Notes under the pieces: generated by a model
The model's database searches: none
What the model was told of the DNA's origin: nothing
Seen by the model: the letters and a program-made list of their open reading frames with translations, nothing else
Shown here: positions 1 through 64,000 of the stretch, in pieces
Layout: the number at the start of each line of letters is the position of its first letter
How positions within the stretch are numbered: position 1 is the stretch's first letter
Made by a program: the position numbers and the translations under genes
Assembly (NCBI GenBank): GCA_963715635.1
Contig: OY970261.1
Span: forward strand, 2,161,011 to 2,225,010
Length of the DNA: 64,000 nt
From: Candidatus Aminicenantes bacterium
Lineage (GTDB): Bacteria; Acidobacteriota; Aminicenantia; Aminicenantales; UBA4085
Direction of reading: 5' to 3'

Positions 1-1904
1 TTTCCCTCTAATGATTCGCGAATATACGGCTCTGCTTCCCTTAGCTTGTCTTGAGCCATAAGGATTAAGCCGAGATTGCCGATAATGTCAAGAGTAATGG
101 GATGATCGTTGCCATTGATGCGGCGGCTGACATCCAGCGCTTTGCTATAGTACCCTTCGGCCTCCTTCAGCTTTCCTTGGACTTGCAGTAGCCCCCCGAG
201 GTTAGACATCGAAGCGAGCGTACTAGCGTGGTTCTCTCCTAGAACGCGGCGTCGTCCTTCTAATGTCTCGCGAAAATATTGTTCGGCCTCCGCCAACTTT
301 CGTTGATTGAATAGAACGGCGCCCAAGTTATTAGCGGACTTCAGTGTTTCCGGATGATCATGCCCAAGAACCCGAATTCGGCCTTCCAAGGCCTCGCGGA
401 AATAAGCCTCTGCCTGGGTATACTTACCTTGCTCTACGGATAGAGCGCCCATCTTGTGTATTGAGGCAAGAGTCTCCGGATCTTCGCTTCCGAGGATTTT
501 GCGGCGAATATTCAGCGATTTTTCATAGAAAGGTTGTGACTGCGCATAGAGTCCAAGACTCCAATAAACCTCGCCAATAACGGCCATCAGCTGAGCCTGG
601 ACCTTTGGTTGACTCGCCAATTCGTTATCAATTTTTTCTGCGCCTTTATCCAAGATTTCCCGGGCCGTAATGCTATTCCCTCTCGCCTCGCTGGGGTCCG
701 ACACCTTAAACAGGCCTGTCAGGAATTCCGAAACTTTTTTTGATGTCTCCGCTTCCTGATTTGCCCTGTCCCGCTCCCGGGCAATACGTTTGGCTTGAAT
801 GCCCATCGTGGCAGAGAACGCAATGAGAAGAATAGCCAGTAAAACGGCTACGCCGACTCCAATTCTGTGGCGGCGCACGAATTTTTTAGCCCGATAAAGT
901 GTGCTTGGCGGACGAGCAATGATCGGTTGGTGATGTAAGAACCGATCGATGTCCGCGACTATTTCTGAAGGAGACCCATACCGCCGTGTCCGGTCCTTCT
1001 CGAGCGATTTCATAGTGATCCAATCCAGATCGCCTTTGATTTGTCGTAAAAGCACAGGCGTCTCCGTCCTCCGGTTTTTAGCTGACACATTGGAGGTCTT
1101 TCCCATCGTGCTTAGCTTAGTGCTCGGCTTCGGTGGGTCTTCCTCCCTGATCTTCCGACGGATCTCATCGAAGCCGGCCCGCCTGAGCGCTTTGGGATCA
1201 AAAGGAAGTGCGCCAGTTAAAAGCTCGTAAAGGATAGCCCCTAGCGAGTAGACATCGCTGCGCGTGTCGATGTTCTGACCGGACATTTCCGCCTGCTCGG
1301 GACTCATGTACTCCGGCGTTCCGATCAGGATCCCCAACTCAGTATACATCGTCCTCTCAGTAAGGCTTTGGGCAGTAGCTTTGGCTACTCCGAAGTCGAT
1401 GATTTTAGGCACGGCTTTTCCGTCTTGAATAGCAACCAAAATATTGGAGGGCTTGAGGTCGCGATGGATGATCGCCTTTTGGTGGGCATGCTGGACTCCG
1501 TCACAAACCTGTGTGAAGAGCTCCAAGCGTTCCAAGGTCGTCAGACGGTTTTGATCGCAATAGACGGTGATGGGGATGCCTTGAACGTATTCCATGACGA
1601 AGTAGGGCCGGCCTTGTTCGGTTTCTCCGGCCTCGAAGACTTTGGCGATGGCCGGGTGGTCCATCATGGCTAACGCCTGCCTCTCTGATTCGAAACGGGC
1701 CATGACCTGCTTCGTATCCATGCCGGTTTTGATCAACTTTAAGGCCACCTTGCGGCGGATGGGCTTTTGCTGCTCGGCGACCCAAACCTCTCCCATCCCC
1801 CCCTCACCAATTTTTTGAAGCAGACGAAATACGCCGATTGTTTGGGAAGCCTCACCGGAGGAAGTTAGGGTTATTGTCTTTTCAGGCGAGCCCTTCTTGT
1901 CCAA
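1..1904 (-). CDS. Ser/Thr protein kinase (Hanks-type) with C-terminal TPR repeats; partial, C-terminus runs off the window. Probable TTG start near 1904
   Basis: Minus-strand translation gives YRLLQKIGEGGMGEVWVAEQ (Gly loop), VALKLIK, HRDLKPSNIL, DFGVAK, GTPEYMSPE, then a TM segment and TPR-like repeats. No stop within the window. Confidence 0.8.
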   Translation of the reverse strand, partial: MDKKGSPEKTITLTSSGEASQTIGVFRLLQKIGEGGMGEVWVAEQQKPIRRKVALKLIKTGMDTKQVMARFESERQALAMMDHPAIAKVFEAGETEQGRPYFVMEYVQGIPITVYCDQNRLTTLERLELFTQVCDGVQHAHQKAIIHRDLKPSNILVAIQDGKAVPKIIDFGVAKATAQSLTERTMYTELGILIGTPEYMSPEQAEMSGQNIDTRSDVYSLGAILYELLTGALPFDPKALRRAGFDEIRRKIREEDPPKPSTKLSTMGKTSNVSAKNRRTETPVLLRQIKGDLDWITMKSLEKDRTRRYGSPSEIVADIDRFLHHQPIIARPPSTLYRAKKFVRRHRIGVGVAVLLAILLIAFSATMGIQAKRIARERDRANQEAETSKKVSEFLTGLFKVSDPSEARGNSITAREILDKGAEKIDNELASQPKVQAQLMAVIGEVYWSLGLYAQSQPFYEKSLNIRRKILGSEDPETLASIHKMGALSVEQGKYTQAEAYFREALEGRIRVLGHDHPETLKSANNLGAVLFNQRKLAEAEQYFRETLEGRRRVLGENHASTLASMSNLGGLLQVQGKLKEAEGYYSKALDVSRRINGNDHPITLDIIGNLGLILMAQDKLREAEPYIRESLEG

Positions 1905-2039
1905 TATGGCCCTCTAAAAGGAATTGCATATACGAAATCGCTTGTAAACGCTGCCCAATTTCCCCTCCAGATGTCTTTGGAATTCGTGCCGCCCCTCACG
2001 GATTGAATATATCTCCCGCCGCGCATTGATGTCAAGCAA

Positions 2040-2238
2040 AAGGAAGCATGAAAAAAGGAAGCGCGCCTGGCCGGACTCGAACCAGCGACACAGGGATTAG
2101 GAATCCCCTCTAATGGGATTCTGTGTTCTCGGGAAAAATCGGGTTTTCCCCATATTTTTCGTATTTTTCCTTTAAGCACCATTAAGCCAAATTAAGCGAG
2201 TTTAAGCAAATTCTGTGACACCGGCGTGACACGGGGAG
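2040..2238. repeat. Composite repeat unit R1: tRNA-Arg 3' half (2063-2109, minus orientation, tRNA positions ~27-76) plus conserved iteron arm (hairpin GGGAAAAAtcgggTTTTCCCC, TTAAGC x4, GTGACAC x2). attR-like junction next to the host kinase gene
   Basis: Near-identical to the 3' part of the complete tRNA at 29314-29391. The same ~190-bp unit recurs at 3525, 6812 and 14190. Confidence 0.65.
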
Positions 2239-2739
2239 ATGTCCGGGCGATTTCTGTTGCTTTAAGGCTCCCTTCGTCTTTTAAGCCCACCGCTCGCTAT
2301 TTTTTGTTCAGCTTGACATCCGACCAGGCTGCGATCTAGCACCCTAACGATGGGAAGAGGGGAAACTTGCGCATGAACGCTTACTCAGCCAGCAAAGCAG
2401 AAAAACGATTTCTTATCTTTCAGAACGAACGTAACATCTTGTCAATCAATAAAACTGCAACGATCCTGTTGAGAAATTCTGAAGAGCCTCTGGCCGGCAT
2501 TGTCCTTTTCAAGGTCCTCCGTTGGATGCGATTCTCGCTCTCTGAACAGATAACGAGAATGAGGAAGAGGTACGTCCCAGAAGCTTGTTGGGCGTTGCCG
2601 GACAAAGAAGGGCGGCCCTGGTCCGGCGGAGGATTGAGCCGTCCCCTCCTTGTCTTTTCCGGCAGGCCGCCGACGCGATGCGCCGCTAAGGGCGACGCGA
2701 CGCCCGTCCCAGCTGGCCTGCCGGATCTTCAGCAATGAG

Positions 2740-3120
2740 TTACCTTCTGGGATTCGAGCCGCCCACGACCGCGTGTGTGTGGGCTTCCTTTGAGCTCAGA
2801 ACAAGATACCCGTCCCTGTCCGGAAACCAGACCTCCGACAGCAGCGACTTATCTCCGACCTTATCGAACACAAGCTCGCAATCCCTGTCCTTATCGTGCC
2901 GTCCAAGCTGGGTTAGAACCACCATGATCGCCGACCCGCTTGCGCTCCGAAGCGCGATGGAGTTGGCATCCGGCATCTCGATCGTGTACTTACCGGGCGC
3001 AAAAGCCTTGCCGCCGGCCACGAACGGGAAGCCGATTTCAATGGTACCTGTCTGAGCATGCGCAAGGGCGCCGCTCACGACAAAAAGAGCCAAGATCATG
3101 ACCACCACTCGATGCTTCAT
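2740..3120 (-). CDS. Small secreted hypothetical protein (signal peptide MKHRVVVMILALFVVSGALAHA)
   Basis: ORF with a GGAGGAG RBS 6 nt upstream of the ATG at 3120. N-terminal hydrophobic signal followed by AHA. Confidence 0.55.
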   Translation of the reverse strand: MKHRVVVMILALFVVSGALAHAQTGTIEIGFPFVAGGKAFAPGKYTIEMPDANSIALRSASGSAIMVVLTQLGRHDKDRDCELVFDKVGDKSLLSEVWFPDRDGYLVLSSKEAHTHAVVGGSNPRR

Positions 3121-3524
3121 TCTTTCTCCTCCTATAATTAAATTTTTTAACACCAAAGAAACTAGTAATCCAAGAATCGTGCCAATTTCAGGCCAGGGAT
3201 ACGTCTGGCCGGCGGATAGATTCCCCTTGAGACAGTCAGGCAGACGAGACTGCTAACGGGAATCCGTTCTTTGATCCGGAAAATAGTCCTGATTGGCAGG
3301 ACTTTTCCCATAGGATTGGATTTTCTTCTTGCGAAAAAAGTTCGGAGCCGGCCGCGCCGCGAGCAGCCTAGACTCCGAGGCTATCTTACGATGATCTCGT
3401 CGAAATTCATCATCGCTGCGGCCTTCGGGGCCGAAACGTCCGGGTGCCACTTGGGCAGGGCTCCGATGTTCTTGGATATCACGTTTGCTTACTCAGGCTT
3501 AAAACAAAAATCAGAAAAATCAGG

Positions 3525-3712
3525 GGAAAAGGGAAGCGCGCCTGGCCGGACTCGAACCAGCGACACAGGGATTAGGAATCCCCTCTGATGGGAATGTGAT
3601 CTCTCGGGAAAAATCGGGTTTTCCCCATATTTTTTTCATTTTTCTTTTAAGCACCATTAAGCCAAGATAAGCGAGTTTAAGCAAATTCTGTGACACCGGC
3701 GTTACACAGGGC
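3525..3712. repeat. Composite repeat unit R2: tRNA-Arg 3' half (3547-3593) plus iteron arm
   Basis: Sequence identity to R1 and R3 across the tRNA fragment, hairpin and TTAAGC/GTTACAC repeats. Confidence 0.65.
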
Positions 3713-3739
3713 TAGGTCTATACAGGGACCTTCTGGACT

Positions 3740-4095
3740 TCAAAAACGATCCCAGCGGAAATCGGCCCGGACGCTTTCTCCCTCAAACAATTTCCTTCCA
3801 GCCAGGCACTCATAAAGGATACATCCAAAAGCCCAGATGTCCGTTCTTTTATCGGCGGCCTTCCCCTTGGCCTGCTCTGGGCGCATGTAGGCTTCAGTCC
3901 CAAAAAGCATGCCGGGCTGCGTCATATCCGCGGTAATAGTCGGGGACTTAATAATATCGACCTCCGAAATCTGATCGAGGGAAGCTCTCGCCAATCCGAA
4001 ATCCAGAATCTTGACCTTCGCCTCTGGAGTAATTTTTATGTTCGAGGGCTTCAGGTCGCGCTGGATTATGCTTTTCTCATGGGCGCCTTTTTCCC
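3740..4095 (-). pseudogene. Ser/Thr kinase catalytic-domain fragment (N-lobe missing) directly downstream of the full kinase gene
   Basis: Translation gives HEKSIIQRDLKPSNIKI...ILDFGLAR...GTEAYMRPEQ...DIWAFGCILYE. No Gly-loop/N-lobe and no plausible start. Confidence 0.55.
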
Positions 4096-4102
4096 ATCAT
4101 CT

Positions 4103-6625
4103 TCATTCCTCGAAGTGCTCCCATTCAGACTTGAGTTTTTCCATGAGCTTCCTAAACCGGCCCTCCCCGCGGATGTTTCCCAGGTAAGGATCATAGTCAT
4201 TGAGATAAGGATAGTTAAAAAAACCACGGCTGACCGCATTTTCCAGCCAATCCAGGGCTTTCTCCCTATCACCAAGAAGAGCATAAAAATCTGCCATAAA
4301 GCTTGAATACTGCGGGTCGCGCTTGACAGTATAAAGCAATTCAGGGCTTAATCCCCGCGAAAAGTTTTTACGATCGCCTTTGGCTGCATATTTTAAAAGA
4401 AAGTAAAGCTGCCACATGAGATTCTGCTTCGGATCTTCAATGTTCTTTTCGATGATAGCCTCCGCCTCCTTAAGTCCTTTTTTATAAATAAGGAGCCAGG
4501 CATACATGAACAGACCTGGTGGGTCCAGAGGGGGAGCTTTGGAGGTGCGTTCAAAGGCAAGGTCCAGCTGACCTCCATACTGATAGAGTAATGTTTTCGC
4601 GGGCACCGTCTGGGGATTCAGCGGATCAACATCAGACATCCTCTCGGCTATTCTTTCCACAGCGGCCATCTTTCCGATGAAGGCGTATGTAATACAGAGC
4701 CACCACATTATGTCCCCATCATTGGGATTTGCCGCCAGCGCCTTCTTCAGATGATATACACCCTTCTGCTGGTTCCCGAAGAAGGCCGAATTGACCAGCC
4801 CCAAAACTAAATGAGCCTCAGAGGATTCAGGGTCCATCTCCAGGGCTTTATTGGCGAAAATTTCTGCTTTTTTTCCATTTTCTTCGCCCATGATTCCCAG
4901 GTTCGCGCACGAATAATACGCATAACCTATGCCGGCGTCGAGCATGGCATTTTCGCCGACGATCTCGAGGCCTTTTCCGAGATACTGAAGTGCCCGGTCA
5001 CATCCTTCTTTTGTCCAAAGCCCGATTTCTCTTTTGGCCTTGAGATAGAACTCGTAGGCCTGAACATTGTCGATTCGGCGCTCGGATATTTTTTTCTTCT
5101 CTTCCCCGGTCAGCTTCAACCTCAAGGCAGTGATGATGGCGGAGGTTATCTCTTCCTCAATGGCGAAGATATCCTGAAACTTTCGTTCGTATCTTTCTCC
5201 CCAAAGCTGGCTGTTATCGCTCGCCTTGACCAGGGCAGGGCTTATGGAAATTGTCTCTCTAAACCGGACCATTCTGGCGGTTAAAACGGTTTTCACTCCA
5301 AGCTCCCGGCCCACTTTTTTTGGATCGATCTTTTCTCCTTTGTAGGCGAAGGAAGAAGCCCGGGAAATGACCTTTTTAAATACGGATAACTGGGAAAGCT
5401 TGTTGATGAGAGTCTCGGTGATGCCATCGCAGAGGTATTCGGCATCAGGATCTGCGTTTACATTCTCGAAGGGAAGGACCGCGATTGAATCCAGGACCTC
5501 TTCCTCTCCCTTAAACATCAGGAGTTTTGAAATGACAACTAAAGCCAAAAAAACTCCGATTCCTCCAAAAAGCGCTACCTTTTTCCATTTGATTTTGGCC
5601 GTAATCCCGGCCAGCCCGGCTGGAATAAGCGGCTTCTTCTTGGAGAGAAGAGGTTCTGTAACCGTCGTGCGTGTCTCGATTTTTTCAAGCTCCCGACGCA
5701 GTTCTTCAGCATCCTGATATCTTTTTTCTCTGTTTTTTTCCAGGCATTTTAGAATCAGGAGGCTGAGGTTTTCGGGAAGCTGTGAAACCAGCTCTTTAGG
5801 GTCTCGAGGAGCCGCGAGCTTATGCTTCATGGCTATGCTTAGAGGAGTATTCCCTTCGAAGGGAACCTTTCCAGTTACCATTTCATACAAGATTATGCCC
5901 AGGGAATAGATATCAGAGCGCTGGTCTGCCTCTTCACCCTCGGCCTGCTCAGGAGACATGTATTCAGGTGTGCCAATGACTGTTCCTTCGCCGGTGATGC
6001 TTTTCGAATGAATAGACCGGGCAATGCCAAAATCCATAACCTTGGCATTGCCCTCCTTATCCACCATGATGTTGCTCGGCTTTAAATCGCGATGAACGAC
6101 TCCCGTCTTATGCGCCTCCGCCAGGCCCTCACATATTTGCTTGGCTATGGAAATCGATTTGCTGATGGGGAGTTGGCCAAACCTCCTTATCGAGCTCTTG
6201 AGATCCTCGCCCGGGACGTACTCCATCGTGATGAAATGAATGCCGTTCTCCTCCAAGAGATCATACATCCGACCTACATGCGGATGGCTGATCTTGCGGG
6301 CCAGCTTGATCTCGTTGTGAAACCGCTCAAGCATGCTTTTGTTTGTAGCAATCTCTGACATAATCAGCTTGAGGGCCACTTCCTCGTTCAGCTTTTTATC
6401 AACAGCACGATAGACCCGGCCCATACCGCCATGGCCCAATTCCTCAATGATTTGGTATCGGGCGGCAAAAGTGGATCCCGTGGTTAATTCTTCTCTGGGA
6501 GTCTCAAGGGTCTTGGTTTGAAAGCTTTCGACATCCCGAGAAGAAGGGAGCAGAGTTGCACATGCTTTGCAATATTTGGAGTCGGAAGGATTATCGGTCT
6601 GACATTTCGGGCATTTGACGGCCAT
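4103..6625 (-). CDS. Ser/Thr protein kinase with N-terminal zinc ribbon, TM segment and C-terminal TPR-like region (840 aa)
   Basis: CPKCQ...CKAC zinc ribbon. ELGHGGMGRVYRA, HRDLKPSNIMV, DFGIAR, GTPEYMSPEQ kinase motifs. Hydrophobic segment, then repeats. Confidence 0.9.
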   Translation of the reverse strand: MAVKCPKCQTDNPSDSKYCKACATLLPSSRDVESFQTKTLETPREELTTGSTFAARYQIIEELGHGGMGRVYRAVDKKLNEEVALKLIMSEIATNKSMLERFHNEIKLARKISHPHVGRMYDLLEENGIHFITMEYVPGEDLKSSIRRFGQLPISKSISIAKQICEGLAEAHKTGVVHRDLKPSNIMVDKEGNAKVMDFGIARSIHSKSITGEGTVIGTPEYMSPEQAEGEEADQRSDIYSLGIILYEMVTGKVPFEGNTPLSIAMKHKLAAPRDPKELVSQLPENLSLLILKCLEKNREKRYQDAEELRRELEKIETRTTVTEPLLSKKKPLIPAGLAGITAKIKWKKVALFGGIGVFLALVVISKLLMFKGEEEVLDSIAVLPFENVNADPDAEYLCDGITETLINKLSQLSVFKKVISRASSFAYKGEKIDPKKVGRELGVKTVLTARMVRFRETISISPALVKASDNSQLWGERYERKFQDIFAIEEEITSAIITALRLKLTGEEKKKISERRIDNVQAYEFYLKAKREIGLWTKEGCDRALQYLGKGLEIVGENAMLDAGIGYAYYSCANLGIMGEENGKKAEIFANKALEMDPESSEAHLVLGLVNSAFFGNQQKGVYHLKKALAANPNDGDIMWWLCITYAFIGKMAAVERIAERMSDVDPLNPQTVPAKTLLYQYGGQLDLAFERTSKAPPLDPPGLFMYAWLLIYKKGLKEAEAIIEKNIEDPKQNLMWQLYFLLKYAAKGDRKNFSRGLSPELLYTVKRDPQYSSFMADFYALLGDREKALDWLENAVSRGFFNYPYLNDYDPYLGNIRGEGRFRKLMEKLKSEWEHFEE

Positions 6626-6811
6626 TGCTGCCCCTTTCCATTTGGGATGGCTAAAGATTAGCAGGGAAAGGCAGCAGAGTCAACTAGGCCGAGTTCATGA
6701 CCTCATGCGTCCCAAATTCGAAATTAGACCTCTCCCTCCTTGTCACCGTCCAGTCATGGGATTTGCTTAAAACCGCCTAATTCTGACTAAGGGAGCTAAA
6801 ATGGAAAGTAG

Positions 6812-7010
6812 CGATTTCTCGAGGAAAGGAAAGCGCGCCTGGCCGGACTCGAACCAGCGACACAGGGATTAGGAATCCCTTCTGAGGGGGAATGTGATCT
6901 CTCGGGAAAAATCGAGTTTTCCCCACATTTTTTTCGTTTTTCTTTTAATCACCATTAGTCCGAAGTAGGCGAGTTTTAGCAAAATCTGTTACACCGGCGT
7001 TACACGGAGG
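6812..7010. repeat. Composite repeat unit R3: tRNA-Arg 3' half (6834-6879) plus iteron arm
   Basis: Same architecture and sequence as R1/R2. Confidence 0.65.
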
Positions 7011-7168
7011 GAGAGGTCTGCCCTGCCACTGGGGCCTAGGCAAGTGGATTCACGGCACGGTATCCTGCCCGGTTTCGGGCACGAATGGAAATCCCCTGAT
7101 ATGTCCCATCATTCGACCTTGACACTTTTCATGGGCAGGCGTTAGTATCTCACTCAGGATGGGAGAGC

Positions 7169-8323
7169 ATGAATAGGCATCACGTCTTCTTGCCGGCGGT
7201 TTCCTGTCTCTGTGGCCTCCTTTGCATCGCCAGTTTGGCGACAGACGATTCTGAATCAGGCTATACATATTGGAGCCGGTTCAAGCCGGGGACCTTTGTC
7301 GCCTTCCGATGCAGCACGACGAGCGGCAGTAAAACCCAGAGCATGCTAAAAACGTTCACTCTCAAGCAAGCCAGCTCCGAATCCGTCGTGCTCGAATACA
7401 AAGAATCGCCACTCGACGCGTCAGGGCAGGCTGTGCAAGCGCGGCCTCCTCTGTTCCTCGCGACCAGCCTTGAGTTCCGTGAGTCCGATGAGATTTATAA
7501 TGACCCAGACCTCTTTAAGTCCCAGCTCAACATAAGCGTGTTCAGCATTCTGAAAAGCAGCGATGCAACAGAGGTCGATGCGGGCCTTGATGATTTCTAC
7601 GTGAAAGGGATTAAGCTCCGGGCCGCCAGGACAAAACTCCGATTCGGAGCCGCGGACACATCGTCGACTGTCACGGTATGGTTGAGCGATGAAATCCCCG
7701 GGAAAGTCGTTAAGCTGTTGCAGGAAATCGAAGCCGGCGGAGGAGTTTACCGTGAAGAGGTTATAGTTGCGGATTTTTCGGCCATTAAAGCGACCCCGGA
7801 CGATATCGAGAAACTCCGGAAGTCGCGAAAGCCGGTCAGTACTGAGGTACCAGGGTCGGTCTACGTAACAGGTCGTTTTCGCTTTTTTGACGATTTTGGA
7901 AACGCAATCCACGATTTCGAACCCGTCAAGAAGTTCATGGAGACACTTGTTCCAACCAACCCGAACACGGACTGGTCCGAAGTCTATAAGAAAGCGTCGC
8001 CTTTTTTGGAGAGGATGCAGGCGTTAAAAAAGCATCTGGATGAAGATAGGCAGAAAGCCGAATTGGAGTTGGGGGCGGTCGAGATGGAAAAGCTGGGACC
8101 GTTCCTGAAGCAGGCTGCCCTTTTTGCCGACTCTATTTCAAGCGTTTTCATAGAGTCCATGGGTTACCTGTCGACACTGGCAAGCGGCCCGCCTAACTAT
8201 CAAGTAGTCCTTTCCGTAGTCGAGGACATGAGGAGCCTTGCGGCGGAATTTGCGACGAATCAGAAGAACTTGCAGCAAGAATTCAAAAAATTGGGCGAGA
8301 CCAAGGTCAGATATCTGAGATAA
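7169..8323 (+). CDS. Hypothetical secreted protein (384 aa) with N-terminal signal peptide
   Basis: Long ORF. N-terminus MNRHHVFLPAVSCLCGLLCIASLA is signal-like. No recognisable catalytic motif. Confidence 0.55.
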   Translation: MNRHHVFLPAVSCLCGLLCIASLATDDSESGYTYWSRFKPGTFVAFRCSTTSGSKTQSMLKTFTLKQASSESVVLEYKESPLDASGQAVQARPPLFLATSLEFRESDEIYNDPDLFKSQLNISVFSILKSSDATEVDAGLDDFYVKGIKLRAARTKLRFGAADTSSTVTVWLSDEIPGKVVKLLQEIEAGGGVYREEVIVADFSAIKATPDDIEKLRKSRKPVSTEVPGSVYVTGRFRFFDDFGNAIHDFEPVKKFMETLVPTNPNTDWSEVYKKASPFLERMQALKKHLDEDRQKAELELGAVEMEKLGPFLKQAALFADSISSVFIESMGYLSTLASGPPNYQVVLSVVEDMRSLAAEFATNQKNLQQEFKKLGETKVRYLR

Positions 8324-8646
8324 AAAGTCCGGCAGGACTAAATGTCTCCGGCGGCTACTCAAAGCAGGCTATTTCCAAGCTCATTAAACATCTCGAAGAG
8401 ACGGGCTGGCTGTCTTCGATTAGGCGCGGCCTGGGACGGCCGAGGAGCAGGCGGAATATTTTTAAGGATGTTTGGTTTTGATGGGGCACAAAGGTCTATC
8501 GTTTTTCGAGAGCTTTTCGGGTCGTCTGGAACGATGAGGCAGCCGACGAGCCTGGTTCAGGGGAATTTCCTTGGCTTGACTTCTATCCGCGATGGGGAAT
8601 ATCATTTTTTCGCGAGGGGAGCCGCGATTCTTAAACTCATTGGGAC

Positions 8647-9789
8647 ATGATCACAAACAACACGGAAAAGGAAATTAATATCATTATGCAGGAGGATGGG
8701 ATGAGAAATCATAAAAATGGACTCCTATTTGTATTTGCGACGATTTGCCTAATCGATTTCGGACCTATCGGATCGGCCTGGGCTCTGCGGCCCCAGGATA
8801 ACCCGTCCCGAATTTTTCCTTTGCCCGAGGTTGAACGACCCCATCAAATTTGCGTGGAAAACGGAAACGTCTATATCGCGGATGAAAACGACATACTCGT
8901 CTATGATTTCCGGGAAGGCCGTTTCTTGAAAAGGATCGGAAAAAAGGGCCAGGGGCCCGGCGAGTTTAGCTCGAGGCCCGGCCGCATGACCGTGCTTTCC
9001 GGTCGATTGTCGGTTGAAAACTCCGAGAGACTAGAGTTTTTTTCTCTTGACGGAGACTATATCAACGGAATCGTTGAACCCGGATTCCAGGGTTTTTTGC
9101 CTTTTCTTCACGTCGGAAAAAATTACGTCGGATTCCCTATGGAACGGCTGAACGACGGCTCCCTGTCCCCTCCGGCCGGCTGGATTTATGATCAGACCCT
9201 CAAGCCCCAAAAAAGATTCTATACTGATCTTCCCATGGGCCCTCCGCCTCCTCCCCCGCCCGGGTCGATTTCCTCCGGCAAAACAGATGTCCTCATGGTC
9301 CGGGATTTCGCGGACGCCATCGTGGATAGCGGAAAAATCTATGTTGCCGATTCCAGAAAAGGACTATTCATTTCCGTCTTCAATGAAAACGGGGATCTGC
9401 TTTACGAAATCCGCCATTCACTGGGGAAGGTCAAGGTTCCCAAGGGCTATCTCGATGCCTTGATCAAAGAACGCCGGGCGTCGAAATACTGGAATTCCAT
9501 TTATGCCCATCAGAATCCCATCGTGCCGGACTATTTCCCCGATTTCGTCGGCTTCAAGATCGACGCGGGCCGGATCTATGCCGTCCGGCCCGTGGAGAAG
9601 GACGGTTTATACGAAGTCGTCGTCCTGGACCTCAAGGGCCGGATCCTCGAAAGAAGCTTCCGGTTTCCGCTTAAGCCGGATTTTGAAATGCCCGCGAGGA
9701 AAAGCTTCCTCTACGACGTCGAAGAGAACAGATTCGTCTGGTTCGCCTACAACGACGCCAAGGAGATGTGCGAGCTTCATATCCACTGA
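8647..9789 (+). CDS. Secreted NHL-repeat/beta-propeller-like protein with poly-Pro linker (380 aa)
   Basis: Signal-like N-terminus. Repeated 'VYIAD..D.ILVYDF.EGRFLKRIGKKGQGPGEF' NHL-like motifs. PPPPPPPG stretch. Confidence 0.5.
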   Translation: MITNNTEKEINIIMQEDGMRNHKNGLLFVFATICLIDFGPIGSAWALRPQDNPSRIFPLPEVERPHQICVENGNVYIADENDILVYDFREGRFLKRIGKKGQGPGEFSSRPGRMTVLSGRLSVENSERLEFFSLDGDYINGIVEPGFQGFLPFLHVGKNYVGFPMERLNDGSLSPPAGWIYDQTLKPQKRFYTDLPMGPPPPPPPGSISSGKTDVLMVRDFADAIVDSGKIYVADSRKGLFISVFNENGDLLYEIRHSLGKVKVPKGYLDALIKERRASKYWNSIYAHQNPIVPDYFPDFVGFKIDAGRIYAVRPVEKDGLYEVVVLDLKGRILERSFRFPLKPDFEMPARKSFLYDVEENRFVWFAYNDAKEMCELHIH

Positions 9790-9822
9790 AAAAATCAAAC
9801 GTCGCGCGGCCTGATCAAAAAA

Positions 9823-10215
9823 TTGCGCCCGTGGCAGGAGGAAGCGGCCTTCCTGTCCTTCGCTCAGTATCTCTCGGGACAGGTCGGGAAGTATTGGATA
9901 ATGAAAAAGGGGAAAAAAGTTTATGTAATTCAGCGTAGATTGAGTCTGCTGGCCGCTAAGCTCGGGCTCGAAGAGCGGTTTAAGAAAGACAGACAGAGCG
10001 CCCTGAGGACAATCAAGCGCACTCTCCAAATTTACAAAGAGCTCGGCTTCCTCTATGGCTACACGTGGGCGAAGACGGGAAAGGGTGAGAGAAAAGTTAT
10101 CCTCTTCCTGAATCCTGAGAAGCTGCCCCATTTGAAGAGGCAAGTCATAAGGCTGCGTCCGGCTGTTCAATCAACCGCGGCCGGGGAAGCCTGCACTGCG
10201 GCCCCCTCATCCTAA
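9823..10215 (+). CDS. Hypothetical basic protein (130 aa)
   Basis: ORF only. No recognisable motifs. Confidence 0.3.
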   Translation: MRPWQEEAAFLSFAQYLSGQVGKYWIMKKGKKVYVIQRRLSLLAAKLGLEERFKKDRQSALRTIKRTLQIYKELGFLYGYTWAKTGKGERKVILFLNPEKLPHLKRQVIRLRPAVQSTAAGEACTAAPSS

Positions 10216-10550
10216 TTGACCTATAAGCCCGGATTGAAGACCAGCTGCTGTCATCAACCTGGCCTCTGCATCCTCCATTCCTTCTATTTTGCCTTCCTTG
10301 CCTAAAACATCGCGCTAGGATTGTCTAGGACGGGCTTTCTCAAAACGGTCAAGGGCTAGCCTTGCCATTTCCGGCTCCTCCTTGATAAAATTGACAGTGA
10401 AAGGAGGAAGTCAATGGCGGCTTCACACAGCCGCCGAAATTCCAGCAATTTTTTAGGGAGCACCTATCAGAGAAAGCCGGGAGGCCCTCCTCCCGCCGGC
10501 CGCCTTGGACGTGGACCTCGCCGTCCACCAAGAAGGATGAAAGAAAAGAC

Positions 10551-11387
10551 ATGAGCAAAGCCAAAGAAGGCCAGCCGCTGCACTGGGCCGCTCGCAAAGG
10601 CCATAAAGACATAGCCGAGATGCAGCTCGGCCAAGGTGTGGACGTAAACGTCCGGGACGAAGAGGGGCAGACACCGTTGCACTGGGCCGCAACAAGTAAA
10701 GGCCGTAAGGAGATGGTCGAGCTGCTGATCGCCAAAGGAGCGGACGTAAACGCCAAGGATGACGCGGGCCGGACGCCACTACACGCCGCTGCAAGTAAAG
10801 GCCATAAGGACATAGCCGAGTTGCTAATCGCCAATGGCGCGGACGTAAACGCCCGCCGGCGGTTGGACGAAGGAAGCCGCGCGGGCCAGACGCCCCTTCA
10901 CGAGGCCGCTTATGAGGGCAAACTGGACTTGGTCGAGCTACTAATCGCCAAGGGTGCGGATGTAAACGCCAAAGTTAAAGATAGTGACTGGACGCCGCTG
11001 CACGCCGCCGCTTCGGATGGCTTTAAGGACGTGGCGGAGCTGCTGATCGCCAAGGGTGCGGACGTGAATGCTGGGGATGAAACGCCGCTACACTGGGCCG
11101 CAAGCTATGGTCATAAAAACGTGGCCGAGCTGTTGATCGCCAAGGGTGCGGACCTAAACGCCAAGGCCTCCGATGGCTGGACGCCGCTGCACGCCGTCGT
11201 CCACCCCCGCGTGGAATCGCCGTCCAACGCCGCTTGGAGTGGCCACAAGGACGTGGCTGAGCTGTTAATCACCAAGGGCGCGGATGTGAACGCCAAGGAT
11301 GGCTGGGGCAATACGCCGCTACACTGGGCCAAGGAGAAAGGCTACAAGGACGTGGCCGAGCTGCTCAAGAAGCATGGGGCGAAGTGA
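10551..11387 (+). CDS. Ankyrin-repeat protein (about 8 ANK repeats)
   Basis: Repeated 'G.TPLH.AA..GH.D.AELLIAKGADVNAK' units. Strong ~99-bp DNA periodicity. Confidence 0.85.
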   Translation: MSKAKEGQPLHWAARKGHKDIAEMQLGQGVDVNVRDEEGQTPLHWAATSKGRKEMVELLIAKGADVNAKDDAGRTPLHAAASKGHKDIAELLIANGADVNARRRLDEGSRAGQTPLHEAAYEGKLDLVELLIAKGADVNAKVKDSDWTPLHAAASDGFKDVAELLIAKGADVNAGDETPLHWAASYGHKNVAELLIAKGADLNAKASDGWTPLHAVVHPRVESPSNAAWSGHKDVAELLITKGADVNAKDGWGNTPLHWAKEKGYKDVAELLKKHGAK

Positions 11388-11662
11388 TGAGGCGGAGAAT
11401 GGGTCCGTTTGGCAAAAACGCCCAAAACGTTCCCGTTTATACTATTTCCCCGGTCTCTACCTGTCCTGTTTCTCAGGTTTTGCCTTCTCTGCTCAAAAAC
11501 ATCGCAATAGGACGCGCTAGGGCAGAGTTTCTCAAAACGGTCAATGGTCCAGGCTTGCTATTTTCGGCCTCTCAACCGTCCGCCCGCCGTATCACGGGAA
11601 AGGCACGGGAGGGATGGCTGTCTAGTTTGTTCTAAAATGGTCTGACCAGGTAAGGACTTCAA

Positions 11663-12232
11663 TCAAGGACTGTCCAAAATCTTATTGTCATTTATTGGAG
11701 TTAATGACCATGGCTTAGCTCTCACGATTCTTTCTTTTCCAACTACAAACAAAGTAAGAGTAAATATCGCAATATAAGCTAGCGACGAATTGGCGTATTT
11801 AATTCTCGGGCTCAGGGTTTTTCTATCAACAACTTTTAGCATGCTTATTCGTTTTAAATTGTTGCAGTCTTTCGCAATATCCAGTTCATCAAAACTGTTA
11901 ATCATAATATTATGGGCAAAATGATTTCTTTCTCTATTAATGAGCTTTAAATCCTCCATATCCTCTTTAGCTATTAATCCAAGCAGATAACATAGTTTCA
12001 TGCTTCTTTCAAAGTTCAAATTATATTCAATATTTTTAACAAAGAATTCCTCGTCCGCCAATTTTTTCCTTAAGAGCGAATTTAACAAGTTTTCAAGATA
12101 AGCATGAAGCATAATCGCAGCCCCCTTGTCAGTTTCTTTATTAAGAGCTGCATAGTATTTCTGTATTTCATCATTCTTCAAATGTCCTTTATCATCTAAA
12201 AAGACTTCAACGTTTTTTTCCGCTTTTTTCAC
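11663..12232 (-). CDS. HEPN-domain protein (DUF4145/Abi-like), 189 aa
   Basis: All-alpha prediction with the RNxxxH signature (NRERNHFAHN) typical of HEPN RNases. AT-rich gene in an island. Confidence 0.5.
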   Translation of the reverse strand: MKKAEKNVEVFLDDKGHLKNDEIQKYYAALNKETDKGAAIMLHAYLENLLNSLLRKKLADEEFFVKNIEYNLNFERSMKLCYLLGLIAKEDMEDLKLINRERNHFAHNIMINSFDELDIAKDCNNLKRISMLKVVDRKTLSPRIKYANSSLAYIAIFTLTLFVVGKERIVRAKPWSLTPINDNKILDSP

Positions 12233-12355
12233 AGATTTTCCTCCTCTTCCATCGTCTTTCTCTATGAGGCGATTATCCGCGCAAGTGTCATATAATTAAA
12301 CGGGAAGCCATGCCTTAAAGCCTCTGGTTTCTTCCAGGCCTCATTCTTTATCTAT

Positions 12356-12715
12356 TCAATGTTCATGAACAATTTTCCATTCTCCGTTATCTTGCTGTTC
12401 TTTAACAGTATGGTGGTATGTTTTTTTCTCGTGATCAACCGTCAAAATTACTCGTGTTGGCTTTTTCGTTTTCCCGCTTATTTTATTTTCTCCTTTAGAC
12501 AAAAGTCTTTTTTGAGCATCATGATGTTTTGTTTCAAGGAAATCGAGAAATTTTAAATATTCCACGAATTCCTCTTTTATATGCTTGTGCCCGCAAGAAA
12601 GAAAATACGTCACTGCCTGACCGTCAAGAGCTGATTCATAAACGGTTTTCAATATTTCTTTTTCCCCTTTGCACGTGGGACACTCCATTTTGAGAATTTC
12701 CATTCTACCGCCCAT
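12356..12715 (-). CDS. Small zinc-ribbon protein (CPTC...CGH), 119 aa
   Basis: ORF with Cys-x2-Cys and Cys-Gly-His motifs. Same strand and operon position as its neighbours. Confidence 0.4.
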   Translation of the reverse strand: MGGRMEILKMECPTCKGEKEILKTVYESALDGQAVTYFLSCGHKHIKEEFVEYLKFLDFLETKHHDAQKRLLSKGENKISGKTKKPTRVILTVDHEKKTYHHTVKEQQDNGEWKIVHEH

Positions 12716-12844
12716 TTATATTCTGACCTTCCTTAACAGCAGGTCTTCAACGTCGGTCAATCTTATCTCAAGCCCTTGACTCTTTGCTCTCGCGGCCTCT
12801 TCATAAGCGCTTTTGGTAACGCCTCTATTATTCAAGCGTATATC

Positions 12845-13192
12845 TCAATCAAACTTAATGCCCGTGACAATGAAAAGCATCGCGACAAGAAAAATAAACG
12901 CGAGCCCCGCTATAGACGCAAAAACTCCGGCCATGAAGGAATTCATCCAGATTTCTGAACCGAATTTTTTCTTTTCGATGAAGATTTTCCTAAAAAGAAA
13001 ATACACAACAAGGATCGGAGGCAGACAGACGAATGTCAGGAGAACATCCGTGCTGCCAGGCAAAATCTTTATTTTTTGCAGACCGCTGCCTATAGAACCT
13101 AATAGAACGAACCAGCCCCAGCCATATCCCGTTGTTTTTTCAAGAGGGTCCTTCGGTTTAGGTTTTAGATAATCGCCTATTCCCATTATCAA
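12845..13192 (-). CDS. Small integral membrane protein (about 3 TM helices)
   Basis: Hydrophobic helices GWGWFVLLGSIGSGL, LLTFVCLPPILVVYFLF, AGVFASIAGLAFIFLVAMLFIV. An alternative + strand ORF overlaps it. Confidence 0.4.
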   Translation of the reverse strand: MIMGIGDYLKPKPKDPLEKTTGYGWGWFVLLGSIGSGLQKIKILPGSTDVLLTFVCLPPILVVYFLFRKIFIEKKKFGSEIWMNSFMAGVFASIAGLAFIFLVAMLFIVTGIKFD

Positions 13193-13252
13193 CCTCCTCC
13201 TCTTGTGCTATTTAGTCAAATTTTTATGTTTCCAGAGTTTTAAATAACGTTT

Positions 13253-14011
13253 TTAACTCAGATAATTTATTTTTCTTTCTTCATGCACAAGGTAATTGCC
13301 CAGTCTGGGATAACCTCTCTTGAGATCGGATTTATGAAGAGTATTTGATATATGAGCCGCAAAATCGATAACTTCGTCGAAATTCGGTGTGGGAGAGAAA
13401 ACCGTCCATCTATTTTCCTTTTCGACATAATCCCAGCATCCTCTCCCTATTACGCAAATAGCACGTAAAGCTGGCGGTTCATTTTCTTCGATATTTTCTT
13501 TATACCTTTCAATTTCATTTTTGCCGCTCGGGGCTAAATCCGAAGTAAATGCGAAAAGAGCCGGGACTATTTTATTTATGTGATGTTGAATCGGCCTATT
13601 ATTTGTGTCAAAGATTCCCGAGAGGTATATTATGTTACTTAAGATATTTTTTGCTTTATTATGAGCATCTCTGATTTCGGCTGCGGTTATCTTACTTTTA
13701 ACCTCTATCGCATAGAATACTGACTCGGCGGGAAAAAGGTAATCCTCCTCTCCGAACATTATTGAAGGCAACTTTTTCTTGCTATAAATTATTAAATCAA
13801 CCTCACTGGACTGAAACCCGGTGTGATCTATAATTTTCCCTGATATTTTTATTTTGAAATCTTCAGGAAGAATAGGCTCAATTACTCGCTGCGCCGCAAT
13901 TTCTCGAATCTTTCCCATTAAAGGATGTTCAATTCTCGCCGCTTCGGAAAATTCATCCATAGCAGTTCGAACAGAAGTAATTATTCTATTTCTAAATATT
14001 TCGTGTGGCAT
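13253..14011 (-). CDS. Predicted PD-(D/E)xK-family nuclease (252 aa)
   Basis: Motifs GKIIDH...SEVDLIIY...AESVFYAIEVKSK fit the D...(D/E)xK restriction-endonuclease-like core. Heads a 4-gene minus-strand array. Confidence 0.45.
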   Translation of the reverse strand: MPHEIFRNRIITSVRTAMDEFSEAARIEHPLMGKIREIAAQRVIEPILPEDFKIKISGKIIDHTGFQSSEVDLIIYSKKKLPSIMFGEEDYLFPAESVFYAIEVKSKITAAEIRDAHNKAKNILSNIIYLSGIFDTNNRPIQHHINKIVPALFAFTSDLAPSGKNEIERYKENIEENEPPALRAICVIGRGCWDYVEKENRWTVFSPTPNFDEVIDFAAHISNTLHKSDLKRGYPRLGNYLVHEERKINYLS

Positions 14012-14189
14012 TTAATCCCCTCCCTTACGTGATTAACATTTAAATCTTAACTGACGTTAGGACCAAAATCAATCGAACAAAGAAAATCGAAGATAGACTT
14101 CTCCAAAATCTTGTCACCAAATTGTCACAAGAAAAAGTGCCTAAAACCGCCTAATCTTGACTAAGAAGTTAAAAGGGGAAAGAAAGAAT

Positions 14190-14394
14190 TTCTCGGGGAA
14201 AAGGGAAGAGCGCCTGGGGGGACTTGAACCCCCGACAAAGGGATTAGGAATCCATTCTAGCCTGATCCGGGTCCCTCGAGAAAAAACGGTTTTCCCCTTA
14301 TAATCAAGGTTTTCTGATTAACTTTTTTTAGTCTAGATTAAGCGGATTTAAGCAAATTCTGTTACACCATGGTGACACGGGGAGGAGTCTATTT
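14190..14394. repeat. Composite repeat unit R4 (diverged): 3' half of a variant tRNA-Arg (T-arm GGGGGTTCAAGTCCCCC; 14210-14253) plus iteron arm
   Basis: The anticodon-region core ggattaggaatcc is conserved but the T-arm differs from the resident tRNA. The iteron arm is homologous to R1-R3. Confidence 0.6.
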
Positions 14395-14680
14395 TCAGAT
14401 TTGACCCCGCTTTTCATTAGTGCTATTCTATTGCCAGGCAGCTAAAAAGGGAAAAAGGCTATGAAGTTGCTCAACTATCGCGTCAAGGATTTTCTAAATC
14501 AAATTAAGGGAGTCTGAATATGGGATGGAGAGGCGTTGCTAGGGCTATAATCTCTTTAATACTCCAGCAGCCGTCGCCACAGAAAAGGAAATGCTTTAGG
14601 GAATATATTAAGCCCAAGAGATGGGAGCAAAAGAACGTCGTTATAAATGTGATTAATACTTGCATTAAGGAGCATGGCTG

Positions 14681-15265
14681 ATGGATATATGGCAATTAGA
14701 CAAGCTAAGTCTCTTTCTTATATTTTTCTTGCCCGGATTCATTTCGATAAAGATATATGATTTGCTGATTCCTTCCGAAAAAAGAGATTTCTCAAAATCA
14801 TTATTTGAAGTTATAGGATATAGCGCCCTAAATTTTGCGGCGCTTTCTTGGCTGATAATTCTAATTCACTCAGGCTACTTTTATAGAGAACATAAGTTCT
14901 GGTACCTAATAATATTGCTCTTAATTATATTCGTCATTCCTATCTTGTGGCCGATGCTTATTCTAAAAATATTATATTGGTCTCCAATTGCAAACCGAAT
15001 AATCCATCCAATTCTAAAGCCATGGGACTTTGTTTTTGGGAAGAAAAATGTTTGCTGGATAATCGTACACCTTCAAGACGGGAGAAAGATTGGCGGAAAG
15101 TACGACAGAGGATCGTTCGCCTCATCATTTCCTGCCGAAGAACAAATATACTTAGAAGAAGTATGGGAATTGGATGAAAAAGGAGCGTTTAAAAGACCAA
15201 TCGAGAGATCGCGCGGTATTATAGTATTAGGAAAGGATATTTCCTCGATTGAATTTTTTATTTAA
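14681..15265 (+). CDS. Integral membrane protein, hypothetical (194 aa)
   Basis: Several hydrophobic helices (LFLIFFLPGFISI, ALNFAALSWLIILI, YLIILLLIIFVIPILWPMLIL). Confidence 0.45.
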   Translation: MDIWQLDKLSLFLIFFLPGFISIKIYDLLIPSEKRDFSKSLFEVIGYSALNFAALSWLIILIHSGYFYREHKFWYLIILLLIIFVIPILWPMLILKILYWSPIANRIIHPILKPWDFVFGKKNVCWIIVHLQDGRKIGGKYDRGSFASSFPAEEQIYLEEVWELDEKGAFKRPIERSRGIIVLGKDISSIEFFI

Positions 15266-15484
15266 AAAGGAGAATATTATGCCGGACAAAAAGAGCAGGG
15301 TTAACAAAAAACAGGTCGTACAAATACAAGAAGGTTTTCAGCCAGTTAAAAAAGGACACCAGCCAATTAAGGGCGATTTAAATACCGCAAATCCTCCGCA
15401 GGGAGGATCTGGGGTCCCTTTAAAGCCATCAACTAGCAGCGATCGCGATAAGAAGGTTGATAAAAAGTAGGGGATTATAAATAC

Positions 15485-15672
15485 CTGGCTATTTTGATTC
15501 TTCGCAAAGAGGGGAAAATCCGAAGCCCGGACTGTCACGCCGGAGGTCGCGAGTTCGAGCCTCGTCGGCCCCGCCAGTTTTCCCCATATTTTCCCGGTTT
15601 TCCTTTTAGCGCCTTTAAGCCGATTTAAGCGAATTTTAGCAATTTTTGGAACACGGGCGGAACACGGGGAGG
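15485..15672. repeat. Repeat unit R5: 3' fragment of a different tRNA/tmRNA-like gene on + strand (T-arm GCGAG-TTCGAGC-CTCGT, acceptor CGGCCCC-G-CCA ending 15576) followed by a homologous iteron arm (TTAAGC x3, GGAACACGG x2)
   Basis: T-loop and encoded CCA are visible but no complementary 5' acceptor strand upstream. The downstream arm aligns with the R1-R4 arms. Confidence 0.5.
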
Positions 15673-15808
15673 AGTTTGGCACCAGAAGTATTTTAACCCG
15701 ATGGATCAGATGTCCTTTAGGCCACGCGAGCTGTCAATATAGAAATACCCGGTTTGCTTATTGAGGGTTGGGCCTTCATTCACATCAGCGGGGCATGAGA
15801 AATTTTTA

Positions 15809-16093
15809 TTAAAGCTTTATAATGCCCCGATCAATAAGAATCTTTATTAGCTTCTCATGATTAATAGGGCAATCTATAAGTTTCTCGAATTCTCCAATAG
15901 TGAGTGAAAGCTGTTTAGCCATATTTGATAATAGGGGATCTCCATATTCATTAAGATTGTGGCTGATTTTTGTGAAAACACTTGTTTTTTTATTTTTGTA
16001 ATAAAGAAAATAAAAAGTATGATCTCTTTGTTCTTCTTTAAATCCTTTCTTTTTCAATTGATAATCAATATCTCTTGTTTTGCGCGGATTCAT
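15809..16093 (-). CDS. Small hypothetical protein (94 aa), possibly HicA-like fold; last gene of an AT-rich 3-gene operon
   Basis: ORF overlaps the upstream gene by 4 nt. 'LKKKGF...KISH' faintly resembles HicA 'GW...GSH'. Confidence 0.4.
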   Translation of the reverse strand: MNPRKTRDIDYQLKKKGFKEEQRDHTFYFLYYKNKKTSVFTKISHNLNEYGDPLLSNMAKQLSLTIGEFEKLIDCPINHEKLIKILIDRGIIKL

Positions 16094-17040
16094 ATTTTTT
16101 CGACTCTTACTACCAAAGATAATAATAATTTTTTTAATGCTATTGCATCTGAAGTTAAATTTGCATCCTCTTCTTTTGCATAATTATCCCAGATTAAAGC
16201 AAATTCCTCTTCAAAATCTTTTATCGCTTCCTCTCTACTAAAGCTATATGCCCTTATCTTTAAGGGTTCATATTCTATTATTATTAGCGAATCCTCCTTT
16301 CGTACATCACAGGCGATTTCATGCAATAAAATAAACTTCCTGTTTAGCCAGTGAATTTCTGTAGTTCTAAAAGGTCTCAGATCTAATTCCTCGAATAATT
16401 CATAATTCAATACGTTAATTATCTTATCTAGCTTTCCGTCTTCTTTAAGTCTCGCTAGACATCTAGCTGTAATTACTGCTTCAGTTGGTTTCACCTTTTT
16501 TATTCCCTCATAGGGACCTATCAATTTAGTAATTTGATCTTCACTAGGCCGTTCTATTCGCGAGATCATAGGAAAAGCACCAAATCTAAAGGAAACTTCG
16601 TAGTCGGCCTGTTTTTTGGGAAGCACAGGAACCAGCTCATTTAATATTCTCTTTCTATATTCTCCCGATGGAATTGTTTTCTGAATAATTGCACTATTTT
16701 GTTCTTTAATAGCAAAAAAAACATTATTCAAATCCTCTGTTATTTTTTCTCCGAAATCGGGATAATCCGGAAAAAGAAGAGCCTCTTTTTCCGACAGCTC
16801 TAGGGCGGCTGTAAGGCTACCTGGTTCTGCTTTTACAAAAAAGAGTTCAAGCTCTCTTTTCATAATTGATGAGTAAGGTCCTGCACCAGAAGGTTCTCTT
16901 TCTATACGAGAATTTCCTAATATATATGTAGCTTGCTGAATATTTCTCAACGTATTCGATAGAATTGAGATCGGAACTCCGCTTTTTTTTAAACGCTTCG
17001 AAACTATATTAATTAATATTGTTCTCTTAATTTCACCCAT
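16090..17040 (-). CDS. Hypothetical protein (316 aa), AT-rich
   Basis: Long ORF, translationally coupled to the downstream gene. No recognised motif. Confidence 0.5.
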   Translation of the reverse strand: MGEIKRTILINIVSKRLKKSGVPISILSNTLRNIQQATYILGNSRIEREPSGAGPYSSIMKRELELFFVKAEPGSLTAALELSEKEALLFPDYPDFGEKITEDLNNVFFAIKEQNSAIIQKTIPSGEYRKRILNELVPVLPKKQADYEVSFRFGAFPMISRIERPSEDQITKLIGPYEGIKKVKPTEAVITARCLARLKEDGKLDKIINVLNYELFEELDLRPFRTTEIHWLNRKFILLHEIACDVRKEDSLIIIEYEPLKIRAYSFSREEAIKDFEEEFALIWDNYAKEEDANLTSDAIALKKLLLSLVVRVEKI

Positions 17041-17147
17041 TTTTTCTTTCTAAAATAAAATAAATATTCGCTTTAGGTATATCATAATCTATATGCCTTT
17101 GTGCGACTTATAAATCATAGCTCTTTTTCTTTATCCAAATCAAATGT

Positions 17148-18449
17148 CTATAATTGCTTTAAAAAATCCTCCGTTCTGTTTTCGTCTGTCAAAAATTCTA
17201 AATATTCTCTAACACTTTCCTGCAATCCAGGTCTGCCCAAAATTATGTTTGCTAATATTCTAAGACGAGAAAGTTGGCCTCGATATAATATTCTCATTTT
17301 TAGGGTTTTATTGTTTTTAGTTGTGTTAATGTATTCGATATCTGCGTTGTGGTCAAATTTCTCAAACAGTTTTTTTATAATTGGGGCGGCAGTATCCGAA
17401 TAAAAATCTTTCCTGGCGTAATGCAGGCTAGATCCTCTATGGCCAACAAATGTTAGCGTTAGTGCCGATACATATCTGCCGACTAGTTCATCAGGAATAT
17501 TTGTCCCGAGATGTTCAAGGTATTGAACGATATTTCCTTCTTTATCCCAATTATCAAGATTTTCCTCTAGCCTCAGGATGGCAGGCTCGAAAACCGCTTT
17601 TCTACTAGCATTCGAAACAAATCCAAATCCATTAATTGAAATTAAAAATTCCATAGCCTTATCTATTTTTTTCTTATTGCCAGAGACAATATCTTGATCA
17701 AAGCGCCTTCCGATTTGGATTCGGTCTTCTTTAGATAAAACGCTCCATAAAATAGGCGCACAAAATTCTATATTTGCTCGTAATACTGTCGAACTGCCCT
17801 CGTTTGTATATACTGTATATAGTTTGTGGATCAATTCATTCTTATATATGAGGGGAAGATCACTGAAGGCTTGTTCCACTGCTATGGAATTTTTATCATA
17901 GTTTTTGCTTTCCATTATAGCTAGGTATTCATCTATATTGATAATTTTTGGAGGGCATTCCTGTGAAAGAACGTATTTATTACAATCATTAATCATATCA
18001 AGCACTTTAATCGGTGATGGCTCAGAACTCTTAGGATGACCATCAAATATATGACGAGTTTCTCTAGCTTGATGAAGAATTTTATGAGCTTCCCAATCGA
18101 TTACTCCTATTTTGTATGCTCCTTCAATTAGTTCATAATCCGTTACGGTATCTTGAAAATCTTCATATCTTTTTATATTTTTTCTCATCTCTTTGTTGAA
18201 AAGATCAAGACTTCTATAAATTATTTTATTTCGGAGATCATCTATAACTGCATTCCAATAATTCCCAATTGCACTTCTATAGCCTTTAACAGTCAATACT
18301 TTTCTTGCTTCAAGAATGTAGGGATTTTCTTTGAGTTCATCTCGAACATTTATAAATGCTTTCCCTATAAAAGCTATTTCTTCATCAGACGATTTATCCA
18401 CTTTTATTATTTTGATTGCGCTGTTTTTCATAAGTTTTTCCTTCCCCAA
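17148..18449 (-). CDS. Hypothetical protein (433 aa) with possible N-terminal HEPN-like motif (RETRHIFDGH)
   Basis: Long AT-rich ORF. The R-x5-H motif sits in an alpha-helical N-terminal region. No other recognisable domain. Confidence 0.5.
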   Translation of the reverse strand: MGKEKLMKNSAIKIIKVDKSSDEEIAFIGKAFINVRDELKENPYILEARKVLTVKGYRSAIGNYWNAVIDDLRNKIIYRSLDLFNKEMRKNIKRYEDFQDTVTDYELIEGAYKIGVIDWEAHKILHQARETRHIFDGHPKSSEPSPIKVLDMINDCNKYVLSQECPPKIINIDEYLAIMESKNYDKNSIAVEQAFSDLPLIYKNELIHKLYTVYTNEGSSTVLRANIEFCAPILWSVLSKEDRIQIGRRFDQDIVSGNKKKIDKAMEFLISINGFGFVSNASRKAVFEPAILRLEENLDNWDKEGNIVQYLEHLGTNIPDELVGRYVSALTLTFVGHRGSSLHYARKDFYSDTAAPIIKKLFEKFDHNADIEYINTTKNNKTLKMRILYRGQLSRLRILANIILGRPGLQESVREYLEFLTDENRTEDFLKQL

Positions 18450-18509
18450 TAAATTTTGTCCCTCGGCTTTGCCTCTTTGATCTCAAGCTGCTCAGGCTTT
18501 TTTCCCTTC

Positions 18510-19190
18510 TTAGTGGATATAAATTCGACCCGTTTTCTGGACCCTTGTCCCTATATACTGCCGGTCCAGCCAGTCGATGGTATATTGGACATGATCTATC
18601 TGAGACCAGCTGTAGAGGTTAAAGAAGATGGCTTCAAAGACCGCACTTTGTCCGGGTTTGATATCGCCCAAGTCGGCAGGGAATCCGTGGGCCGTGTCGA
18701 GGATGGTATTGCCCGCATTGAGGGCCTGGAAAGAGATCATCACGTTCCAACCCGTCAAGTTTCCGTCATTGCGGACAATCCCGTCAATTTTTGGGCAGTG
18801 ATAGCTAGTCATCCCGTTGGAGGAAGAAGCCAAGACTATCACGGCTCGGCCTTCGACCGTGAACGTGCATTGCCTGGAAGCCGTCCCGTCCGCATTGGTC
18901 GCGGTAAGGGTCCAGGTCGTGGTCTGCGTCGGTTTAGCCTGCTGCGAGCTGGTAGCTGCGACGGAGCCGATGCCTTGGTCGATCGTCACCGAGGTCACGC
19001 CCGAAACATTCCACGAGAGAGTCGCCGTCACGTTCTCTTTATATTTGCACTGAGATGGAGATATCGAGAAATCATTTATGACCGGCGGGTGTTTTTCCGC
19101 CGGAGTGGTAGGAGTGCCTTTGCAAGCGAAACTCACCAGCACTGCCGCTAAATAAAAAACCCCAAAAACTTTTCTCAAACTTTTTTTCAT
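18510..19190 (-). CDS. Secreted/lipoprotein-like protein (226 aa), Thr/Ser-rich with beta-rich domain
   Basis: N-terminus MKKSLRKVFGVFYLAAVLVSFAC is a signal peptide with Cys. Confidence 0.5.
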   Translation of the reverse strand: MKKSLRKVFGVFYLAAVLVSFACKGTPTTPAEKHPPVINDFSISPSQCKYKENVTATLSWNVSGVTSVTIDQGIGSVAATSSQQAKPTQTTTWTLTATNADGTASRQCTFTVEGRAVIVLASSSNGMTSYHCPKIDGIVRNDGNLTGWNVMISFQALNAGNTILDTAHGFPADLGDIKPGQSAVFEAIFFNLYSWSQIDHVQYTIDWLDRQYIGTRVQKTGRIYIH

Positions 19191-19221
19191 ATTCCCCCCC
19201 TCATGAGATTGATTTTATTTT

Positions 19222-19413
19222 CTATCCTTGTTTATCGATATTTTTTTCACTCACCCCTATGGCTTCGACATTGCAGAAGGGAGGCTTTACTCCCGGGCAG
19301 CCCCAATAGCTGCGTTTATAATAGGTACATTGATAGAGCTCATCAACTTCTTTATTGTGCTCTGAAAATGGGCATTCATTACAGCTATGAGGCAAGAAGG
19401 TTTTTATTGGCAT
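19222..19413 (-). CDS. Small Cys-rich protein (63 aa), paralog of the adjacent gene
   Basis: C-x2-C...C..YY...C...C pattern is shared with the 19385-19609 protein. Confidence 0.4.
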   Translation of the reverse strand: MPIKTFLPHSCNECPFSEHNKEVDELYQCTYYKRSYWGCPGVKPPFCNVEAIGVSEKNIDKQG

Positions 19414-19609
19414 TATTTTCTTTGGCCGTAGATTTAGCGTTCTCTCCGGCCTCCTTGACGGTAATGCTTGTCACCCTGCAATAAGGCGGCTTTTCTTCAG
19501 GAACGGACACGTTGGCACGGCCGTAAAATTTGCAATGGTAAATTATGCCAACGGGTTCTGAAAATAAGCATTCGCGGCAATTTTTGGAGGTAAAAACCTT
19601 CTTTTGCAT
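19385..19609 (-). CDS. Small Cys-rich protein (74 aa), tandem paralog
   Basis: CRECLFSEP...YHCKFYGR...PPYCRV parallels CNECPFSEH...YQCTYYKR...PPFCNV. Confidence 0.4.
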   Translation of the reverse strand: MQKKVFTSKNCRECLFSEPVGIIYHCKFYGRANVSVPEEKPPYCRVTSITVKEAGENAKSTAKENNANKNLLAS

Positions 19610-19727
19610 AAAAACACCTCTGTTAATAAGAACAGTAGAAAGGCGAGAAATTTATCACTTTTTTTTAATTTTCTTGAAATAGATATATCGTATCTTAAGC
19701 TTTATCTATCAGCTTTATAGCGGTCCC

Positions 19728-19827
19728 CCGTGAGAATATTTATTCTTCCAAACGTCTCTCATAATGAGGCGATCAATCGCGAAGAGCGTCATATCGATCC
19801 TGGGGCCTTCGGGCCCAGCTCGCCTCA
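19728..19827. promoter_or_regulatory. ~100-bp intergenic repeat copy A between the TPR and Cys-rich genes. Contains the palindrome GCGATCAATCGC and a GGGCC-cgaa-GGCCC hairpin
   Basis: About 85% identical to 21545-21645. Both sit just after a stop codon and before the next gene's RBS in the same operon. Confidence 0.55.
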
Positions 19828-21531
19828 ATCCGCCGTGAGTTTCTTGAAATATTTATCTTCCCAAAGCCATTTGAAATCTTCGTCACTTTTTGCCGATTTT
19901 TTATTCTTCGGATCAAGCTGGATTGCTTTTGCCAGGGATTTCAAAGCTTCAGATTTACTTTTCATAAGGCTATAACAACAAGCCTTATTGATCCACGCCT
20001 CAGATGAATCCGGGTCCAGCTCAAGGGCTTTCTCATAAGCCTTCAGGGCTTCGTCAGGTCGGTTCAATTTGCCCAGAGTGGCACCCTTGTTGAGCCACGC
20101 GTCGGAATCCCCTGGCTTCAACTCGATGGCTCTCTCATCGGCCTTCAGGGCGTCGTCATGCCGGTTCAATTCGCTCAGAGCGACACCCTTATTGGTCCAT
20201 GCCTCTGCATTGTTAGGATCCAGCTCAAGGGCTTTCTCATAAGCCTTCAGGGCTTCGTCAGGTCGGTTCAATTTGCCCAGAGTGACACCCTTGTTGTACC
20301 ACGCTTCGGAAAAATCCGGTTTCAACTCGATGGCTCTCTCATCGGCCTTCAGGGCGTCGTCATGCCGGTTCAATTCGCTCAGAGCGACACCCTTATTGGT
20401 CCATGCCTCTGCATTGTTAGGATCCAACTCGATGGCTCTCTCCTGAGCTTTCAGGGCGTCATCGAGCCGGTTCAATTCGGCCAGAGCGATACCTTTGTTA
20501 ATCCACGCTTTGGCATCCCCTGGCTTCAACTCAATGGCTCTCTCATAAGATTTCAGGGCGTCGTCATGCCGGTTCAATTCGCTCAGAGCGACACCCTTAT
20601 TGGTCCATGCCTCTGCATTGTTAGGATCCAGCTCAAGGGCTTTCTCATAAGCCTTCAGGGCTTCGTCAGGTCGGTTCAATTTGCCCAGAGTGACACCCTT
20701 GTCGTACCACGTGTTGAAAAAATCCGGTTTCAACTCGATGGCTCTCTCCTGAGCTTTCAGGGCGTCATCGAGCCGGTTCAATTTGCCCAGAGCGATACCA
20801 CTGTTCCTCCACGCTTCCACATAAACCGGATCCAGCTCAATAGCTCGCTTGTATTGTTCAAGAGCATCTAGATATGAACCTCTAAAATAGAAATCATTTC
20901 CGCGCACTAAATAATCATGAGCTTTCAATTTAAGGCCAATAGCTTCTGCGATATCAGTCTTTTGCACGAATTTGTTCATCTGCTGTTTTATCGAATCCGA
21001 AATAACATCGTCTAATTTGACTTTAAGAAGTTGGGGAGTCTTATCTTGAATTTCTTGATAGCTTTTTTCAATATTAGCTATAATCTCATTAAATTTTTTT
21101 GATTTTTCCTCAATGTCTCTCTGCCTTTTTATTATTTCTTCATGGCACTCGATAATGTCTTCGCGCTTTTGCTTAATATCAGCTCTCAATGTATTAATAC
21201 CCCGAAATCCCAAAAAACTTGCAAGTGCTATTCCTAGCATAATTAAGGTTGTAATAGCTCCAATGGCCTTTATAATAAAATCAGATTGATTAATCGATTT
21301 ATCGAACATTCGCTGATTAAATTCAAGAATATCTCGCCAGGTTACATCTTCAGCGCTTCTAATGGGCAGCTGCGGAGATTCTTTCTGCCCTTCTTTATTT
21401 TGTTCTTGTTTTTCTGTTTTTTGTGAGATTTTTTGGTTCTTATTTGCAGGAAGATCTTGTGCTGTCAATATTTGAGCATCTACAGTTAGAAAACCGAGGA
21501 GAATTAAGGCGAGGGGAATGTACTTTTTCAT
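19825..21531 (-). CDS. TPR-repeat protein with N-terminal signal/TM and coiled-coil region (about 568 aa). Start taken at MKKYIPLALILL (GGAGG RBS)
   Basis: At least 12 near-identical 34-aa TPR units (AEAWTNKGVALSELNRHDDALKAYEKALELDPNN). ~102-bp DNA periodicity. Confidence 0.8.
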   Translation of the reverse strand: MKKYIPLALILLGFLTVDAQILTAQDLPANKNQKISQKTEKQEQNKEGQKESPQLPIRSAEDVTWRDILEFNQRMFDKSINQSDFIIKAIGAITTLIMLGIALASFLGFRGINTLRADIKQKREDIIECHEEIIKRQRDIEEKSKKFNEIIANIEKSYQEIQDKTPQLLKVKLDDVISDSIKQQMNKFVQKTDIAEAIGLKLKAHDYLVRGNDFYFRGSYLDALEQYKRAIELDPVYVEAWRNSGIALGKLNRLDDALKAQERAIELKPDFFNTWYDKGVTLGKLNRPDEALKAYEKALELDPNNAEAWTNKGVALSELNRHDDALKSYERAIELKPGDAKAWINKGIALAELNRLDDALKAQERAIELDPNNAEAWTNKGVALSELNRHDDALKADERAIELKPDFSEAWYNKGVTLGKLNRPDEALKAYEKALELDPNNAEAWTNKGVALSELNRHDDALKADERAIELKPGDSDAWLNKGATLGKLNRPDEALKAYEKALELDPDSSEAWINKACCYSLMKSKSEALKSLAKAIQLDPKNKKSAKSDEDFKWLWEDKYFKKLTAD

Positions 21532-21544
21532 AATGCCTCCGTTG

Positions 21545-21645
21545 AGAAAATATATTCTTTCAGACGTCTCTTTTAATGAGGCGATCAATCGCGAAAGCGT
21601 CGTATCGATCCGGGGGCCTTCGGGTCCCCACGCCTCAATTCTCAC
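21545..21645. promoter_or_regulatory. ~100-bp intergenic repeat copy B between the MTase and TPR genes
   Basis: Same sequence family as 19728-19827, including GCGATCAATCGC. Confidence 0.55.
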
Positions 21646-23258
21646 TTAGGCTCTTTGATCTCAAGCTGCTCGGGCTTCTTTCCTTTGAATCTCTCCGCCT
21701 TCTTGAAAGTCGCATCAACCTGTCTGATCGGGGGCATATCAATCTTTTTCCCCGCTAGAAGCTCGGCAACGGTCATTAGTTGGATCTTCGGATATTTCCT
21801 CCCCCAGGTCTTCGACTCATAGAATCCAGCCGTAACGGCTTCGGTTTGCATCGGCTTCGTCGGCTCATCCATAGAAATCAGGACGCCGATTGCGGCTTTC
21901 TCTCGATCGATGACGCCGCGCAGATCTCTGACTTGATTGGCTGTTATGTGTCCCGCTTTCACCTGGAGCTGGACGGTCTCAAATTTGCCGGGCTCGTCTC
22001 CCTGGAAGATAATTTTGCCGTCGATACCTTTATCGGCGCCCTTCTTGACTTCAACGGGTCTAGCCCCAACAAGGCCAAGCGCCCACGCCTGGAATTGGTA
22101 GTAGTCGGAATCTGCAAGCGCCTGGGCATCCGGTACACTGACGGGCTCTCCGATCACTTTGAATTGAGCCTGATTTTCGAAGGTGTCACTCATTCGCTTC
22201 TTTATCAGTGTAATCGCAAGGTGTGTGATGTCAATTCCAATCCACCACCTTTTGAGCTTTTGGGCTGCGGCGATCGTGGTACCACAGCCACAGAACGGAT
22301 CAAGGACTAAATCGCCCTCGTTGCTGCTAGCCTGGATGATCCTTTCTAAAAGAGCCTCCGGTTTTTGAGTAGGATAACCAAGGCGCTCCTGTGCCTGGGA
22401 TTGAACGGGCATTATATCGCTCCATGTATCATCAACTGGCGTCCCTTCTTGTTCATCGAGGTAGCGTTTAAGTGCAGGAACGCGACTCGGCGCAGACTGA
22501 ACGATTAAACCGTTTTTATATGCCTCCTTCATCCGGTCCTCCGTCCAGCGCCAGACGCGTGTTATACCAAGAAATTCGTAAGTAAGGTTCGGTCGGTTCT
22601 TATTAGGATTCGTAAGGTCGGCGAGCCTGTAGCGCCGACCCGTCGATGGTTCTATATATCGATAGAATTTCCGCAAGTATTCCGGGTTATGTTCTGTATA
22701 AACCGGATTCCAAGTCCATTTATCGCCGTGGGAACAGCGCAGGATCGTATCGTGATCTGCCGCAAATCGGGTGAAGGCTAATCCTTTTGCATTTGTTCTC
22801 TTCCAGACTATCTCATTGATAAAACGTTCCGGGCCAAAAATCGCGTCCATAAGCATCTTCAAATAGTGGCTAGCTGCAGGATCACAGTGCAGGTAGATAG
22901 AGGCAGTCGGCTTCATAACCCGGCGCAGTTCGACCAGCCGTGGCGCCATCATGACAAGGTAGGCCAGCATATCGCACGGACCAAGGAATTTTCGGAAAGC
23001 CTCAAGGCAATCAGCGACCTTTCCGCCCTTTGTCACCAGCTCCGCATAAATAGCCTCGTCCTCCTGGCTCCAGGTCCAGGTGTCCTCAAAGGCGCGGATC
23101 TGGCTGGCCGCCTGTGACCCGTTCTTCTCTTTGAAAAGGATGTTGTAGTTTTGGCTGCTCTTAAAGGGTGGGTCGAGATAGACGAGATCAATGCTTTCGT
23201 CTTTGATATACCGTTTCAGAATGTCAAGGTTGTCCCCATAATAAAGTGTGTTTTCCAT
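21642..23258 (-). CDS. DNA methyltransferase (beta-class N6A/N4C, DPPF...FxGxG order) fused to a C-terminal Mrr-like PD-(D/E)xK nuclease domain (538 aa)
   Basis: LVYLDPPF (motif IV) precedes [10 protein letters not shown] (motif I). C-terminus has [10 protein letters not shown]...QVKAG resembling the Mrr catalytic core. 4-nt overlap with the TPR gene. Confidence 0.8.
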
Positions 23259-23689
23259 TTTTGTTCCCCGCCTGATTTTTTAGCACAAATGGGAGACCAA
23301 GTCAAAGAACCGCAAGGGGCCGTGATGTTCAGGAGTAGGCTTCCCCCCGAGAACAGGAGCGCCATGTTTTTGAACTTTTTCACAATAACATAAGGGGAAA
23401 AGGCTTATTTCGTGGGGTTTTCTCTCAAAATGAGGAGAATTCAGTTTTTGAACACAGGGCATCCATTTTCCAGGCGTTCTTTCTCCCTTCTCTTTTCCAG
23501 CAATTATCTTTCCTGACCATCCCACAAGTGACCAACCCCAAAGCTCCATCCCCCTTCTCTCCCACTTGCGACTTAGCCCGCTTCCTTCGGGGAAACCACC
23601 TCCTGTTTTATCCCCTTTCCCCTGTGCGAACTTTACTGTAATATAAAAACAGAATTTAAGGATCCTCGATTATTCAATAAGGAGAGGAA

Positions 23690-24520
23690 ATGGATACTTT
23701 CACTCTAGATCCCGAAGTGCAGGAAAGAATTTCCGTCGCAGAATTGGCTGAGCTCATTTTTAAAATTTTGAAGCGTAATTTATCGGCATCTGAAAGAGTT
23801 GTTTCTTATTACGGCGGCTCCCTTGAATCGATAAAGGAGTTTGAGCTTCTGAGGTATCCGGGGGGCCGAGTGGCAAAAATCCACCCTAACTTTGAAAAGA
23901 AGTTCGCCCAAGCCGTACAAATGCTGAGGGATAAAGAACTCATAATGCAGGACCATGTACAGTCCCAAAGCCCAAATAACGTTGAACTTACACTAAAAGG
24001 AGAAGTAATGGAGCCCGGACAATTTCTTCCAACCGTAGAAAGCTCAGACAAGATGATTGAAGCGATAGAGAGTTCTACAGGTGCTCTTGACGAAGTAATC
24101 AAGGTTTATCTGAGGGAAGCACACGATACCTTCAAGTCTGATTTCTTGATATCTTCGGCGTTCTGCCTGGGGGCGATGTCGGAGAGATGCATCCTCATAC
24201 TTTCACAGGCAGTTGAGGCCGATTTGAAAGATCCTGTGGTCTCTGCTCAATACTTAAAATGCAAATGGGTAAAGGATTACGCCAAATTCATTTCCGAAAG
24301 TATAAACGGGCTTAGGAAAAGGCATTCCGGAAATGATGAGCTCTTCCGGGACCTTGACACTAAGATAAACACGCTTGCAGCCTATTACAGATTGACCAGA
24401 AACGAGGCCGGGCATCCGGATTTCGTTCCAAAGATTGAGAGGCCCGAGTTAGAGCTTGCTTTGAAGACAGTGCCGAGATATTTAGAAACGATTCTTGCCG
24501 TCCTGCAACTTCTAATTTGA
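23690..24520 (+). CDS. Hypothetical protein with C-terminal HEPN-like RNxxxH motif (276 aa)
   Basis: YRLTRNEAGHPDF near the C-terminus. Transcribed divergently from the MTase operon. Confidence 0.45.
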   Translation: MDTFTLDPEVQERISVAELAELIFKILKRNLSASERVVSYYGGSLESIKEFELLRYPGGRVAKIHPNFEKKFAQAVQMLRDKELIMQDHVQSQSPNNVELTLKGEVMEPGQFLPTVESSDKMIEAIESSTGALDEVIKVYLREAHDTFKSDFLISSAFCLGAMSERCILILSQAVEADLKDPVVSAQYLKCKWVKDYAKFISESINGLRKRHSGNDELFRDLDTKINTLAAYYRLTRNEAGHPDFVPKIERPELELALKTVPRYLETILAVLQLLI

Positions 24521-25326
24521 CTGCGGAGAAGTCAAGCGCGGGGGTAGCCTGTCCGGGAAAGGGATCGTTTTGCACTTAACGGTTAAAGAGAATTTACACG
24601 GGGGGGGCAGGTTGGGGAAAGGGATTGTTTTGGAGTGGGCGGCTAGGGGAGGTAAAAAATATAGGGGGGCCGTATGCCAACAGCCGAAGGAAGGGATTCG
24701 TTGGGTCGATCGGCGGGGAGTCACGGAGGCCCTATCCCCCCCAGGCCCGAGGCCGCGCGCGGTCCTGCGGAAACCTCCGCATCCTGGCAAGGCCGAAAAG
24801 GATGAGGTCTAGGCCATGGCCGAGATATCGCATGGCATCAAGGCAGACCAGGGAGATCAGAAAGCCCGAGCACCCCAGGCGAACTTAACGATTGATGCTA
24901 TTGGCGCGGGATGGTATTGTCATTAGGTGTTAACAAACCCGAGCATATCCGAATATGCAAAATCGCAAACAATAAGCGATTTATAAAAGAAACCGCATGA
25001 CAGGTGAACACCTGAACCTTACCTCCTTATCGAAGGAGGTCTGCCATGAAAGCGGAGCTGGCCAGCGGCCCGGTTTTCCCCTTAAAGGATGGGTCGCGCA
25101 ATAGCTATTATGTCAACCAGGAATCCTTATAACTTGTTTAAATATGGCATGATGCAAAAATGGGATTTTGGGATTCGCGTTATTGACATTATCTGTCAAA
25201 CAAAAGCGGTTTGCGTCCCATTTAGGGCCAAAAAATGGGGTTCAAAGCCCATTTGGGCTTAAAAATGGCCTGTTTTTGCCACTTTGGAACTAGGGTCGGG
25301 CCGGGGCCAAGAAGTAGGGCTCGGGA

Positions 25327-25926
25327 TTAAAAAGGTCCCCAATTCGGGGGAAGGTCAATAATACACGTGCCGAGTTTTTCCCGAGCCCCTTGCGCCGCTC
25401 GTTCCTCTTTCAATAATCGCCTCTCGTCTTCGGTCATGCTTTTATAGTCCGAAGCGATCCAGTCCCACATATCTTTGACCGCTGGAAGGCGCAGACGGTA
25501 TTTCCTTTGCAGCTTCCGCGAATGAGTCCTTAGACCTTCGCCGCTTTCAATCAAGGCTCTCAGCTCATCACAAACCCGGTTAAAGTTTTCTATAATCCAG
25601 AACTCATCTTTGATTCTTACGTAGTCCACAAGGCGATTTTCGGAATCGAGCTTGCGAAGGTATCCTTTTTGAATTCGCTCATCGAGTTTATAAAGGAGAC
25701 CTCGAAATCGCCAATATCGCTCCGCGGGAGTTGCAAATCGTAAATATCGCCATCGCCTGAGGAACTCTTTGATGAATAGACTATTTTTACAAGCAGCCTC
25801 AACGTCCCACTGAGGTTTCCCATCCTCTCCAATTGTTTTAAACGGCTCCATTTCCGCATGCACTTTCCGGAACCCGACGGATATCTTTCTTTGCTTCCTT
25901 CTTTTTTTCCTTATATTATCGGCCAT
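25327..25926 (-). CDS. Hypothetical basic protein (199 aa)
   Basis: ORF with Lys/Arg-rich N-terminus. No recognisable motif. Confidence 0.4.
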   Translation of the reverse strand: MADNIRKKRRKQRKISVGFRKVHAEMEPFKTIGEDGKPQWDVEAACKNSLFIKEFLRRWRYLRFATPAERYWRFRGLLYKLDERIQKGYLRKLDSENRLVDYVRIKDEFWIIENFNRVCDELRALIESGEGLRTHSRKLQRKYRLRLPAVKDMWDWIASDYKSMTEDERRLLKEERAAQGAREKLGTCIIDLPPNWGPF

Positions 25927-26043
25927 TTTCTGGTCCTGTCACATTTAGCGGGATATATATTTTCCCCCATAATGATTTTATGATTGTAAACATATTGAGT
26001 CAAGAAAAATATTTGGATGTTCAATGAGCGAAAAGGAGCAAGA

Positions 26044-26304
26044 ATGAAAAATCGCCTGCGGGAAATTAGGAAGGCGAAAGGGATCAGCCAGGCTCAGCTT
26101 TTTGGTATGACTAAAATTTGGCCCTCTAGCATCGGATTTATCGAACGGAATTTTTGGGACCCCGGCCTCGATGTAAAGCGCAGACTGGCCCGAGCCCTCA
26201 GGGTTCGCATTGTTGATTTGTTCCCGGACGTTGAATCAAAGGCAACTGCCGGATCGGGGCGTGAGTCCTGTGGGAAACCCGCGACGGAGGCAGCAGAACG
26301 ATGA
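26044..26304 (+). CDS. XRE-family (Cro/CI-type) HTH transcriptional regulator
   Basis: LREIRKAKGISQAQLFGMT HTH. AAGGAG RBS 5 nt upstream of the ATG at 26044. Confidence 0.7.
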   Translation: MKNRLREIRKAKGISQAQLFGMTKIWPSSIGFIERNFWDPGLDVKRRLARALRVRIVDLFPDVESKATAGSGRESCGKPATEAAER

Positions 26305-26352
26305 AGCCCCTACGCATCGCTCAAAATATTTTTTTAGAGATGGTAATGGAAA

Positions 26353-26661
26353 ATGGACGAAAAAAAATCAATTCCCGGGAATCTCGAAGAAGCTAGATTC
26401 CATCATCCGGCAAACGAAAAGCCGGAGGCCCTCCTTGAATGCAGTGACCTATATTTGAGCGCCTTTCTAAAATCGAGAGGCGTTGTTTTCGAGGGCCACA
26501 AGCGCGGGGAAGGGAAGCGCATCATTTTTCTTTTTCGGCGTCAGCCCGACATCGAAGACCTGATCAAGAGCTTTTACAACGATAGCCTCGTCCCGGTCCT
26601 GAGTTTTAAATCGGCCCTGCGGAATCTTCGAGACCTCATTTTCGAGGAGAGCAGGTCATGA
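26353..26661 (+). CDS. Small phage-associated protein (DUF5659-like), 102 aa
   Basis: Pattern 'DLYLSAFLKSRGVVFEG...GKRIIFLF...SFKSALRNLRDLIF' matches the phage small-protein family as I recall it. Confidence 0.4.
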   Translation: MDEKKSIPGNLEEARFHHPANEKPEALLECSDLYLSAFLKSRGVVFEGHKRGEGKRIIFLFRRQPDIEDLIKSFYNDSLVPVLSFKSALRNLRDLIFEESRS

Positions 26662-26733
26662 AGCGTTTAGAAGCTGGCTTCACGGGAACACCAAACCGCA
26701 TTCACGAGGCAGGGATGTTACCGGGAGATTGAG

Positions 26734-27177
26734 ATGGGAAAGTCGAAGTCTGAACGCGTGCCTCCCTACATTAAGCTGGAACACTACCAGATGAACACGG
26801 CGGCATGGACAGCACTTTCCGACCGAGCCGTCTGGCTCTATCTGGAATTGAGGAAACAATTCAAACCAAAAGAGGGCGGAGACTCGCATCTAGTACTTCC
26901 CTATTCGGAAGTCCGTTGGCGAATGAGTAGGACTAGCTTTTGCGACGGGATGGCCGAGCTCTGCAAATACGGATTCACAAAGGTCGTCGAGGCGGGCGGC
27001 CTTCTTCGAAGGCCCTCAGTATATGCTATCTCTCAAGAATGGATAGAAATTAGCCGCCAGATTGTTGACAAGGAAGGCAAGGCGGCAATTCGGCTCGGCC
27101 TCGCAAAAAAGCCCTCCTCCAGAAATAACCTCAAGAATCTCATCGGGAGCAGAAGATGGGAAGGGAATGGCAAGTAG
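26734..27177 (+). CDS. Hypothetical protein (147 aa), phage-module
   Basis: ORF in the regulatory module between the XRE and integrase genes. Confidence 0.4.
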   Translation: MGKSKSERVPPYIKLEHYQMNTAAWTALSDRAVWLYLELRKQFKPKEGGDSHLVLPYSEVRWRMSRTSFCDGMAELCKYGFTKVVEAGGLLRRPSVYAISQEWIEISRQIVDKEGKAAIRLGLAKKPSSRNNLKNLIGSRRWEGNGK

Positions 27178-27299
27178 TTTGGACAAGGGATCGTTTTCGG
27201 CTGGCCGCCGCCTCTTCTCCTTTCTCTCTTAGCTCTTTTAGGGAAAGAATGGGAGGAGGAGGGAAGGGAAGAGAACACATACCTGGAAATATATATAAG

Positions 27300-27420
27300 G
27301 CATCCAAACAATGGAACTGTTGCGGACGCCAACTGTTCCAAACAATGGAACTGTTAGGCTTTAACTGTTCCAAACAATGGAACGAATCGTTCCAAACAAT
27401 GGAACTGTCTATGATTTCTC
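27300..27420. promoter_or_regulatory. Four direct copies of a 17-bp palindromic operator/iteron GTTCCAAACAATGGAAC
   Basis: Copies at about 27304, 27334, 27362 and 27385, each internally palindromic (GTTCCA..TGGAAC). Confidence 0.6.
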
Positions 27421-27556
27421 AATCGAGTTGTGCGGGGACATCTTTATTTTTTTCTTATAAAAGACAAAGAAAAAGAAAAGGAGAAAGAACTGCCGGGCCT
27501 GGAAGAAAAGGAAAAAGCCGAGGAGGAAGCGATCCCATTTTGAGGACGGCGAGAAC

Positions 27557-27841
27557 GTGACAAAAGGTCGAGCCATTTACTTGAAGTGCTTGGACTGTGC
27601 GGCAGGCGACCGAAAAGAAGTCCTGTTCTGCACGCTTTTCGATTGTCCGCTCTGGGAGTACCGCTGCGGATGTCATGTTTCATCCAGGAGATATCGGGAC
27701 CGGATTGAACGCGGCTTCCAGACCTTCACCCTGATTGTCGCCGAACTTCGCAGCCAGGGCCTGGATTGCCCGAATTTTCTTCGGAATGATGAGCAGGCTA
27801 GTGTTTCCGTGGGCTATCGAGGAAAACACGGGGCGCACTAA
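27557..27841 (+). CDS. Small Cys-rich hypothetical protein (94 aa)
   Basis: ORF with CLDCAAG...CTLFDCPLWEYRCGCH. Confidence 0.3.
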   Translation: MTKGRAIYLKCLDCAAGDRKEVLFCTLFDCPLWEYRCGCHVSSRRYRDRIERGFQTFTLIVAELRSQGLDCPNFLRNDEQASVSVGYRGKHGAH

Positions 27842-27864
27842 GGACGCATGATTCGAGGGACAGC

Positions 27865-29310
27865 ATGAAGGGGCTTTCGGCACTCCTCACGGCCAGAGAG
27901 ACAAGCAAAGTCTTGGGCATAAGCCTCTCAACCGTTTATCGCCTGGCAGGGCAGAATTGTATTCCCCATATCAAGATGAACGGCCTGGGGCTACGCTTCC
28001 GAGAGGATGATCTCGACGCATGGCTGCAAGGGGGAACCTTTAAGCCCGCTAATCTTGACCCTTACTTGCTTGCTTCTCCCGCCTATGCTATACCTTCTCG
28101 GCATGGAGGTATAAACGGGATGGCCAGCAAGGCCAAATCAAAAACCCGCTTCAATCTAGACTATGGATCGGTTTATATTCGGAAAACCAAAGAGGGGAAA
28201 GAACGTTTTTGCATTGACTATTACAATGCCGATGGCCGCCGTGTCCAGAAGGTTGTGAAGTATGCCGAGAGTTGGGAGGAGGCTGCTGCCGCCTTAAAAG
28301 ATGCCGCCGTCAAGGAATACTGTTTCAAAAATGGGATTGAACCCAAGCCCCGGAATATCAGGTTCAAGGAATTCTCAAAGCTCTATTGGGAAACCCATGT
28401 CAAGGTGAACCGTCGAGGCTGGCAGTCTGAAACGGGCAGGATGGAGAACCTAAAGGCAACCTTCGGGGACATGGATTTGCGAGAGATTAGGCCGATGGAC
28501 GTTGAAAGGTTCAAGCACTCCCGTATTAAAGCCGGAAACAAAGAAAGCACGATCAACCGCTATCTCGCCCTACTCAAGCATATGTTTAATTTTGCTATCA
28601 GCAACGGCTATGCCTCAAAGAATCCGGTCAAGGAAATCAAGCTCTACGCGGAAAAGGAACGGAAGGAAAGAGTCCTGGGCCTGGAAGAAGAAGCCCGGCT
28701 ACTCAAGGTAAGTCCCGACTATCTAAGGCCCATGCTGATTACTGCCATTCATGCGGGCCTCCGGCGCTCGGAGATTATGAATCTCAAGTGGTCAAGCGTG
28801 GATCTGGAAGCCCGGAGAATCAGGGTAGAAGCCGAAAGCGCAAAAAGCGGGAAATTCCGATCCGTCCCCGTTAACTCCGCCCTCCATGCTGCCCTACTCG
28901 CTCAAAAGGCCGCAAACGGAAAGAGCCCGTATGTTTTCCCCAATGAGGACACAGGGAAGCCCTACACGACACTAGCAAGGGTTTTTATGCGGGCCTGTAA
29001 GGATGCAGAAATTAAGGGGCTCACGCTTCACGATTTGCGCCGCAGTTTTGCATCGAGGCTACTTGAGGAAGGTGCGTCCATTGAGATAGTCAAATCCTTG
29101 CTCGGCCATCACAGCATAACAGTTACCGAAAGATACACTCATTCCAGCGAAGAAGCCAAGAGAAGAGCGGTTGAACGGTTGGCCGAGAAGTCCATCAAAG
29201 AAGGCGAAAACAGGGATTCTCTGTTACGTGGTGGTGACCTGAAAGAGTCGTCTTTTTGGCCAGACTTCAATTCTCTGAAGGCGGTAACTCCATCATGCTC
29301 AATGAATTAA
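27865..29310 (+). CDS. int: Tyrosine-type site-specific integrase with N-terminal excisionase-like HTH domain (481 aa)
   Basis: N-terminal HTH (TARETSKVLGISLSTVYRLA). Catalytic motifs LRRSEIMNLKW (R), HDLRRSFAS (H-x-x-R), HHSITVTERYTH (Tyr). Stop lies 4 nt from the tRNA 3' end. Confidence 0.9.
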   Translation: MKGLSALLTARETSKVLGISLSTVYRLAGQNCIPHIKMNGLGLRFREDDLDAWLQGGTFKPANLDPYLLASPAYAIPSRHGGINGMASKAKSKTRFNLDYGSVYIRKTKEGKERFCIDYYNADGRRVQKVVKYAESWEEAAAALKDAAVKEYCFKNGIEPKPRNIRFKEFSKLYWETHVKVNRRGWQSETGRMENLKATFGDMDLREIRPMDVERFKHSRIKAGNKESTINRYLALLKHMFNFAISNGYASKNPVKEIKLYAEKERKERVLGLEEEARLLKVSPDYLRPMLITAIHAGLRRSEIMNLKWSSVDLEARRIRVEAESAKSGKFRSVPVNSALHAALLAQKAANGKSPYVFPNEDTGKPYTTLARVFMRACKDAEIKGLTLHDLRRSFASRLLEEGASIEIVKSLLGHHSITVTERYTHSSEEAKRRAVERLAEKSIKEGENRDSLLRGGDLKESSFWPDFNSLKAVTPSCSMN

Positions 29311-29313
29311 GAG

Positions 29314-29391
29314 ATGGCGCGCCTGGCCGGACTCGAACCAGCGACACAGGGATTAGGAATCCCTTGCTCTATCCAAACTGAGCTACAGGCG
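29314..29391 (-). tRNA. tRNA-Arg (anticodon CCT), complete with encoded CCA
   Basis: Cloverleaf resolved by eye: acceptor GCGCCTG/CAGGCGC, D-arm GCTC-AGTTTGGATA-GAGC, anticodon stem-loop AGGGA-TTCCTAA-TCCCT, T-arm GCTGG-TTCGAGT-CCGGC, discriminator G, CCA. Confidence 0.85.
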
Positions 29392-29424
29392 CGCAGGATC
29401 GAAAGAGATTATAAACCGCTGATT

Positions 29425-30582
29425 TCAATTTATCAAGCGGGGATCGACCGCTCCCTCCGGAAGAGCCCGGCCGGAGGCCCCCTGCAGAGCATTGACGTCT
29501 TTTTGACGTCCTCGTAACCACTCCCCCAGGGCCTCTAAAGCCGCCCGTTTATCGGAGTCCGTGGGGTGGACGTACCGCATAGTCATTTCAACAGAGCTAT
29601 GCCCAAGGATCCGGGAGGCCGTCATGACGTTGATAACCCTCACGAGCTGAGAGGCCGCGACGTGCCTCAGATCATGGAAGACGATTCCAACGTCTCGGCC
29701 GCGAGCGATCCCGGCTTCTTTACAGGCCACCGCGAACGGCTTCCGGATGCTCTTGATATGCGTCTTGCCGTTCGGGAAAACGTAATCGCTTCGGCGCTCG
29801 ATCCCCTGCAGGACGTCCAGGAGATCCCGGCCGAGCGGGATCGTCCGCTCTTTCTTGCTCTTCGAGTTCGTCACGGAAATTGTTAGGCGACGGGCCGGAA
29901 AAGAGATCTGGCTCCAGCGAAGGGAAAGAATCTCCGAAAGCCTCATCCCCGTTAGCAGCGCGATTTCGACGACCGGCCTTGTCCGCTCCGGCGTGGACGC
30001 GATGAGGCGCCGCATATCCTCATCAGTCAGGCCGAGCTCGAGGATTTTTTCTTCTCGGGAATTTTGCTCTTCCAGACGCTTGACGCCCTTCTGCCCTATC
30101 GGATTCAAGCCGATGAGTCCGTCACCTACGGCTGCGTTTAGGATGCTCACCAGCAGCGAGCGCTCGCGGTTGACGGAGGCCGGTTTGAGGCCGGATTTTA
30201 TTCTCTCCGTCATGTAATCCCGGACGACATTTGGCCGAATATCGACGAGGGCGACGGTTTTGAATTTTCGATTGAGGGCCTTGAGGGACGTCTCATCCCG
30301 GGCCGCTGAGCGTTTCTGCTTCCAGGTTGCTGAATCTAGGAGAGTCCTGGCGTACTCGCCGAATGTATCCGCCGATTTTGGGGGCCGGATTTTCTCAGCG
30401 AGTTTTCCCGCCCTAGCCGCAAGCCGGAGTTCAGCGAGAAATGTTTTCGCTTCTTCTTTCGTGTAGCCGGCGAATCGGCGGACCCGAACATAGTTCAACG
30501 TGACGTCAGTAAGGTAATAGCCGGGCTTGCCTTCGGAGCCCTTAATAAATTTCAGGTTGTTTTCTTCCTTGCGTTCTTTCAT
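29425..30582 (-). CDS. int: Tyrosine-type site-specific integrase (385 aa), integrase of the right-hand element
   Basis: ALLTGMRLSEILSLRW (R), HDLRHVAASQL (H-x-x-R), HSSVEMTMRYVH (Tyr). N-terminal SAM-like/AP2 region. Confidence 0.9.
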   Translation of the reverse strand: MKERKEENNLKFIKGSEGKPGYYLTDVTLNYVRVRRFAGYTKEEAKTFLAELRLAARAGKLAEKIRPPKSADTFGEYARTLLDSATWKQKRSAARDETSLKALNRKFKTVALVDIRPNVVRDYMTERIKSGLKPASVNRERSLLVSILNAAVGDGLIGLNPIGQKGVKRLEEQNSREEKILELGLTDEDMRRLIASTPERTRPVVEIALLTGMRLSEILSLRWSQISFPARRLTISVTNSKSKKERTIPLGRDLLDVLQGIERRSDYVFPNGKTHIKSIRKPFAVACKEAGIARGRDVGIVFHDLRHVAASQLVRVINVMTASRILGHSSVEMTMRYVHPTDSDKRAALEALGEWLRGRQKDVNALQGASGRALPEGAVDPRLIN

Positions 30583-30871
30583 GCGTCCCCCTTAGTGAAT
30601 TGAGACGGGCGCTCCCTGAAGCCGTTGTAAGGGAGCCAGCATGGAGAGGCTGGGGGCCCCAGGGAGCACACCGTTTAATTTCATTTCATCCCCCGTTTCT
30701 TATTCGATGCTACTCCAAAAGCCTCGATCTCCGCAAGTATCGAAGGCGGCAAATTTTCAACCGGGTCCAAGGTCTCTTTGACGAAGTATTTGCCGAGCGT
30801 CTCTGACCGTACGATCGTCAGGCCGGGGCGGATCTCGATTTCATTTTGAAGGTGCAGAAGATTCTCGATAT

Positions 30872-31189
30872 TCATTTTGCCGGCAGTATTCCCGCTCCGT
30901 CCGCTACAAGAAAAAGAAGATCGCGGATTTCTTTTTTAGATTTTTTGAGCGCGATACCTAGTCCGAGAGCGATCCCCACGAAGGTTTCTTTTCCATTATG
31001 TCTAACGCGCCAACTCCCTTTTCCCCCTTTCACAACTCCCATTTTTTCCGCATCAAACCCAAGTGCTTTACAAGCTTTAATAAATTTCAGGGCCTGGTCG
31101 TGTTCTGCCGCAATCCAGGCATCGACTTCTGGATGATTCCAGCACACCTCAAACTGTCCCTTAGAATTTCTCTTAGCATTTTTAATCAT
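30872..31189 (-). CDS. Hypothetical protein (105 aa)
   Basis: ORF in 4-nt overlap with the 30681-30875 ORF. Confidence 0.35.
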   Translation of the reverse strand: MIKNAKRNSKGQFEVCWNHPEVDAWIAAEHDQALKFIKACKALGFDAEKMGVVKGGKGSWRVRHNGKETFVGIALGLGIALKKSKKEIRDLLFLVADGAGILPAK

Positions 31190-31202
31190 GAAGATCTCCT
31201 TT

Positions 31203-31379
31203 TTATTTTTTCTTCAAAGGTTTCCCTTCGATGAAATTCTTGAGATCAATCTCCCGGATACGGACTAAGTGCCCGATCTTGAAACTTTTCAAGCGGCCGG
31301 AGCTGATAAGTCCGTAGGCCGTGGTCCGCGAGATCTTAAGAATCCCCATGACTTCTTCGACCGTCAGATATGTTTTCAT
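31203..31379 (-). CDS. AlpA/excisionase-family HTH DNA-binding protein (58 aa); absent from the ORF track because it is under 60 aa
   Basis: Translation MKTYLTVEEVMGILKISRTTAYGLISSGRLKSFKIGHLVRIREIDLKNFIEG matches HTH_17/AlpA architecture. Confidence 0.6.
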   Translation of the reverse strand: MKTYLTVEEVMGILKISRTTAYGLISSGRLKSFKIGHLVRIREIDLKNFIEGKPLKKK

Positions 31380-31473
31380 GCCTTTCTCTATCCTTTATAA
31401 GTATCTGTAAGTATCTACTAATATCATTAAATATCTGCTTTGTCAAGAAGAATTTTACATTGATCCATGGAAT

Positions 31474-31665
31474 TTGATATCCTCTGAGCCAATGGAAAAA
31501 GACCTAATGACAAAAAAGGAAGTCTTGGAATATCTCCGATTATCAAATCGAAGTCTTTATTTATTGATGAAAAGCCGTGCATTTCCTTACATCAAATTAA
31601 AGCGGCGTGTCCTCTTCCGAAAGCGTGATATCGATATTTTTCTGGAATCGAAGACGGTCAAATAA
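31474..31665 (+). CDS. AlpA/excisionase-family HTH DNA-binding protein (63 aa)
   Basis: MTKKEVLEYLRLSNRSLYLLMKSRAFPYIKLKRRVLFRKRDIDIFL is an HTH_17 pattern. Divergent from 31203-31379. Confidence 0.55.
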   Translation: MISSEPMEKDLMTKKEVLEYLRLSNRSLYLLMKSRAFPYIKLKRRVLFRKRDIDIFLESKTVK

Positions 31666-31783
31666 CTATGCCTCTATCCTGGTCCCTCTCCAACTCGATC
31701 TCCATGGATAAAAGGCCGTCCCCACTGCACCGGGGGAATCGGCCCGGACCCCAAAGGCAGGCAGGCAGGGACGGCCGCGTTTT

Positions 31784-32308
31784 TCATTCCTGGTCCTTGT
31801 AATGATTTGGGGTCAAATCGTTCGCGTCTTTTTTATCTGCAAGCCGCCGAAAGGATTTTTTGATTTCGTCATTCTCTCGCTCAATCGCCTCTTTTTCTTT
31901 TTCAACAGCCTTGGCTTCTTTCTCTGTCTTCTCAGCCTGTTCCCTGGCGTTTTTTTCGATCCATTCACCCAAGGTCAATCCGACTTGCTCATGCTGGCCA
32001 TCGGATACTTTCTCGGTCGGCGTTTGAGTTTTGGCCGTGGCCAATTTAAGATCGTCCTCTTCGTCTTCGCCTTTTTTCTCTCGCGCCCAATCTGGCACTA
32101 GTCCGCTCGGGTCGGGTTTAAGGTCGGGATCGTCCGGCTTGTCTTTGAGGTCGTCCGGGCATAGCAGCCGATCTAATTCTTTTTGAGTTTTCACCGGGTC
32201 CGGCTTGGTCAACTTCGGGACATTTGTCCTGAGGTCCGCGCCATCGTCTTTCATATTTTCCGGGTCAAGCAGGTCCGAAACCTCTTTTGATATTTTCGAC
32301 GTGGTCAT
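31784..32308 (-). CDS. Highly charged/acidic low-complexity protein (174 aa), possibly scaffold-like
   Basis: ORF rich in D/E/K with predicted coiled-coil. Confidence 0.35.
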   Translation of the reverse strand: MTTSKISKEVSDLLDPENMKDDGADLRTNVPKLTKPDPVKTQKELDRLLCPDDLKDKPDDPDLKPDPSGLVPDWAREKKGEDEEDDLKLATAKTQTPTEKVSDGQHEQVGLTLGEWIEKNAREQAEKTEKEAKAVEKEKEAIERENDEIKKSFRRLADKKDANDLTPNHYKDQE

Positions 32309-33177
32309 TTCTTACCTTCCCCGCCCTTTTTCGTCATCACCGACGTTGTTGTCAAAGACGCGCCGCTCGGAAGTTCCAGGCGATAGTAAAGCTCATACTT
32401 ACCCTGACCTGTTTGATAACCGCTTGCCAGGGTCAAGTGAACGCGGGTATCGTCCTTAAATTGAACCTCAGCGATGATCTTTTCCAGCTCGGGCAAAAAT
32501 TTCTCATGCAGCCGGGGGTCAAGCCGGACGTCGCGTAAGGATTGCGCGTCGAGATTCTCCCACACCATCCCGTATATAAAATTCCCGGTACATAATTGGA
32601 CGTCGTTTGTCGCCCGCTCCCTATCAGCGTCCGCGCCGGCGTAGCCTTCATAGACGGCCCCGATTCCATGCTCTAGAGTTTCAATTTCGCTCTTGAGTTT
32701 TTGAATTTGCGTCGCCGCCGGATAGCTCATCGCGTATCTCAACTCAACCCGCGCCTGCGCTTCCTCTTTTTCAAGCTGGATAATTTCGGCCCTAAGTGAT
32801 CGAATGATCCGAGCCGCCCCCGCGAGTTTTTCCTGCGTCTCAATCCTTGCGCTCTTTTCTCGCTCCCCCGCGGCCATCATTTCAGCGAGTCCGGCTTGCC
32901 CGTCTTTCACCTGTTCGCCGATCGTCACCGCGTCCACATCGGCCGCCCGCGCCTTCGCCATGAGCCGATCTTCGAGCGCGTGATACTCGCTCACGGCCTG
33001 GGTATAGGCCGCCCGCTTTTTCGTGAGTTTATCCTGGGCGTCGGCCTGGGCCTTTTCATAGCCCTTCCGTTTCCCGTCCATTTCGCGGTCTAACCGCTCG
33101 CACTCTTTTTTGATTTCTTTTTCGCGTTCCTTGAATTGCTCAAGGATGGTCTGTGTCATGGTCATTTTTTCCTCCAA
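32305..33177 (-). CDS. Coiled-coil protein (290 aa), hypothetical
   Basis: Long heptad-like N-terminal region. 4-nt overlap with the downstream gene. Confidence 0.45.
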   Translation of the reverse strand: MEEKMTMTQTILEQFKEREKEIKKECERLDREMDGKRKGYEKAQADAQDKLTKKRAAYTQAVSEYHALEDRLMAKARAADVDAVTIGEQVKDGQAGLAEMMAAGEREKSARIETQEKLAGAARIIRSLRAEIIQLEKEEAQARVELRYAMSYPAATQIQKLKSEIETLEHGIGAVYEGYAGADADRERATNDVQLCTGNFIYGMVWENLDAQSLRDVRLDPRLHEKFLPELEKIIAEVQFKDDTRVHLTLASGYQTGQGKYELYYRLELPSGASLTTTSVMTKKGGEGKK

Positions 33178-33280
33178 ATAGAATTTTTATCGAATAGGTC
33201 AAAAAACGGCCTCGTAGTTTGACCTGTGCAGGCTTTTAATCTTTTGGTCCATACCAAGGTAGCCGTCATTTGCGTCCTCA

Positions 33281-33583
33281 TTAATCCATATCGCCGGAAT
33301 CGTCATCGATGATGATGACCTTTGGCGATCCTTCGCGTTTTCGCCGTTCCATGTAATCTGGATAGGGTTTCTTCGTCTTCGGGTCCAAGTCGGATGTTGT
33401 AAGAAAACTCAGCGGCTTGCCGGGAGGAGCGAATTTAAATCTCGGTCCAAATAACCTCTTCGTTAATCTGGCAAGCGCAGAAAGTTCACCCGGAGCGGTT
33501 TTGCCATCGTGCGCAACCGTCATCCCGACCGTTTGGACAGGTCGGCCCGTCACCTTGCTGAGTACCTGTAGAAAAATGTTCAT
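33281..33583 (-). CDS. Hypothetical protein (100 aa)
   Basis: ORF in 4-nt overlap with the terminase gene. Confidence 0.35.
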   Translation of the reverse strand: MNIFLQVLSKVTGRPVQTVGMTVAHDGKTAPGELSALARLTKRLFGPRFKFAPPGKPLSFLTTSDLDPKTKKPYPDYMERRKREGSPKVIIIDDDSGDMD

Positions 33584-35133
33584 TTCTTCCTCCCGGTTTG
33601 AATGTCATTCGTTGTAATAACGCGGCTCATTTTCCGGGACTCCGGTTTCAACCGAATGACTTCCAGGTGATCAAACTGCGAATCGCCGCCACCAAAATTG
33701 TAATACTGGCCGTGGCCGTCATAAAAGTCACGCTCGATGAATCCGATATAACCCTTGCCGCTTTCGGATCTCGCGGCCAGAACACAAGCGCCGGCGGCAG
33801 AGTTCGCCAGGTCGTCATGCCCGCCCGCGTAGTGCGTTATCAAATCCTTCCCCCCGCTCCGGGCCCGCCGCTCAAGGCCCGTGAGCTGAGCGAGAAGGCG
33901 CTTATTATCCAATAATTCAACAGTTCCATTCGAGATTAAGGGAAGAAAATTCAAATAGAGTTCGCTTGCCGTCAACTCCGAGTTCTTGACCTCAATCTCA
34001 TGTGTCCGAAAAGCTTCGGCAACCCATTCCGCCGCGTATTTGTCGGATTCCACGCTCGAGATATTGAACGATTTCAGGACGTTGGCGAATTCGGCGACAA
34101 CGCCCTGGGGCTGGAATGGCGGCCTTCGCTCCCGGAGAACGTCCAAGACGATTTTTCCCGAGCCCTCCCGGTGACAGATCCCCATTGTAAAAGCGTCTTG
34201 CCTTCCGCCGCTCGGATCGATGAATCCAAAGTAATCCGCGCCGTCGATTTTCGGCAATTCATGCCGGCTTGGGATCATGACGGCCTCGACAAGCTCCGCT
34301 GTGATAAAGGCTTCAATGTCCTCTCGCCACTCCGATTCCCACTCGCTCCGGGCCGCTTGCGGATCTTCCTTCAGCGCATTGTCGATCACCCGGCCGTCGA
34401 TCATCGGGTTCATCGTCTTCGTCGCCGCCTTCCAAATTAATGGACCTCCGGGCTTGCCGAAGTTCGCCTTGTATTGCTCCCATAAAACGCCGGTCCGGCT
34501 GTATGGCGTGCTGATTCCCAAAAGCAAACTTTCTGGAATCGTCGCCAGGGCGGGCCGAATCGCAGCCAGGATCTCCTTGTCCGGATTTGCAGAATCCTCC
34601 GAGCGGTAAAAGGCCAGCTCCTCCAAGATCGCTGTTAGGATCGTGTAGCCCCGGACGCTCCGAAAACTGGCCGTCTTCACGCCGATGCTGATCCCATTCC
34701 GGAGATCGATCGTTTCCTGCGTCTCTCTCTCAATCATCCCCTTTAGGCATTTCACCCCATGAAAGATTCCGGAGATATATGCCTTGATAATCCCGGCCTG
34801 GGCTTTATCGACGGCGATGATAAAGACCCAACCTTTTTCCCCCGGGCTCAGGTATGCCGTCCAATCCTTGAAACAGGCCAAGAAGACAGCGATCAGCGCC
34901 GACGTGTAGGACTTCCCGCTCCGCCTTCCGGCAATAACAAAACTCTCCCGGACCTTCTCCCCAGGCGTGTACTCAAAGCCTGTGCAGTCCTTGAATAAGG
35001 CCAGATCCTCAGCGCCCTCAATCGGCAATCCGAAGAGGCCGCGAAGATAGACTTCCCATGCGTGCCATGTCGAAGGATTCTTGAACAGCGGCCGAAAAAT
35101 ATCCTTTCTGTACCAAGCGTCAATGACGTTCAC
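33580..35133 (-). CDS. terL: Phage terminase large subunit-like protein (517 aa)
   Basis: Walker A AGRRSGKSYTSAL, Walker B-like ILEELAF, C-terminal nuclease-like IDPSGGRQD...GGHDDLANS. Confidence 0.7.
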   Translation of the reverse strand: MNVIDAWYRKDIFRPLFKNPSTWHAWEVYLRGLFGLPIEGAEDLALFKDCTGFEYTPGEKVRESFVIAGRRSGKSYTSALIAVFLACFKDWTAYLSPGEKGWVFIIAVDKAQAGIIKAYISGIFHGVKCLKGMIERETQETIDLRNGISIGVKTASFRSVRGYTILTAILEELAFYRSEDSANPDKEILAAIRPALATIPESLLLGISTPYSRTGVLWEQYKANFGKPGGPLIWKAATKTMNPMIDGRVIDNALKEDPQAARSEWESEWREDIEAFITAELVEAVMIPSRHELPKIDGADYFGFIDPSGGRQDAFTMGICHREGSGKIVLDVLRERRPPFQPQGVVAEFANVLKSFNISSVESDKYAAEWVAEAFRTHEIEVKNSELTASELYLNFLPLISNGTVELLDNKRLLAQLTGLERRARSGGKDLITHYAGGHDDLANSAAGACVLAARSESGKGYIGFIERDFYDGHGQYYNFGGGDSQFDHLEVIRLKPESRKMSRVITTNDIQTGRKK

Positions 35134-35366
35134 GGCTTGCCCTCCAGCGATTCATCCGCCTTCGTGAGTGCCTGGATGAGCGCGGGCAAAAGCTCAGCGT
35201 GAAGCGTGAGGCCCTTTTGCGTAGCCCTCCATTGACCGTCATCGCACTCGATCCAGGTCCTGATATCGACATAGACCTTGCCTTTAAATGTCTGAAGATG
35301 AATCCTCACGCTCCGCCCGCTGCCGTTCTCAATGCTCTCAATTAAAGTCTGCTTTGTCTCGCTCAT
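35130..35366 (-). CDS. Hypothetical small protein (78 aa)
   Basis: ORF coupled between the terminase genes. Confidence 0.35.
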   Translation of the reverse strand: MSETKQTLIESIENGSGRSVRIHLQTFKGKVYVDIRTWIECDDGQWRATQKGLTLHAELLPALIQALTKADESLEGKP

Positions 35367-35929
35367 GACTTCACCTCTTCCGGCTTCTGAATTTGTGACG
35401 ACGTTGCCCCAGGATCGATTTTGATAGGCTCCGCGTCCGCGTGGCCATCCTCCCCCTTGTTCTTATCCTGCCTGCCAAGCTGGTCAGGCTGGGCCTGTTT
35501 GTCTGCTTTCTCCGCGTCTATCTCAGCCGCTATCTCAAGCGGAGACAGGACCCGCTCCCCGACACGCTTCGAGATCCCCAGGGCTTCGAGGTCCCTTCGT
35601 ATGCTCTCACAATAGGTGATATAGGACTTCGCCATGACGGGGTTCAATTCGCCTCCCTTAAACACGCCCACTTTCTTAATGTACTCTTCTATGCAACGGA
35701 CAGCACTCAGCTTCGAAATGGCCCGGTCAACGAGTACCAGTTGAGCCGTGGTCAGATCCGCCTCACGTGGCCCCAAGTCTTCGATCAATCCATCCCGGGC
35801 GGCTTGAAGATACACCCTCAAATCTGTTCGCCGCTGTACCATGAGAGAGTAAGCGCCATGTTTGACTTTGACGCCGGGCTTCCGGCCAGGCCGCTTTTTC
35901 TCTTTCTTTTGAGGCTGATTCTCTGTCAT
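35363..35929 (-). CDS. Possible terminase small subunit (P27-like), 188 aa
   Basis: N-terminal KRPGRKPGVKVKHG resembles the P27-family 'GRKPKP' start. Located immediately upstream of terL. Confidence 0.35.
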   Translation of the reverse strand: MTENQPQKKEKKRPGRKPGVKVKHGAYSLMVQRRTDLRVYLQAARDGLIEDLGPREADLTTAQLVLVDRAISKLSAVRCIEEYIKKVGVFKGGELNPVMAKSYITYCESIRRDLEALGISKRVGERVLSPLEIAAEIDAEKADKQAQPDQLGRQDKNKGEDGHADAEPIKIDPGATSSQIQKPEEVKS

Positions 35930-36099
35930 TTATAACCTATTGAATATAATTGAATTGCGTTTTTTGGCATTTATCAAACACGTCAATAATCACGTCAATT
36001 TTCCTTCGCATATGGGGAAAAACATGGAGTACCAGTCCAGCGCTCTCCCGCCGATCCCGAAAGGATAAAGACGACGCGGGAACGGCTTTGCTTTGCCGC

Positions 36100-36262
36100 C
36101 TTTCGTCCAATAGTCTCCATTCGTCTCAGACTGTGTATATTGAGATTATTGGTATTATTGAGATTATTGAGACTATTGAAGACCTTCCCAATAGTCCCAA
36201 TAGTCTCAAAAGTCTCATTAATCTCATGAGTCTCATATAGGGATGGCGTGAGATTATTGACG
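36100..36262. repeat. Iteron cluster, candidate replication origin downstream of the rep helicase gene
   Basis: Tandem GAGATTATTG/ATTGAGACTATTG repeats followed by CAATAGTC(C/T)C and AGTCTCA repeats. AT-rich. Confidence 0.55.
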
Positions 36263-36263
36263 T

Positions 36264-37652
36264 TCACTTCGGCAACTCCCAACTTGAAGTCTTGAATTGT
36301 CCGTAGCCTGAAACTCGGGAGATAACGCCGATTTTCTTCCGGACGCGGAAAAGGCAGGGCCGACTGATTGATTCTTTTTTTGCGGCTTGGAGCAAGTTTT
36401 GCAGTTCAACCGGACCTCCTTTGAGTTGGCCTATCAGCCATTCGGCGGCGAAATCCCCTTCGGCGGCTTGGCCTGGATCTCGCCGTTGAAGGATCTCATC
36501 CGCGCCGATGTTAATGATATTTGGTTCGAATTCGACCCGCCCCCCGTCTCCTATGGTAAAGGCGATTGTTCCCGGCATTTTGGCATAGTTGCATTTCGCC
36601 GGAGCCAAGAGTCGCCGCTCCGGATTATCAGGATCGATTCCCAAGGCCAAGACGGATCGAGGGGTCGCGCCGTATGCAACCGATCCCCCGATACGATTTA
36701 GCGCGCCGGACTCATCGGTTCGTTTATTCAAATGGCAGATACCAAGGACCGCCGCTCCCGTCTTTTCAGCTATGGCCGCAAGCGGACGGAGCAGAGCGCG
36801 TCTCACGTCGGGATCCCGGAAATAATCCGTCCCTGCTTTCAGGAACGCGTTCAAGGGATCGACGACGACAAATTTGATTCGCGGATTCTGCGTGAGGGCC
36901 TGTTGTAAGGGACCGAAGATTTCCCCGACATCAAGGTCTTCGGCTTCTATAAAGAAGATTCGGGCAAGATCCGCGCCGTTTACTTCGGCTCGCGGTCTGA
37001 CCGCTTGAGCGATCGGGTCTTCGGCCGCAAGAATGATCGAATCACAATCCAGGACAGCTCCGGTTGAATCCGGGAGCGGTTCACCCCGGCTCAATCTTGC
37101 CGTGATTGCATGGGCAAGCGTTGATTTCCCTCCCCCGGCGCTCCCGGCTAAAAGCGACAGCATCCCGAGCGGGATCCGGCCTGACCAAAGCCAAGAAATG
37201 GCTTTCGATTCAACGGCGGACAAGGGTTTGAGGCTCGTAACGGGATTCTCGAATTCGTCGATCTCGCGGACGAGTTCCCGGATCCGCCCGAGCGCCTTTT
37301 CGTCTTGGGTCCCTGTCTTCAGCTCGGTCCGCTTTTCTTGATCGAGGAGCTTTATCAACTCTCCATTCTTCCTGGCCCGGAGGAGCCCGTTGACCTTGAG
37401 CTGGAACGCCGCGGAGGATAAGCGATAGCAGCCTTCTTGCTCGGCGAATAACGAGGCCAAGGATAAACCACAACGCGCCGATAGTTTCCCGTCGTCAATT
37501 TCGCCGTGTTCCTCTTCCCAGAGATCGGAAATGGCCACGGCTATTTTCCGACGCGGCCCAGTGAACAAGTCCAGGGAATAACGCGGGGTATCTTGGAGTT
37601 GGGGAGAAACCTTTGCGCTGAAGAGAATTTCCCTTTCGTCGCTGACACTCAT
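36264..37652 (-). CDS. RepA/AAA_25-type replicative ATPase-helicase (RecA-fold), 462 aa
   Basis: Walker A LLAGSAGGGKSTLA, Walker B FVVVDPLNAF. N-terminal primase-associated region. Confidence 0.65.
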   Translation of the reverse strand: MSVSDEREILFSAKVSPQLQDTPRYSLDLFTGPRRKIAVAISDLWEEEHGEIDDGKLSARCGLSLASLFAEQEGCYRLSSAAFQLKVNGLLRARKNGELIKLLDQEKRTELKTGTQDEKALGRIRELVREIDEFENPVTSLKPLSAVESKAISWLWSGRIPLGMLSLLAGSAGGGKSTLAHAITARLSRGEPLPDSTGAVLDCDSIILAAEDPIAQAVRPRAEVNGADLARIFFIEAEDLDVGEIFGPLQQALTQNPRIKFVVVDPLNAFLKAGTDYFRDPDVRRALLRPLAAIAEKTGAAVLGICHLNKRTDESGALNRIGGSVAYGATPRSVLALGIDPDNPERRLLAPAKCNYAKMPGTIAFTIGDGGRVEFEPNIINIGADEILQRRDPGQAAEGDFAAEWLIGQLKGGPVELQNLLQAAKKESISRPCLFRVRKKIGVISRVSGYGQFKTSSWELPK

Positions 37653-37852
37653 TTCGCCCGTCCTTTTCCATGCCCGGATAGCACCGTCCCCGCTTCGATC
37701 GCCGCTATATTGAGCCGGATCTGCCGTCCGATTTTCAGAACGGATCCTTCCGGCAGCCGGCCTCTGGCCGCGAGAGAATATAGGGTCTTCGGCGATTTCA
37801 TGCCGAAATATTCAGCGGCAACGGGGATCGAGTACCAACGGCGGGGTTCCAT
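37649..37852 (-). CDS. AlpA/excisionase-family HTH protein (67 aa)
   Basis: WYSIPVAAEYFGMKSPKTLYSLAARGRLP...KIGRQIRLN. Confidence 0.5.
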   Translation of the reverse strand: MEPRRWYSIPVAAEYFGMKSPKTLYSLAARGRLPEGSVLKIGRQIRLNIAAIEAGTVLSGHGKGRAK

Positions 37853-37857
37853 GGGTT

Positions 37858-38163
37858 TTATTTTATTCTCGGTTGCGCGACTTGTTTTTTCGCTTTTTCG
37901 AGGAATACATCCTGCGGCTCATTTCCGACCATTTCAGCCGGGAAAATATCTTCAACATCACATTTAAAAAATTGGGCGAGCTTTTCTTTGGTTTTCTGCG
38001 TGGTCCTCGATTCAAAACCCGCTTCTAGATACCAGAGGCAAGCGATCGAGATACCAGCACCGACGGCGACCTGGGCTTGCGTCAGACCTTGGCTTTCCCG
38101 GAGCGATCGCAATTTATTCCACCCTATGAAAGCCGGCGCTGGGTCCCATTTTATTTTTCTCAT
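37858..38163 (-). CDS. XRE-family HTH regulator (101 aa)
   Basis: LRESQGLTQAQVAVGAGISIACLWYLEAG. Confidence 0.6.
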   Translation of the reverse strand: MRKIKWDPAPAFIGWNKLRSLRESQGLTQAQVAVGAGISIACLWYLEAGFESRTTQKTKEKLAQFFKCDVEDIFPAEMVGNEPQDVFLEKAKKQVAQPRIK

Positions 38164-38259
38164 CTCATATCTCCTATATTCCTTGACATTAGATTATTTC
38201 AGTATTAATATAAGACTTATAATGACAGGCGTCAAAGGTCACAATAACAGGTTAAGGAC

Positions 38260-39117
38260 ATGAATAAAGCTACGACAATAAGGCGGGATAAAGAAAGCCG
38301 GAAAATATCTATTTCGACAGAGCCGGATATTCTTTCCGATGATCGGATTAAATTTATCATCGAAAATATGACACGTCGAAATGCGCGAATACTTAAAGAT
38401 TTTCAGAAAGGTCGGTCGCATCCGCCCTTTTGTGTCTGTTGGCTTTGCTTATGGAGGAAGTACGAAAAAGTACGGCTCTCCGGCCACCCCTATGATTACA
38501 CAACCTTTCTCGCCTATGATATCATGGAAGAGGTTTTCGGCCCTTTCCAATATGAGCCTATTAAGAAAATTCCAATCAAAATGCTCGCAAGGGAAGTTAT
38601 TCAGCGCCTGCCGATCATCCATCCCGACACAAAGAAAATACTGAATAGGTTCACTAGGGATCTGTTCCGAGACCGTTTCATTGAGTATTCAAGAAAGAAA
38701 AGATATCAATCGGATAGCCTGCAAAATCTTATAGAACAACTTATGTATCAGATTCACCGCGAGGGGGGAAGATATGTACCAGCGCAGGAATTTGGCCCGA
38801 AGGCCATCCGCGGATTGAGGCCATCTGGGCCGAAGGCCATCCACATTTTAAGGCCATCAACGCGCGCACTTCTGCCCTCGAAGATTGCCCAATATATTTA
38901 CTCGCAGCCCGACCACAAGGCCACACAACGCGAGCTACAGCGCCTTACGAATAAGCGTAAGGCCGATCTCGAAGAGACTCATGAATGGCTTAAATGGCGA
39001 TACGGGATAATAACCCCGCCACATAAGAAATGGGAATCGACTATCTATATAGGGACAGAGCCAAAATTCCCTAGAAAACCGCCAGGGAGGCGGCTCGGAC
39101 GGCCCCGTCCTTTATAG
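38260..39117 (+). CDS. Hypothetical protein (285 aa) with internal GPKAIRGLRPS/GPKAIHILRPS duplication
   Basis: ORF. A ~30-bp DNA direct repeat at 38796-38860 encodes the duplicated peptide. Confidence 0.45.
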   Translation: MNKATTIRRDKESRKISISTEPDILSDDRIKFIIENMTRRNARILKDFQKGRSHPPFCVCWLCLWRKYEKVRLSGHPYDYTTFLAYDIMEEVFGPFQYEPIKKIPIKMLAREVIQRLPIIHPDTKKILNRFTRDLFRDRFIEYSRKKRYQSDSLQNLIEQLMYQIHREGGRYVPAQEFGPKAIRGLRPSGPKAIHILRPSTRALLPSKIAQYIYSQPDHKATQRELQRLTNKRKADLEETHEWLKWRYGIITPPHKKWESTIYIGTEPKFPRKPPGRRLGRPRPL

Positions 39118-39242
39118 ACGTGTCCAAAAATTGTACAAAATAATTGACGGGATTATTGGTGTCTTGAGCGATAAAAATCTCCTTGACAGAGTGGCCGAGC
39201 AATATTATCATTATGGAGGGTGAAAATATGGAAGCAGTCGAG

Positions 39243-39824
39243 TTAGATGCCTTGGCGTTGGAATACCAGGGAAATTACGGGAATGCCATCGGGGATTTGA
39301 ACCTCTCGGATTTCGTGAATAATCCCTTTCTCAACTGCGAAATTGGCATCCTTTGTTTGGGCTTGAAGAAAAAGGCCTGCGACTTCATCTTCGGTAAGTT
39401 TGGTATGCCGGGAAATGACCGCTCCGATTCTCTTCTGGTTGCTAAGAACCCCGTCTAATCTTTCCCGTAAATCCTTCTCCTCAAATCTCTGCCCTTGATT
39501 CGCATTGAATCCGACACCGTGGAACATGAATGTTGCAGTAGATGTAGCATAACGTTTCTTTCCAGCTAAGAATATAACATTTCCGATGGAATCCACGTTG
39601 CTGACATTATGCATTATCAATTCAAAAGGCATTCCCTTTAAGACGTTGTATAGATTCATCCCCTCCATTACCATGCCGCCCGGAGTGGAAAGTAACAAGG
39701 CAACTTTTTGAACTTTCAAGTTGGCGCAATTGCTCATAACGGCAATAAGACTCTCGATCGTTTTTAAGCTGATTTCCGCCGAAAAAGAAATATAAACAAG
39801 GGGTGCACCTACAGGTATTTCCAT
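39243..39824 (-). CDS. ClpP/S14-S49 family serine protease-like protein (193 aa), possibly a prohead protease
   Basis: LLLSTPGGMVMEGMNLYNVL parallels the ClpP 'INSPGG' oxyanion-hole region. Confidence 0.5.
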   Translation of the reverse strand: MEIPVGAPLVYISFSAEISLKTIESLIAVMSNCANLKVQKVALLLSTPGGMVMEGMNLYNVLKGMPFELIMHNVSNVDSIGNVIFLAGKKRYATSTATFMFHGVGFNANQGQRFEEKDLRERLDGVLSNQKRIGAVISRHTKLTEDEVAGLFLQAQTKDANFAVEKGIIHEIREVQIPDGIPVISLVFQRQGI

Positions 39825-40003
39825 TGCTAAAAACTCCTTACCGGAGCTATTTATAATTATGGCATTATAGTTTAGGATGTCAATAGAATATTTTTGAAAA
39901 ATTGACGGGATTTTTGACGTCCTTGAACGGGAATACCTAAGAATATTAGAGAATGCCTAAGACACTTTCTCGGGGAAAAACGATTTTCCAGGGAGGCTTT
40001 TAA

Positions 40004-40046
40004 GGATTAGGAATCCCTTGCTCTATCCATACTGAGCTACAGGCGC
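40004..40046 (-). pseudogene. Displaced 5' half of tRNA-Arg(CCT), positions 1-43 (acceptor through anticodon loop); right-hand attachment-site repeat
   Basis: rc = GCGCCTGTAGCTCAGTATGGATAGAGCAAGGGATTCCTAATCC, 42/43 identical to 29349-29391. Followed by non-tRNA sequence. Confidence 0.7.
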
Positions 40047-40152
40047 ACCCTGCGCTGATCGCGGATTCAATATAGCGGATTGCCTCTGATTTTGCAATCA
40101 GGTTAGACACAACTTGCGAGATCGCGCCGCTTCTCTTGGGTCGAGGCTTTTC

Positions 40153-41481
40153 CTATTTTCTCAAGCCCCGGACAAAACTCCTCAAGTGCTCTAGGATGGA
40201 TTTCTTGTTCGTGCCGGCCTGGATGTCCTTTTCGGACAGCTCCTTGATCTTCCGCAAAAATTCTTCGTTTTGCTTGTTGCGAGCACTGACAATCTCGGCG
40301 ATCACCTCGGCCAGGGCAGGAATCTGGCCGAGCAGGGCGCCAAAATCTTCCGCTTCGATCTCTAAAAGCTCCGATTCTTCGTCAACGATCCCCGTCGCGG
40401 TTCTTGGCATCCCTGTGAAAAGCGACATTTCGCCAAAGATGCCGCCCGGACCGACGGCGAATTCCGAGAGATATTTTTTGCCGTTTTCTTCATAGACGAT
40501 CTCTCCGCGGATCTTTCCTTTGGCCACGACGAAACTGCTTGTCCCCTTGTCTCCCTGCCGGAAAAGCACTTCGCCTTTCGTGTAGGCGTGCCGGTCCACA
40601 ATCGAGGCCAGGGACCTAAGCTCTTTTTCTGAAACGATAAGATCCTCGGCTTTTTCTCCCGGCCGGCCACGCAGGAAGGATGAATACATCAGGTCCAAGA
40701 ATGTCCTTTCTTGTTCGCTCTCCCTTGAAGGGACGGCCGGTTCAACTGGGCCGGTCGGTTTTTCGCGGACGGCCGCCAGAGCATCCCGGACTTGATCGCC
40801 GAGGGCGATGGCCACCTCGATTTTTTTCCGGCGTAGCTTGTACCAGGCCAGCCTTCCGACCTCGCTGACGATCGAGTTTTTCCTGGCAAAATCCGTGATC
40901 CAGAATTTGAGGAGATAGGAGACTCCGACATCATCATAACTTGTGATAAAGGCCAGGGGGGCCGGGGCCTTCAACACATCGGGGCAATCCCGGGCCGCTT
41001 CGATCAAGGTCTGAATCACCTCGGCCGCCGGCGCTTTGTAGCTAATTTTGAAAGGCAGGATCAGCGCAGTCTTTGTGTCCGGCTGCGAAAAATTGACGAT
41101 TCGTTCCGAAGCCACAATATTGTTCGGGATCACGACGACGTTGGAATGGCGGTCGAGGAGTCGCGTTTCCCGCCAATTGGTATCCACGACAACGCCTTCG
41201 TGCGGCCCGATGCCGACCCAGTCTCCCCGGCTGAACGATTTCGTGAAATGGAGCGACATCCCCGAGAGGATATTGTTCAGAACACCCTGCAAAGCCAGGC
41301 CCAGGACCATTGTCAAGATTGCCGACGTGGCCAGAAAAGGCCCAATATCGGCTTTAGCGATGTTCTTGAGAACGACAAACAAGACGATGAGATAAATAAT
41401 CCCCAGGATCAGGCCGTGCAGGACGTTCGGGCAAAGGATAGGGCTTGCGCTGTCGTGCATGCCAGGCCAGCAGGACGGCAT
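40153..41481 (-). CDS. Mechanosensitive channel (MscS family) fused to a C-terminal cyclic-nucleotide-binding domain
   Basis: MscS pore and beta domain (GVLNNILSGMSLHF...GDWVGIGPHEGVVVDTNWRETRL...VVIPNN). cNMP-binding GGIFGEMSLFTGMPRTATG. Confidence 0.8.
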   Translation of the reverse strand: MPSCWPGMHDSASPILCPNVLHGLILGIIYLIVLFVVLKNIAKADIGPFLATSAILTMVLGLALQGVLNNILSGMSLHFTKSFSRGDWVGIGPHEGVVVDTNWRETRLLDRHSNVVVIPNNIVASERIVNFSQPDTKTALILPFKISYKAPAAEVIQTLIEAARDCPDVLKAPAPLAFITSYDDVGVSYLLKFWITDFARKNSIVSEVGRLAWYKLRRKKIEVAIALGDQVRDALAAVREKPTGPVEPAVPSRESEQERTFLDLMYSSFLRGRPGEKAEDLIVSEKELRSLASIVDRHAYTKGEVLFRQGDKGTSSFVVAKGKIRGEIVYEENGKKYLSEFAVGPGGIFGEMSLFTGMPRTATGIVDEESELLEIEAEDFGALLGQIPALAEVIAEIVSARNKQNEEFLRKIKELSEKDIQAGTNKKSILEHLRSFVRGLRK

Positions 41482-41782
41482 CCAATAGCCGGATAAAAAA
41501 GAAGAAAATTAAAAAAATGAAGACGGCATTCAGGTATTGACGAAATTTATCGCTGACCGGAAGGGCCGCCTGTTTCATGATAATGATAGCCAGAAGAAAA
41601 ACGGCCGGCAGGATGAGGCGTGTCAGAAAAACGCCCCCGGGGCTTTGCCGGGAAACGGAAAGCTTGGCCAGGATGATCCGCAACAAGAAATAAATCCCCA
41701 AGGCGGCGATCAAAGTCAATAGGGAAATGGCCAAGTCCTGAAACAAAAAGGCCTGGGAAGCGCTTGGATTCGTCATAGCCAT
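41354..41782 (-). CDS. Membrane protein ORF overlapping the MscS 5' end by ~128 nt; possibly the frameshifted N-terminal TM extension of the channel gene
   Basis: 4 hydrophobic helices. The out-of-frame overlap with 40153-41481 suggests an indel near 41450-41490. Confidence 0.35.
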   Translation of the reverse strand: MAMTNPSASQAFLFQDLAISLLTLIAALGIYFLLRIILAKLSVSRQSPGGVFLTRLILPAVFLLAIIIMKQAALPVSDKFRQYLNAVFIFLIFFFFIRLLDAVLLAWHARQRKPYPLPERPARPDPGDYLSHRLVCRSQEHR

Positions 41783-41817
41783 GTGGTCTCCATGATAAGG
41801 ATTTTAGATGCGATCGA

Positions 41818-42654
41818 TCAAAATTGTAAGCGCATTCCTCCTTGGGCGCAATCCGAGCGGGGAAAAGCTTTCTGGGCCAGGCGGCGGATAGCCCGGACTT
41901 GGCGGTCGGAATGGTCGGGGTTAAAATGGGACAGCAGCAGTTTTCGAACACCCGCTTGCCGCGCGATTTTCGTCCCTTCCAGCCAGGTGCTGTGGCCCCA
42001 ACCACGGTGTCCTGCGGCGTATTCTTCGGGCGTAAACATGGCATCATAAACTAGACACGAAGCGCCGCGCACGAACGCGGCCAGCCGTTCGTCGAGGCCA
42101 GTCTCGGGGTGTTCGGTATCCGTGGCAAAAACAACCGCCCGACCGTTCCGCTCCAGCTTGTAGGCGACGCTCCCCTGCGGATGGATCAAGGGGCAGGTTG
42201 TGACCTTGATTCCACCCACCAGAATGCCTCGCCGGCCGACTTTTTTAAAAATCTTTTTGGATGGCGTTTCTTCCAACCTCATGGGAAATAGGGCACCTGA
42301 CATCAAGCGGCTGAGGTTTCTTTTCGTCTCTTCCGGTTCGGTGAAAGAATAGATCGCGATTTTAACGCTTGGAGAAAAAAGCGGCGCAAAAAAAGGCAGG
42401 CCGATGACGTGGTCCAGGTGGAAATGTGTGAGAAGGAGGGTCAGATGGAGCGGCGTCGACCTTTTCTCCGCAACCAGCTTCTCTCCGAGCCCCCGCATTC
42501 CCGTGCCGGCATCGATAATCAGCATTTCGTTCGGGCCGGCCGCGACCGATGCACAAGACGTGCGTCCGCCGAATTCCAGAAAACGCCTGTCCGAGACAGG
42601 GACTGTCCCCCGCACGCCCCAAAATTCAAGCTCCATTCCGGCGCTTCCTTTCAT
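41818..42654 (-). CDS. MBL-fold metallo-hydrolase, class II cyclic-nucleotide phosphodiesterase-like
   Basis: THFHLDHVIGLPFF (HxHLDH signature). 4-nt overlap with the adenylate cyclase gene. Confidence 0.75.
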   Translation of the reverse strand: MKGSAGMELEFWGVRGTVPVSDRRFLEFGGRTSCASVAAGPNEMLIIDAGTGMRGLGEKLVAEKRSTPLHLTLLLTHFHLDHVIGLPFFAPLFSPSVKIAIYSFTEPEETKRNLSRLMSGALFPMRLEETPSKKIFKKVGRRGILVGGIKVTTCPLIHPQGSVAYKLERNGRAVVFATDTEHPETGLDERLAAFVRGASCLVYDAMFTPEEYAAGHRGWGHSTWLEGTKIARQAGVRKLLLSHFNPDHSDRQVRAIRRLAQKAFPRSDCAQGGMRLQF

Positions 42655-44762
42655 TTGACCTTCAGACTATAAACTGTGTCCCATTGCTTGGGCGGTGGAT
42701 TCAGCCTGTAATTCTGGCAGCGATCGATATAAATCGCGGCGAGAGGATCGTTGGTCAATTTCCCGAATAGCGCAATCCCCCTCTCCCACTCCTGATTCCT
42801 GTAGGCCTCCAAGCCCTGATGGAAGAAGTCAATATTTTCGATTTCCGCCGGAGCCAGCTTATCTTTCTCGCCGATGATCTGAAAAACCCTGACCGGGATT
42901 TGTTTGCCGACAACCCTCAGGATGTCCGCTTGTCGGGCCGCTAGAATATCTTTCACTCGCTCATACGTTCCTTCCCCGGCCAGGATGGAGACTTGATACT
43001 GTTTACAGGCGCTCTCGAGCCGGGCCGCCAGGTTGATCGTATCGCCCATGGCCGTGTAATCAAAACGCCGGCTTGACCCCATGTTCCCGACTACGGCCGG
43101 GCCGGTGTTGAGGCCGATGCGCATCGTGATTTCATGGCCGTAGCGTTTCAGGAATTCAGGCCGGAGTTCCTTGAGCCGTTTCTGGCATTCCAGGGCTGCC
43201 CGGCAAGCCTTCAAAGCGTGGCTGGGTTCATCGAGCGGCGCATTCCAGAAGGAGACGATGGCGTCGCCCTCATACTTGTCGAGCGTGCCGCCCGCATTGA
43301 GAATGATGTCCGTCATCTCGGAGAGATAGGCGTTCAAGAGCTTGACCATTTCTTCAGGCGTCATCTTCTCCGAGATCGAAGTGAAGCCGGCGACATCCGA
43401 GAAAAACGATGTGATCTCCCGCTTCTCTCCTCCCAGTTGGAGCAGCTTGGGATTCTGGATGATGCGCTCGATGACAGCGGGACTCAGGTAATGACGAAAA
43501 ACACTTTTAATGAACCGGCGCTCCTTTCCTTCGATGCTATAGTTGAGGACAGAGGCTCCGATCAGAGTCAAGACAACGACAAATTCTGGAAAGACAAACT
43601 CCAGCCAGTACCCGAGAATAAAGGCGACACAAGCGGCGGCCCAGGGCACGGCCAGGCAGACAAGAAAAATGAGCGTAACCCTCCAGATCTTGTGGAGCAG
43701 CGACACGGAAACCCCGGCGAGCAAGGCCAGGATAAAGGCCAGGGCAAAGAGGATCATTTTGGCGGGGAGACGGATAAAATTTCGATTCAGCAGTGTATCC
43801 AAAGCGGCGGCCTGGATTTCGGTGCCGGGGATGACGGCGCTCAGCGGGCTGGATTTCAAATCAAGAAGGCCGACGGCGCTGAGCCCCACCATGACGATTT
43901 TCCCGGCGAATTCCTTGGGCGGGATCTGGGCCGTCTTGCCCTCTTGGATCTGCGCCCAGGAGTTAATGAGCGTCGCAATCGGATAGGTCCGGTAGGTCCC
44001 CCTCTGATAGGTCCCGGTCCGGTAGGTCCCGGTCGGCCCGAAAAAGCGAATGATCATCTGGCCCGTTTCATCTGTTGGCACGCGGGCACTCTCTGGATGA
44101 CCCTGAACAAAATTCGCCATGGCCACGGGGACGGAAGGGAACGTCAGGCCTTTATAGGAATATAAGAGAGGCAGCCTGCGGTAAATCCCGTCGCCATCCG
44201 GGTTCACGCGGACATTCCCCACTCCTTTTGAAGCCTGGAGGAAAATGGGGAGTGGCAGTGTGACGGATTGAAAAGACCCTCGAAACACCGGCAAAGCTCC
44301 GTTCTTCAGCGAAAAGCCTCGTAAAAGAGCTTCGGACGTCTGATCGCTTTCCTTATCTTCGATGCTCAAAAATATGGGGAACAGAATATTCCCAGTCTCG
44401 GCCATGGCCTCGGCCAGCTTCCGATCGTCCTCGAGGCCTGCCCTCGAGCTTTCTGTCATCGAAATATCGAAAAAGCAGGCCTTGGCGTCTCCGGCCTTCA
44501 AATATTTAATGAGATAGCTGTATATTTCCCTGGGCCAGGGCCAGGGCAAGCTCTGCTGTTTCTCATAGACATCCAGGCTGTACTGGTCGACCAGGACCAG
44601 GACAATCTCCTTGCTGGCCCGGCCGGGGCTCGAAAAAAGCCGGAGCCTGGCATCCCAGGATTTCCACTCGAGCGCCTGAAAGAAATGGAGGGCATAAAGG
44701 GCAAGGCCGATACCGAATGCCGCGGCACCGACAAGGATCCCTCGGATGATCTTTTTATGCAT
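42651..44762 (-). CDS. Adenylate/guanylate cyclase (class III) with N-terminal CHASE2 sensor and TM region
   Basis: CHASE2-like N-terminus (IVLVLVDQYSL...PWPWPR). CYCc core FSDVAGFTSISE...GDAIVSFW...GLNTGPAVVGNMGS..RFDYTAMGDTINLAARLE. Confidence 0.8.
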   Translation of the reverse strand: MHKKIIRGILVGAAAFGIGLALYALHFFQALEWKSWDARLRLFSSPGRASKEIVLVLVDQYSLDVYEKQQSLPWPWPREIYSYLIKYLKAGDAKACFFDISMTESSRAGLEDDRKLAEAMAETGNILFPIFLSIEDKESDQTSEALLRGFSLKNGALPVFRGSFQSVTLPLPIFLQASKGVGNVRVNPDGDGIYRRLPLLYSYKGLTFPSVPVAMANFVQGHPESARVPTDETGQMIIRFFGPTGTYRTGTYQRGTYRTYPIATLINSWAQIQEGKTAQIPPKEFAGKIVMVGLSAVGLLDLKSSPLSAVIPGTEIQAAALDTLLNRNFIRLPAKMILFALAFILALLAGVSVSLLHKIWRVTLIFLVCLAVPWAAACVAFILGYWLEFVFPEFVVVLTLIGASVLNYSIEGKERRFIKSVFRHYLSPAVIERIIQNPKLLQLGGEKREITSFFSDVAGFTSISEKMTPEEMVKLLNAYLSEMTDIILNAGGTLDKYEGDAIVSFWNAPLDEPSHALKACRAALECQKRLKELRPEFLKRYGHEITMRIGLNTGPAVVGNMGSSRRFDYTAMGDTINLAARLESACKQYQVSILAGEGTYERVKDILAARQADILRVVGKQIPVRVFQIIGEKDKLAPAEIENIDFFHQGLEAYRNQEWERGIALFGKLTNDPLAAIYIDRCQNYRLNPPPKQWDTVYSLKVK

Positions 44763-44792
44763 AAAGAATCCGCACAGCGGAGGGATGTTTTG

Positions 44793-45710
44793 CTACTTCA
44801 AGGAATTCACGTACTGCTTGAATCTCTCTGTCCGAACAGCCTCAATCTTAGGAAGGGAGCCCAGCGATGCCATCTCTTTCTGAAGGCTGGCGATTCGGTC
44901 CTCGGGCGTGGGATGCGTTTTGAACCATCCTTTCCCCGATGCCGACGAAGAATCGCCGACCATGGTCTGGAGAAAACGCGTGATGCCGCTCGGGTCGAAT
45001 CCCGTCTTGGCGCCGAATTTGACGGCCAGGCGGTCCGCTTCGTATTCGTATTTGCGGTCATACCCTCTCTCGATCAGCTGTTCGGCAATATCGCCCAGCA
45101 CGTTCTCGAAAATGTTCGTCAGCTGGGCCAGGTTTTCGGGGCCGTACCGCTGGGCGGCCTGCTGTCCGATGAGCTTGAAGGCATCCACCAAGCGCGACTT
45201 CTTGATAGACTGAAGCCCGTGCTTGGCGCACACATGCCCGACTTCATGAGACAGGATCAGGCCGAGTGATTCTTCATCTCGGCAGCGGCGCAGAAGACCT
45301 TTAGTGATGAAGATCATCCCGCCCGGCGCGGCCAGGGCATTCACTTCTTCGGTATCCAAGACCAGGAAATGCCAGCCAGCATAGATTTCGGGACGGTCCG
45401 AATAGACCGCCACGGCGTTCCCCACGAGGTTGATGTACTGCGTGAGATTGTCATTTTTATAAGCGGGATATTTGGAGAGAATCATGGCGGCCACGGATCG
45501 GCCGATGAAATATTCCTCCTCTTCGCTGATTTCCGAAAAGGTGCTGCGCACGGCTTCGCTTGTCTTGACAATCGCGTCCCTGTCCTTGCTGCTCATCTTC
45601 CCCTGAGTGGTCAGGATATCCGCCCCTTTCTGAACGACCGAGCAGCCGGCGAGGAATAGCCCTAGACCCGCGATGACAAGAACGGCGGCAAAAACCCGAG
45701 GCGCGCTCAT
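44793..45710 (-). CDS. M48-family zinc metallopeptidase (lipoprotein)
   Basis: HEVGHVCAKHG (HExxH). N-terminal lipobox LAGCS. Confidence 0.8.
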   Translation of the reverse strand: MSAPRVFAAVLVIAGLGLFLAGCSVVQKGADILTTQGKMSSKDRDAIVKTSEAVRSTFSEISEEEEYFIGRSVAAMILSKYPAYKNDNLTQYINLVGNAVAVYSDRPEIYAGWHFLVLDTEEVNALAAPGGMIFITKGLLRRCRDEESLGLILSHEVGHVCAKHGLQSIKKSRLVDAFKLIGQQAAQRYGPENLAQLTNIFENVLGDIAEQLIERGYDRKYEYEADRLAVKFGAKTGFDPSGITRFLQTMVGDSSSASGKGWFKTHPTPEDRIASLQKEMASLGSLPKIEAVRTERFKQYVNSLK

Positions 45711-46228
45711 TTGGCACCTCGGAATTCGCCCAATTTGCCTTTTCTCAGAAAATCCTCGACCTGGGCCAGCACAGTCTTGAGCTGAAGCATTTGATCGACT
45801 CCGGCAAAATTCATGTCCGCATGCTTGGCCTTGTAGCTGTCTTCGACCTGTTTATTGAAGCCTTTTCCGGCCAGGGCCACCTCGGAGGCGGTGGCCTGCG
45901 TTTTCATGCTCTTGTCCATGGCCAGGAGGTTGAATTTCGTCACTTCCACGGCGCTCCCATGGATCCAGCCGACGACCCCGCCCGATGTTTTCACCTGGAT
46001 CCAGCCGCCGGCTTCGCTCACTTTTTCGAGACGATCGCCCGCTTTAAGGGCGGCCAGCGCTTGTGAAAAATATTGGGGGCCTTTCCTCAGCTGGGTCGTC
46101 TGGATCTTGACGACCAATGTCTCGGCGGCGAGCGTAACGGCCAGGACCAAAAGGGTGGTCAATAATGCCGCGTAGAACCTTGGCTTTCGCATGGCGACCT
46201 CCTTTGTTGTCGTTTCAATCATAGGCAA
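45707..46228 (-). CDS. Secreted SH3b-domain protein (173 aa)
   Basis: Signal peptide. GDRLEKVSEAGGWIQVKTSGGVVGWIHGSAV is SH3_3-like. Confidence 0.5.
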   Translation of the reverse strand: MPMIETTTKEVAMRKPRFYAALLTTLLVLAVTLAAETLVVKIQTTQLRKGPQYFSQALAALKAGDRLEKVSEAGGWIQVKTSGGVVGWIHGSAVEVTKFNLLAMDKSMKTQATASEVALAGKGFNKQVEDSYKAKHADMNFAGVDQMLQLKTVLAQVEDFLRKGKLGEFRGAK

Positions 46229-46233
46229 AAGGT

Positions 46234-48408
46234 TCAGGCAAAGTCAACCGCAGGGCCCGCGGCGCATAGCTTTTCCTTGAGGAGGCTGTTGCGCTTAACG
46301 GGCTTGTCGTTCTTGATGGCGATATAAAGGGCCTTATAGGACCCGATGACGATGCTCAGCTTCTTGGCCCTGGTCAGCGCGGTATAGAAGAGGTTTCTCT
46401 GGAGCATGATGAAATGCTGGGTCAGGAGGGGCATGACCACGGCCTGATATTCGCTGCCCTGGGCCTTATGGACGGAGACGGCATAGGCCAGGGTGATATC
46501 CTCGATCTCGTCTTTCTCGTAGAATACCGGCCGGCCGTCAAAATGGACAATCAGCCTGTACTGCGCCCTGTCGATGTGGACGACGCTCCCGATGTCTCCG
46601 TTGAAAACATCCTTCTCATAATTGTTCCGGATCTGCATGACTTTGTCGTGGACCCGGATCTCGCGGCTGCCGATCTTGAGGCCCTCCTGGGAAGCGTTCA
46701 ACTTCCGCTGGAGTTCGGCGTTCAGCCGGTCGACGCCGACAAAGCCTTTGTACATCGGGCTGATGACCTGGATCTGGGGCGAGAGGGGGCTGAGCTTGAG
46801 CTTTTGCGGAATCCCGAAGCTGCAGAGTTTTAGGATGGTCTGAAACACTTTCTGCTCGTCTTCCTGATGGATGAAATAGAAATCGGAATTCTTGTCGTCG
46901 CGCGCAGGATAGAGGATGGTCTGTCCCTGGTTGATGCGGTGGGCGTTGGTCACGATCAGGCTGTCCCGTTCCTGCCGGAAAATCTCGTCCAGCCTGATCA
47001 CGCTGGCCTGCTGCGACTCGATCAGGTCACGGAGCAGTGTGCCGGGGCCGAGGGCCGGCAGCTGGTCCTTATCCCCCACAATAATCAGCCGCATCGATGA
47101 AGGAATGGCTTTGATCAGGGAATACATGAGGGCCAGGTCGACCATGGAAAATTCATCGATGATGATGGCATCGCCCGCCAGCGGGTGTTTTTCATTGCGT
47201 CGAAAAACGCCCAGCTTCGGGTTGAACTCGAGCGTGCGGTGAATAGTCTTGGCCTCTTTCCCGGTTGTCTCGGACATGCGCTTGGCCGCCCGTCCCGTGG
47301 GAGCCGCGAGGAGCGCCTTGCTCCCCCATTTATCGAAAACGGCCGTAATGGCCTTGATGATCGTCGTTTTTCCCGTGCCCGGGCCGCCGGTAATGATCAG
47401 GATTTTTTTCTGGAAGCTCTCCCGGATCGCCCGTTTTTGCTGGGCCGAAAATTCAAGCCGGACCTCCTTCTCCACGTCCGCAATGACTTGGTCGACGTCA
47501 AAGGGGGGCGGGGAAAACGGCGCCCGGGCCAGAGTGTGGATGGACCGGACGACCTCTTCCTGGGCTTGGTAAAAAAAAGGAAGGTAAATCGCTGAATCGT
47601 GGGCCAGGGTTTCGGCGATGACGAGCTTTTTTTTCTTCAGCTCGTCCAATGCCTGCCGGAACTTTTCCTCGCCGACCTGGAGCTCTTCCTGGCAGCGTGT
47701 TTCGAGGTCGCCGGCAAAAGAAAAAATGTGGCCCTGCTCGTTGTCCTTTTCCAGGAGGTAAAGGATGAAAGCCTTGACCCTCTCCACCGAGGTGGGGTCC
47801 ATCCCCAGCTTAAGAGCAATCTGGTCAGCCGTCTTAAAACCGATGCCCCAGATTTCCAGACAGAGCTGATAGGGATTGGTCTTCAGGATCTGATAGGACT
47901 TCTGCCCATAATGCCGGTAAATTTTGGTTGCCAGGCTGGTCGAGACATTATGTTCCTGAAGGAAAATGATGAGGTCCCGGATCTCTTGATGCTCGGCCCA
48001 GGATTTTTTGATTTCCTTGAGCTTGACAGCGCCGACCCCCTCGACTTCTTTCATGCGGTCCGGGTGGCGGGATAGGATCTCCAGCGTTTCTTCGCCGAAT
48101 TTCTTGATGATCCTCTTGGCCAGCACCGGCCCAATCCCCTTGATCAAGCCGCAGGACAGAAACTTCTCGATCCCTTTGACGCCGGCCGGAAGCACGGGAA
48201 CGAAGCTCTCCGCCTTGAATTGCGGACCGAACTTGGGATTGATCTCCCACTGTCCGTTGACCTTCAGCCGTTCGCCCGGCGAAAGCGGCGGAAAAGACCC
48301 CACGACGATCGCCCGTTCGCGCTCTTCGACCGAAAACTTGAAGACGGAGTATCCATTTTCGGGATTATAGAAGAGGATCTGTTCGATCGTCCCTTCAAGA
48401 TATTCCAT
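46234..48408 (-). CDS. recD2: ATP-dependent RecD-like DNA helicase (RecD2)
   Basis: N-terminal RecD2 domain and HhH region. Walker A ITGGPGTGKTT, DEFSMVD, C-terminal SF1 motifs. Confidence 0.85.
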   Translation of the reverse strand: MEYLEGTIEQILFYNPENGYSVFKFSVEERERAIVVGSFPPLSPGERLKVNGQWEINPKFGPQFKAESFVPVLPAGVKGIEKFLSCGLIKGIGPVLAKRIIKKFGEETLEILSRHPDRMKEVEGVGAVKLKEIKKSWAEHQEIRDLIIFLQEHNVSTSLATKIYRHYGQKSYQILKTNPYQLCLEIWGIGFKTADQIALKLGMDPTSVERVKAFILYLLEKDNEQGHIFSFAGDLETRCQEELQVGEEKFRQALDELKKKKLVIAETLAHDSAIYLPFFYQAQEEVVRSIHTLARAPFSPPPFDVDQVIADVEKEVRLEFSAQQKRAIRESFQKKILIITGGPGTGKTTIIKAITAVFDKWGSKALLAAPTGRAAKRMSETTGKEAKTIHRTLEFNPKLGVFRRNEKHPLAGDAIIIDEFSMVDLALMYSLIKAIPSSMRLIIVGDKDQLPALGPGTLLRDLIESQQASVIRLDEIFRQERDSLIVTNAHRINQGQTILYPARDDKNSDFYFIHQEDEQKVFQTILKLCSFGIPQKLKLSPLSPQIQVISPMYKGFVGVDRLNAELQRKLNASQEGLKIGSREIRVHDKVMQIRNNYEKDVFNGDIGSVVHIDRAQYRLIVHFDGRPVFYEKDEIEDITLAYAVSVHKAQGSEYQAVVMPLLTQHFIMLQRNLFYTALTRAKKLSIVIGSYKALYIAIKNDKPVKRNSLLKEKLCAAGPAVDFA

Positions 48409-49224
48409 CAGGTCCGCTCGCTCCGGAATGTAATCTCGACCCGGGCACCCGGCTTGGCCTTGACGACCTCGAAGGCCGAGGCTTCCCGCCGGGCAATCTC
48501 GATCGTGGCCAGGCTTCCGGGCAGAAAAAAGAGTTCCCCTTTTTTGGCCGAAGCATAGCTGTCCCGGAAAGACGTGATCACGGTTGTTCCCAGCCTCAAG
48601 GTCGGGCTTCCTTTTTTTCCGCTTCTGCGGAGCCGGCGGATGCTCTCCGATGGGATGTTCGTGATCATATTCCCGAAGTGATCGGTGTAAAGGACATGAC
48701 CGGCGACGGATTCCTTTGAAAACCTGGGTTTGGGGATTTTGAATTTTTTATAATCCCGAAGGGGCGGGCCGAATTCTTCCAATGAGCAATCCTGTGACAG
48801 CCAGGCGGCCGCCGGGGCCATGCGGTCCCGTCCTTCAAAAGTCCGGCCGGGTCCGGCCAGGAAAAACTTTTCCTCGCTCAAGCCGATGATCCGCTCCGGT
48901 TTTTCTGCATCCAGGACATAGCTCAGAACGCCATTGTCCGGGGCGATGAAATAGTATTTCTTCGTTTTCACGAGGAGGATGCGTTCAACGCGTTCCCACG
49001 CCGGGATCGACGACAACGACAAAAATTGTCCCCGCGGGGAAGAACCGGAAGCAGCCGGACAAAAGGAACGCGCCCTCATGGACGTCGAACGACCGGACGT
49101 GGTGGGAAATATCCACAATATTCGCGGCCGGCTGGATGCTGAGAATGACCGCTTTCAGGGATGCGGCGAAGAAATCCTGGTCCCCATAGTCCGTAAGAAG
49201 GGCGATCACCGGCGCTTTCATCAT
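48408..49224 (-). pseudogene. SAM hydroxide adenosyltransferase (DUF62/fluorinase-like) gene split by a +1 frameshift near 48985
   Basis: N-part ends [9 protein letters not shown]. C-part resumes in the other frame with [19 protein letters not shown]. Deleting one T in 'cgtTgaa' restores [10 protein letters not shown]. Confidence 0.6.
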
Positions 49225-49405
49225 TATTTATATTATTTTATTCGACGGCCATGGTCAACAAATGATAGCTTCGAGGAAGCATCTCCGTTTCCCCGAACAT
49301 TGATCATTCATGTTCCCTTTTTTAAGCCATCACGGAAACGGAGATGCTTCCAAGCTTCGAGTCCTTGTTGACCGTCGCGAGAATTCGTGTTAATTTTTCC
49401 TAAAC

Positions 49406-51052
49406 ATGCGATTTCTGCGGGTCCTCGCGAACTGTCTCCTCAGTGGATTCTTTTTTTGTCTGCTCTTGGCCCTGCTGATAGCCGACCTCAACATCAACCT
49501 CGTCCTGAAGCCTTATGTCCTCGTCAAGCTGGCGGTCTTTCTCATGCCCAGTTATGGGTTGCTGGTCGTCCTCGCCGGCCTCTGCGTCTTTTACATCCAT
49601 AACTTTTTTACAAGCAAAAAAGGCCGGCCGGGGTTTGTCTCCCCCTCATTCCTGACCTTGAGCTTCTCACTGCTGGCCGTCGTCTTTCTCATCGTCCTCA
49701 GGGAAAACTATGTTTATTTTTCCTCTTTTTTTGCGGCCGGGCTTCAGACGCGCCTCCTCATCCAAATGATAGCGCTCTTCCTGCTGGCGATTGCAGGGTT
49801 CGTGTTCCATTATCGATACCATCATCACAAGCCCCTCCGGATTTATTTCCCCCTTTTTTTCATCCTTCTCGGCCTTGTGCTGGGCCTTGGTCTCTTCCTC
49901 AGGTGGAATTATCCCCGGCCGGAACGGCCCGCCAAGCTCGCCGGCCTCGAGGCCAAAATCATCGAGAAAAGAATCACTATCCTCAGCCTGGAGGGCCTGA
50001 GCCTGGACTTTATCCTGCCCCTTAGCAGCGAACGGAAACTTCCGAATTTCACTTGGCTCATGGAAGGCGGCAGTTGGGGCCGCCTAGAAAATTTCACTCC
50101 GAACGAATTCTCGGTCCTCAACCGCTCCTTTAACACGGGCAAGCTCCCCGGGAAACATCGCCTGGTTTCCGAGGTCCAATACCGGATCCCGGGAATCCGG
50201 GATAAAATCGAGGTCGTCCCCCGCTTCATTCTTTTCCGCCAGCTGAAGCGGACGGGTCTGCTGCAGGTCCTGCCGAATGATCCTCCGTCGCAAGCTAAAG
50301 ACATCTGGAAAATCTTTGAAGACCAGGGGGCGTCATTTATCAGAAAGGACCGCCCCCTGGCCGAACAGGTGTCCGTCCCACCCAGCCCCAAGACGGAAAA
50401 GATTTTTCTGACCTTTTACAAGGAATTCCAGTTCGAAACGTCCAGGATTTTCTCTCAGGTCAAACGCGCCTTCTTCCGGGACAGCGAGTCGGAGGAAAAG
50501 GCCTTCCAGAATAAGAACGAAATCCAACCCCGGTTGTTCGCCCTGTGCCTGGACGGGTTGAACACGACGGAGACGTATTTCTATAAATACAGCGTTCCGG
50601 AGGCGTTCGGGGATATCCGCCAGGAAGAGATTCAAAAATACGGAGCCGTCATCGAAAAATATTATCAATTCTACGACCAGATTATCGGCAAGTACCTCGC
50701 TTCACTCAAAGAGGATGAGATGCTGGTCGTCTATTCGGCCCACGGCATCGAACCTCTGCCGTTCTGGAAAAGACTCGTCGAATGGATCCTGGGGAATGCG
50801 GCTGTCACTTCTTACCACGAGCAGGCCCCGGACGGCGCGATTTTCATTTACGGAAAGGACATCGCCCGGGGGAAAAATATCGAAGGCATGAAGCTCCTGG
50901 ATGTCATGCCCAGCCTGCTCTATGACCTGGGCCTTCCGGTGGGCAAGGACATGGACGGCATCGTCCGCAGCTCGCTCTTCCTCCGAGAATTCACGGAAGA
51001 GAACCCGATCTTTTACATTTCGTCCTATGAGGATGTGAACATCAAGAAATAA
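49406..51052 (+). CDS. Polytopic membrane protein with C-terminal alkaline-phosphatase-superfamily (sulfatase/phosphodiesterase-like) domain
   Basis: About 6 N-terminal TM helices. C-terminal 'VVYSAHGIEP...LLDVMPSLLYDLGLPVGKDMDG' resembles the AlkP-type C-terminus. Confidence 0.45.
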   Translation: MRFLRVLANCLLSGFFFCLLLALLIADLNINLVLKPYVLVKLAVFLMPSYGLLVVLAGLCVFYIHNFFTSKKGRPGFVSPSFLTLSFSLLAVVFLIVLRENYVYFSSFFAAGLQTRLLIQMIALFLLAIAGFVFHYRYHHHKPLRIYFPLFFILLGLVLGLGLFLRWNYPRPERPAKLAGLEAKIIEKRITILSLEGLSLDFILPLSSERKLPNFTWLMEGGSWGRLENFTPNEFSVLNRSFNTGKLPGKHRLVSEVQYRIPGIRDKIEVVPRFILFRQLKRTGLLQVLPNDPPSQAKDIWKIFEDQGASFIRKDRPLAEQVSVPPSPKTEKIFLTFYKEFQFETSRIFSQVKRAFFRDSESEEKAFQNKNEIQPRLFALCLDGLNTTETYFYKYSVPEAFGDIRQEEIQKYGAVIEKYYQFYDQIIGKYLASLKEDEMLVVYSAHGIEPLPFWKRLVEWILGNAAVTSYHEQAPDGAIFIYGKDIARGKNIEGMKLLDVMPSLLYDLGLPVGKDMDGIVRSSLFLREFTEENPIFYISSYEDVNIKK

Positions 51053-51074
51053 GCCGGGGGTGTCGCTCGGGCTC

Positions 51075-51782
51075 TTAGCGGATGAACTTCAGCATCCGTC
51101 CCCAGCGGGCTTTGGGAAGGAAACTGACCAACTTTTTGAGCCGGTCGCTGAGGCTTGTCTTTTTATAGGCGTCGTGTTCCGCCTTGTAAGAAAAATAGAT
51201 GAGCCAGGGCCGGCCTTTGATATAGCTAAAGGGGACAAAGCCCCAATAGCGGGAATCTAAGCTGTTGTCGCGGTTGTCGCCCATGGCAAATAGGTGGCCG
51301 GGCGGGACGACGACCGGGCCAAAATTGTCACGGATGCTTTCGCCATAATTATACGTATCGTTTTTGGCGATGACTTGGCTGTCGCTATGGACCTTGTATT
51401 TTTCTTCGATAGGCTTGTCGTTGATATACACCTGTTTGTTCTTGATCTCCAGCTTCTCTCCCGGCAGCCCGATCGCGCGCTTGACGTAATCCTCGCTGAG
51501 ATTGTTTGGATTTTTAAAAACGACAATATCCTGCCGCCTGATGTTGCGCCGGGGAAGAATTTTCTCCTCGATCGGCGAAAGCGTGTTGGCATAGACGAGC
51601 TTATTGACCAGGAGAAAATCCCCGACGAGAAGCGTCGGCTCCATGGAGCCCGTCGGGATTTGGAAGGCCTGGACGACAAAGGTCATGACGAAAAAGACAA
51701 ACACGGCCGTCTCGGCAATGAGCTCGAAATATTCGCGAAAAACGCTCGTGGTCCGTTTTTTCGACTCTTTCTCTTCTGTCAT
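51075..51782 (-). CDS. lepB: Signal peptidase I
   Basis: GSMEPTLLVGDFLLVNK and GDNRDNSLDSRYWGFVP boxes. Confidence 0.85.
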   Translation of the reverse strand: MTEEKESKKRTTSVFREYFELIAETAVFVFFVMTFVVQAFQIPTGSMEPTLLVGDFLLVNKLVYANTLSPIEEKILPRRNIRRQDIVVFKNPNNLSEDYVKRAIGLPGEKLEIKNKQVYINDKPIEEKYKVHSDSQVIAKNDTYNYGESIRDNFGPVVVPPGHLFAMGDNRDNSLDSRYWGFVPFSYIKGRPWLIYFSYKAEHDAYKKTSLSDRLKKLVSFLPKARWGRMLKFIR

Positions 51783-52245
51783 GCTCCACCTAAAGAAGTC
51801 ATACTATAGCTAAAAACAAAAAATCTATCAACACCATTTTGGTATTAATTCGCCGGGCGAGGGGTGTGCCGCGCAAAAGCCCTTCCCTAGTAGAGGGAGA
51901 TTGCTCAATATTTTTAGCGACTGAGCATAACCATCAGAATAAAATCATGGAGCTTTGGGAAGAGATGAAGCGACCATGAGGGATTTAGCCTAAAAATTCC
52001 GCCTTTTGAGGGGAACCTCTTTGAGGTCGGCGAGAATGTTTGAGCAAGAACAATATATCAAGATATGCCATGATGTGGACAGGGGCATAATTTCAAAGTG
52101 ATTATCAAATGTGCGAGAAACGCAGCTGCCGAAAAAGGCGAAATTTTTATGGCGTAAAAAATCCCGTTAGGGAGCGAGTCCCTTCCCAAAGCTCCGCCCC
52201 GAGCCCTCTCTTGACAGGAGCGCGGATTCGGGCTTTACTTAATCC

Positions 52246-54790
<2,545 letters not shown>

Positions 54791-54823
54791 ATTTTAAATA
54801 TTCCGTTAGGATAAGGGCTTACC

Positions 54824-56359
54824 ATGAAAAAAGGACTACGCTGGAAAATCCTACTGACTCTGGCCATTACGGCCGGCGCGATTGTCATCTCCTACCCCAT
54901 CACGAAAAAGATCAAACTCGGATTGGATTTGAAGGGCGGCATGCATCTCGTGATGCAGGTTATCACCGATGACGCCGTCACCATGGAGACCGACCAGGAG
55001 ATCCTCCGGCTGCAGGAGCGCTTCAAGAAAGACAGCATCACCTTCACCACGATGACGAAAGAGGGGCCGGGCCGGTTCATCATTCAGGGGACCGCGCCGG
55101 ACCAAGAGGGCAAGATCAAAGACCATCTCGATCAGTATCTCCGGGATTGGGACTATATATTCGCAGGGACATCGGCGACGGTTACCCTGAAAACAGTGGC
55201 TCTCCTCGCCCTGAAAGAGCAGGCCGTCAGCCAGTCCGTCGAGACCATCCGAAACCGCATTGATCAATTCGGCGTCGCCGAACCGGTCATCCAGCGCTAC
55301 GGCAACGAGCGGATCATCGTCGAGCTGCCAGGGGTCGATAATCCCGAGCGCGTCCAGGACATAATCAAGACTGCGGCCATCCTGGAGTGGAAGCTGGTCA
55401 AGGCCGGGCCCGCGCCCGATGAGGCGACTCTGCTGAAGGACTTCGGCGGAAAAGTGCCCGATGATATGGAACTCAAAAAAGGAGATCCCAAGCGAAGGGC
55501 CGAGGGCTTTTACCTCGTCAACAAAGTGGCGGCCGTCACCGGAAAAGACCTCCGCATGGTCCGCCGCAGCACCGACGAATGGAACCAGCCCGCCGTTGCC
55601 TTTCAATTGAAGCCGGACGGCGCCCGGCGCTTCGAACAGGTGACGGGCGAAAATGTCGGAAAGCAGCTGGCGATCATTCTGGACGGAAAGGTCCAGTCGG
55701 CGCCCAACATCAACACCCGTATTTCTGATAGCGGCATCATCCAGGGCCATTTCACCCTCGAAGCGGCGGATGATCTCGTCCTCGTCCTCAGAGCCGGAGC
55801 GCTTCCGGCGGGGATCAAGACGCTCGAGAACCGGACGATCGGGCCTTCGCTCGGCGCCGACTCGGTCAAAGCGGGCCTTCTCTCCTTCCTGGTCGCCGTC
55901 ATCTCGGTCATGACGTTCATGATCATCTATTACAGGTTCTCCGGCGTCAACGCTATCATCGCCCTTATTTTGAACGTCATTTTCATGTTTGGCGCTCTAG
56001 CCTACTTCCGGGCCACGCTGACCCTCCCCGGCATTGCCGGCATTATTCTAGGCGTGGGCATGGCCGTGGATGCTAACGTTCTGGTCTTTGAGAGAATGCG
56101 GGAAGAACTGGCTCTCGGCAAGAGCATCCTGAACTCGATATCGCTCGGCTTTTCCCGGGCCTTCAGCGCGATCTTCGACTCGAACCTGACGACCATCATT
56201 TCGGCCGTCTTCCTCTTCCAGTTCGGCACGGGCCCGATCAAGGGATACGCGGTCACGCTTATTATCAGCCTTGTCGCCAACCTATTCACGGCCGTCTTTG
56301 TCTCGCACTGGATCTTTGACGCGACGCACTCCAAAAAAACCCAAAAGTTGAGTATATAA
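54824..56359 (+). CDS. secD: Protein translocase subunit SecD
   Basis: LGLDLKGG, periplasmic domain, C-terminal 6-TM region. Confidence 0.9.
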   Translation: MKKGLRWKILLTLAITAGAIVISYPITKKIKLGLDLKGGMHLVMQVITDDAVTMETDQEILRLQERFKKDSITFTTMTKEGPGRFIIQGTAPDQEGKIKDHLDQYLRDWDYIFAGTSATVTLKTVALLALKEQAVSQSVETIRNRIDQFGVAEPVIQRYGNERIIVELPGVDNPERVQDIIKTAAILEWKLVKAGPAPDEATLLKDFGGKVPDDMELKKGDPKRRAEGFYLVNKVAAVTGKDLRMVRRSTDEWNQPAVAFQLKPDGARRFEQVTGENVGKQLAIILDGKVQSAPNINTRISDSGIIQGHFTLEAADDLVLVLRAGALPAGIKTLENRTIGPSLGADSVKAGLLSFLVAVISVMTFMIIYYRFSGVNAIIALILNVIFMFGALAYFRATLTLPGIAGIILGVGMAVDANVLVFERMREELALGKSILNSISLGFSRAFSAIFDSNLTTIISAVFLFQFGTGPIKGYAVTLIISLVANLFTAVFVSHWIFDATHSKKTQKLSI

Positions 56360-56361
56360 CC

Positions 56362-57537
56362 ATGCCGCTCGTTCTATTCAAAACTCCCAATATCAAGTTC
56401 ATGAAGTACAAGTATTACGCTCTGGGCTTGACCCTTCTCATCGTCCTGGCCGGATTCATCAACATGGTCTTCGGAAAAGGTTTTAAGCCGGGCGTCAACT
56501 TCGGCGGGGGAACTCTCATCCGGATCATGTATAAAAATCCGATATCCGTCACGGACATCCGCCAGCAATTAAGGGATATTGGCCTGGGCGACAGCACGAT
56601 CCAGGAGACGGAAAAGGCCAGGCATGAATTCCAGATCCGGACGATGCAAGTCGTCAAAGCCGCGGACGCCCAACAGGAGCTGGAAGCCCACCAGAAGCTG
56701 GCCGACAGCGCCATCAGCGCGCTCAAAGGCAACGACGGCGCGGCCGAGCTTGCGCGCGGCTTGAAGGACCTGAACAACATCGATACCCGCGGACTGACTT
56801 CGCTTTTAGCGGAGGCTTTTGCCTCAGACGCTCCCGCTGTGGCCGATGAGATCCTCAATCTCCGGAAAAACAAAGGCATCTTCACGGATTATGCCGAGCT
56901 CGCCGAGGCCGATATCAAGCCCGAGATCAAGGGCCAAGTGATCACCTTCCTCAAAGACAAAACCTTTCTCGGCAAGCTGACCGTGATCAGCAAGGAAACG
57001 GTCGGACCCCAGGCCGGCGCCGATTTGCGAAAAAAGGCCGTCTTGGCCACGGTCTGGGCGCTGCTCGGAATGCTGGTTTATATCGCCTTTCGCTTCAAGC
57101 TGGAATACGGCGTCTCCGCCATCATCACTCTGACCCAGGACGTCCTGATCACCCTCAGTATCTACTCGTTCACGAGCAGAGAAATCAACCTCCCCATCAT
57201 CGCTGCCCTGTTGACCATCGTGGGATATTCGATCAATGACACGATCGTCATCTTCGACCGAGTCCGGGAAAACCAGCGAGCGATGCGGAAGGAAAAGCTC
57301 GAAAACATCATGGACAAAAGCCTCAACCAGTGTCTGGGGCGGACCATCATCACCACCGGCACCGTCTTCCTGACGCTCCTGGCGCTGTTCATTTTCGGCG
57401 GGAAAGTCATCAACGATTTCGCCTTTGCCATGCTGATCGGGTCGATCGAGGGAGTGTATTCGACCGTCTTTATGTCTTGCCCGGTCGTGCTCATCTGGAC
57501 GAAACTTTTCCCGAAAACAAAGGGTTTTCGAAAATAA
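56362..57537 (+). CDS. secF: Protein translocase subunit SecF
   Basis: SecF TM topology and YSINDTIVIFDRVREN motif. Confidence 0.9.
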   Translation: MPLVLFKTPNIKFMKYKYYALGLTLLIVLAGFINMVFGKGFKPGVNFGGGTLIRIMYKNPISVTDIRQQLRDIGLGDSTIQETEKARHEFQIRTMQVVKAADAQQELEAHQKLADSAISALKGNDGAAELARGLKDLNNIDTRGLTSLLAEAFASDAPAVADEILNLRKNKGIFTDYAELAEADIKPEIKGQVITFLKDKTFLGKLTVISKETVGPQAGADLRKKAVLATVWALLGMLVYIAFRFKLEYGVSAIITLTQDVLITLSIYSFTSREINLPIIAALLTIVGYSINDTIVIFDRVRENQRAMRKEKLENIMDKSLNQCLGRTIITTGTVFLTLLALFIFGGKVINDFAFAMLIGSIEGVYSTVFMSCPVVLIWTKLFPKTKGFRK

Positions 57538-57621
57538 TTTTTGAGAAAGACTTGCCAAAAAAATATTTTTATTTTATACTTCATGACGGTGGAATTGTAT
57601 GCCGTTCGCATGAGGTAAAAT

Positions 57622-58401
57622 ATGGCTGAACAACCCAAGCCGAAGCCCAAAACAGCCGGAGCCATCCCCGATCTTTTTAAGGACTCGTTTTTTGTCAGCG
57701 AAAAATTGGGAGCCAGACGCGCGTTTGCTTTCCCGGTCGCTCTGATCGTACATGCCGTCATTATAGGCGCCCTGATCGTCATTCCCTTGCTCTCGACCTC
57801 CGAGCTGCCCCGAGTCGAAGTCTACAGCGCTTTCCTCGCTCCGCCTCCGCCGCCTCCTCCCCCGCCCCCGCCTCCCCCGAAAAAGGCCGCCTCTGCCTCC
57901 ATTAAGCGCATAAAGCCAGTCCAAGCCCAGACCACGTTCGAAGCGGGGAAGCTTGTCGCCCCCGTCGAAATCCCTGACGCCATCGCCGAAGAGCAGATCT
58001 CTGCGATCGGCGTTGAAGGCGGCGTCGAAGGAGGCGTCGAGGGCGGTGTGATCGGCGGTGTGCTGGGCGGCGTCGTCGGCGGCGTCCTGGGCGGTGTCGT
58101 GGGCGAGGTTGAGGCACCGGTGAGAGTGGCCGGCGAGATCAAACCCCCCAAGCTCCTCAAGCAGATCGACCCACTCTATCCGGAAATTGCCCGCCAAGCC
58201 CGCGTCGAGGGCATCGTGATCATCGAAGCCCAGACCGACATCTACGGCCGGGTCCAGACGGTCAAGGTGCTGCGGTCGATTCCGCTGCTGGACCAGGCGG
58301 CCATCGATGCGGTCCGTCAGTGGGTCTATGAGCCCATGATTATCAACGGCCGGCCCAGGGGAGTCATTTTCACAGTGACCGTCCGTTTCACATTGAAATA
58401 A
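57622..58401 (+). CDS. tonB: Energy transducer TonB
   Basis: N-terminal TM, poly-Pro linker (PPPPPPPPPPPPPK), C-terminal TonB domain (YPEIARQARVEGIVIIE). Confidence 0.8.
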   Translation: MAEQPKPKPKTAGAIPDLFKDSFFVSEKLGARRAFAFPVALIVHAVIIGALIVIPLLSTSELPRVEVYSAFLAPPPPPPPPPPPPPKKAASASIKRIKPVQAQTTFEAGKLVAPVEIPDAIAEEQISAIGVEGGVEGGVEGGVIGGVLGGVVGGVLGGVVGEVEAPVRVAGEIKPPKLLKQIDPLYPEIARQARVEGIVIIEAQTDIYGRVQTVKVLRSIPLLDQAAIDAVRQWVYEPMIINGRPRGVIFTVTVRFTLK

Positions 58402-58457
58402 CGTTTGGAACAACTAAAGCTATCCATGGCTTTTGAATATTAAAAGGAGGTACCTAA

Positions 58458-59135
58458 ATGGAATTCGGTTTAGTTCAAATGTGGCAGTCCATGGGCAATG
58501 TTGCGAGAGGGGTCTCATTCCTCCTCATCGCTCTTTCCATTATCTCTCTCTATCTGTTTGTCGAAAGACTGCTCATGTTCAGAAAAGCCAAAACCAGGTC
58601 AAAGCTGGTTGCTCCCAAGCTTGCCGACATGCTGAAGAATGGCCAAATCAAAGAGGCTTTCAGTCTGGCATCCAAGAAAGAAAACAAGGGCAGCCATCTG
58701 GCGCGGGTCACGGCGGCCGGCATTCAGGAATTCCTGGAGGGCAAGGAAGCCAACTTGAGCTTCACGGAACAGATCGAAACCGCTCAGAGAGGCTGTCTGC
58801 GAGCCTCGTCCATCTTCGACCAGGAATTGAAAAGAGGCTTGAGCGTTCTGGCAACTATCGCCACCTCGGCTCCCTTTATCGGGCTGTTCGGAACGATTTC
58901 CGGCATCATCAATGCATTCCGCGGCATGGCCTTGACGGGATCCGGCGGGATCGGGGCCGTGGCTTCCGGTATTGCCGAAGCTCTTGTCACCACGGCTTTC
59001 GGGATCGGCGTGGCGATCATCGCCCTGTGGTGCTATAACATCTTGAACTCCAGGATCGAAATCTATGACGCCGAAATGTCCAATACCGCGTCCCAGGTCC
59101 TGGACTTCTTCATCAGACGCACGCAGACCAAATAA
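58458..59135 (+). CDS. exbB: MotA/TolQ/ExbB proton-channel protein
   Basis: 3-TM protein with LATIATSAPFIGLFGTISGII. Confidence 0.85.
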   Translation: MEFGLVQMWQSMGNVARGVSFLLIALSIISLYLFVERLLMFRKAKTRSKLVAPKLADMLKNGQIKEAFSLASKKENKGSHLARVTAAGIQEFLEGKEANLSFTEQIETAQRGCLRASSIFDQELKRGLSVLATIATSAPFIGLFGTISGIINAFRGMALTGSGGIGAVASGIAEALVTTAFGIGVAIIALWCYNILNSRIEIYDAEMSNTASQVLDFFIRRTQTK

Positions 59136-59177
59136 GAAAAAAGGCAAGCCTTTCAATAGCCAGAAAAGAGGATAATA

Positions 59178-59606
59178 ATGTCAATCTCAATCGGGGGCGA
59201 AGAAAAGATAAAATCTGAACCCAACGTCGTGCCCCTCTGCGACGTTCTTCTCGTCCTGCTGATCATCTTCATGGTCGTGACTCCCCTGGTTCAAAAAGGC
59301 GTGGATCTCAAGCTTCCCACGGCGATGACCACAGTCGCCATGGCCACCGACACCGACCGAGTCGTCCTGTACATTAAAAAAGACGGGACCATGTATCTGA
59401 ACCAAGACAAAGTGGGCTCCATCGACAAACTGCAGTCCATGCTGGAGGAAGCGTTTCTGAGCATCACCGACAAGAAGCTCTATCTGAGGGCGGACCAGGA
59501 TCTGGAATATGGGAAACTGGTCGGGATCTACGACAAAATCCGAGATGCCGGGATCGAGGACATCGCCATCATCGCAGAGAAGAAGACCTCGGAAAAGACC
59601 CCCTAA
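59178..59606 (+). CDS. exbD: Biopolymer transport protein ExbD/TolR
   Basis: PLCDVLLVLLIIFMV TM and ExbD periplasmic domain. Confidence 0.85.
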   Translation: MSISIGGEEKIKSEPNVVPLCDVLLVLLIIFMVVTPLVQKGVDLKLPTAMTTVAMATDTDRVVLYIKKDGTMYLNQDKVGSIDKLQSMLEEAFLSITDKKLYLRADQDLEYGKLVGIYDKIRDAGIEDIAIIAEKKTSEKTP

Positions 59607-60745
59607 TTATTGTTTCGCCGACAAAACCGAGGGGTAAGCGCACTTTCCACATCGCGCTTGCCCCTCGGTTTCCATTTTAAGACGTCCCACCAAATATTCG
59701 ACCCCTCCATACAGAGATAAAGGGGAATGTCTTCCCCGCCCCACTTTTTGATCATCCCGGCGATCTGCCGGAAGAGCTCCAGGCGAAGAGGCCTGAAATA
59801 GCGCAGCTTTCCATCCTGCCCCAGAATGAATTCATCATAGATGATCGTCGTCGCGGGAAAACGTGTCTGGATGACCTTCTTCAACGCCGGCGGAAACCTC
59901 AAGGCGCCCAGACTGATCCAAGCCAGACTTGAGCGAGGGACCGTTTGAAAGAGAGAACGAATGACCTCTTCATAATCCCGCTCCCAGCCCGGATAGCGGA
60001 CCAGGGGATCAAAATGGAACCCGACGCGGTATCCCTTGTTTGCCGCATCACGGGCGGCCCGGATGCGTTCCGCCACAGGTGGAGCTCCGATCTCTTCTTC
60101 CACGGCGATTCGCTCCGTGTTCAGCGACCAGGATATCACGATGTTGCCGGACGCTCCGGCCGCAGGGAGATTCCGGGTGTCCGCGGTCTTGGTCTTGAGT
60201 TCTAAACTGACATTGCCCTTCCCCTGAAAATAAGAGATCAAGTCCGTCGAAAGATGGGTGATAGGATCGAGGGCCAGGGAATCTCCGAGCTCCCCGGTTC
60301 CAACACGGACGAACCTCCGGCCCTGTTTTTCAAGAAAGCCGTCGAGCTCGCGCCACAAATCCTCCAGGTTCGTGAAGACGACGAGCCAGGGATCGGCCAG
60401 ATAGTGTTGAAGAATGCAATACTTGCAGTCCAGTGGGCATTGAAGGTTGAGGTTGATGATGAAATAACCGCAGCCGATGGCGCGAGGCGTGCACGGGCAG
60501 GGTTTGACGAACCGTCCTTTCTGGGTCGTCAAGTAGAGAGTCCGTTTCCCTTCTCTGACAGGGTCGTCCGAACGGCGAATGACTTCGAGAATAGCTTGTT
60601 TATCGCGAGGACCCCGGACGACCTCCCGTGGAATGCCGCGCAAATTCGCAAGAATTCGTTCCGTCAACGCGGAATCCAGGGATTTTTTGTCGATATACAC
60701 CTTTTGAATAAGAGGGGAAGGCCGATTGGCCGGAAGGTTGGTCAC
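59603..60745 (-). CDS. Radical SAM protein, spore-photoproduct-lyase-like (SplB family)
   Basis: CxxxCxxC cluster CPLDCKYC. About 380 aa. Confidence 0.55.
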   Translation of the reverse strand: MTNLPANRPSPLIQKVYIDKKSLDSALTERILANLRGIPREVVRGPRDKQAILEVIRRSDDPVREGKRTLYLTTQKGRFVKPCPCTPRAIGCGYFIINLNLQCPLDCKYCILQHYLADPWLVVFTNLEDLWRELDGFLEKQGRRFVRVGTGELGDSLALDPITHLSTDLISYFQGKGNVSLELKTKTADTRNLPAAGASGNIVISWSLNTERIAVEEEIGAPPVAERIRAARDAANKGYRVGFHFDPLVRYPGWERDYEEVIRSLFQTVPRSSLAWISLGALRFPPALKKVIQTRFPATTIIYDEFILGQDGKLRYFRPLRLELFRQIAGMIKKWGGEDIPLYLCMEGSNIWWDVLKWKPRGKRDVESALTPRFCRRNNN

Positions 60746-61815
60746 TTGGGTTTCTCCCAGCTTCTTGACGGCTGCCGGGGACGGCGAAAGAGCCTTGGAA
60801 AGTCTTTGCGCGAGGAGACGTCCAAGAGGTCCCGTAAGCGGGCTTTAAATTCTTTTTCATCCTTGAACCGGAAGGCCGCTTCCATGTCGTCCGTTTCAAA
60901 ATAGGGAGCCGTCTCGACGGCAATTCCCTTCGGCCAGTGAAGCTCCTTCAGCGCCGATTGGAAGCGCTCTCCCCAAGCGGTCAAGTGGGGAAAGCGCTCT
61001 CTCCGCAGGGCAAGGCGGACGCGCTCGGATTTTTGCACGGGCGGCCATTTTTTGGATCGGAGGATAGCTTGAATTTCTGGCCCGCGCAGAATTCTTCCGG
61101 GAGATATGCGTCTCCTTCTGGAAATTTCCAAGAGGTCCTCCAGCACCTCTTTTTGCTTGTTCTGGCCGAGCGGAAGGAGCAAGGGCATCATGTCTTTCAA
61201 ATCGTGGGCCGTGAATTCTGCGAACATTTGGGCCAGGGAAAAAGGCAGGCTTTTCTCGGCAATCATTTTCTTGACCAAGGGTTGGAGCGTTGCGATCGTG
61301 AGATAGCCGTCTCGATAGATGGCTGTCGGCGGGATATGAAGAAGCGGCATGACCTCCGTCATCGTCCCGGATTTTGGCAGGCCGAAGGCCTGAAGCCTGG
61401 ATAGGATCTCAGCCTTTTCCAGGAGGGAAAATTCCCGGACGCTGAGGTTTTTATACAGGGCAAACAAAAAGGCCTTGAGGTCATCGGCCTCGTCCAGAAT
61501 GAACACTGGCAGGCGCATCATCCGAAGCTTGAGGCAGGCGGCCACTCTCTTCCATCCGGAAACGAGGACGAAACGGCCGCCGCGGACCGTGACGATGGGC
61601 GGGTGAAGGAGACCGATTTTCCGGATGGAAAGAATCAGGGGGTCGAGGGCGGGAAACTCCGAGATCCTGAACCTCTTGTCTTCGAGGTCCAAATCATGAA
61701 TGTCCAGCACCTTCGGCTCGAAAATTTTCATCATAACCGGCAGCCGCTCTATTTTAATTTTTCCTTTCGACAAATTGCAATGTCCAGCCGAATCTGCTAT
61801 TTTTATTCTCCTCAA
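60742..61815 (-). CDS. Hypothetical protein with ParB/Srx-like N-terminal domain (357 aa)
   Basis: LHPPIVTVRGGRFVLVSGWKRVAA resembles the ParB-N fold motif. 4-nt overlap with the radical SAM gene. Confidence 0.4.
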   Translation of the reverse strand: MRRIKIADSAGHCNLSKGKIKIERLPVMMKIFEPKVLDIHDLDLEDKRFRISEFPALDPLILSIRKIGLLHPPIVTVRGGRFVLVSGWKRVAACLKLRMMRLPVFILDEADDLKAFLFALYKNLSVREFSLLEKAEILSRLQAFGLPKSGTMTEVMPLLHIPPTAIYRDGYLTIATLQPLVKKMIAEKSLPFSLAQMFAEFTAHDLKDMMPLLLPLGQNKQKEVLEDLLEISRRRRISPGRILRGPEIQAILRSKKWPPVQKSERVRLALRRERFPHLTAWGERFQSALKELHWPKGIAVETAPYFETDDMEAAFRFKDEKEFKARLRDLLDVSSRKDFPRLFRRPRQPSRSWEKPK

Positions 61816-62525
61816 TGAACGGATCTCCAGCGATCATCCGGCCGATGCCATTCAGGGGCTTTCAAAGAGAGCGCCTGATTTATGTGCCTGTGGACATCCC
61901 ATCCGGGCTCATAAAAAAATATCTCCGGGAGCACGCCGGCAAAGAGAAGGCAACCGACTGGGGGATCCTCTATTTGTTGAAGCATGCGGCCGTTTTATTC
62001 CAGGCCGTGGGTGCCCCGTTGGCCGTCCTCTCGCTGGAAAGACTGGCGGCTTCGGGCGCCAAAGAAATTTTAATCCTCGGCTTCTGCGGCTCCCTGAATC
62101 CCGATTACAAATTAGGGTCTGCGGTCAGCATTACCAAGGCTTGCGCCGAAGAAGGCACCTCCAGCCATTATTGCCCCGGCCAAAAGATTTTTCGCGCCTC
62201 TCTGCCGCTCCAAAAATCCATCGAGACCGGGCTGACCTCCAGGAAGCTTTCCTTCCTGCGGGGCGCCACGGTATCCATGGACGCTCCTTTCCGGGAAACC
62301 CCGGCCTGGCTCCGGATCATGCGGCAAAAAGGAATGGATGTCGTGGATATGGAGGCGTCTGCGGTATTTGCCCTGGCCCGTTTCCATGGGCTTCAGGCTG
62401 CCGCGTTGATGATCGTCAGCGATGAGTTAGTCTCCGGACGCTGGAAGAACGGCTTCTCCGACCCTCGGCTGCCCGTCAAGGCGCAGGACTATTTTTTCCC
62501 TTTTCTCGAAGGGCGGAGTTTTTGA
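61815..62525 (+). CDS. PNP_UDP_1-family nucleosidase (MTA/SAH nucleosidase or futalosine hydrolase-like)
   Basis: ILILGFCGSL...VDMEASAVFA conserved blocks. Confidence 0.55.
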   Translation: MNGSPAIIRPMPFRGFQRERLIYVPVDIPSGLIKKYLREHAGKEKATDWGILYLLKHAAVLFQAVGAPLAVLSLERLAASGAKEILILGFCGSLNPDYKLGSAVSITKACAEEGTSSHYCPGQKIFRASLPLQKSIETGLTSRKLSFLRGATVSMDAPFRETPAWLRIMRQKGMDVVDMEASAVFALARFHGLQAAALMIVSDELVSGRWKNGFSDPRLPVKAQDYFFPFLEGRSF

Positions 62526-63484
62526 TGCGGCCAAAGGCTCTGGTGACGCATACGCTCCTCCCCGAAGCCATGGATTTCCTGGCGCAGCATGTAAATTTTG
62601 AAATCGGGGCGGAAGGGGAAGACCTGCCAAAACCGGACCTCATCCGGAAGGTGCGGGACAAGGAAGGCATCCTGAGCCTCTTGACCGTTGATATCGACCG
62701 GGACGTCATGGATGCGGCGCCCCGGCTCAAAATCATCGCCAACTGCGCCGTCGGCTACGACAATATTGACATCGATCATGCCAAGCAAAAGGGAATCCTC
62801 GTCACCAACACCCCGGGTGTATTAACAGAAACGACGGCCGACCTGACCTGGGCTTTGATCCTGGCCGTGGCCCGCAAAATTCCTCAAGCCGACCGCTTCA
62901 CAAAGAGCGGGGCTTTTGCGGGCTGGAAGCTTGACCTGTTTCTAGGCCAAGAAGTCACGGGGAAGAGGCTGGGGATCATCGGGCTGGGAAGAATCGGGAA
63001 AGCGGTCGCAGAGCGCGCCAAGGGTTTCAAGATGGATGTCGTTTATTATGATCATCGGCGACTATCCGCAGAGGAAGAAAAAGCCATCGGAGCATGCTAT
63101 CAGCCTCTTGACGAGCTTCTCCGGACTTCGGATATTGTCTCGGTCCATGCCTCGATGACAGAGGGATCTCATCATCTCCTGTCCAGGGATAAACTGGGCC
63201 TCATGAAAAGGGAGGCCATTCTCATCAACGCCGCCCGCGGCCCGATTGTCGACGAACAGGCCCTGGCCGATGCCCTGGGCAGCGACAAAATCTGGGGCGC
63301 AGGCCTGGATGTCTATGAGCGCGAACCCGCCGTCGAGGAGAGATTGCTGAGGCTGGACAACGTTGTCCTTCTCCCCCATGTCGGGAGCGCGACGTACGAA
63401 ACTCGCTTGAAAATGGCGATGATGGCGGCGACAAATCTCGTAGCAGTTTTGAGGGGAGAACAGCCGCGCAATCCCGTGTTCTAG
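62522..63484 (+). CDS. D-isomer-specific 2-hydroxyacid dehydrogenase (glyoxylate/hydroxypyruvate reductase-like)
   Basis: NAD-binding GIIGLGRIGKAVA, catalytic R/E/H arrangement, 320 aa. Confidence 0.85.
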   Translation: MMRPKALVTHTLLPEAMDFLAQHVNFEIGAEGEDLPKPDLIRKVRDKEGILSLLTVDIDRDVMDAAPRLKIIANCAVGYDNIDIDHAKQKGILVTNTPGVLTETTADLTWALILAVARKIPQADRFTKSGAFAGWKLDLFLGQEVTGKRLGIIGLGRIGKAVAERAKGFKMDVVYYDHRRLSAEEEKAIGACYQPLDELLRTSDIVSVHASMTEGSHHLLSRDKLGLMKREAILINAARGPIVDEQALADALGSDKIWGAGLDVYEREPAVEERLLRLDNVVLLPHVGSATYETRLKMAMMAATNLVAVLRGEQPRNPVF

Positions 63485-64000
63485 TTCTTCAAGCGCAGCG
63501 CTTCATTCAGGCTGCCTGTCCTGTATCCGGCCAGGTCCAAGGTGACATAAAGATAGCCTATTTTTTTCAGATACCCAACAATCTTCTCGCGCGTCCCGGG
63601 CCGGATGGCCTTGGCAAACTCCTCGGGCCCGATTTCCAGGCGGGCGATACGGCCGTGATGGCGCACCCGGAGCTGTCCAAAGCCGAGCGTCCTCAAAAAA
63701 TCTTCAGCCCGTCCCACCTGCTTCAAGCTCCTTTTGTCGATTTGCGTGTGATAAGGAAAACGGGAAGCCAGGCAGGCCAGAGATGGTTTGTTCCAGGTGG
63801 GGAGCCCGTACGACATGGAAATTTGGCGGATGTCTCTCTTGGTCAGTCCCGACTCTTTGAGCGGCGACCGGACGCCGAGCTCCCTGCCGGCCTTTGCTCC
63901 GGGCCGGAAATCACCTACGTCATCAACGTTCTGACCGTCCAGGACATAGGCGATCCCCTCCTTTCGAGCGATATTTTTCAGCCTGGAGAACAACTCCCGC
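63481..64000 (-). CDS. PP-loop ATP-utilising enzyme, LarE/TIGR00268-like (C-terminal part; N-terminus beyond window)
   Basis: CLASRFPYHTQI and RVRHHGRIARLE blocks. Confidence 0.55.
   Translation of the reverse strand, partial: RELFSRLKNIARKEGIAYVLDGQNVDDVGDFRPGAKAGRELGVRSPLKESGLTKRDIRQISMSYGLPTWNKPSLACLASRFPYHTQIDKRSLKQVGRAEDFLRTLGFGQLRVRHHGRIARLEIGPEEFAKAIRPGTREKIVGYLKKIGYLYVTLDLAGYRTGSLNEALRLKN

Follow-up and report, generated by a model that had tools for sequence, protein, structure and literature searches.

How did a single tRNA-Arg(CCT) gene come to lie between two different tyrosine integrases, with further pieces of the same gene up to tens of kilobases away on both sides? We addressed this question in a 64,000-nucleotide stretch (hereafter, the window) of the genome of a Candidatus Aminicenantes bacterium (GCA_963715635.1, contig OY970261.1), together with tRNA-Arg loci of related genomes (designated by L numbers). 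It was highly probable that the gene served as an integration hotspot for two related tyrosine integrase lineages whose elements carried opposite halves of the tRNA.

The tRNA-Arg(CCT) gene and its fragments

ARAGORN made a single tRNA call in the window and the Rfam tRNA model agreed with it (63.4 bits), placing the gene 1 nt away from its position in the initial annotation (29314-29391). Both flanking integrases proposed there were recognised by Pfam, and a blastn-short search with the tRNA-Arg(CCT) as the query and the window as the target recovered one 5' and four 3' pieces of the gene:

29315..29392, minus strand: intact tRNA-Arg(CCT)
29425..30582, minus strand: IntR, 385-aa tyrosine integrase (Phage_integrase, E=5e-31)
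27865..29310, plus strand: IntQ, 481-aa tyrosine integrase (Phage_integrase, E=3e-30, and an N-terminal HTH_17)
40004..40046, minus strand: displaced native 5' half, 43 nt, tRNA positions 1-43, one mismatch (T17A, the fragment having A17)
2061..2107, minus strand: outermost 3' fragment, 47 nt, positions 30-76, 100% identity
3536..3582, minus strand: 3' fragment, 47 nt, positions 30-76, 100% identity
6833..6881, minus strand: 3' fragment, 49 nt, positions 28-76, 100% identity
14210..14253, minus strand: 3' fragment, 44 nt, 86% identity

All of these pieces had been noticed initially, the 5' piece at exactly these positions and the 3' fragments within 1-2 nt, except for one that had been put 11 nt away (3547-3593 instead of 3536-3582). 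The mismatch at position 17 was no clean marker of host versus element, since the native 5' half in L049 had T17, as did the element copy. The outermost 3' fragment lacked an encoded CCA and was followed by a T-rich run; it was presumably the native 3' half. The 14210-14253 fragment differed from the intact gene in its discriminator (T) and in its T stem, where CTGG/CCGG was replaced by GGGG/CCCC, and these compensatory changes indicated that it derived from a different tRNA lineage.

The 13-mer GGATTCCTAATCC from the anticodon stem-loop was present in six copies in the window, all on the minus strand and in direct orientation, while 0.19 copies were expected and none of 100 shuffles gave six. 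The idea that the fragments matched by chance, or were tRNA pseudogenes that had nothing to do with integration, was refuted by this excess, by the E-values of the matches (1e-17 to 1e-23), by the position of every fragment on the correct side and strand (the 5' piece upstream and the 3' pieces downstream of the tRNA), by the integrases flanking the gene and by the empty site in L049 described below.

An earlier proposal that the crossover lay in the anticodon stem-loop fitted these data. Namely, GGATTCCTAATCC was the sole overlap between the 5' and the 3' identity blocks, and the 15-nt GGATTCCTAATCCCT was the only block common to the intact tRNA and the 14210-14253 fragment, so that it would delimit the crossover of island Q (the segment carrying IntQ). 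Both integrases would cross over within the anticodon stem-loop. Judged by these sequence blocks, the intact tRNA is a chimera, with positions 1 to ~43 coming from an element on its right (element R) and positions ~30 to the CCA end from island Q. The working tRNA gene would now be nearly all mobile-element DNA.

An element probably integrated through the 5' half of the tRNA gene

The 43-nt repeat bounded a segment with the following features:

29393..40003, no strand assigned: element R, small (10,611 bp), integrative and phage-related, using the tRNA 5' half
29408..29436, minus strand: putative element-borne tRNA promoter TTGATA-17-TATAAT, sigma-70-like (promoter scan, 11/12)
33580..35133, minus strand: TerL-like protein, 517 aa (PHROG terminase large subunit, E=3.5e-23), found in 8 related loci
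35363..35929, minus strand: o188, conserved and always just upstream of the TerL-like gene (tblastn and clustering)
36264..37652, minus strand: primase/helicase-like replication protein (Pfam AAA_25, E=1e-24; PHROG DNA polymerase/primase and primase/helicase)
37858..38163, minus strand: HTH repressor-like regulator (PHROG transcriptional regulator or repressor)
39243..39824, minus strand: ClpP-like head-maturation protease (Pfam CLP_protease, E=1e-15; PHROG head maturation protease)
39900..40003, minus strand: integrase-distal arm of R, with the palindrome CTGGAAAATCGTTTTTCCCCGAGAAAG, two CTTAGG and two CGTCAA
40069..40097, minus strand: putative native host tRNA promoter TTGCAA-17-TATATT (promoter scan)

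The initial annotation had suggested that a ~10.6-kb element entered through the tRNA 5' half, and comparison with relatives lacking the insertion strongly supported this interpretation of the sequence. Both L049 and L050 had no element R, and in them the native promoter was followed by an intact tRNA in flanks 94-96% identical to the window. Host DNA had correctly been assigned to the region past 40004-40046, which was 96.9% identical to L049. The promoter sequence at 40069-40097 preceded the intact tRNA unchanged in L049, L050, L051 and L010, and the intact tRNA was located behind MscS in L051 and L054 as well. Moreover, an R-type arm occupied the matching site in the more distant L010, where the junction was 88% identical compared to 77% for the core.

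The same layout was recurrent. In 18 of 18 cases, the gene of an IntR homologue (55-89% identity) ended ~36 nt before the start of a complete tRNA-Arg in the same orientation, whose anticodon was CCT, ACG or TCG, and tRNA positions 1-43 were repeated at 100% identity 7-10.4 kb upstream in all six loci that had enough upstream DNA (L015, L020, L021, L024, L025 and L027). The gene core of o188, the TerL-like gene and the integrase was kept in 8 related loci.

One could alternatively suppose that R carried the tRNA gene in full, either as cargo or in its attP, and that the 40004-40046 piece was left over from a later deletion. Whole tRNA genes are carried by some elements, and no attP sequence was recovered: neither excised circles nor attP junctions nor free forms turned up, a scan of IMG/VR for junction motifs was empty, and all R-family loci were integrated forms. 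However, the window, L010 and six other loci had in common the point at which the repeat ended (position 41-44, in the anticodon stem), despite their differing tRNA sequences, Arg(ACG) included, and the conserved arm always came directly after the repeat. Independent deletions were an unlikely source of this shared endpoint since they would not coincide, and we considered a complete tRNA gene on R to be extremely improbable.

Under integration through the 5' half, the attP of R would join the 3' end of the integrase gene to a sigma-70-like promoter of the element and to tRNA positions 1-43, followed by an arm that has no tRNA sequence. As a result of integration, the host promoter and the native 5' half would come to lie 10.6 kb off, at 40004-40097, and the gene would be rebuilt beside IntR and transcribed from the promoter of R. 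IntR read toward the tRNA, 33 nt separating its stop codon from the tRNA 5' end, and the putative element promoter overlapped this stop, its -35 hexamer lying within the final integrase codons and its -10 hexamer directly past the stop codon. All close family loci had both hexamers conserved ahead of the tRNA. The native host promoter, in turn, appeared to be orphaned and directed into element R. The integrase-distal arm was conserved in L010, L015, L020, L021 and L027, and its repeats were presumably accessory or arm-type binding sites.

The TerL-like protein had no match in Pfam and PDB sequence searches, and o188 had no family match in Pfam, PHROG and a further search. Divergent promoter-like sites (38183-38235) were located beside the HTH regulator gene, while the ClpP-like protease gene had a promoter-like site of its own (39856-39883) and was the first gene that the orphaned host promoter faced. 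No capsid, portal or tail gene was recognisable among the genes of R, which makes the term "satellite" a guess. The element would probably depend on a helper phage.

A probable array of 3'-type elements on the other side

The region to the left of the tRNA was divided by the 3' fragments into four modules:

14254..29314, no strand assigned: island Q, ~15 kb, composite, bounded by the tRNA and the 14210-14253 fragment
6882..14209, no strand assigned: module E3, without integrase, with NucC-like nuclease, HEPN-like, ankyrin-repeat and NHL beta-propeller genes
3583..6832, no strand assigned: module E2, without integrase, with a Ser/Thr kinase-TPR gene (840 aa) and a fragment of a kinase pseudogene
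2108..3535, no strand assigned: module E1, a 1.4-kb remnant
14254..14389, minus strand: 3'-type integrase-distal arm, with the palindrome GGGGAAAACCCGATTTTTCCC, four GCTTAA and two GTGTCAC

IntQ was convergent with the tRNA, with 4 nt between its stop codon and the tRNA 3' end, and IntQ homologues similarly adjoined tRNA-Arg 3' ends in L046 and L048 (79% identity) and in L055 (44% identity, with tRNA-Arg(TCG) and a 5-nt gap). IntR and IntQ shared 30% identity in an alignment of 350 aa (E=4e-41) that showed the catalytic motifs R, HxxR and Y, and a neighbour-joining tree separated the IntR clade from the IntQ clade. The cargo of island Q included a methyltransferase-Mrr-like nuclease fusion (21642-23258), a TPR protein and low-GC genes of unknown function (Pfam, PADLOC), and the GC content was 0.33-0.44 in the part of the window at 16-20 kb.

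Each of the four co-oriented 3' fragments was preceded by a homologous arm of ~190 nt, with copies of the island Q arm at 2108-2243, 3583-3718 and 6882-7016 (repeat families D3, D4, D6 and D9), and the tRNA-proximal arm of E2 was homologous to that of E3 (repeat family D10). A fifth arm copy at 15576-15676 made the array more composite than first described. The earlier reading of the left side as a tandem array of 3'-type elements was therefore supported in outline by the four fragments with their arms, while its second part, successive integration followed by integrase loss, was something that we infer: no integrase remnants were found in modules E1-E3, so that a lost integrase was indistinguishable from one that had never been there.

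According to this model, the left-hand elements would be of the usual 3' type with tRNA positions ~30 to 76 in their attP, and repeated use of the site would build up the four modules. Only the tRNA-proximal module has kept its integrase (IntQ), and the other three would be integrase-less remnants with ~190-nt arms, possibly mobilised in trans. Integrase-less remnants that can be mobilised in cis are known in tandem arrays, and the inner modules resembled them in having kept their arms without an integrase. Catalysis by IntR and IntQ at the shared core, a particular order of integration and present-day mobility were likewise presumed rather than observed.

It was also conceivable, if rather unlikely, that much of the left array arose when att-like repeats recombined or were duplicated and neighbouring host genes (the kinase and NHL genes) were shuffled, and not through four separate integrations of complete elements with later loss of their integrases. 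The lack of integrase remnants in E1-E3 would agree with this, as would the E1 and E2 arms, which were 91% identical over 192 nt, like a recent duplication. In L051, the module order was changed and one kinase module was inverted, suggesting that recombination among att repeats had also shaped the array, and kinase paralogues were abundant in these genomes and adjoined this tRNA in L051, L054 and L061. On the other hand, every module had its own distinct tRNA-proximal arm, the 14210-14253 fragment came from another tRNA lineage, the GC content was atypical, and the NHL segment of E3 was 92.7% identical to L051 while the core was only 78% identical, which pointed to transfer between genomes. 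We retained the tandem array of 3'-type elements as the preferred reading. Its left host border is tentative: the kinase gene at 3-1913, initially taken for a host core gene abutting the first 3' fragment, had no close orthologue and, unlike the right flank, no match to L049, and this status was not borne out. The array may continue beyond the left end of the window.

Since all six cores were identical and directly oriented, and the two native gene halves (the 3' one presumed) lay at the outer ends, the whole region 2061-40046 could in principle be one composite unit, with recombination between the outermost cores dropping 38 kb and restoring the native gene; the boundaries inside it would then be of historical meaning only. 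We considered this very unlikely. R-type elements occurred alone, with 3'-type neighbours absent, in L020-L022 and L028, whereas L049 had a 3'-type remnant and no R, indicating that the two sides were independent. Occupation of both sides was observed again in L046, L048 and L027, and as a remnant in L018.

Comparison with known integration systems

Integration through a tRNA 5' half was already known (Zhao & Williams 2002). The initial annotation called it unusual, which was right with respect to its rarity but overstated: 159 of 3919 Islander islands (~4%) had a 5' tDNA fragment (Hudson et al. 2015, PMC4383910). As in the known 5'-half integrators, R carried the 5' part of the tRNA and had to supply a promoter, so that the displaced piece was a 5' fragment and the rebuilt gene lay within the element end. 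In contrast to them, the present case involved a whole clade, with more than 18 Aminicenantes integrases, aimed at tRNA-Arg isoacceptors, a conserved promoter overlapping the integrase stop, and elements of 7-10.6 kb with a terminase-like gene. The Islander islands with 5' fragments had the same order of a tRNA gene, an integrase gene and a co-oriented 5' fragment upstream, and the anticodon-centred crossover resembled that of 2083 Islander islands with an anticodon-centred attP (PMC4383910).

In archaea, too, there are elements that use the 5'-distal part of a tRNA gene for recombination (references in PMC6563490). For example, PYG1 of Pyrococcus yayanosii lies between a partial and a complete tRNA-Gln copy with 44-bp repeats (PMC9897764). 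R shared with these the order of 5' partial copy, element and complete gene and repeats of ~44 bp, but the archaeal elements were of unrelated types in archaeal hosts.

Arrays in which integrative elements follow one another at a single att site have been discussed (PMC7192596), and the left array was similar to them in the presumed reuse of a regenerated core and in its head-to-tail modules with a displaced tRNA fragment at the end of each. It differed from the Islander arrays (125 of two or more islands, 4 of three or more) in having four modules, which was rare there, and a 5'-type element across the same gene.

With respect to its gene content, R was similar to PICI and capsid-forming PICI satellites as generally known (for context, PMC10111431): members of its family span 7-10.6 kb, the integrase gene lies at an end, divergent promoters accompany a repressor-like regulator, and there are genes for a primase/helicase and for packaging-related functions. 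R had a TerL-like gene instead of the usual small terminase, and no capsid or portal gene was recognised in it. Taken together, the two-sided use of tRNA-Arg clearly and repeatedly exemplifies an integration mode that is rare but was known before.

The tRNA-Arg gene and its fragments

The window contained one tRNA gene, a minus-strand tRNA-Arg(CCT) (29315-29392). It was predicted by ARAGORN, and the Rfam tRNA model agreed (63.4 bits), in line with the single gene claimed in the initial annotation. Partial copies were located by blastn-short with the tRNA and its flanks as the query and the window as the target:

40004-40046, minus, 5' piece (tRNA positions 1-43), 43 nt with a single mismatch, T17A
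2061-2107, minus, 3' piece, 47 nt, 100% identity
3536-3582, minus, 3' piece, 47 nt, 100% identity
6833-6881, minus, 3' piece, 49 nt, 100% identity
14210-14253, minus, 3' piece, 44 nt, 86% identity

These matches (86-100% for the 3' pieces, one mismatch in the 5' piece) supported the proposed alignment of the fragments to the complete tRNA. The earlier coordinates stood within 1-2 nt for most of them, but the piece placed at 3547-3593 was found at 3536-3582. All pieces were on the tRNA strand, the 5' piece upstream of the gene and the 3' pieces downstream. This layout followed the correct-side rule for tRNA-targeting elements, with a complete tRNA and co-oriented fragments of it as boundaries. 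The 13-mer GGATTCCTAATCC was common to the tRNA and the pieces and occurred six times, on the minus strand every time, while 0.19 occurrences were expected by chance. The identity blocks met in the anticodon stem-loop, a 7-nt loop (TTCCTAA) between 5-bp arms: the 5' block stopped at position 43 and the 3' blocks began at positions 28-31. The block common to the tRNA and the 14210 fragment consisted of GGATTCCTAATCCCT alone.

The outermost 3' end at 2061-2107, presumed to be native, had no encoded CCA (GCGCGC was followed by TTCC...), and an encoded CCA was also absent in two related loci, L049 and L054. The CCA of the resident gene (29315-29317) derived from island Q, the left-hand 3'-type island at 14254-29314. 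A rationale based on codon usage was dropped, as AGG was used alike in host genes and in all elements (~11 per 1000 codons).

Two integrases flanking one tRNA gene

The gene lay between two tyrosine integrase genes:

27865-29310, plus, IntQ of island Q, 481 aa, with an N-terminal HTH_17 domain
29425-30582, minus, IntR of element R (the right-hand 5'-type element, 29393-40003), 385 aa

IntQ was convergent with the tRNA and ended 4 nt from its 3' end; IntR read towards the tRNA, and its stop was 33 nt ahead of the tRNA 5' end. Both matched Pfam Phage_integrase (E ~1e-30 each) and had the catalytic R, HxxR and Y motifs, aligned as GMRLSE/GLRRSE, HDLRH/HDLRR and MRYVH/ERYTH. With 30% identity over 350 aa (E=4e-41), they were two different integrases, as had been claimed. 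IntR-type integrases formed one clade, separate from the IntQ family, in a neighbour-joining tree that carried no support values. In IMG/VR we found a single IntR relative (L044, integrated) and no IntQ relative, and a scan of the same database for the core-plus-arm junction motif of an excised form gave zero matches.

The public annotation of IntQ (P0002, 396 aa) began 85 codons downstream of the ORF start and so dropped the HTH_17 domain, which was present in all 470-490-aa homologues. The start of P0002 was probably mis-called.

The site without element R

The host gene upstream encodes an MscS-cNMP channel, and its homologues gave access to syntenic contigs. Among the species-representative genomes searched, the exact 43-nt 5' half was found only in Aminicenantes-type MAGs. 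One related contig (L049) was 94-96% identical to window positions 40153-51656; in it the same promoter, TTGCAA-17-TATATT, ran into an intact tRNA-Arg(CCT), and the 10.6-kb insert was absent. L050, from a different sample, had the same gene start, an intact tRNA and flanks that were also 94-96% identical. The idea that related genomes would lack the insertion at this tRNA-Arg was thus borne out for the right-hand element. An intact tRNA gene behind MscS was also found in L051, L052 and L054, whose core was ~78% identical. At a greater distance, L010 (core 77% identical) shared the host flank and carried the 43-nt fragment as well as a related element arm (88% identical). Therefore, a second lineage, more distantly related, also had an R-type element at this site. 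For the left-hand array, the comparison with an uninterrupted site was partial, as L049 had a single 1.9-kb remnant and L051 had different modules. On this side, a GFO_IDH_MocA gene was the first gene of the L049 flank.

The host MscS/cNMP-binding channel gene itself (40153-41782, minus) was split by a frameshift at 41426-41442. In an alignment with a 542-aa homologue (P0085), residues 1-119 and 114-542 fell in different frames, which reflected either a pseudogene or an assembly error.

A family of integrases with the 5'-half layout

A metagenome scan with IntR as the query yielded 33 loci. In all 18 loci at 55-89% identity, the integrase stop was followed after ~36 nt by a complete tRNA-Arg in the same orientation, mostly with the CCT anticodon (ACG in L023 and L024, TCG in L026). 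Six loci had enough upstream DNA to be testable (L015, L020, L021, L024, L025, and L027), and in each of them tRNA positions 1-43 (± few nt) were repeated at 100% identity 7-10.4 kb upstream. These six loci and the window had a rebuilt gene at the integrase end, with the 5' portion carried by the element, and L010 matched them at the far junction with its 5' fragment and element arm. A conserved arm followed directly after the repeat (CCTGGAAAATCnTTTTTCCCCGAGAAA ... ACGTCAnnAAnnCCGTCAAT). Independent deletions of a full-length tRNA copy were ruled out as an explanation, because the repeat stopped at the same anticodon-stem point across different tRNA sequences.

A 5'-type element needs its own promoter because the host promoter stays behind, in this case at 40097-40069. 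A sigma-70-like promoter between the integrase and the tRNA was kept across the family. In the window it was TTGATA-17-TATAAT (29436-29408, score 11/12), one of the three best in element R. Its -35 box was within the final two sense codons of IntR, and its -10 box was just past the stop codon. Where the surroundings had diverged in other members, the hexamers were still retained as variants (TTGCTA, TTGATT and TTGACA; TACAAT, TAGAAT and TAATAT). Judging from its sequence and position, the element R promoter is presumably active on the rebuilt tRNA.

More distant integrase relatives (37-43% identity) were located ~80 nt upstream of complete co-oriented non-Arg tRNAs in L029, L031 (tRNA-Ser TGA) and L032 (tRNA-Leu CAA). 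The 5'-type layout may therefore extend beyond tRNA-Arg.

Gene content of element R and its relatives

Members of the family were compact (7.1-10.6 kb), with genes mostly co-oriented with the tRNA. Their gene content comprised IntR, several proteins without assignment, a terminase-large-subunit-like (TerL-like) protein (PHROG E=3.5e-23) whose gene always followed the conserved o188, a primase/helicase, and an HTH repressor-like gene with divergent promoters. The window element also encoded a ClpP-like head-maturation protease. Sequence searches against Pfam, PHROGs and PDB gave no match for o290, o174 and o188; in the same searches, five to six ORFs of element R were without a match and no capsid gene was recognised. 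We read the IntR-family elements as related to phages, with a probable dependence on a helper (satellite-like).

The left-hand array

On the tRNA-sense strand, a homologous ~190-nt arm came before each of the four 3' fragments, with the palindrome GGGGAAAACCCGATTTTTCCC as well as four GCTTAA and two GTGTCAC repeats. Therefore, the left-hand modules were ends of related elements. A tRNA-proximal arm was common to two modules (repeat family D10). The element R arm shared only TTTTCCCCGAGAAA with the arms of E2 (3583-6832) and E3 (6882-14209), two integrase-less left-hand modules (z = 6.6 and 3.1), and its reverse complement gave no signal. As for the idea of an attachment site flipped by 180 degrees, the palindromic arm motif was ambiguous in orientation.

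Compensatory T-stem changes and another discriminator base distinguished the 14210 fragment from the resident gene; the fragment had therefore been brought in from a different tRNA lineage. GGATTCCTAATCCCT was all that it shared with the intact gene, which confined the island Q crossover to the anticodon stem-loop. Relatives of IntQ with the same layout were found in L046 and L048 (79% identity); a third, in L055 (44% identity), was next to a tRNA-Arg(TCG) with a 5-nt gap.

Island Q contained one more copy of the distal 3'-type arm, the fifth (15576-15676). This copy was joined to the reverse-complemented 3' end of a different tRNA (...GGTCGCGAGTTCGAGCCTCGTCGGCCCCGCCA) rather than to a tRNA-Arg fragment. 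The foreign piece was inserted directly behind the palindrome half ATGGGGAAAAC of the arm (arm and piece together at 15533-15676) and was also present in L049 (13502-13556, 91% identity); Rfam gave only a weak sub-threshold match on 15400-15700. Island Q was therefore composite, and the fifth arm with its foreign piece may represent what is left of a relative targeting another tRNA in the opposite orientation.

The left-hand cargo was typical of islands and included a fusion of a methyltransferase with an Mrr-like nuclease, a TPR protein, a NucC-like nuclease, and HEPN-like, ankyrin-repeat and NHL proteins, with low GC across roughly 12-19 kb. No integrase remnants were found in E1 (2108-3535), E2 and E3. 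In L051, the order of the modules and the orientation of one of them were different. An NHL/DUF5128 beta-propeller segment (8562-9824) was 92.7% identical to L051 (17162-18418), while the flanking core was only ~78% identical, which indicated recent horizontal transfer of the NHL module. This apparent transfer would be the sole, indirect sign of mobility among the remnants.

With four fragments each next to a homologous arm, the array was real, as had been proposed for a leftward tandem array built through the 3' half. The kinase gene beyond 2061 (3-1913), taken earlier to belong to the host, is at best putative core DNA: we found no homologue above 76% identity besides itself, and no tRNA in the contexts of its best relatives. 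The array may extend past the window edge, and its history would have involved successive integrations, losses and att-repeat recombination.

A Ser/Thr kinase-domain fragment at 3767-4084, just downstream of an 840-aa kinase gene, was 41-43% identical to both window kinases over ~105 aa and was probably a pseudogene remnant. Kinase-TPR paralogues were extremely numerous in these genomes and clustered beside this tRNA in L051, L054 and L061. A 606-aa TPR gene with eight 102-nt tandem units (19881-20894) was flanked by ~85-nt direct repeats (19731-19816 and 21543-21627) that were 89-91% identical and 1.8 kb apart.

Proposed mechanism

In the best-supported reading of these sequences, both lineages would recombine in the anticodon stem-loop. 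The attP of an R-type element would have the order integrase 3' end, promoter, tRNA 1-43, arm, and its integration would exile the native promoter and 5' half, leaving a chimeric gene driven by the element. The attP of a Q-type element would have the order arm, tRNA ~30 to 76 (CCA included), integrase 3' end, and would exile the native 3' half downstream. Since both types would rebuild the core at every junction, each could integrate irrespective of the other. Two-sided occupation was also found in L046, L048 and L027, and L018 had a remnant of it. The functional tRNA gene in the window was almost entirely element DNA, and its native halves were 38 kb apart.

A broader scenario, which we consider unlikely, is that the whole IntR clade switched from 3'-half to 5'-half carriage at the same anticodon-loop target and came to hold a tRNA promoter in the last part of its integrase gene, with sister lineages co-occupying the tRNA gene and the host tRNA-Arg(CCU) wholly encoded and transcribed by mobile DNA. 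If this were true, two sister lineages could hold one tRNA gene together with neither destroying the other's site, the element would control the expression of that host tRNA, and transcription from the orphaned host promoter would enter element genes.

Discussion

To our knowledge, mobile elements of Aminicenantes are essentially undescribed, and this window offers a first glimpse of them. The two integrases form a natural matched pair, 30% identical and apparently sharing one 13-15-nt anticodon-loop core with opposite gene halves, which is useful for studying attP evolution and the way integrases set integration orientation. The packing of a predicted promoter between the integrase stop and the tRNA 5' end across the family suggests a design rule for 5'-type elements. 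For island finders, the locus is a warning. The working tRNA here has lost its native promoter as well as both native halves; the true attB must be reassembled from pieces 38 kb apart, and tools that consider only 3' fragments would miss the right-hand element.

Element R may be a PICI-like satellite; alongside its integrase it encoded an HTH regulator, a primase/helicase, a TerL-like protein and a protease, with no capsid gene recognised. Recombination with the 5'-distal part of tRNA genes has been described as considerably rarer than with the 3' part, and several cases have been cited (PMC6563490); an archaeal 5'-type example, PYG1, has been illustrated (PMC9897764). In Islander, 5' fragments were present in 159 of 3919 islands, and 125 tandem arrays had two or more islands and 4 had three or more (PMC4383910). 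Tandem arrays and recombination within them have also been discussed (PMC7192596). The use of the 5' half was thus rightly called unusual, being much less frequent, but given these published cases and arrays the principle is not new. What is new is a coherent bacterial integrase clade that is of the 5' type throughout, its predicted built-in promoter, and, in an uncultured phylum, the fact that this clade and a related 3'-type lineage repeatedly occupy one tRNA gene together.

Follow-up and report, generated by a model that had tools for sequence, protein, structure and literature searches.

A 64 kb stretch of Aminicenantes DNA (hereafter the window) carries a short non-coding repeat, here called an arm, beside one tRNA fragment after another, and the locus raises the question of what such an arm does. 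We favour the reading, with a probability of about 0.7 and judging from sequence, that the arms are non-core flanks (P or P') of attP-type sites belonging to tRNA-targeting integrative modules that have accreted in tandem. Directly observed are the repeat with its internal layout, its association with tRNA pieces and with the tail of an integrase gene, its fixed spacing and the exchange of neighbours at tRNA cores.

A repeated arm beside tRNA fragments

The arm family has five direct copies in the window, each about 100-130 bp long and all on the plus strand (nhmmer E 1e-29 to 1e-40). Copy 1 lies at 2116-2243 (E 1.5e-40, with a motif match), copy 2 at 3591-3719 (E 6.7e-40), copy 3 at 6889-7014 (E 8.7e-39), copy 4 at 14264-14390 (E 1.7e-33), at the left end of a 1.5 kb module, and copy 5 at 15573- or 15578-15677 (E 4.4e-29). 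The initial annotation had reported five arms next to tRNA fragments at these places, and both profile search and alignment bear it out; a 32-nt degenerate arm pattern matches only these five copies in the window, where shuffles lead one to expect 0. It overlooked three inverted arms, which the profile search places on the opposite side of tRNA-Arg fragments. These are a partial arm at 3482-3530 (minus strand, E 5.5e-4), directly 3' of tRNA-Arg fragment 2 in the orientation of the tRNA, an arm at 6731-6815 (minus strand, E 1.6e-10) forming the right end of a kinase module, and one at 14096-14201 (minus strand, E 2.1e-5) at the right end of a 7.4 kb module, the motif of which is 116 bp from the anticodon loop.

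About 44 bp away from the anticodon loop the arm opens with TTTTCCCC; next come a T-rich stretch, the TTARKC repeat four times in phase and, 11 bp apart, two GTKACAC sequences. Its distal motif reads CTGTKAC-N6-GTKAC. Copy 1 contains the hairpin CTCGGGAAAAATCGGGTTTTCCCC at 2128-2151, the repeats at 2172-2207 and the distal motif CTGTGACACCGGCGTGAC at 2213-2230. Four TTAAGC hexamers had been described for the arm as such; they occur in copy 1 only, in exact 10-bp phase (2172, 2182, 2192, 2202), and TTARKC is the family-wide form. The pair once written as GTGACAC is indeed a pair, with the letters GTKACAC in general and GGAACAC twice in copy 5. The hairpin, formerly ascribed to all five arms, is found in copies 1-4 (3603-3626 in copy 2, 6901-6924 in copy 3 and 14275-14297 in copy 4) and is missing from copy 5, as it is from all arms that follow a tRNA 3' end. 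No conserved RNA fold of the arm was found, and it appears on reading to lack coding potential, with TAA and TAG triplets recurring throughout the repeat region.

The tRNA pieces and the build of the island

The island occupies 2110-40003, inside tRNA-Arg(CCT). Pieces of this gene in the window comprise one intact copy, four 3' halves and one 5' half, forming direct repeats that bound the insert, and their identity blocks overlap on the anticodon stem-loop. The intact gene (29315-29392, minus strand, called by ARAGORN and Rfam) is rebuilt from element-borne halves that arrived from both sides. Arm copies 1-4 each come after a 49-nt, minus-strand copy of its 3' half: the outermost displaced one at 2061-2109, running from anticodon stem-loop to acceptor end (family D7, 98% identical to 29317-29365), fragment 2 at 3536-3584 (D7, 98%), fragment 3 at 6833-6881 (D7, 100%) and the divergent fragment 4 at 14208-14256 (84% identity). 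Fragment 4 shows compensatory T-stem changes, a third T-stem version is present at locus L054 of another genome, and the fragment was carried in by an element. The displaced native 5' half lies at 40004-40046 on the minus strand (family D11, 98% identical to 29350-29392).

Copy 5 lies directly 3' of the end of a different tRNA piece, at 15527-15576 on the plus strand, which runs from anticodon stem to CCA. This had been described as part of a "tRNA/tmRNA-like" gene. It is a tRNA and not a tmRNA, because over 50 nt it is 94-96% identical to genes of other genomes that ARAGORN identifies as tRNA-Asp(GTC), and it represents a second att core nested inside the tRNA-Arg island.

The modules of the window measure about 1.5, 3.3, 7.4 and 1.3 kb. 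Most are without an integrase, and no recombinase gene was found between 2110 and 27800. Those of 3.3 and 7.4 kb have a tRNA fragment and an arm at both ends. Cargo genes are of mixed orientation, and some resemble defence genes. On the favoured reading, small modules would insert by tyrosine-integrase recombination at the tRNA anticodon stem-loop, each insertion rebuilding the tRNA and displacing both the previous 3' half and the older module's arm deeper into the island. The outcome would be an array of the form fragment-arm-cargo-fragment-arm. Most modules here would have lost their integrase or never had one, and would need such an enzyme in trans or from a neighbour.

Two integrases and their motifs

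Two related tyrosine integrases converge on the rebuilt tRNA-Arg(CCT), their open reading frames lying 4 bp and 32 bp from it (Pfam Phage_integrase domain, E 3e-30 and 5e-31). Integrase 1 (27865-29310, plus strand, 481 aa) has the Pfam domains HTH_17, Int_N and Phage_integrase and ends 4 bp from the tRNA 3' end; its N-terminal HTH_17 and Int_N domains are the putative arm-binding part. Integrase 2 (29425-30582, minus strand, 385 aa) is a paralogue lacking HTH_17 (Pfam; family HMM E 3e-70).

The distal motif of the arm lies within the gene for integrase 1, at 29221-29238. Its pattern has five matches in the window, four in arms and one in this gene, with 0 expected. The motif occupies the 3' coding tail not only of integrase 1 but also of 9 further distinct homologues sharing 40-80% amino-acid identity, 24-30 codons before the stop, and in 430 kb of loci it gives 45 matches, compared with 0-8 (mostly 2-4) in shuffles. 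Conservation of the tail motif for protein reasons could be the cause, given that an NLLHxCDT patch occurs in 46 of 84 integrase homologues; the Leu codons of the motif are CTG TTA in six of seven printed gene tails and TTG TTA in the seventh. Two further observations count against the favoured reading. The motif of integrase 1 itself, CTGTTACGTGGTGGTGAC, fits the arms less well than do the motifs of remoter homologues, such as that at L037, and within the integrase gene the motif runs in the direction opposite to that of the same-side arm of integrase-less modules. The TTAAGC hexamers, earlier proposed as arm-type integrase sites, are loosely conserved, and the GTKACAC pair is the best-conserved candidate that is shared with the integrase gene. 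We infer that integrases of the HTH_17 family use this pair as their arm-type site. Accessory or bending proteins may bind the T-rich stretch and the phased repeats and so bring the arm back onto the core.

Integrase 2 has a comparable partner. Motif B, TTGACGTCTTTTTGACGTCC, lies inside its gene at 29492-29511 and recurs, reading on the plus strand, at 39902-39922 in the leftward-pointing arm of a second element (39902-39990, minus in direction). This arm contains TTAGGC and TTAGGT repeats and the hairpin CTCGGGGAAAAACGATTTTCC at 39969-39990. An inverted relative of the hairpin had been noticed beside the 5' half; it is present and belongs to this inverted arm of a second, different element. 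What integrase 2 has in common with its own element's far end is the motif TTGACG-N2-3-TTTTTGACGTCC, which matches only twice in the 64 kb, with 0 expected. The pair of integrase 2 and motif B is an independent replicate of the integrase/arm arrangement with a different motif. For both CTGTKAC-N6-GTKAC and the TTGACG system, a repeated site distinct from the core is found on both sides of the core.

Spacing between arm and core

Measured to the middle of the anticodon loop, the distance of the motif is 111-116 bp in 13 junctions of three geometries, 123 bp in one and 133-135 bp in four, in steps of 11 bp. The distance from motif to core is thus fixed and phased to the helical repeat. Wherever an arm has a tRNA piece beside it, its register to the anticodon loop is fixed.

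Four 10-bp-phased repeats and two direct repeats next to an AT-rich stretch would also be expected if the elements had iterons here, for replication or partition, and some of their relatives carry AAA_25 or primase replication genes. The arms, however, sit at module ends in a fixed att-core register, even in modules without a replication gene; the same motif lies in an integrase tail, where an origin would not be expected to place it; and arm flavours differ between the only two comparable integrase/arm pairs. We regard iterons as the most improbable of the explanations weighed here.

Exchange of neighbours at tRNA cores

The 1.5 kb module offers a view of how modules are joined. Positions 14188-15671 match L054 and L056, from other metagenomes, at 97%, and the neighbours differ, an indirect hint that the module may excise as a circle and integrate anew. 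The change in identity falls within the tRNA-Arg and tRNA-Asp pieces, at their anticodon arm, and neither in the arm nor in the hairpin. Alignment A3 shows the arm diverging along with the T arm of the neighbouring module's tRNA. There is no sign of the independent mobility that the initial annotation had entertained for the arm: at the one mappable junction, the arm and the neighbouring module's tRNA 3' portion travel as one.

These switch points bear on a rival proposal of cassette exchange, after the manner of integrons or Xer/pdif modules, in which crossover takes place in the arm itself or in its 7-6-7 hairpin GGGAAAA-N6-TTTTCCC and the tRNA pieces are bystanders. The hairpin has the core layout of a tyrosine recombinase (two 7-bp inverted sites and a 6-bp spacer), the modules of 1.3-7.4 kb are bounded by arms, several with inverted arms at both ends as in pdif modules, and there are arm arrays devoid of tRNA pieces in L003 and L011 and an arm-only unit in L012. 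Yet where the same module meets other neighbours the switch falls in the tRNA anticodon arm; the hairpin is absent from copy 5 and from every arm after a tRNA 3' end, and no IntI or Xer-type gene organisation was seen, all of which makes this proposal decidedly unlikely. An integron cassette array in the strict sense, with IntI, attI and Pc, attC hairpin sites and co-oriented promoterless cassettes, was rejected: the integrases abut a tRNA and are members of an HTH_17 phage-integrase family, no fold of the arm is conserved, cargo orientation is mixed and crossovers map to the tRNA pieces.

The earlier suggestion that the arm behaves as the arm of an integrase attachment site therefore gains support from the shared tail motif, the second integrase/arm pair, the fixed and phased spacing and the neighbour switches within tRNA pieces. 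A further step, which we consider less likely than not, is that the arm is a portable docking arm through which one integrase family shuffles integrase-less cargo of 1-7 kb, some of it resembling defence genes, among several tRNA-derived cores. If this were true, the system would be functionally integron-like while built from lambda-type att arms and tRNA fragments; cores nested in other elements would take part, and the arm flavours would serve as address labels for different integrases.

Arms in other genomes

About 12 Aminicenantes MAGs contain the arm, both in arrays and immediately behind genes or fragments of tRNA-Asp, -Ala and -Lys. Among 185,579 species-level genomes the strict arm pattern picks out 15 loci; each has 1-3 arms, and all belong to a single phylum. 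Its partners are Arg-CCT, Asp, Ala, Lys and an Arg-TCG 5' half, so the arm is not tied to one tRNA, and the idea of one family with several tRNA targets, also put forward in the initial annotation, is supported. Copies do not always border an integrase, a point that the initial annotation had proposed to check: none of the 15 other loci has a tyrosine recombinase within the 2-8 kb examined around each, most window modules have none either, and no arm was found within 10 kb upstream of the sampled integrase homologues. The only complete pairing of an integrase with a family-A arm (GTKACAC type) is the one in the window, and it assumes an element span of 14257-29365 that a tRNA-Asp junction interrupts. 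These points weigh against the favoured reading. In L052 and L050 the integrase, tRNA 3' part and arm are contiguous, and one of the two is a 9.5 kb element between two tRNA-His fragments. Insertion-free states are represented by L016, which lacks 29393-40003 and has the tRNA joined straight to the window flank from 40047 onward, and by L013, which is without a 1.7 kb module present in L010; no such empty site turned up for the 3'-half side of the tRNA-Arg gene.

Another eight arms, in other genomes, stand without an adjoining tRNA piece; they keep a well-conserved distal half, and several of them are truncated. Wide occurrence away from tRNA fragments or integrases had been named beforehand as the sign of a REP- or MITE-type repeat; these eight arms therefore show part of that sign, although to judge by their pattern they are modules that have decayed or lost autonomy, or never had it, and not a REP or MITE repeat. 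Relics would be expected to decay, yet the distal half is kept, so the arm may have another function. A self-spreading repeat of that kind with a liking for tRNA flanks would be short, non-coding and highly conserved across species, as the arm is, and would sometimes stand alone, truncated or in inverted pairs, as arms do. It is nonetheless very improbable here: copies are few and limited to one phylum (1-3 at each of the 15 loci), there are no terminal inverted repeats within the unit and no target-site duplications were seen, the register to the anticodon loop is fixed whenever a loop is present, and in the single traceable case the arm moves with the tRNA 3' portion and cargo.

Arms directly follow intact tRNA-Asp, -Ala and -Lys genes, which could also mark a native element 3' of tRNA genes in Aminicenantes chromosomes, namely a terminator plus a promoter or upstream activator for the next gene or tRNA, copied passively whenever a mobile element takes up a tRNA 3' end along with its trailer. 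The hairpin and T run score as terminator-like, and many arms have a gene in the same direction 60-150 bp downstream. A transcriptional role would also suit the motif at L013, L010 and L037, where it precedes a tRNA gene by 60-95 bp; the arm of L013 and L010 stands between tRNA-Asp and tRNA-Arg(ACG), with its motif about 70 bp upstream of the second tRNA, and the lone motif of L037 is about 95 bp upstream of a tRNA. Window arms 1-4 and L001, however, have no preceding tRNA 3' end and still keep 112-114 bp to the anticodon loop. The motif also lies inside integrase genes, the second integrase has a motif pair of its own, arms are strung together with tRNA fragments and variable cargo into arrays, and some (u2, u5) aim at convergent genes. 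There is no consistent sigma-70-like promoter within the arm, and the downstream sides of the arms have no gene in common, against the possibility raised earlier that the arm is the leader of one conserved gene family. We consider a native element unlikely.

Significance

Aminicenantes are uncultured, and we found no description of their mobile elements in the literature. The locus offers a dissection of integrase and att site in which a candidate arm-type site is legible from the integrase gene's own tail, together with a strict core-to-arm spacing rule and several arm flavours, perhaps indicative of integrase specificity. The locus further presents small modules, some with defence-like genes, that build up at tRNA genes without each having its own integrase. 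The rule of a motif in the tail could be used to pair integrases with att sites in metagenomes and, if the integrase-less modules prove mobile, they would constitute a simple natural platform for cassette exchange.

Comparison with known systems

In the attP sites of lambda, HP1 and L5 a core is accompanied by arms with arm-type Int sites and sites for bending proteins. The Aminicenantes sites resemble lambda-type attP in having arms of about 100-150 bp on either side of a core, tandem direct repeats spaced about 10-11 bp, the same repeat on both sides of the core, extra N-terminal DNA-binding domains on the integrase and a spacing sensitive to helical phase. They differ in that one arm site lies inside the coding tail of the integrase itself, the putative arm-binding part includes an excisionase-like HTH_17 fused to the integrase, and one kind of arm is used with at least five different tRNA cores.

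Prochlorococcus tycheposons, in the portion of their description available (bioRxiv 10.1101/2020.12.28.424599), likewise form tRNA-side islands in which elements are separated only by partial tRNAs, with scattered degenerate remnants, cargo and defence genes, and small replication modules in some elements. Their host phylum is different, the likeness is one of general island anatomy, and a conserved phased arm is not met in that portion. The 3.3 and 7.4 kb modules, which have no integrase or transfer genes and keep att sites at both ends, are in this respect like CIMEs (cis-mobilizable elements), and the accretion of ICEs and IMEs likewise places modules lacking integration genes, with att-like ends, in tandem with an integrase-bearing element on the same target (PMC5704250). 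Unlike CIMEs, the modules here have arms at their two ends that are inverted copies of each other, and no conjugation or relaxase genes were seen.

The closest general framework is that of tRNA and tmRNA islands of tyrosine integrases, in which the target is split and regenerated by element-borne sequence (Islander database, PMC4383910), as exemplified by the Dehalococcoides ssrA islands, tyrosine-integrase islands described in the available part of their account as tandem arrays in the tmRNA gene (PMC3146451). A recombinase adjacent to the tRNA, bounding tRNA copies and an insertion-free site in relatives are all found for the locus analysed here. As far as those two sources go, the split and rebuilt target, the displaced fragment at the far end, the fragment arrays arising by repeated insertion and the integrase beside the regenerated gene are common to both. 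The present locus differs from such islands in that two related integrases occupy one tRNA from opposite sides, the families carrying the 3' half versus the 5' half, most modules are of 1.3-7.4 kb and lack an integrase, and a tRNA-Asp core is nested in the tRNA-Arg island. Tandem insertion in a tRNA gene is thus a known route of island building, of which the family found here is an undescribed and unusually modular representative.

Arm copies and tRNA fragments

The arm, a repeated block of 105-130 bp with phased TTARKC repeats, a distal GTKACAC pair and, in some copies, a proximal hairpin, is most plausibly the non-core arm of attP-type sites that serve the family of integrase 1, one of two related tyrosine integrases that converge on the intact tRNA-Arg(CCT) gene of the window. 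The initial annotation had proposed from sequence that the arms belong to integrase att sites, an idea that holds in outline on the basis of a common motif, a constrained geometry and the position of crossover. The five units it described were borne out: a search with a profile derived from them, together with an alignment, places copies 1-5 at 2116-2243, 3591-3719, 6889-7014, 14264-14390 and 15573-15677 (E 1.5e-40 to 4.4e-29). A 32-nt degenerate pattern representing the distal part of the arm matches the window at these five places only, with no match expected from shuffled sequences.

Units 1-4 each come after a 49-nt stretch copied from the 3' half of tRNA-Arg(CCT), the only tRNA gene in the window (29315-29392, minus strand). 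The fourth copy shows 84% identity and compensatory changes in the T stem, and therefore comes from another lineage. The fragment of unit 5 (15527-15576, plus strand) had been described as tRNA/tmRNA-like; across 50 nt it matches tRNA-Asp(GTC) genes that ARAGORN calls in other genomes, at 94-96% identity, which rules out a tmRNA identity.

Four evenly spaced TTAAGC hexamers, attributed earlier to every unit, are present in unit 1, where all four are perfect and in exact 10-bp phase, and in none of the other units; the repeat consensus across 27 members of the arm family is TTARKC, and the best-conserved part of the arm is TAGGCGAGTTTTAGCAAAATCTGTTACACCGGCGTTACACGGGG. Three inverted copies had escaped notice, at 3530-3482, 6815-6731 and 14201-14096. 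These lie directly across the tRNA-Arg fragments, so each internal tRNA-Arg fragment has arms on both flanks, pointing away. Their position, directly 3' of the tRNA 3' end, is the one commonly found elsewhere. A 7-6-7 hairpin with a terminator-like score occurs only in arms without a preceding tRNA 3' end, and an IHF consensus, as judged by eye, is visible in the T-rich stretch of only some arms and is given no weight.

The arm in other genomes

When one genome per species was scanned, the arm pattern turned up at 15 loci. Most of these are in metagenome-assembled genomes labelled Candidatus Aminicenantes or Aminicenantales, and a few are on short contigs binned elsewhere. Arms directly follow intact genes for tRNA-Lys(CTT), tRNA-Ala(GGC) and, at four to five loci, tRNA-Asp(GTC), as well as 3' fragments of tRNA-Asp and tRNA-Ala and a 5' half of tRNA-Arg(TCG). 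Three loci (L003, L010 and L011) carry arrays of arms, and in a fourth, L012, an Ala and then an Asp fragment, each followed by an arm, stand in succession with no cargo. The expectation that arms always border integrase islands failed in these other loci, each 2-8 kb long, which contain no tyrosine recombinase.

Other flavours of arm share the proximal part and differ in their distal direct repeats, the common proximal sequence being TTTTCCCC(A/T)ATAAATCA. They occur at 4020-4130 of L013 (minus strand), 1550-1680 of L011 and 1006-1090 of L054, with distal repeats of AGTCGAGAC (two copies, after tRNA-Arg(ACG)), TTGAGCACA (two to three copies, after tRNA-Arg(TCT)) and TTTGTGCCA (four copies).

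Genes beside the arms differ from locus to locus, some being accessory or defence genes (HsdM, a NucS-like protein and AbiEii). An all-against-all comparison of arm-adjacent ORFs revealed no common downstream gene, which rules out a leader or promoter of one gene family. A structured RNA was likewise rejected: Rfam finds only tRNA, and RNAalifold, run on 24 arms, predicts no real helix (-3.2 kcal/mol). As to a phage origin, also rejected, the arm pattern has no match in IMG/VR; a motif-only pattern has six matches, all lacking an arm, tRNA or nearby integrase, which are read as chance.

Arm-core geometry and crossover position

Arms lying away from tRNA, named in the initial annotation as a sign of a free-standing repeat, do exist: eight arms in other genomes adjoin no tRNA piece and are often cut down to the distal half, which is still well conserved, while others adjoin tRNA genes or fragments. 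Against such a repeat stands the spacing between the distal motif (CTGTKAC-N6-GTKAC) and the anticodon-loop centre, which is 111-116 bp in 13 junctions, 123 bp in one and 133-135 bp in four, and hence changes in steps of 11 bp, one helical turn. The 111-116 bp spacing is kept whether the intervening DNA is the tRNA 3' portion, about 25 bp and the hairpin (beside a reverse-read 3' half) or a spacer and the hairpin (beside a 5' half). Phased spacing of this kind does not fit a free-standing repeat; it fits protein-mediated looping between arm and core.

Exchange between modules locates the core. The window's DUF6338 module (14188-15671) matches two contigs from other samples, L054 and L056, at 97% identity, with different neighbours on both sides. 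To its left, similarity starts at the anticodon stem-loop of tRNA-Arg; the 3' halves differ, and the T stem occurs in three versions, all base-paired. To its right, the match is perfect (100% identity) as far as the tRNA-Asp anticodon arm and variable loop, drops to about 85% through the T arm, acceptor end and arm, and is lost at the arm's distal end. These switches within the tRNA pieces map strand exchange to the tRNA anticodon region, and by the same comparison the arm travels together with the neighbouring module's tRNA 3' portion. Since the two ends of the DUF6338 module carry different cores, one Arg and one Asp, its att sites are nested. In L050 a complete element of 9.5 kb lies between two tRNA-His fragments, ordered as arm, MerR, Xis, primase, further genes and integrase, and in L051 an integrase-free module of 3.9 kb separates an integrase-bearing element from the tRNA.

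The distal motif within integrase genes

Integrase 1 (27865-29310) is a 481-aa protein with HTH_17, Int_N and Phage_integrase domains, and its stop codon lies 4 bp from the tRNA 3' end. Integrase 2 (29425-30582; 385 aa), whose stop codon lies 32 bp from the tRNA 5' end, is a paralogue lacking the HTH_17 domain. Members of the integrase 1 family always abut a tRNA piece, either tail to tail with Arg-CCT or Arg-TCG, or co-directionally with the 3' part of Val-TAC or His-GTG followed by a TTTCCCC-type arm (L052, L036, L040 and L050).

All ten distinct integrase gene sequences examined contain the distal motif of the arm 24-30 codons before the stop codon (AATCTGTTACACGGCTGTGACACGG in L037, for example). 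The ten proteins are 40-80% identical and their tails otherwise variable, and six of seven gene tails compared use CTG TTA for the two Leu codons, the seventh using TTG TTA. Retention of the motif and of the same Leu codons despite this divergence points to constraint on the motif as DNA. Integrase 2 follows suit with a different, 20-nt motif: its coding tail contains TTGACGTCTTTTTGACGTCC, and the far end of the element to which it belongs contains TTGACGGGATTTTTGACGTCC, the only two matches in the 64 kb. That far end is an arm in inverted orientation, which shares the proximal TTTTCCCC and the hairpin.

The arm could on this account be a remnant of an integrase gene 3' end. Only about 30 bp are common to the two, and position and orientation relative to the tRNA differ; this origin was rejected. 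A difficulty for the att-site reading is that the motif within the integrase gene runs opposite to the arm found on the same tRNA side in integrase-free modules. No arm was found within 10 kb upstream of the sampled integrase homologues, and the 10 kb flanks on other contigs do not extend to the far ends of integrase-1-type elements, so the pairing of integrase and arm draws on the common motif, the geometry and the window itself.

A second, inverted motif is present at 11600-11622 of L037 (and in L038 and L039), on the 5' side of tRNA-Arg(TCG) and 130 bp away from its anticodon loop. It mirrors the integrase-tail copy on the other side of the tRNA, and could be an attB-side arm site or the relic of a 5'-half element. 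The integrase homologues (P0001-P0084) share conserved last residues, '...LFSVN*', and the DNA just past the tRNA 3' end is conserved as CTAATTC..TGAAAA in tRNA orientation, so that another DNA-level site may lie between the arm motif and the end of the tRNA.

A composite island in tRNA-Arg(CCT)

Elements occupy the tRNA-Arg(CCT) gene on either side (29315-30582 and 39902-40046). A copy of its 5' half lies at 40004-40046, and in the related contig L016 an integrase 1 homologue and tRNA are joined straight to the sequence found after 40046. The segment 29393-40003 is therefore an insertion with its own tRNA 5' half, presumably supplying the tRNA promoter too; its further genes code for Xis-like HTH_17, AAA_25 and Clp-like proteins. 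Carrying the 5' half is an uncommon orientation for a tRNA-integrating element. The window thus contains a tRNA-Arg(CCT) island of about 38 kb that has grown on either side of the gene, its left border near 2060 being deduced from the last fragment only.

No recombinase is encoded between 2110 and 27800. The modules between successive fragments measure about 1.5, 3.3, 7.4 and 1.3 kb and encode ankyrin, NHL and DUF6338 proteins, among others. Cargo in the window looks defence-related: within the modules, a Ser/Thr kinase with TPR repeats (4103-6625) matches PD-T4-6 defence models (1e-102) and a DUF6602 protein (13253-14011) matches NucC and PD-DExK nuclease models; in a larger stretch that also has a TPR protein, a methylase is fused to an Mrr-like endonuclease (21642-23258).

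The DUF6338 protein (14681-15265) has homologues of 60-80% identity labelled Scalindua, Brocadiaceae and ANME-2 archaea, suggesting wide movement of this gene between phyla. G+C content is 33-44% at 12000-19000, against 50-58% elsewhere; the low-G+C stretch takes in the right-hand portion of the 7.4 kb module together with a minus-strand operon (16090-19190) of unknown genes that match nothing in Pfam or PADLOC. Long tandem DNA repeats of 102 nt (19881-20894) and about 99-132 nt (10571-11328) encode TPR and ankyrin repeats, respectively, and lie outside the arm system.

Proposed site architecture and relation to known systems

Within the proposed attP-type site, the GTKACAC pair is likely the arm-type site of the integrase, while the phased TTARKC repeats and T-rich stretch would be sites for accessory or bending proteins. 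The arm is a real feature and the kind of system is already known; a family with a modular, multi-tRNA, helically phased arm appears to be undescribed in the literature searched. The array of fragments and arms would have arisen by serial insertion followed by decay. Such a history has been described for accretion and CIMEs (PMC5704250), for tRNA islands generally (PMC4383910) and for tycheposons, in which partial tRNAs alone separate elements (bioRxiv 10.1101/2020.12.28.424599).

Follow-up and report, generated by a model that had tools for sequence, protein, structure and literature searches.

Four co-directional genes lie close together on the minus strand of contig OY970261.1 from a Candidatus Aminicenantes bacterium, in an AT-rich part of the 64,000-nt stretch of DNA analyzed here (the window, whose numbering is used throughout). 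A preliminary description of the locus had proposed that these genes, here designated A to D, constitute one novel defense or abortive-infection system made up of a PD-(D/E)xK nuclease, a membrane protein, a zinc-ribbon protein, and a HEPN RNase. This raises the question of whether the four genes work as a unit or are neighbors of separate origin. We consider it likely that the block is not one system but a patchwork of single-gene modules, each acquired independently and carried as island cargo, with genes A and D each having a role of its own.

Gene calls and island structure

Open reading frames (ORFs) for all four genes were found at the positions previously assigned to them (Table 1). For gene B, the extent listed there is likelier than 12845-13192; it begins with an ATG preceded by a strong ribosome binding site and is the same call as in public assemblies. 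Gene C could alternatively extend over 12356-12715, and gene D starts with a GTG preceded by GGAAGAGGAGG. GC content was 0.36 to 0.40 at 11.5 to 14 kb, compared to 0.59 immediately upstream and ∼0.50 in the remaining window, and the low-GC block that had been noted before extends to ∼18.5 kb. Against the closest relatives, dN/dS ratios were 0.29 for A, 0.23 for B, 0.21 for C, and 0.67 for D, with each of them under purifying selection; since all four ratios are below 1, we regard A to D as genuine genes and not chance ORFs. The spacers between the cassette genes measure 66, 129, and 123 nt, the last of these separating C from D, and no terminator was predicted on the minus strand across A to D. 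Together with the shared orientation of the genes, this makes their co-transcription in the host possible. A match to a HicA-like toxin is located near the cassette, at 15809-16093.

Table 1. Positions of the genes and other features of the locus in the window
Feature	Position	Strand	Description
Gene A	13253..14011	-	252 aa; predicted NucC-fold PD-(D/E)xK endonuclease, Pfam DUF6602
Gene B	12845..13186	-	113 aa; small integral membrane protein, 2-3 hydrophobic segments
Gene C	12356..12703	-	115 aa; CxxC...CxH zinc-ribbon-like, near-ORFan
Gene D	11663..12232	-	189 aa; HEPN-fold, MtlR/YggD/HepS clade, RNxFAH (Rx4H) intact
Structured intergenic element	12235..12350	-	∼100 nt; outer stem TGAGGCc...CGCCTCA around GC-rich hairpin; ends in gene D ribosome binding site
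att-like junction, upstream boundary of cassette segment	14138..14390	+	Degenerate tRNA-Arg 3' half (14210-14256) and conserved element-end sequence
att-like junction, far boundary of cassette segment	6764..7019	+	100%-identical tRNA-Arg 3' half (6833-6881) and element-end sequence
Tyrosine integrase gene	27865-29310		Adjoins tRNA-Arg(CCT); Pfam Phage_integrase 3e-30
tRNA-Arg(CCT)	29315..29392	-	Intact; island integration target; ARAGORN, Rfam

The placement of the genes in a mobile, integrative island was borne out, in that the 3' half of tRNA-Arg is present as tandem copies on either side of the cassette. Self-blastn and alignment showed that the two junctions containing these copies align with each other and with further att-like copies at 2052-2238 and 3523-3711. 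In a related strain (L034), tRNA-Arg(CCT) is found directly beside an MscS gene with an insert of only 1.9 kb. We read the island at tRNA-Arg(CCT) as strain specific and serially accreted. Its integrases best match XerC/D-type models and score far under integron-integrase cutoffs—i.e., they are not IntI.

The spacer between C and D contains a structured element, further copies of which occur elsewhere in the window (19731-19829 and 21543-21639) as well as in two of the related contigs (L032 and L033), while its 3' part is present in three others (L027, L028, and L035). From this distribution it appears to be a lineage-specific repeat. When folded, the copy at 12235-12350 had a z-score of -0.4, compared to -2.3 and -1.8 for the two short ones. 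Searches of Rfam returned no match for the structured element or for the tRNA-like repeats, only the true tRNA. Neither the A-B spacer, the B-C spacer, nor the region upstream of A folded better than shuffled sequences. An integron cassette array was considered and rejected, as among the cassette spacers the structured element is present only between C and D.

Gene A and its relation to NucC and Damona

The product of gene A had been assigned a PD-(D/E)xK core from the motif SEVDLIIY...AIEVKSK, and this assignment held. The protein matched Pfam PF20247 (DUF6602) with 81.2 bits (E = 5.8e-23; cutoff, 27), although the match spanned just its N-terminal 100 residues. Among PADLOC profiles, the best match was the CRISPR-associated PD_DExK (5e-26), besides matches to NucC (5.5e-18 and 7e-15), and a profile of the gene A family matched NucC in the PDB with an E value of 1e-20. 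Foldseek aligned the AF2 model (pLDDT 92.7) over its full length (∼240 columns) with five NucC structures at TM scores of 0.72 to 0.81; restriction enzymes followed at TM ∼0.3, and the model includes the NucC embellishments that lie outside the restriction-endonuclease core. The active site, V71-D72-x30-E103-V104-K105, fits the IDx30EAK motif, with D72, E103, and K105 corresponding to D73, E104, and K106 of NucC and being invariant in 32 homologues. Approximately 14 further positions do not vary between bacterial and archaeal members, and R36, R169, W193, W202, and E213 are family-invariant residues away from the active site. As judged from the model, gene A is predicted to encode a full-length NucC-fold PD-(D/E)xK nuclease of the DUF6602 family.

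A gene of this kind has been described before. DUF6602 is the domain of Damona, a validated single-gene anti-phage cassette from the chromosomal integron of Vibrio cholerae (Darracq et al., bioRxiv 10.1101/2024.07.02.601686), and the systems in that study are mostly single genes. Damona hits DUF6602, Cas PD_DExK, and a small CBASS endonuclease (bioRxiv 10.1101/2024.07.02.601686), and gene A gives the same set of profile matches, a likeness of domain signature and not of direct alignment. Both are solo genes on mobile elements; however, Damona is an integron cassette, whereas gene A resides in a tRNA-targeting integrative island without attC sites and without IntI. The gene A family is distributed as a solo gene through archaea and bacteria, and Vibrio and Acinetobacter were not among the sources of the closest relatives of gene A, which came from metagenomes of sediment type and from archaea and diverse bacteria. 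With respect to a phage origin, tblastn against 50,697 phage records produced no match, and IMG/VR contained only 3 relatives. By analogy, gene A is probably a stand-alone defense DNase of the Damona type.

NucC itself is an effector in type III CBASS and type III-B CRISPR that cleaves DNA once activated by cA3 (PDB 6p7o, 6p7p, 6q1h, 6uxf, and 7zgv); it is a homotrimer and becomes a hexamer upon ligand binding. Gene A is of comparable length (252 versus 241 aa) and shares its fold and active site, but sequence identity is just 16 to 19%. Activation of NucC by cA3 requires R53, Y81, H136, and Y141 (bioRxiv 10.1101/694703). At the position of R53, gene A has D51, and the family column contains D, G, Q, E, or H but never R; at the position of Y81 it has K80, in a column of K, I, N, V, L, T, R, or H that is never aromatic. 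As for the H136/Y141 latch, a loop about as long as the NucC gate loop is present in gene A, but the aligned positions hold neither a conserved His nor a conserved Tyr. The HMM and hhalign alignments extend to NucC residue 203, short of the cA3 contact T226/V227. Moreover, NucC is encoded beside a CD-NTase operon or type III CRISPR, whereas no CD-NTase, HORMA/Trip13, or Cas10 gene was found next to gene A here or at 97 homologue loci. Likewise, PADLOC and Pfam searches detected no cyclase or Cas genes among the neighbors and large ORFs of this window.

These differences bear on how the nuclease might be controlled. With R53, Y81, and the latch lost but the residues outside the active site invariant, gene A may sense an input other than cA3—either a different nucleotide signal provided in trans or a directly bound phage component—via a remodeled pocket; it would then be a self-contained sensor-effector that arose from a second-messenger effector. 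In a weaker variant, B and C may have been taken up as modulators between A and D in this lineage only, which would yield a composite system. We hold these readings to be possible but unlikely. Also unlikely is that gene A responds in trans to a second messenger, like NucC in CBASS or type III CRISPR, the cyclase being encoded elsewhere in the genome and the ligand possibly not being cA3. Such an effector would account for the full NucC fold including its noncore embellishments, for the gate-loop-length loop and the family-invariant residues outside the active site, and for the CRISPR-associated PD_DExK profile as top PADLOC match. However, the four residues on which cA3 activation depends are not conserved in the gene A family, no cyclase or Cas gene recurs at the 97 loci or turned up in the window ORFs that were searched, and the family spreads solo across both domains. 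We therefore favor reading gene A as a stand-alone nuclease, which would act alone, would be held inactive until infection by means that do not involve cA3, and would then degrade DNA.

Gene D and the intervening genes B and C

The motif NRERNHFAH had led to the classification of the gene D product as a HEPN protein. Gene D indeed has the HEPN helical fold, and its motif R102-N103-H104-F105-A106-H107 agrees with the HEPN consensus Rx4-6H, in which a polar residue follows the R; the residues R102, N103, F105, and H107 were at least 90% conserved in 80 relatives. Matches of gene D to Pfam were below threshold, both for MtlR (PF05068; 17.4 bits, cutoff 25.2) and for HEPN_Cthe2314 (19.1 bits, cutoff 27.1). 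MtlR was nevertheless matched at an E value of ≤1e-3 by 44 of the 80 relatives, a profile of the gene D family matched MtlR structures with 4e-8, and the nearest solved structures were those of the MtlR and YggD regulators. The MtlR/YggD family (PF05068) comprises HEPN-fold regulators of mannitol operons and is in part noncatalytic (PMC3710099), its members often having lost the catalytic RNxxxH. In contrast, gene D lies outside any mannitol operon and retains RNxxxH. It resembles HepS ("HEPN Solo"), an abortive-infection anticodon nuclease of the Salmonella prophage Gifsy-1 (PMC13043305; PDB 9oij and 9oik) that is self-sufficient, has its Rx4H motif at R100-H105, and has no partner genes (PMC13043305). 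Thus, like the DUF6602 nuclease, a solo HEPN protein is a kind of gene already described. Judged by this likeness, gene D probably encodes a stand-alone RNase that serves as a toxin or in abortive infection.

For gene B, the earlier count of three transmembrane segments was upheld in part: two hydrophobic segments exceed the Kyte-Doolittle threshold, while the third is weaker and was recognized by eye only. No match to gene B was found in Pfam, PADLOC, NCBIfam, or PHROG, and a homologue with 89% identity occurs amid other genes in L032. Gene B shows no conserved partnership with A, C, or D. The proposed zinc ribbon of gene C was confirmed as CxxC(x25)CxH, the residues of which are kept in its sole homologue (66% identity), the only one retrieved from 5.8 billion clusters. 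On the contig of this homologue (L033), a different gene precedes C and the same structured element follows it. Gene C had no significant family match in Pfam, PADLOC, NCBIfam, or PHROG, and neither B nor C matched a nucleotidyltransferase of the HEPN-MNT antitoxin kind in Pfam or NCBIfam. Both are genuine lineage-restricted genes that form an indel relative to the closest relatives of A.

Alternatively, the block could consist of addiction or toxin-antitoxin modules that stabilize the island and have no anti-phage function, with C, encoded upstream, for example, neutralizing the HEPN toxin D. HEPN toxins are often paired with an antitoxin encoded upstream (PMC3710099). Three distant relatives of gene D each have a tightly linked small gene upstream, and a HicA-like toxin match is located nearby. 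We nevertheless judge this improbable. Gene C bears no MNT, nucleotidyltransferase, or other antitoxin signature, and at 123 nt the C-D spacer does not couple the two genes. Among five gene D contexts sampled, the closest (L030, 88% DNA identity) lacks C upstream, and the upstream genes of the three distant relatives are unrelated to C and to one another, which led us to reject C as a partner of D.

Quite improbable, in our view, is that the block has no part in defense at all, with D a noncatalytic regulator resembling MtlR and A an orphan restriction-type nuclease in decay that the island carries as passive cargo. The nearest solved relatives of D are regulators, its dN/dS ratio is the 0.67 given above, and no methyltransferase adjoins A. 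Against this, D retains the RNxFAH motif that noncatalytic MtlR members have lost (PMC3710099) and is not part of a mannitol operon, while in A the invariance of the catalytic residues and of ∼14 other positions, at a dN/dS ratio of 0.29, is not a pattern of decay. For gene D, the preferred reading is that of a latent RNase that, like HepS, would act alone, be it in abortive infection or as a toxin.

Modularity of the block

Searches for co-occurrence covered 106 loci with A homologues (26 from genomes and 80 from metagenomes), and tblastn of B to I against these loci found nothing beside A. ORFs flanking A homologues displayed no pattern of analogous partners, i.e., of proteins with transmembrane segments, CxxC, or R[NDH]xxxH. 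Among 557 neighbor ORFs from 97 A-homologue loci, no family was present in more than 3 loci, and the 120 nearest neighbors of A homologues included 101 Pfam families, none with more than 2 occurrences.

Close relatives with 75 to 95% DNA identity contained each of the four genes alone, and homology stopped at the gene boundaries. The unit containing A (13252-14098) was found in L027, L028, and L035, that of B (12720-13187) in L032, that of C (12251-12717) in L033, and that of D (11649-12248) in L030 and L031, with different neighbors in each relative. In L027, L028, and L035, the three closest relatives of A, neither B nor C intervenes between A and the D leader.

That the four genes are one integrated novel defense or abortive-infection system working as a unit, as the preliminary description had it, is very improbable: they are co-directional, closely spaced, uniformly low in GC, and free of predicted minus-strand terminators, and domains of effector type are present in two of them, but they co-occurred in 0 of the 106 A-homologue loci, no analogous architecture was found, close relatives carry each gene by itself with the homology breaking off at its boundaries, and no B or C separates A from the D leader in L027, L028, and L035. 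In the patchwork of single-gene modules that we favor, the indel made up of B and C separates A from the D leader. A and D are further examples of described kinds and do not constitute a fresh category of system. The analysis shows the folds and motifs, the structure of the island, the modularity, and the lack of co-occurrence, whereas we infer the enzymatic activities, the defense role, and the mode of activation ascribed to A and D.

Co-directional genes of effector type in a low-GC patch of an island can thus mimic an operon-encoded system, while comparison with relatives shows gene-sized modules that travel separately. The tRNA-Arg locus combines serial accretion of elements with mosaicism gene by gene. 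The family of gene A, a large cross-domain subfamily with the NucC fold but without the cA3 pocket and without a cyclase partner, bears on how nucleases of the Damona type may be held off and switched on.

Mosaic structure of the four-gene block

The block proposed in the preliminary description to be one defence or abortive-infection system did contain four co-directional open reading frames on the minus strand (A, nuclease; B, membrane protein; C, Zn-ribbon protein; D, HEPN protein), and its low GC content was borne out (0.36 to 0.40 across 11.5 to 14 kb versus 0.59 just upstream and ~0.50 elsewhere in the window), with the low-GC block reaching ~18.5 kb. Start codons of B and C were chosen from public gene calls and ribosome-binding sites. 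Ratios of dN/dS against the closest relatives were below 1 throughout (A, 0.29; B, 0.23; C, 0.21; D, 0.67), which indicated that B and C are real genes. Immediately past D, where the GC content changes on its downstream side, an ~90-bp direct repeat (78% identical; 11478-11568 and 10287-10375) brackets an ankyrin-repeat gene (10551-11387).

Related metagenome contigs shared 75 to 95% DNA identity with single genes only. Across 11597-14098, homology stopped at gene boundaries and involved a different contig for each gene, giving a gene-sized mosaicism, and the flanking genes differed in every related locus of modules A to D. In the three contigs carrying the closest relatives of A (L027, L028, and L035), the sequence ~55 bp past the A stop codon corresponded to the 43 bp preceding the D start in the window, followed by an IS element and a gene for a TIR-domain protein. 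Since the A stop thus lies near the D leader in these contigs, B and C represent an indel relative to them.

Features of the window and of related contigs (L numbers denote loci fetched for comparison)
Feature	Coordinates	Strand	Remarks
Gene A	13253-14011	minus	252 aa
Gene B	12845-13192	minus	ATG at 13186 favoured, giving 113 aa
Gene C	12356-12715	minus	ATG at 12703 favoured, giving 115 aa
Gene D	11663-12232	minus	189 aa
Module A	13252-14098		homology in L027, L028, L035
Module B	12720-13187		homology in L032
Module C	12251-12717		homology in L033
Module D	11649-12248; 11597-12044		homology in L030 and L031, respectively
~100-nt repeat copy	19731-19829	minus	after TPR gene
~100-nt repeat copy	21543-21639	minus	after MTase-REase gene
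~100-nt repeat copies elsewhere	L032 4990-5108; L033 ~480-589
Tyrosine integrase gene	27865-29310		adjoins tRNA-Arg(CCT)
att-like units (tRNA 3' half plus element end)	2052-2238; 3523-3711; 6764-7019; 14138-14390		four in tandem

The spacer between C and D (12235-12350, minus strand) proved to be one occurrence of a structured ~100-nt repeat specific to the lineage, in which an outer stem (TGAGGCG...CGCCTCA) encloses a GC-rich hairpin. Copies were placed directly past stop codons and directly ahead of the ribosome-binding site of the next gene. The repeat had no match in Rfam, and the four copies gave no covariation support; possible roles are those of a terminator, REP-like element, or recombination site. 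An attC-type cassette array was ruled out because structure was confined to the C-D spacer, the remaining cassette spacers being unstructured.

Gene A and its NucC-like fold

Assignment of A to the PD-(D/E)xK nucleases was supported. The protein matched Pfam DUF6602 with 81 bits (cutoff, 27) and the PADLOC models "PD_DExK, CRISPR-associated" (5e-26) and NucC (5.5e-18 and 7e-15), NucC being the cA3-activated DNA endonuclease effector of CBASS and type III CRISPR systems. Solved NucC structures were matched at 8e-8 by sequence and at 1e-20 with a family profile. A confident AlphaFold model of A (pLDDT 92.7) could be superimposed along its whole length on NucC (TM 0.72 to 0.81, ~240 columns), whereas the next-best matches, type II restriction enzymes, reached TM values of only ~0.3; A therefore has a NucC fold beyond the generic nuclease core. 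The D...EVK motif noted previously (D72, E103, and K105) was invariant in 32 homologues, and the HEPN signature of D (R102, N103, F105, and H107) was at least 90% conserved among 80 relatives, so that both motifs reflect homology rather than chance.

In NucC, the active site is IDx30EAK, cA3 is contacted by R53, Y81, and T226/V227, H136/Y141 form the gate-loop latch, and cA3 binding pairs homotrimers into hexamers (Lau et al., bioRxiv 10.1101/694703). Alignment of the A family to E. coli-type NucC, in which T226 could not be placed, revealed that A retains the active site but has D51 in place of R53 and K80 in place of Y81. The corresponding family columns were never Arg and never aromatic, respectively, and the latch residues were without conserved counterparts. 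A probably operates without cA3.

To judge gene neighbourhood, A homologues were compared in 26 genome loci (including Halobacteria, ANME-1, Methanotrichaceae, Aminicenantes, Planctomycetota, Anaerolineales, and several Burkholderiales) and 80 metagenome loci. In none of these did B, C, D, or other genes of the block lie beside the A homologue; the proposed partners were not conserved, each of the four genes occurred alone in relatives, and a single four-gene system was not supported. Clustering of 557 neighbouring ORFs from 97 loci yielded no family recurring in more than 3 loci, and no analogous membrane protein/Zn-ribbon/HEPN pattern recurred downstream. The 120 nearest neighbours matched 101 Pfam families, each at most twice, and comprised housekeeping genes, transposases, and occasional defence-type domains (TIR, AbiEii-like ATPase, HNH, and CHAT). 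A is a solo gene. Damona is a cassette of the Vibrio cholerae chromosomal integron whose anti-phage function was validated by experiment, in a study in which single genes made up the majority of systems (bioRxiv 10.1101/2024.07.02.601686). Its profile signature, which combines DUF6602, Cas PD_DExK, and small CBASS endonuclease matches, is exactly that of A, making A a putative Damona-type nuclease.

Gene D and the small genes B and C

D itself fell below Pfam thresholds and had two close homologues only; an exhaustive HMMER search retrieved 1687 representative relatives. Pfam MtlR was matched by 44 of 80 aligned relatives, the family profile matched MtlR structures (4e-8 and 1e-6) and, weakly, HepS, and RNxFAH was retained, in agreement with the earlier HEPN call. 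MtlR belongs to the HEPN superfamily, and its members with Rx4-6H are predicted RNases, the motif having been lost in many others (Anantharaman et al., PMC3710099). HepS, an anticodon nuclease forming a latent tetramer, is a self-sufficient solo HEPN defence protein without partner genes and carries Rx4H at R100-H105 (PMC13043305); it provides a precedent for D acting likewise. D is a candidate RNase of the MtlR/HepS-like type, probably a solo one. Three distant relatives each had a tightly linked upstream gene, unrelated to one another and to C. Residues 146 to 165 of D form a strongly hydrophobic C-terminal helix (YIAIFTLTLFVVG), helical in the model, which could be a membrane anchor or oligomerisation surface. 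The closest homologue (88% DNA identity; L030, ~300-600) adjoins a tRNA-like sequence; in that organism, too, D appears to occupy the margin of an insertion associated with a tRNA.

B and C are small lineage-specific genes: B, a small membrane protein, had no family matches, and C, a CxxC...CxH protein, had one homologue among 5.8 billion clusters.

Successive insertions at tRNA-Arg(CCT)

The island context already recognised was confirmed by tRNA-Arg(CCT) repeats, an adjoining integrase, and the short insert at this site in a related strain (L034). The only tRNA of the window, tRNA-Arg(CCT), lies at 29315-29392. Its 3' half recurred at 2061-2107, 3536-3582, and 6833-6881 (100% identical) and at 14210-14256 (85%), each time followed by an ~150-bp conserved element end containing GTGACAC...GTTACAC. 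Repeated integration into the tRNA anticodon-loop region would be expected to leave this pattern, an indication that related elements entered there one after another. The segments between copies measured 1.4, 3.2, 7.3, and 15 kb, with an integrase in the 15-kb segment only; the cassette segment, bounded by the copies at 6.9 and 14.2 kb, had none of its own. In L034, which shared 94 to 96% identity in the RecD2, Tgt, and MscS-like flank, the tRNA directly adjoins the MscS-like gene, followed by a 1.9-kb insert only. Ordinary chromosomal sequence makes up the part of the window beyond 40 kb. The island that holds the cassette is strain-specific and was built up serially.

A second integrated element (29425-40046), absent from L034, occupies the 5' side of the tRNA; it is bounded by a repeat of the 5' half of the tRNA (40004-40046; 97.7%), and it encodes a tyrosine recombinase (29425-30582) and an AAA_25 protein (36264-37652). 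At 15480-15690, the element end seen at the tRNA-Arg repeats directly adjoins the 3' end of another tRNA (...GGTCGCGAGTTCGAGCCTCGTCGGCCCCGCCA, plus strand), a hint that this element family formerly had a member at a second tRNA target; L034 matches 15533-15587 at 91%.

Other island genes were also of note. An 840-aa protein (4103-6625, minus) with Zn-ribbon, Ser/Thr kinase domain, and TPR repeats, alone in the 3.2-kb att-bounded segment, matched PADLOC PD-T4-6 kinase models (1e-102) and is a candidate for another single-gene defence module. A DUF6338 membrane protein (14681-15265, plus; E=4e-41), divergent from A and located between two element-end repeats, is conserved with A, B, and C in a same-organism contig (L029). 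A 94-aa protein (15809-16093, minus), possibly HicA-like, weakly matched the PHROG "toxin" phrog_353 (1e-4); its gene shares 4 bp with the end of the gene upstream of it (316 aa, no matches; 16090-17040, minus), and the two could form a toxin-antitoxin pair. Phage-derived genes in the integrase-bearing element encode a 433-aa protein (17148-18449, minus; phrog_27609, function unknown, 8e-93) and a 226-aa protein (18510-19190, minus; "virion structural protein" PHROGs, 6e-15). At 19825-23258 (minus), a 538-aa fusion of N6/N4 DNA methylase and Mrr_cat/NA-iREase1 nuclease lies directly upstream of a gene for a 606-aa TPR protein made of 102/204-bp tandem repeats; the arrangement may represent a restriction-modification or defence module in fused form.

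Overall, both domain calls (nuclease and HEPN) held up, as did the island setting, and the four-gene system was not supported. We infer the enzymatic activity, defence role, and activation mode of the cassette proteins. The best explanation, which we regard as rather likely, is that the block is accreted island cargo, made up of a Damona-type solo NucC-fold DUF6602 nuclease, probably cA3-independent; a solo MtlR/HepS-like HEPN protein, a candidate RNase; and two small lineage-specific genes.

Follow-up and report, generated by a model that had tools for sequence, protein, structure and literature searches.

Several described systems resemble, in one respect or another, the intergenic repeats analysed here. 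The CI RNA of P4 and the C4 RNA of P1/P7 (Rfam C4, RF01695) are small immunity or antisense RNAs of temperate phages and satellites, and other antisense RNAs act in cis inside operons. Integron attC sites, with their RYYYAAC and GTTRRRY cores, are structured imperfect palindromes. The stoperators of the mycobacteriophage L5 type, the subject of Brown et al. 1997, are reportedly unstructured 13-bp repressor sites present in dozens of copies. ERIC, REP/BIME and Correia (CREE) repeats are palindromic, and some intergenic repeats, the Correia elements for instance, carry promoters.

The locus considered here lies in a 64-kb window, by which we mean the whole stretch of DNA that was analysed. It holds a gene for a DNA methyltransferase (MTase), followed on the same strand by genes for a TPR protein, two small Cys-rich proteins and a probable lipoprotein, with a ~100-bp repeat behind each of the first two. 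An earlier note had read these genes as one operon, perhaps for defence, punctuated by a repeated operator or RNA leader. We find that the two repeats are members of a previously undescribed family of portable intergenic elements, which are most likely tiny RNA genes and which, in uncultured bacteria, separate one cargo gene of a mobile element from the next.

The methyltransferase, its neighbours and the island

The MTase gene (21642-23258, minus strand) encodes a 538-aa beta-class N6A/N4C DNA methyltransferase whose C-terminal part (residues ~370-500) is an Mrr/MspJI-like domain of REase fold, a description that agrees in outline with the earlier note and is borne out by Pfam, PHROG and PDB matches and by a structural model. 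Residues 23-353 match the full PF01555 N6_N4_Mtase profile (E 6.9e-44), and residues 403-501 match both PF22722 NA-iREase1 (1e-11; 45.1 bits vs a cut-off of 27) and PF04471 Mrr_cat (8e-8; 32.9 bits vs a cut-off of 21). In the translation the catalytic motif IV, DPPF, occupies residues 29-32 and the SAM-binding motif I, FCGCGT, lies near residue 323, the order DPPF before FxGxG that is shared with the PF01555 methyltransferases of phages and other mobile genetic elements (PHROG 67); its sequence relatives in the PDB are CcrM, MboIIA and RsrI, with DpnA also matched. The earlier note had pointed to the joining of modification and nuclease domains in a single polypeptide. A special system of this kind is not supported: the same architecture is found in all of the best 120 among >8000 homologs, and the protein falls in phage family phrog_67. 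The fusion is among the commonest MTase architectures of phages and mobile elements and for that reason is not to be mistaken for a new RM system; the protein is an ordinary, very widespread beta-class methyltransferase of that kind.

The AlphaFold model of the C-terminal domain (pLDDT 82.9) finds its best Foldseek matches in the catalytic nuclease domains of MspJI (E 7e-6) and AspBHI, and model and Pfam matches together assign the domain to the REase fold of the Mrr/MspJI type. Unlike MspJI/AspBHI and Mrr, the protein has no DNA-modification reader domain. As for the catalytic residues, D413, Q432 and K434 are present and form a D...QxK motif, the arrangement of Mrr and MspJI as well. Among the 119 close homologs D and K are invariant, but 116 have Ser where the window protein has Q432. 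Furthermore, the helix-1 acid position is Gln (QFQ, invariant), and the best Pfam match of the domain, NA-iREase1, is a family named 'inactive' REase. Nuclease activity appears doubtful from these comparisons. Neither a separate REase gene nor a BREX gene (core genes such as PglZ, BrxC or BrxL) is present beside the MTase, according to PADLOC.

The TPR protein (19825-21531, minus strand; Pfam TPR families), hardly the 'giant' it had been called, has only 568 aa, with an N-terminal signal/TM segment, a coiled-coil region and ~10 TPR units encoded by tandem 102-nt DNA repeats. Its gene starts at ATG 21531 behind GGAGG, 110 nt past the MTase stop codon, so that the 4-nt overlap of the two genes reported before is an ORF-calling artefact, seen only for a 606-aa ORF that begins at GTG 21645 and runs on across the repeat. 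The two small Cys-rich proteins, Cys1 (19385-19609, minus strand; 74 aa, CxxC...C...C) and Cys2 (19222-19413, minus strand; 63 aa), are indeed paralogous (41% identity, E 1e-12), and their ORFs overlap by 29 nt. The Cys1 family comprises ~10 proteins, every one in a mobile-element context. Cys1 has its own upstream region (19610-19723, minus strand), composed of an A-tract, the extended -10-like TGATAAAT (19650-19658 in plus-strand numbering) and an SD; a three-way alignment shows this region kept in L148 and L151, that is, in three unrelated contexts. The last gene (18510-19190, minus strand) encodes a secreted protein or probable lipoprotein of 226 aa with an Ig-like middle domain and a weak match to phrog_2155; its ~20 full-length homologs lie in prophage-like contexts without TPR or Cys neighbours.

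At 18467-18508 (minus strand) there is a 42-bp remnant of the MTase 3' end, absent from the earlier note, which represents the last ~14 codons, is 88% identical to 21645-21686, matches MTase 3' ends only, and keeps its frame as far as a TGA overlapping the start codon (ATG) of the gene that follows. This remnant bounds the block from the TPR gene to the lipoprotein gene, Cys1 has its own upstream region, and the partners are never together elsewhere: lipoprotein and Cys homologs were not found beside this MTase, beside the TPR gene or beside each other. These observations speak against a single operon. Downstream genes vary among the MTase homologs, and homology between the repeat behind the window MTase (copy A, below) and L091/L124 breaks off between SD and ATG. 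The arrangement is best explained by recombination, which would have brought unrelated cargo modules (the TPR gene and the Cys1-Cys2-lipoprotein genes) to their place behind the MTase.

Within a ~15-kb integrative element inserted at tRNA-Arg, the methyltransferase and its repeats lie in the half that carries cargo. Integrase and target occupy 27865-29392, with a 481-aa integrase (HTH_17 and Phage_integrase, plus strand), a phage-type tyrosine recombinase, at the tRNA-Arg(CCT) gene (29315-29392, minus strand). A degenerate att copy lies at the other end (14210-14253), so that att repeats flank the island, whose GC content is low. The backbone runs from the integrase through small regulators to the MTase and then to variable cargo downstream, and the same backbone occurs in L132/L133 and L126, where the integrase is followed by DnaB/RepO, DUF5659 and HTH genes and then by the MTase and cargo. 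HEPN-like and DUF6602 proteins are encoded nearby, and the neighbourhood is rich in defence-type cargo.

Copies, fold and distribution of the element

The two repeats described earlier are real, structured and non-random. In gene orientation, copy A (21536-21644, minus strand) scores 108/104 bits and copy B (19724-19834, minus strand) 115/110 bits with the covariance models R1/R2. They are ~105 bp long and ~88% identical (89% over 53 nt and 91% over 32 nt), and share the 18-mer GAGGCGATCAATCGCGAA, which occurs nowhere else in the window (0.16 expected). Copy A spans the interval from the MTase stop codon to the GGAGG of the TPR gene. The statement that the element lies just before the next RBS is thus true of copy A but not of copy B, which ends ~110 nt before Cys1. 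A third, diverged copy (12224-12350, minus strand; 35.5 bits with R1, 68.4 bits with R2), not mentioned previously, sits 7 kb from the other two; its neighbours, in what is left of an older island, are genes for a protein of 119 aa and for a HEPN-like one of 189 aa (weak Pfam HEPN_Cthe2314 match). All three copies of the window are inside integrated islands, and none is found in the ~45 kb of flanking chromosome.

Further copies exist, and the family now has 22 distinct members on ~15 contigs, up to three per contig. In the window and in the species-representative genomes searched it does not behave as a genome-wide REP element. The 18-mer gave 90 exact matches in 185,579 species genomes, all of them single chance matches except in L047, and no species-representative genome has more than one strong copy, L047 having only a further weak hit (19-20 bits). 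Rfam 15, searched on both strands and even at E up to 10, holds no family for the element: only tRNA-Arg passes in the window, and the best E-values at 19600-21700 are 1.4-7.6 (14-17 bits vs gathering scores of 38-100). Nothing matching the element was found in the cultured phages and plasmids searched, its core sequence was not found in the literature, and no terminal inverted repeats or target duplications were seen across the copies.

In all 22 copies the element points the same way as the flanking or downstream genes, and only 3 of the ~12 co-directional cargo genes are accompanied by one. Most begin 0-10 nt past the upstream stop codon, and two provide the upstream gene's TGA themselves: copy B, in whose P1 helix the TGA of the TPR gene falls, and the copy behind a 303-aa gene in L129. 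GGAGG and the next start codon follow 2-20 nt after the TGAGAA block in ~7 well-preserved copies; roughly half of the family has its next start codon at a distance of 100-230 nt, in places with a separate promoter-like region between. L151 has a pair of copies joined head to head about a single hairpin, and in both L151 and L150 there is no co-directional gene upstream of the copy, which, together with the uniform orientation, ties the element to the downstream gene.

The core of copy A (21576-21638, plus strand), 63 nt that run from AUGAGGCG to CGCCUCAA and end 3 nt from the MTase stop codon, folds at -29.5 kcal/mol (z = -3.05 vs dinucleotide shuffles) into a three-way junction of the closing helix P1, a short GAAA-loop hairpin and a long UUCG-loop hairpin. 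The 65-nt core of copy B (19764-19828, plus strand) forms a three-way junction as well (z = -2.1), and each copy of the family folds into it on its own (MFE z-scores of -1.3 to -5.5). The GC-rich hairpin with a CGAA loop noted before is present in both A and B (UUCG on the other strand), but the supposedly perfect palindrome GCGATCAATCGC consists of GCGAT/ATCGC arms around a non-symmetric CA. Over the 22 copies, 88.6% of cells are paired vs 38-54% with slid partners, eight pairs are changed on both sides, and four of five measures were reached by 0 of 500 shuffles, these covariation counts being taken from an alignment fitted to the model in which many copies are related by descent. The long hairpin differs wholly in sequence and length between copies and its pairing is always kept. 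The conserved unit is bounded exactly by the TGAGAA block and the 3' strand of P1, with the ends TTGAGGCG...CGCCTCAT (or their complement) in all copies. Neither folding energies nor G-U counts favour one strand. No U-tract follows the hairpins or P1 on either strand, so that the 3' end of an RNA would be undefined, and a terminator scan was empty at both A and B. An intrinsic (Rho-independent) terminator was rejected on this ground, the hairpins being GC-rich and without a U-tract.

Promoter-like blocks and competing readings

On the strand opposite the genes, 21 of the 22 copies read TGAGAA-N16/17-CGTCT-N6-ATGAGGCG, with freely varying spacers that are purine-rich on the gene strand, where the same blocks read GCCTCAT-N6-AGACG-N16/17-TTCTCA. 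Copy A has them at 21543-21569 (plus strand; TGAGAA 21543-21548, 16 nt, CGTCT 21565-21569) and copy B, as TGAGAA-N16-CGTCT, at 19731-19757 (plus strand). Read on the opposite strand they stand in -35/-10/+1 geometry, +1 being the first base of P1. They match a bacterial promoter (hexamers 16-18 bp apart, start site 5-8 nt after the second) by geometry alone, for the hexamers differ from TTGACA/TATAAT; CGTCT resembles the CGTC at -10 of ECF promoters, and the -35 is without the AAC common there. The mobile elements that carry copies showed no sigma factor gene. Degenerate copies keep the blocks while their helices decay, and a partial relative in L137 keeps them aimed at a gene. The opposite strand alone has the special tetraloops: UUCG in the long hairpin of four copies, retained there through changes of the stem, and in the short hairpin of L127, GAAA in two copies, and GCAA in the third copy of the window. 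Taken together, these features suggest that the blocks may act as a promoter.

We tentatively prefer to explain the element as a compact gene for an antisense small RNA, which would have a promoter of its own; to this proposal we give somewhat less than an even chance. Each unit would be a miniature gene read from the strand opposite the flanking genes, in which an ECF-sigma-like promoter (TGAGAA, 16-17 nt, CGTCT) and then 6 nt would precede an RNA of 63-90 nt. This RNA would start with AUGAGGCG and finish with CGCCUCAA, and its ends would pair as P1 around the short hairpin and the long, freely varying one. The RNA, or convergent transcription itself, might insulate or down-regulate the gene on the promoter side and so separate cargo modules, and the conserved unit could provide portable homology for swapping them. 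We regard as rather unlikely, in its full extent, the proposal that this is a new class of self-contained small-RNA gene, present in 1-3 copies per integrative element or prophage of uncultured sediment bacteria (Aminicenantes and others) and transcribed antisense from an ECF-like promoter, that would serve as a stress- or infection-responsive gate of read-through into defence and other cargo and double as a joint for module exchange. Should the elements prove to be genes for antisense small RNAs, or else silencing sites with a fixed orientation, they would reveal how newly captured cargo, defence genes included, is insulated and regulated by the mobile elements of poorly known phyla; they would also mark points of cargo recombination, with covariance model R2 as a tag for cargo junctions in metagenomes.

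GGAGG and a start codon directly after the TGAGAA block imply that the next gene is transcribed through the element in the other direction, an arrangement that fits a functional RNA of the gene strand at least as well as one of the opposite strand. Such an RNA, which we consider possible but on balance unlikely, would act within a polycistronic transcript or that of the downstream gene, as a signal for processing, stability or termination-insulation that follows the upstream gene, or else as the 5' leader of the downstream one; the anti-SD-like CCUC of P1 and the SD after TTCTCA would permit translational control. The uniform orientation, the closeness of most copies to the upstream stop codon, the two TGA codons supplied, the ~7 copies with GGAGG and start directly after TTCTCA and the purine-rich spacers all agree with it, as does a fold equally stable on that strand, and the element is conserved as a unit together with the promoter-like region and the Cys gene. 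It leaves unexplained, however, the constant 6-nt and 16/17-nt spacings with free sequence between, and the tetraloops belong to the other strand; a 'P3' helix GAGA/UCUC would have to enclose an unstructured loop of 17-20 nt, the missing U-tracts argue against an intrinsic terminator, and the next start lies 100-230 nt away in roughly half of the copies. A riboswitch or translational leader in particular was rejected: the distance from P1 to the next start runs from 31 to >200 nt and Cys1 has a separate promoter-like region between, and therefore there is no conserved SD-sequestering geometry. The operator or leader inside one operon proposed earlier fares no better, as the element is portable among many unrelated contexts and its opposite-strand blocks read as a promoter.

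The element might instead work as double- or single-stranded DNA, as an oriented binding site for an element-encoded protein, either a stoperator-like silencing site or upstream operator or an attC-like site for recombination of cargo cassettes. Blocks at fixed distance and the GCGAT-N2-ATCGC inverted repeat look like protein-binding sites, pairing has no strand asymmetry, and several copies per element share one orientation, with the head-to-head fusion of L151. Copies lie exactly at homology breakpoints between related elements, and the TPR-to-lipoprotein block lies between duplicated MTase 3' ends, as after site-specific insertion. A duplex binding site would not need a long hairpin that covaries while its sequence is free, though, and the duplicated segment 18467-18508 is MTase coding sequence, not element. 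The attC cores are absent on both strands, there is no adjacent integron integrase, and a copy is missing behind most cargo genes; the gene tables show no candidate binding protein alongside all copies. We consider a DNA site unlikely.

A selfish miniature repeat (MITE, REP or ERIC-like) without function for its host element is improbable. The element is short, palindromic, intergenic and multi-copy, keeps 85-90% identity across unrelated contexts and has degenerate copies; but its restriction to islands in the window, the lack of representative genomes with more than one strong copy, the uniform orientation and the missing terminal inverted repeats and target duplications all oppose this reading, and conservation is very uneven along the unit, blocks and pairing being retained where the rest varies, which implies selection. 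Finally, a single RM- or BREX-like defence operon with a repeated operator or leader, suggested by genes on one strand with short gaps, the D...QxK motif of the MTase and the defence-type cargo nearby (HEPN-like, DUF6602), now seems very improbable and is largely refuted by gene-neighbourhood comparison, since its partners never co-occur with the MTase family or each other elsewhere, PADLOC finds no system (only MTase_II/III models for the MTase, generic TPR matches and nothing for the other neighbours), the MTase end remnant marks an insertion, the Cys genes have a separate promoter-like region, and the motif Q is Ser in 97% of homologs.

Comparison with known elements

Like the phage and satellite immunity RNAs of P4 and P1/P7, the element is 60-90 nt long in its putative RNA part, highly structured and encoded by mobile elements, and it is placed where interference with neighbouring transcription would be possible. 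It differs from them in having no Rfam match, in its multiple copies within one mobile element and in its own promoter-like blocks, not of the sigma-70 type, where those RNAs are leader-processed; no complementary target sites were identified for it.

With integron attC sites the element shares an imperfect, structured palindrome that starts at or in the preceding stop codon, co-orientation with the genes, conserved ends, a position at cassette junctions and a central hairpin whose sequence and length are unconstrained. It has neither RYYYAAC nor GTTRRRY cores nor IntI, not each gene has an element behind it, and its ~45-bp promoter-like extension is without counterpart in attC. With the cores absent, an integrase of phage type and copies behind so few of the cargo genes, identity with attC was rejected.

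L5-type stoperators, too, belong to a temperate element, recur in its short intergenic spaces and all point the same way with respect to transcription; the element, in contrast, is ~105 bp long with covarying helices, is present in 1-3 copies per mobile element and has no known repressor. ERIC, REP/BIME and Correia repeats resemble it as palindromic intergenic repeats of ~100-150 bp within transcription units. Unlike them, the element, in the copies found, has no terminal inverted repeats or target duplications, is strictly oriented, and is confined to the cargo regions of integrative elements and prophages; in the genomes and contigs searched it is not spread genome-wide.

A family of structured intergenic elements

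The repeats at this locus belong to a real family of structured intergenic units, under selection and hitherto undescribed, which is specific to the cargo regions of integrative elements and prophages. The earlier note had described two ~100-bp repeats, each carrying a perfect palindrome and each placed just before the ribosome-binding site of the next gene. The two repeats, copy A (21536-21644, minus strand) and copy B (19724-19834, minus strand), are genuine: they share 89% identity over 53 nt and 91% over 32 nt, and an 18-mer common to both has no further occurrence in the window (0.16 expected). The supposed palindrome, GCGATCAATCGC, is actually an inverted repeat of 5+5 with a non-symmetric CA at its centre, and the placement before the next gene's RBS holds for A and not for B.

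Pattern scans and two covariance models identified 22 distinct copies, spread over about 15 contigs. The window contributes three of them: A, B and a diverged copy at 12224-12350, which is flanked by a 119-aa gene and a HEPN-like 189-aa gene; this third copy sits in a neighbouring island remnant, and the GTG start of the HEPN-like gene replaces its TTCTCA block. Among the other contigs and loci compared (L-numbers), copies were found on the viral contigs L091, L145 and L147, on L096, L097 (two), L098, L099, L124/125, L127 and L129, on L148/149/150 (three plus one) and L151 (three), and on L047, from a MAG labelled Eubacteriales. Pattern hits in L094, L095, L123, L141-L144 and L146 were chance matches and were dropped. 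No Rfam family matched the element on either strand at gathering and E <= 10 thresholds, blastn against cultured phage and plasmid collections gave nothing similar, just chance matches of 17-36 nt, and the core sequence was not found in the literature searched. Scanning 185,579 species genomes for the exact 18-mer gave 90 hits, all but L047 being single chance matches by extension scoring, so that across the genomes scanned the repeats do not appear to be the common genome-wide REP elements that the earlier note had considered. A tie between element and methyltransferase (MTase) was also ruled out, as the element is absent from 23 viral MTase loci and from most metagenomic ones, and many copies come after other genes.

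In gene orientation, the element consists of TTGAGGCG, a long hairpin, ~10 nt ending in AUGA, a short hairpin (CGC/GCG), AUUGAU and CGCCUCAU, beyond which come 6 nt, AGACG, a further 16-17 nt and TTCTCA. Each copy, folded independently, gives one common three-way junction (MFE z-scores of -1.3 to -5.5), whose two ends pair in a helix, P1. The long hairpin is wholly different among copies in sequence and length (7 to ~17 bp), with its pairing always kept; P1 takes the form GAGGCC/GGCCUC in L129, and the short hairpin occurs as CGCU/AGCG, CCGC/GCGG and CGCUC/GAGCG. In the 22 copies, many of them related and aligned by fitting to the model, pairing was found in 88.6% of cells compared with 38-54% for slid partners, changes on both sides were found in eight pairs, and for four of five measures none of 500 shuffles matched the observed values; the test was also run with 13 copies. 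When the opposite-strand cores were aligned by MAFFT/RNAalifold, the alignment broke down in the variable hairpin.

Gene content and history of the MTase locus

All locus genes lie on the minus strand: the MTase gene (21642-23258, 538 aa), the TPR gene (ATG at 21531 to 19825, 568 aa), two small Cys-rich paralogs, Cys1 and Cys2 (19385-19609 and 19222-19413, 41% identical), a secreted protein or probable lipoprotein (18510-19190), and a 427-aa gene matching phrog_27609. The 4-nt overlap reported between the first two arises from a 606-aa ORF, begun at GTG 21645 and running through the repeat; the 568-aa protein itself has its start 110 nt past the MTase stop, behind GGAGG. Positions 19881-20894 of the TPR gene form eight in-register 102-nt (34-aa) units, and the DNA identity of up to 88% between alternate units suggests recent internal duplication.

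These genes had been read as a single operon, possibly an RM-like or BREX-like defence module. A 42-nt stretch from the very end of the MTase gene recurs at 18467-18508 (88% identity), one base past the lipoprotein stop; matches to this remnant are restricted to MTase 3' ends, and it stays in frame up to a TGA overlapping the ATG of the 427-aa gene. On the simplest reading, an MTase gene was formerly coupled directly to the 427-aa gene, and the 3.1 kb running from element A through the lipoprotein gene was later inserted at the MTase 3' end, in which case 18467-18508 would be a trace left when insertion or recombination placed the TPR-to-lipoprotein block. Elsewhere, the genes downstream of MTase homologs are quite different ones, lipoprotein homologs stand alone within prophage-like regions, and tblastn found no TPR, Cys or lipoprotein relatives in MTase loci. 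Cys1 has an upstream region of its own (A-tract, TGATAAAT and SD), near-identical in L148 and L151. With a remnant MTase end, variable neighbours and this separate upstream region, the single operon is not supported, and the genes do not appear to derive from one ancestral operon. The defence reading fared no better, as PADLOC returned no system, just MTase models and generic TPR matches. A conserved TPR/Cys/lipoprotein module was likewise rejected, since tblastn and neighbourhood tables gave no co-occurrence.

The Cys-rich proteins (19222-19609 in the window; also L148, L151 and L152) share the motif CxxC...C...PP[YF]C in a family of ~10 members that has no Pfam match and is found in mobile elements in every case. 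The gene typically heads a run of small genes beside excisionase-like or recombinase genes, and its product may therefore be a zinc-binding regulator of mobile elements.

By its relatives, the MTase-Mrr-like fusion is already known and ordinary. The protein matches PF01555 (Pfam, E 7e-44), its residues 403-501 match PF22722 NA-iREase1 (1e-11) and PF04471 Mrr_cat (8e-8), and phrog_67 covers residues 1-520. A search of 5.8 billion proteins gave at least 8000 homologs at E <= 1e-30; all of the best 120 carry PF01555 and PF22722, usually with PF04471 too, and their source names are DNA methylase or, in some cases, restriction endonuclease. Full-length relatives occur on 23 IMG/VR contigs, and among the matches listed the nearest named ones come from Aminicenantes MAGs. 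The REase fold and, in this protein, the D...QxK motif proposed for the C-terminal domain are present, as judged from the Mrr_cat-type Pfam matches, from D413, K434 and Gln 432 in the homolog alignment, and from a structural model (pLDDT 83) of the C-terminal 173 residues, which best matches the MspJI and AspBHI nuclease domains. Across 119 close homologs, D409, D413 (GIDG) and K434 never change, a Gln always occupies the usually acidic helix-1 position, and position 432 is Ser in 116, with Gln in only three, the window protein included. Owing to this family-wide Ser and the match to an "inactive REase" Pfam family, a nuclease role is uncertain. In L099 (406-1167) a truncated relative has a new N-terminus followed by the last MTase motifs and the REase-fold domain, and an element copy still comes next.

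Integration site and module junctions

A tRNA-Arg(CCT) gene at 29315-29392 is flanked by two tyrosine integrases (27865-29310, plus strand; 29425-30582, minus strand). Exact 47-49-bp copies of one half of this tRNA are found at 2061-2107, 3536-3582 and 6833-6881, with an 86% copy at 14210-14253, and on the other side a 43-bp stretch at 40004-40046 repeats the other half. Together with the two integrases, these copies imply an integration site used repeatedly and a tandem array of integrated elements, within which the locus lies in a ~15-kb island (14253-29317). The low G+C at 12-24 kb is consistent with an island, and L132/L133 and L126 have the same backbone: an integrase (HTH_17 and Phage_integrase), then DnaB/RepO, DUF5659 and HTH, then the MTase and variable cargo. 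An isolated tRNA-like 3' end (T-arm, acceptor stem, CCA: GGTCGCGAGTTCGAGCCTCGTCGGCCCCGCCA) at ~15545-15590, where no full tRNA was called, is probably what remains of the att site of a further element. The cargo near element copies (window 11663-17040; L097, L127, L128) includes many defence-type or orphan genes, among them those for HEPN-like proteins, DUF6602, DUF6338, Hypoth_Ymh, AbiJ, a CD-NTase with Cap15 (CBASS), and patatin.

The window and L091/L124 are homologous across the MTase 3' end and the element, up to a point between SD and ATG; beyond it comes a 73-aa gene in those contigs and the TPR gene in the window. The element supplies the TGA of two genes, the TPR gene and a 303-aa gene in L129, and the succession of element, Cys-gene promoter region and Cys gene was seen in three unrelated contexts. 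From these arrangements we infer that the unit is located at module junctions, where it probably provides shared homology for cargo exchange.

Strand and function of the element

The spacing GCCTCAT-6-AGACG-16/17-TTCTCA is kept in 21 of the 22 copies, and the intervening bases vary freely. On the opposite strand it reads TGAGAA-N16/17-CGTCT-N6-ATGAGGCG, which is promoter geometry, the first base of P1 being the putative start. The conserved unit stops exactly at the TGAGAA block at one end and at the 3' strand of P1 at the other, and decayed copies have lost the helices and kept the blocks. A partial relative, TGAGAA-N17-CGTCT-N8-TGAGGCGAATATTCGC, lies downstream of an excisionase-like gene at L137 5864-5915 (also in L136 and L138); without a three-way junction, it keeps the blocks and the first "transcript" bases and is directed at a homolog of the window lipoprotein gene. 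Special tetraloops occur on the opposite strand only: four copies have UUCG in the long hairpin, where it persisted through changes in the stem, and L127 has it in the short hairpin; two copies have GAAA, and the third window copy has GCAA. Of the single models, a compact antisense small-RNA gene best accounts for the fixed spacing, unit limits, decayed copies, L137 relative and opposite-strand tetraloops; we put it forward tentatively, at somewhat less than even confidence.

Several observations stand against this model. The hexamers are unlike sigma-70, P1 is not followed by a U-tract, and neither folding energy (MFE) nor G-U counts prefer a strand. Furthermore, in ~7 copies the next gene's SD and start codon lie 2-20 nt from the TGAGAA block, and all 22 copies are oriented as the downstream gene, even where a co-directional upstream gene is missing (L151, L150). 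The same observations leave room for an element acting as a gene-strand RNA, which we consider rather unlikely, or as a DNA site, that is, an oriented site for protein binding or recombination, which seems to us a little less probable still; that the element is just a selfish repeat is quite improbable. Other roles were discarded: a hammerhead ribozyme core (junction strands do not fit), a retron msr/msd (RT gene absent), a SECIS or read-through signal (frame relative to the element differs between A and B), lambda-type boxA/boxB (the boxA-like CGCUCUU is swapped for compensating hairpin variants in other copies), and a peptide from the AUG of AUGAGGCG (frame broken by a 1-nt indel between A and B and by variable hairpin lengths).

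In L151 (5757-5932) two inverted copies stand head to head around one common hairpin. This fused pair lies between two divergent genes, an unknown one of 168 aa and a Cys-rich one, and each promoter-like half is directed through the partner copy at the opposite gene, an arrangement that would fit real promoters. As for known promoter classes, a sigma-70 promoter within the element was rejected, the one candidate being a weak 9/12 site in copy A alone; the CGTC block of the antisense small-RNA model resembles ECF promoters.
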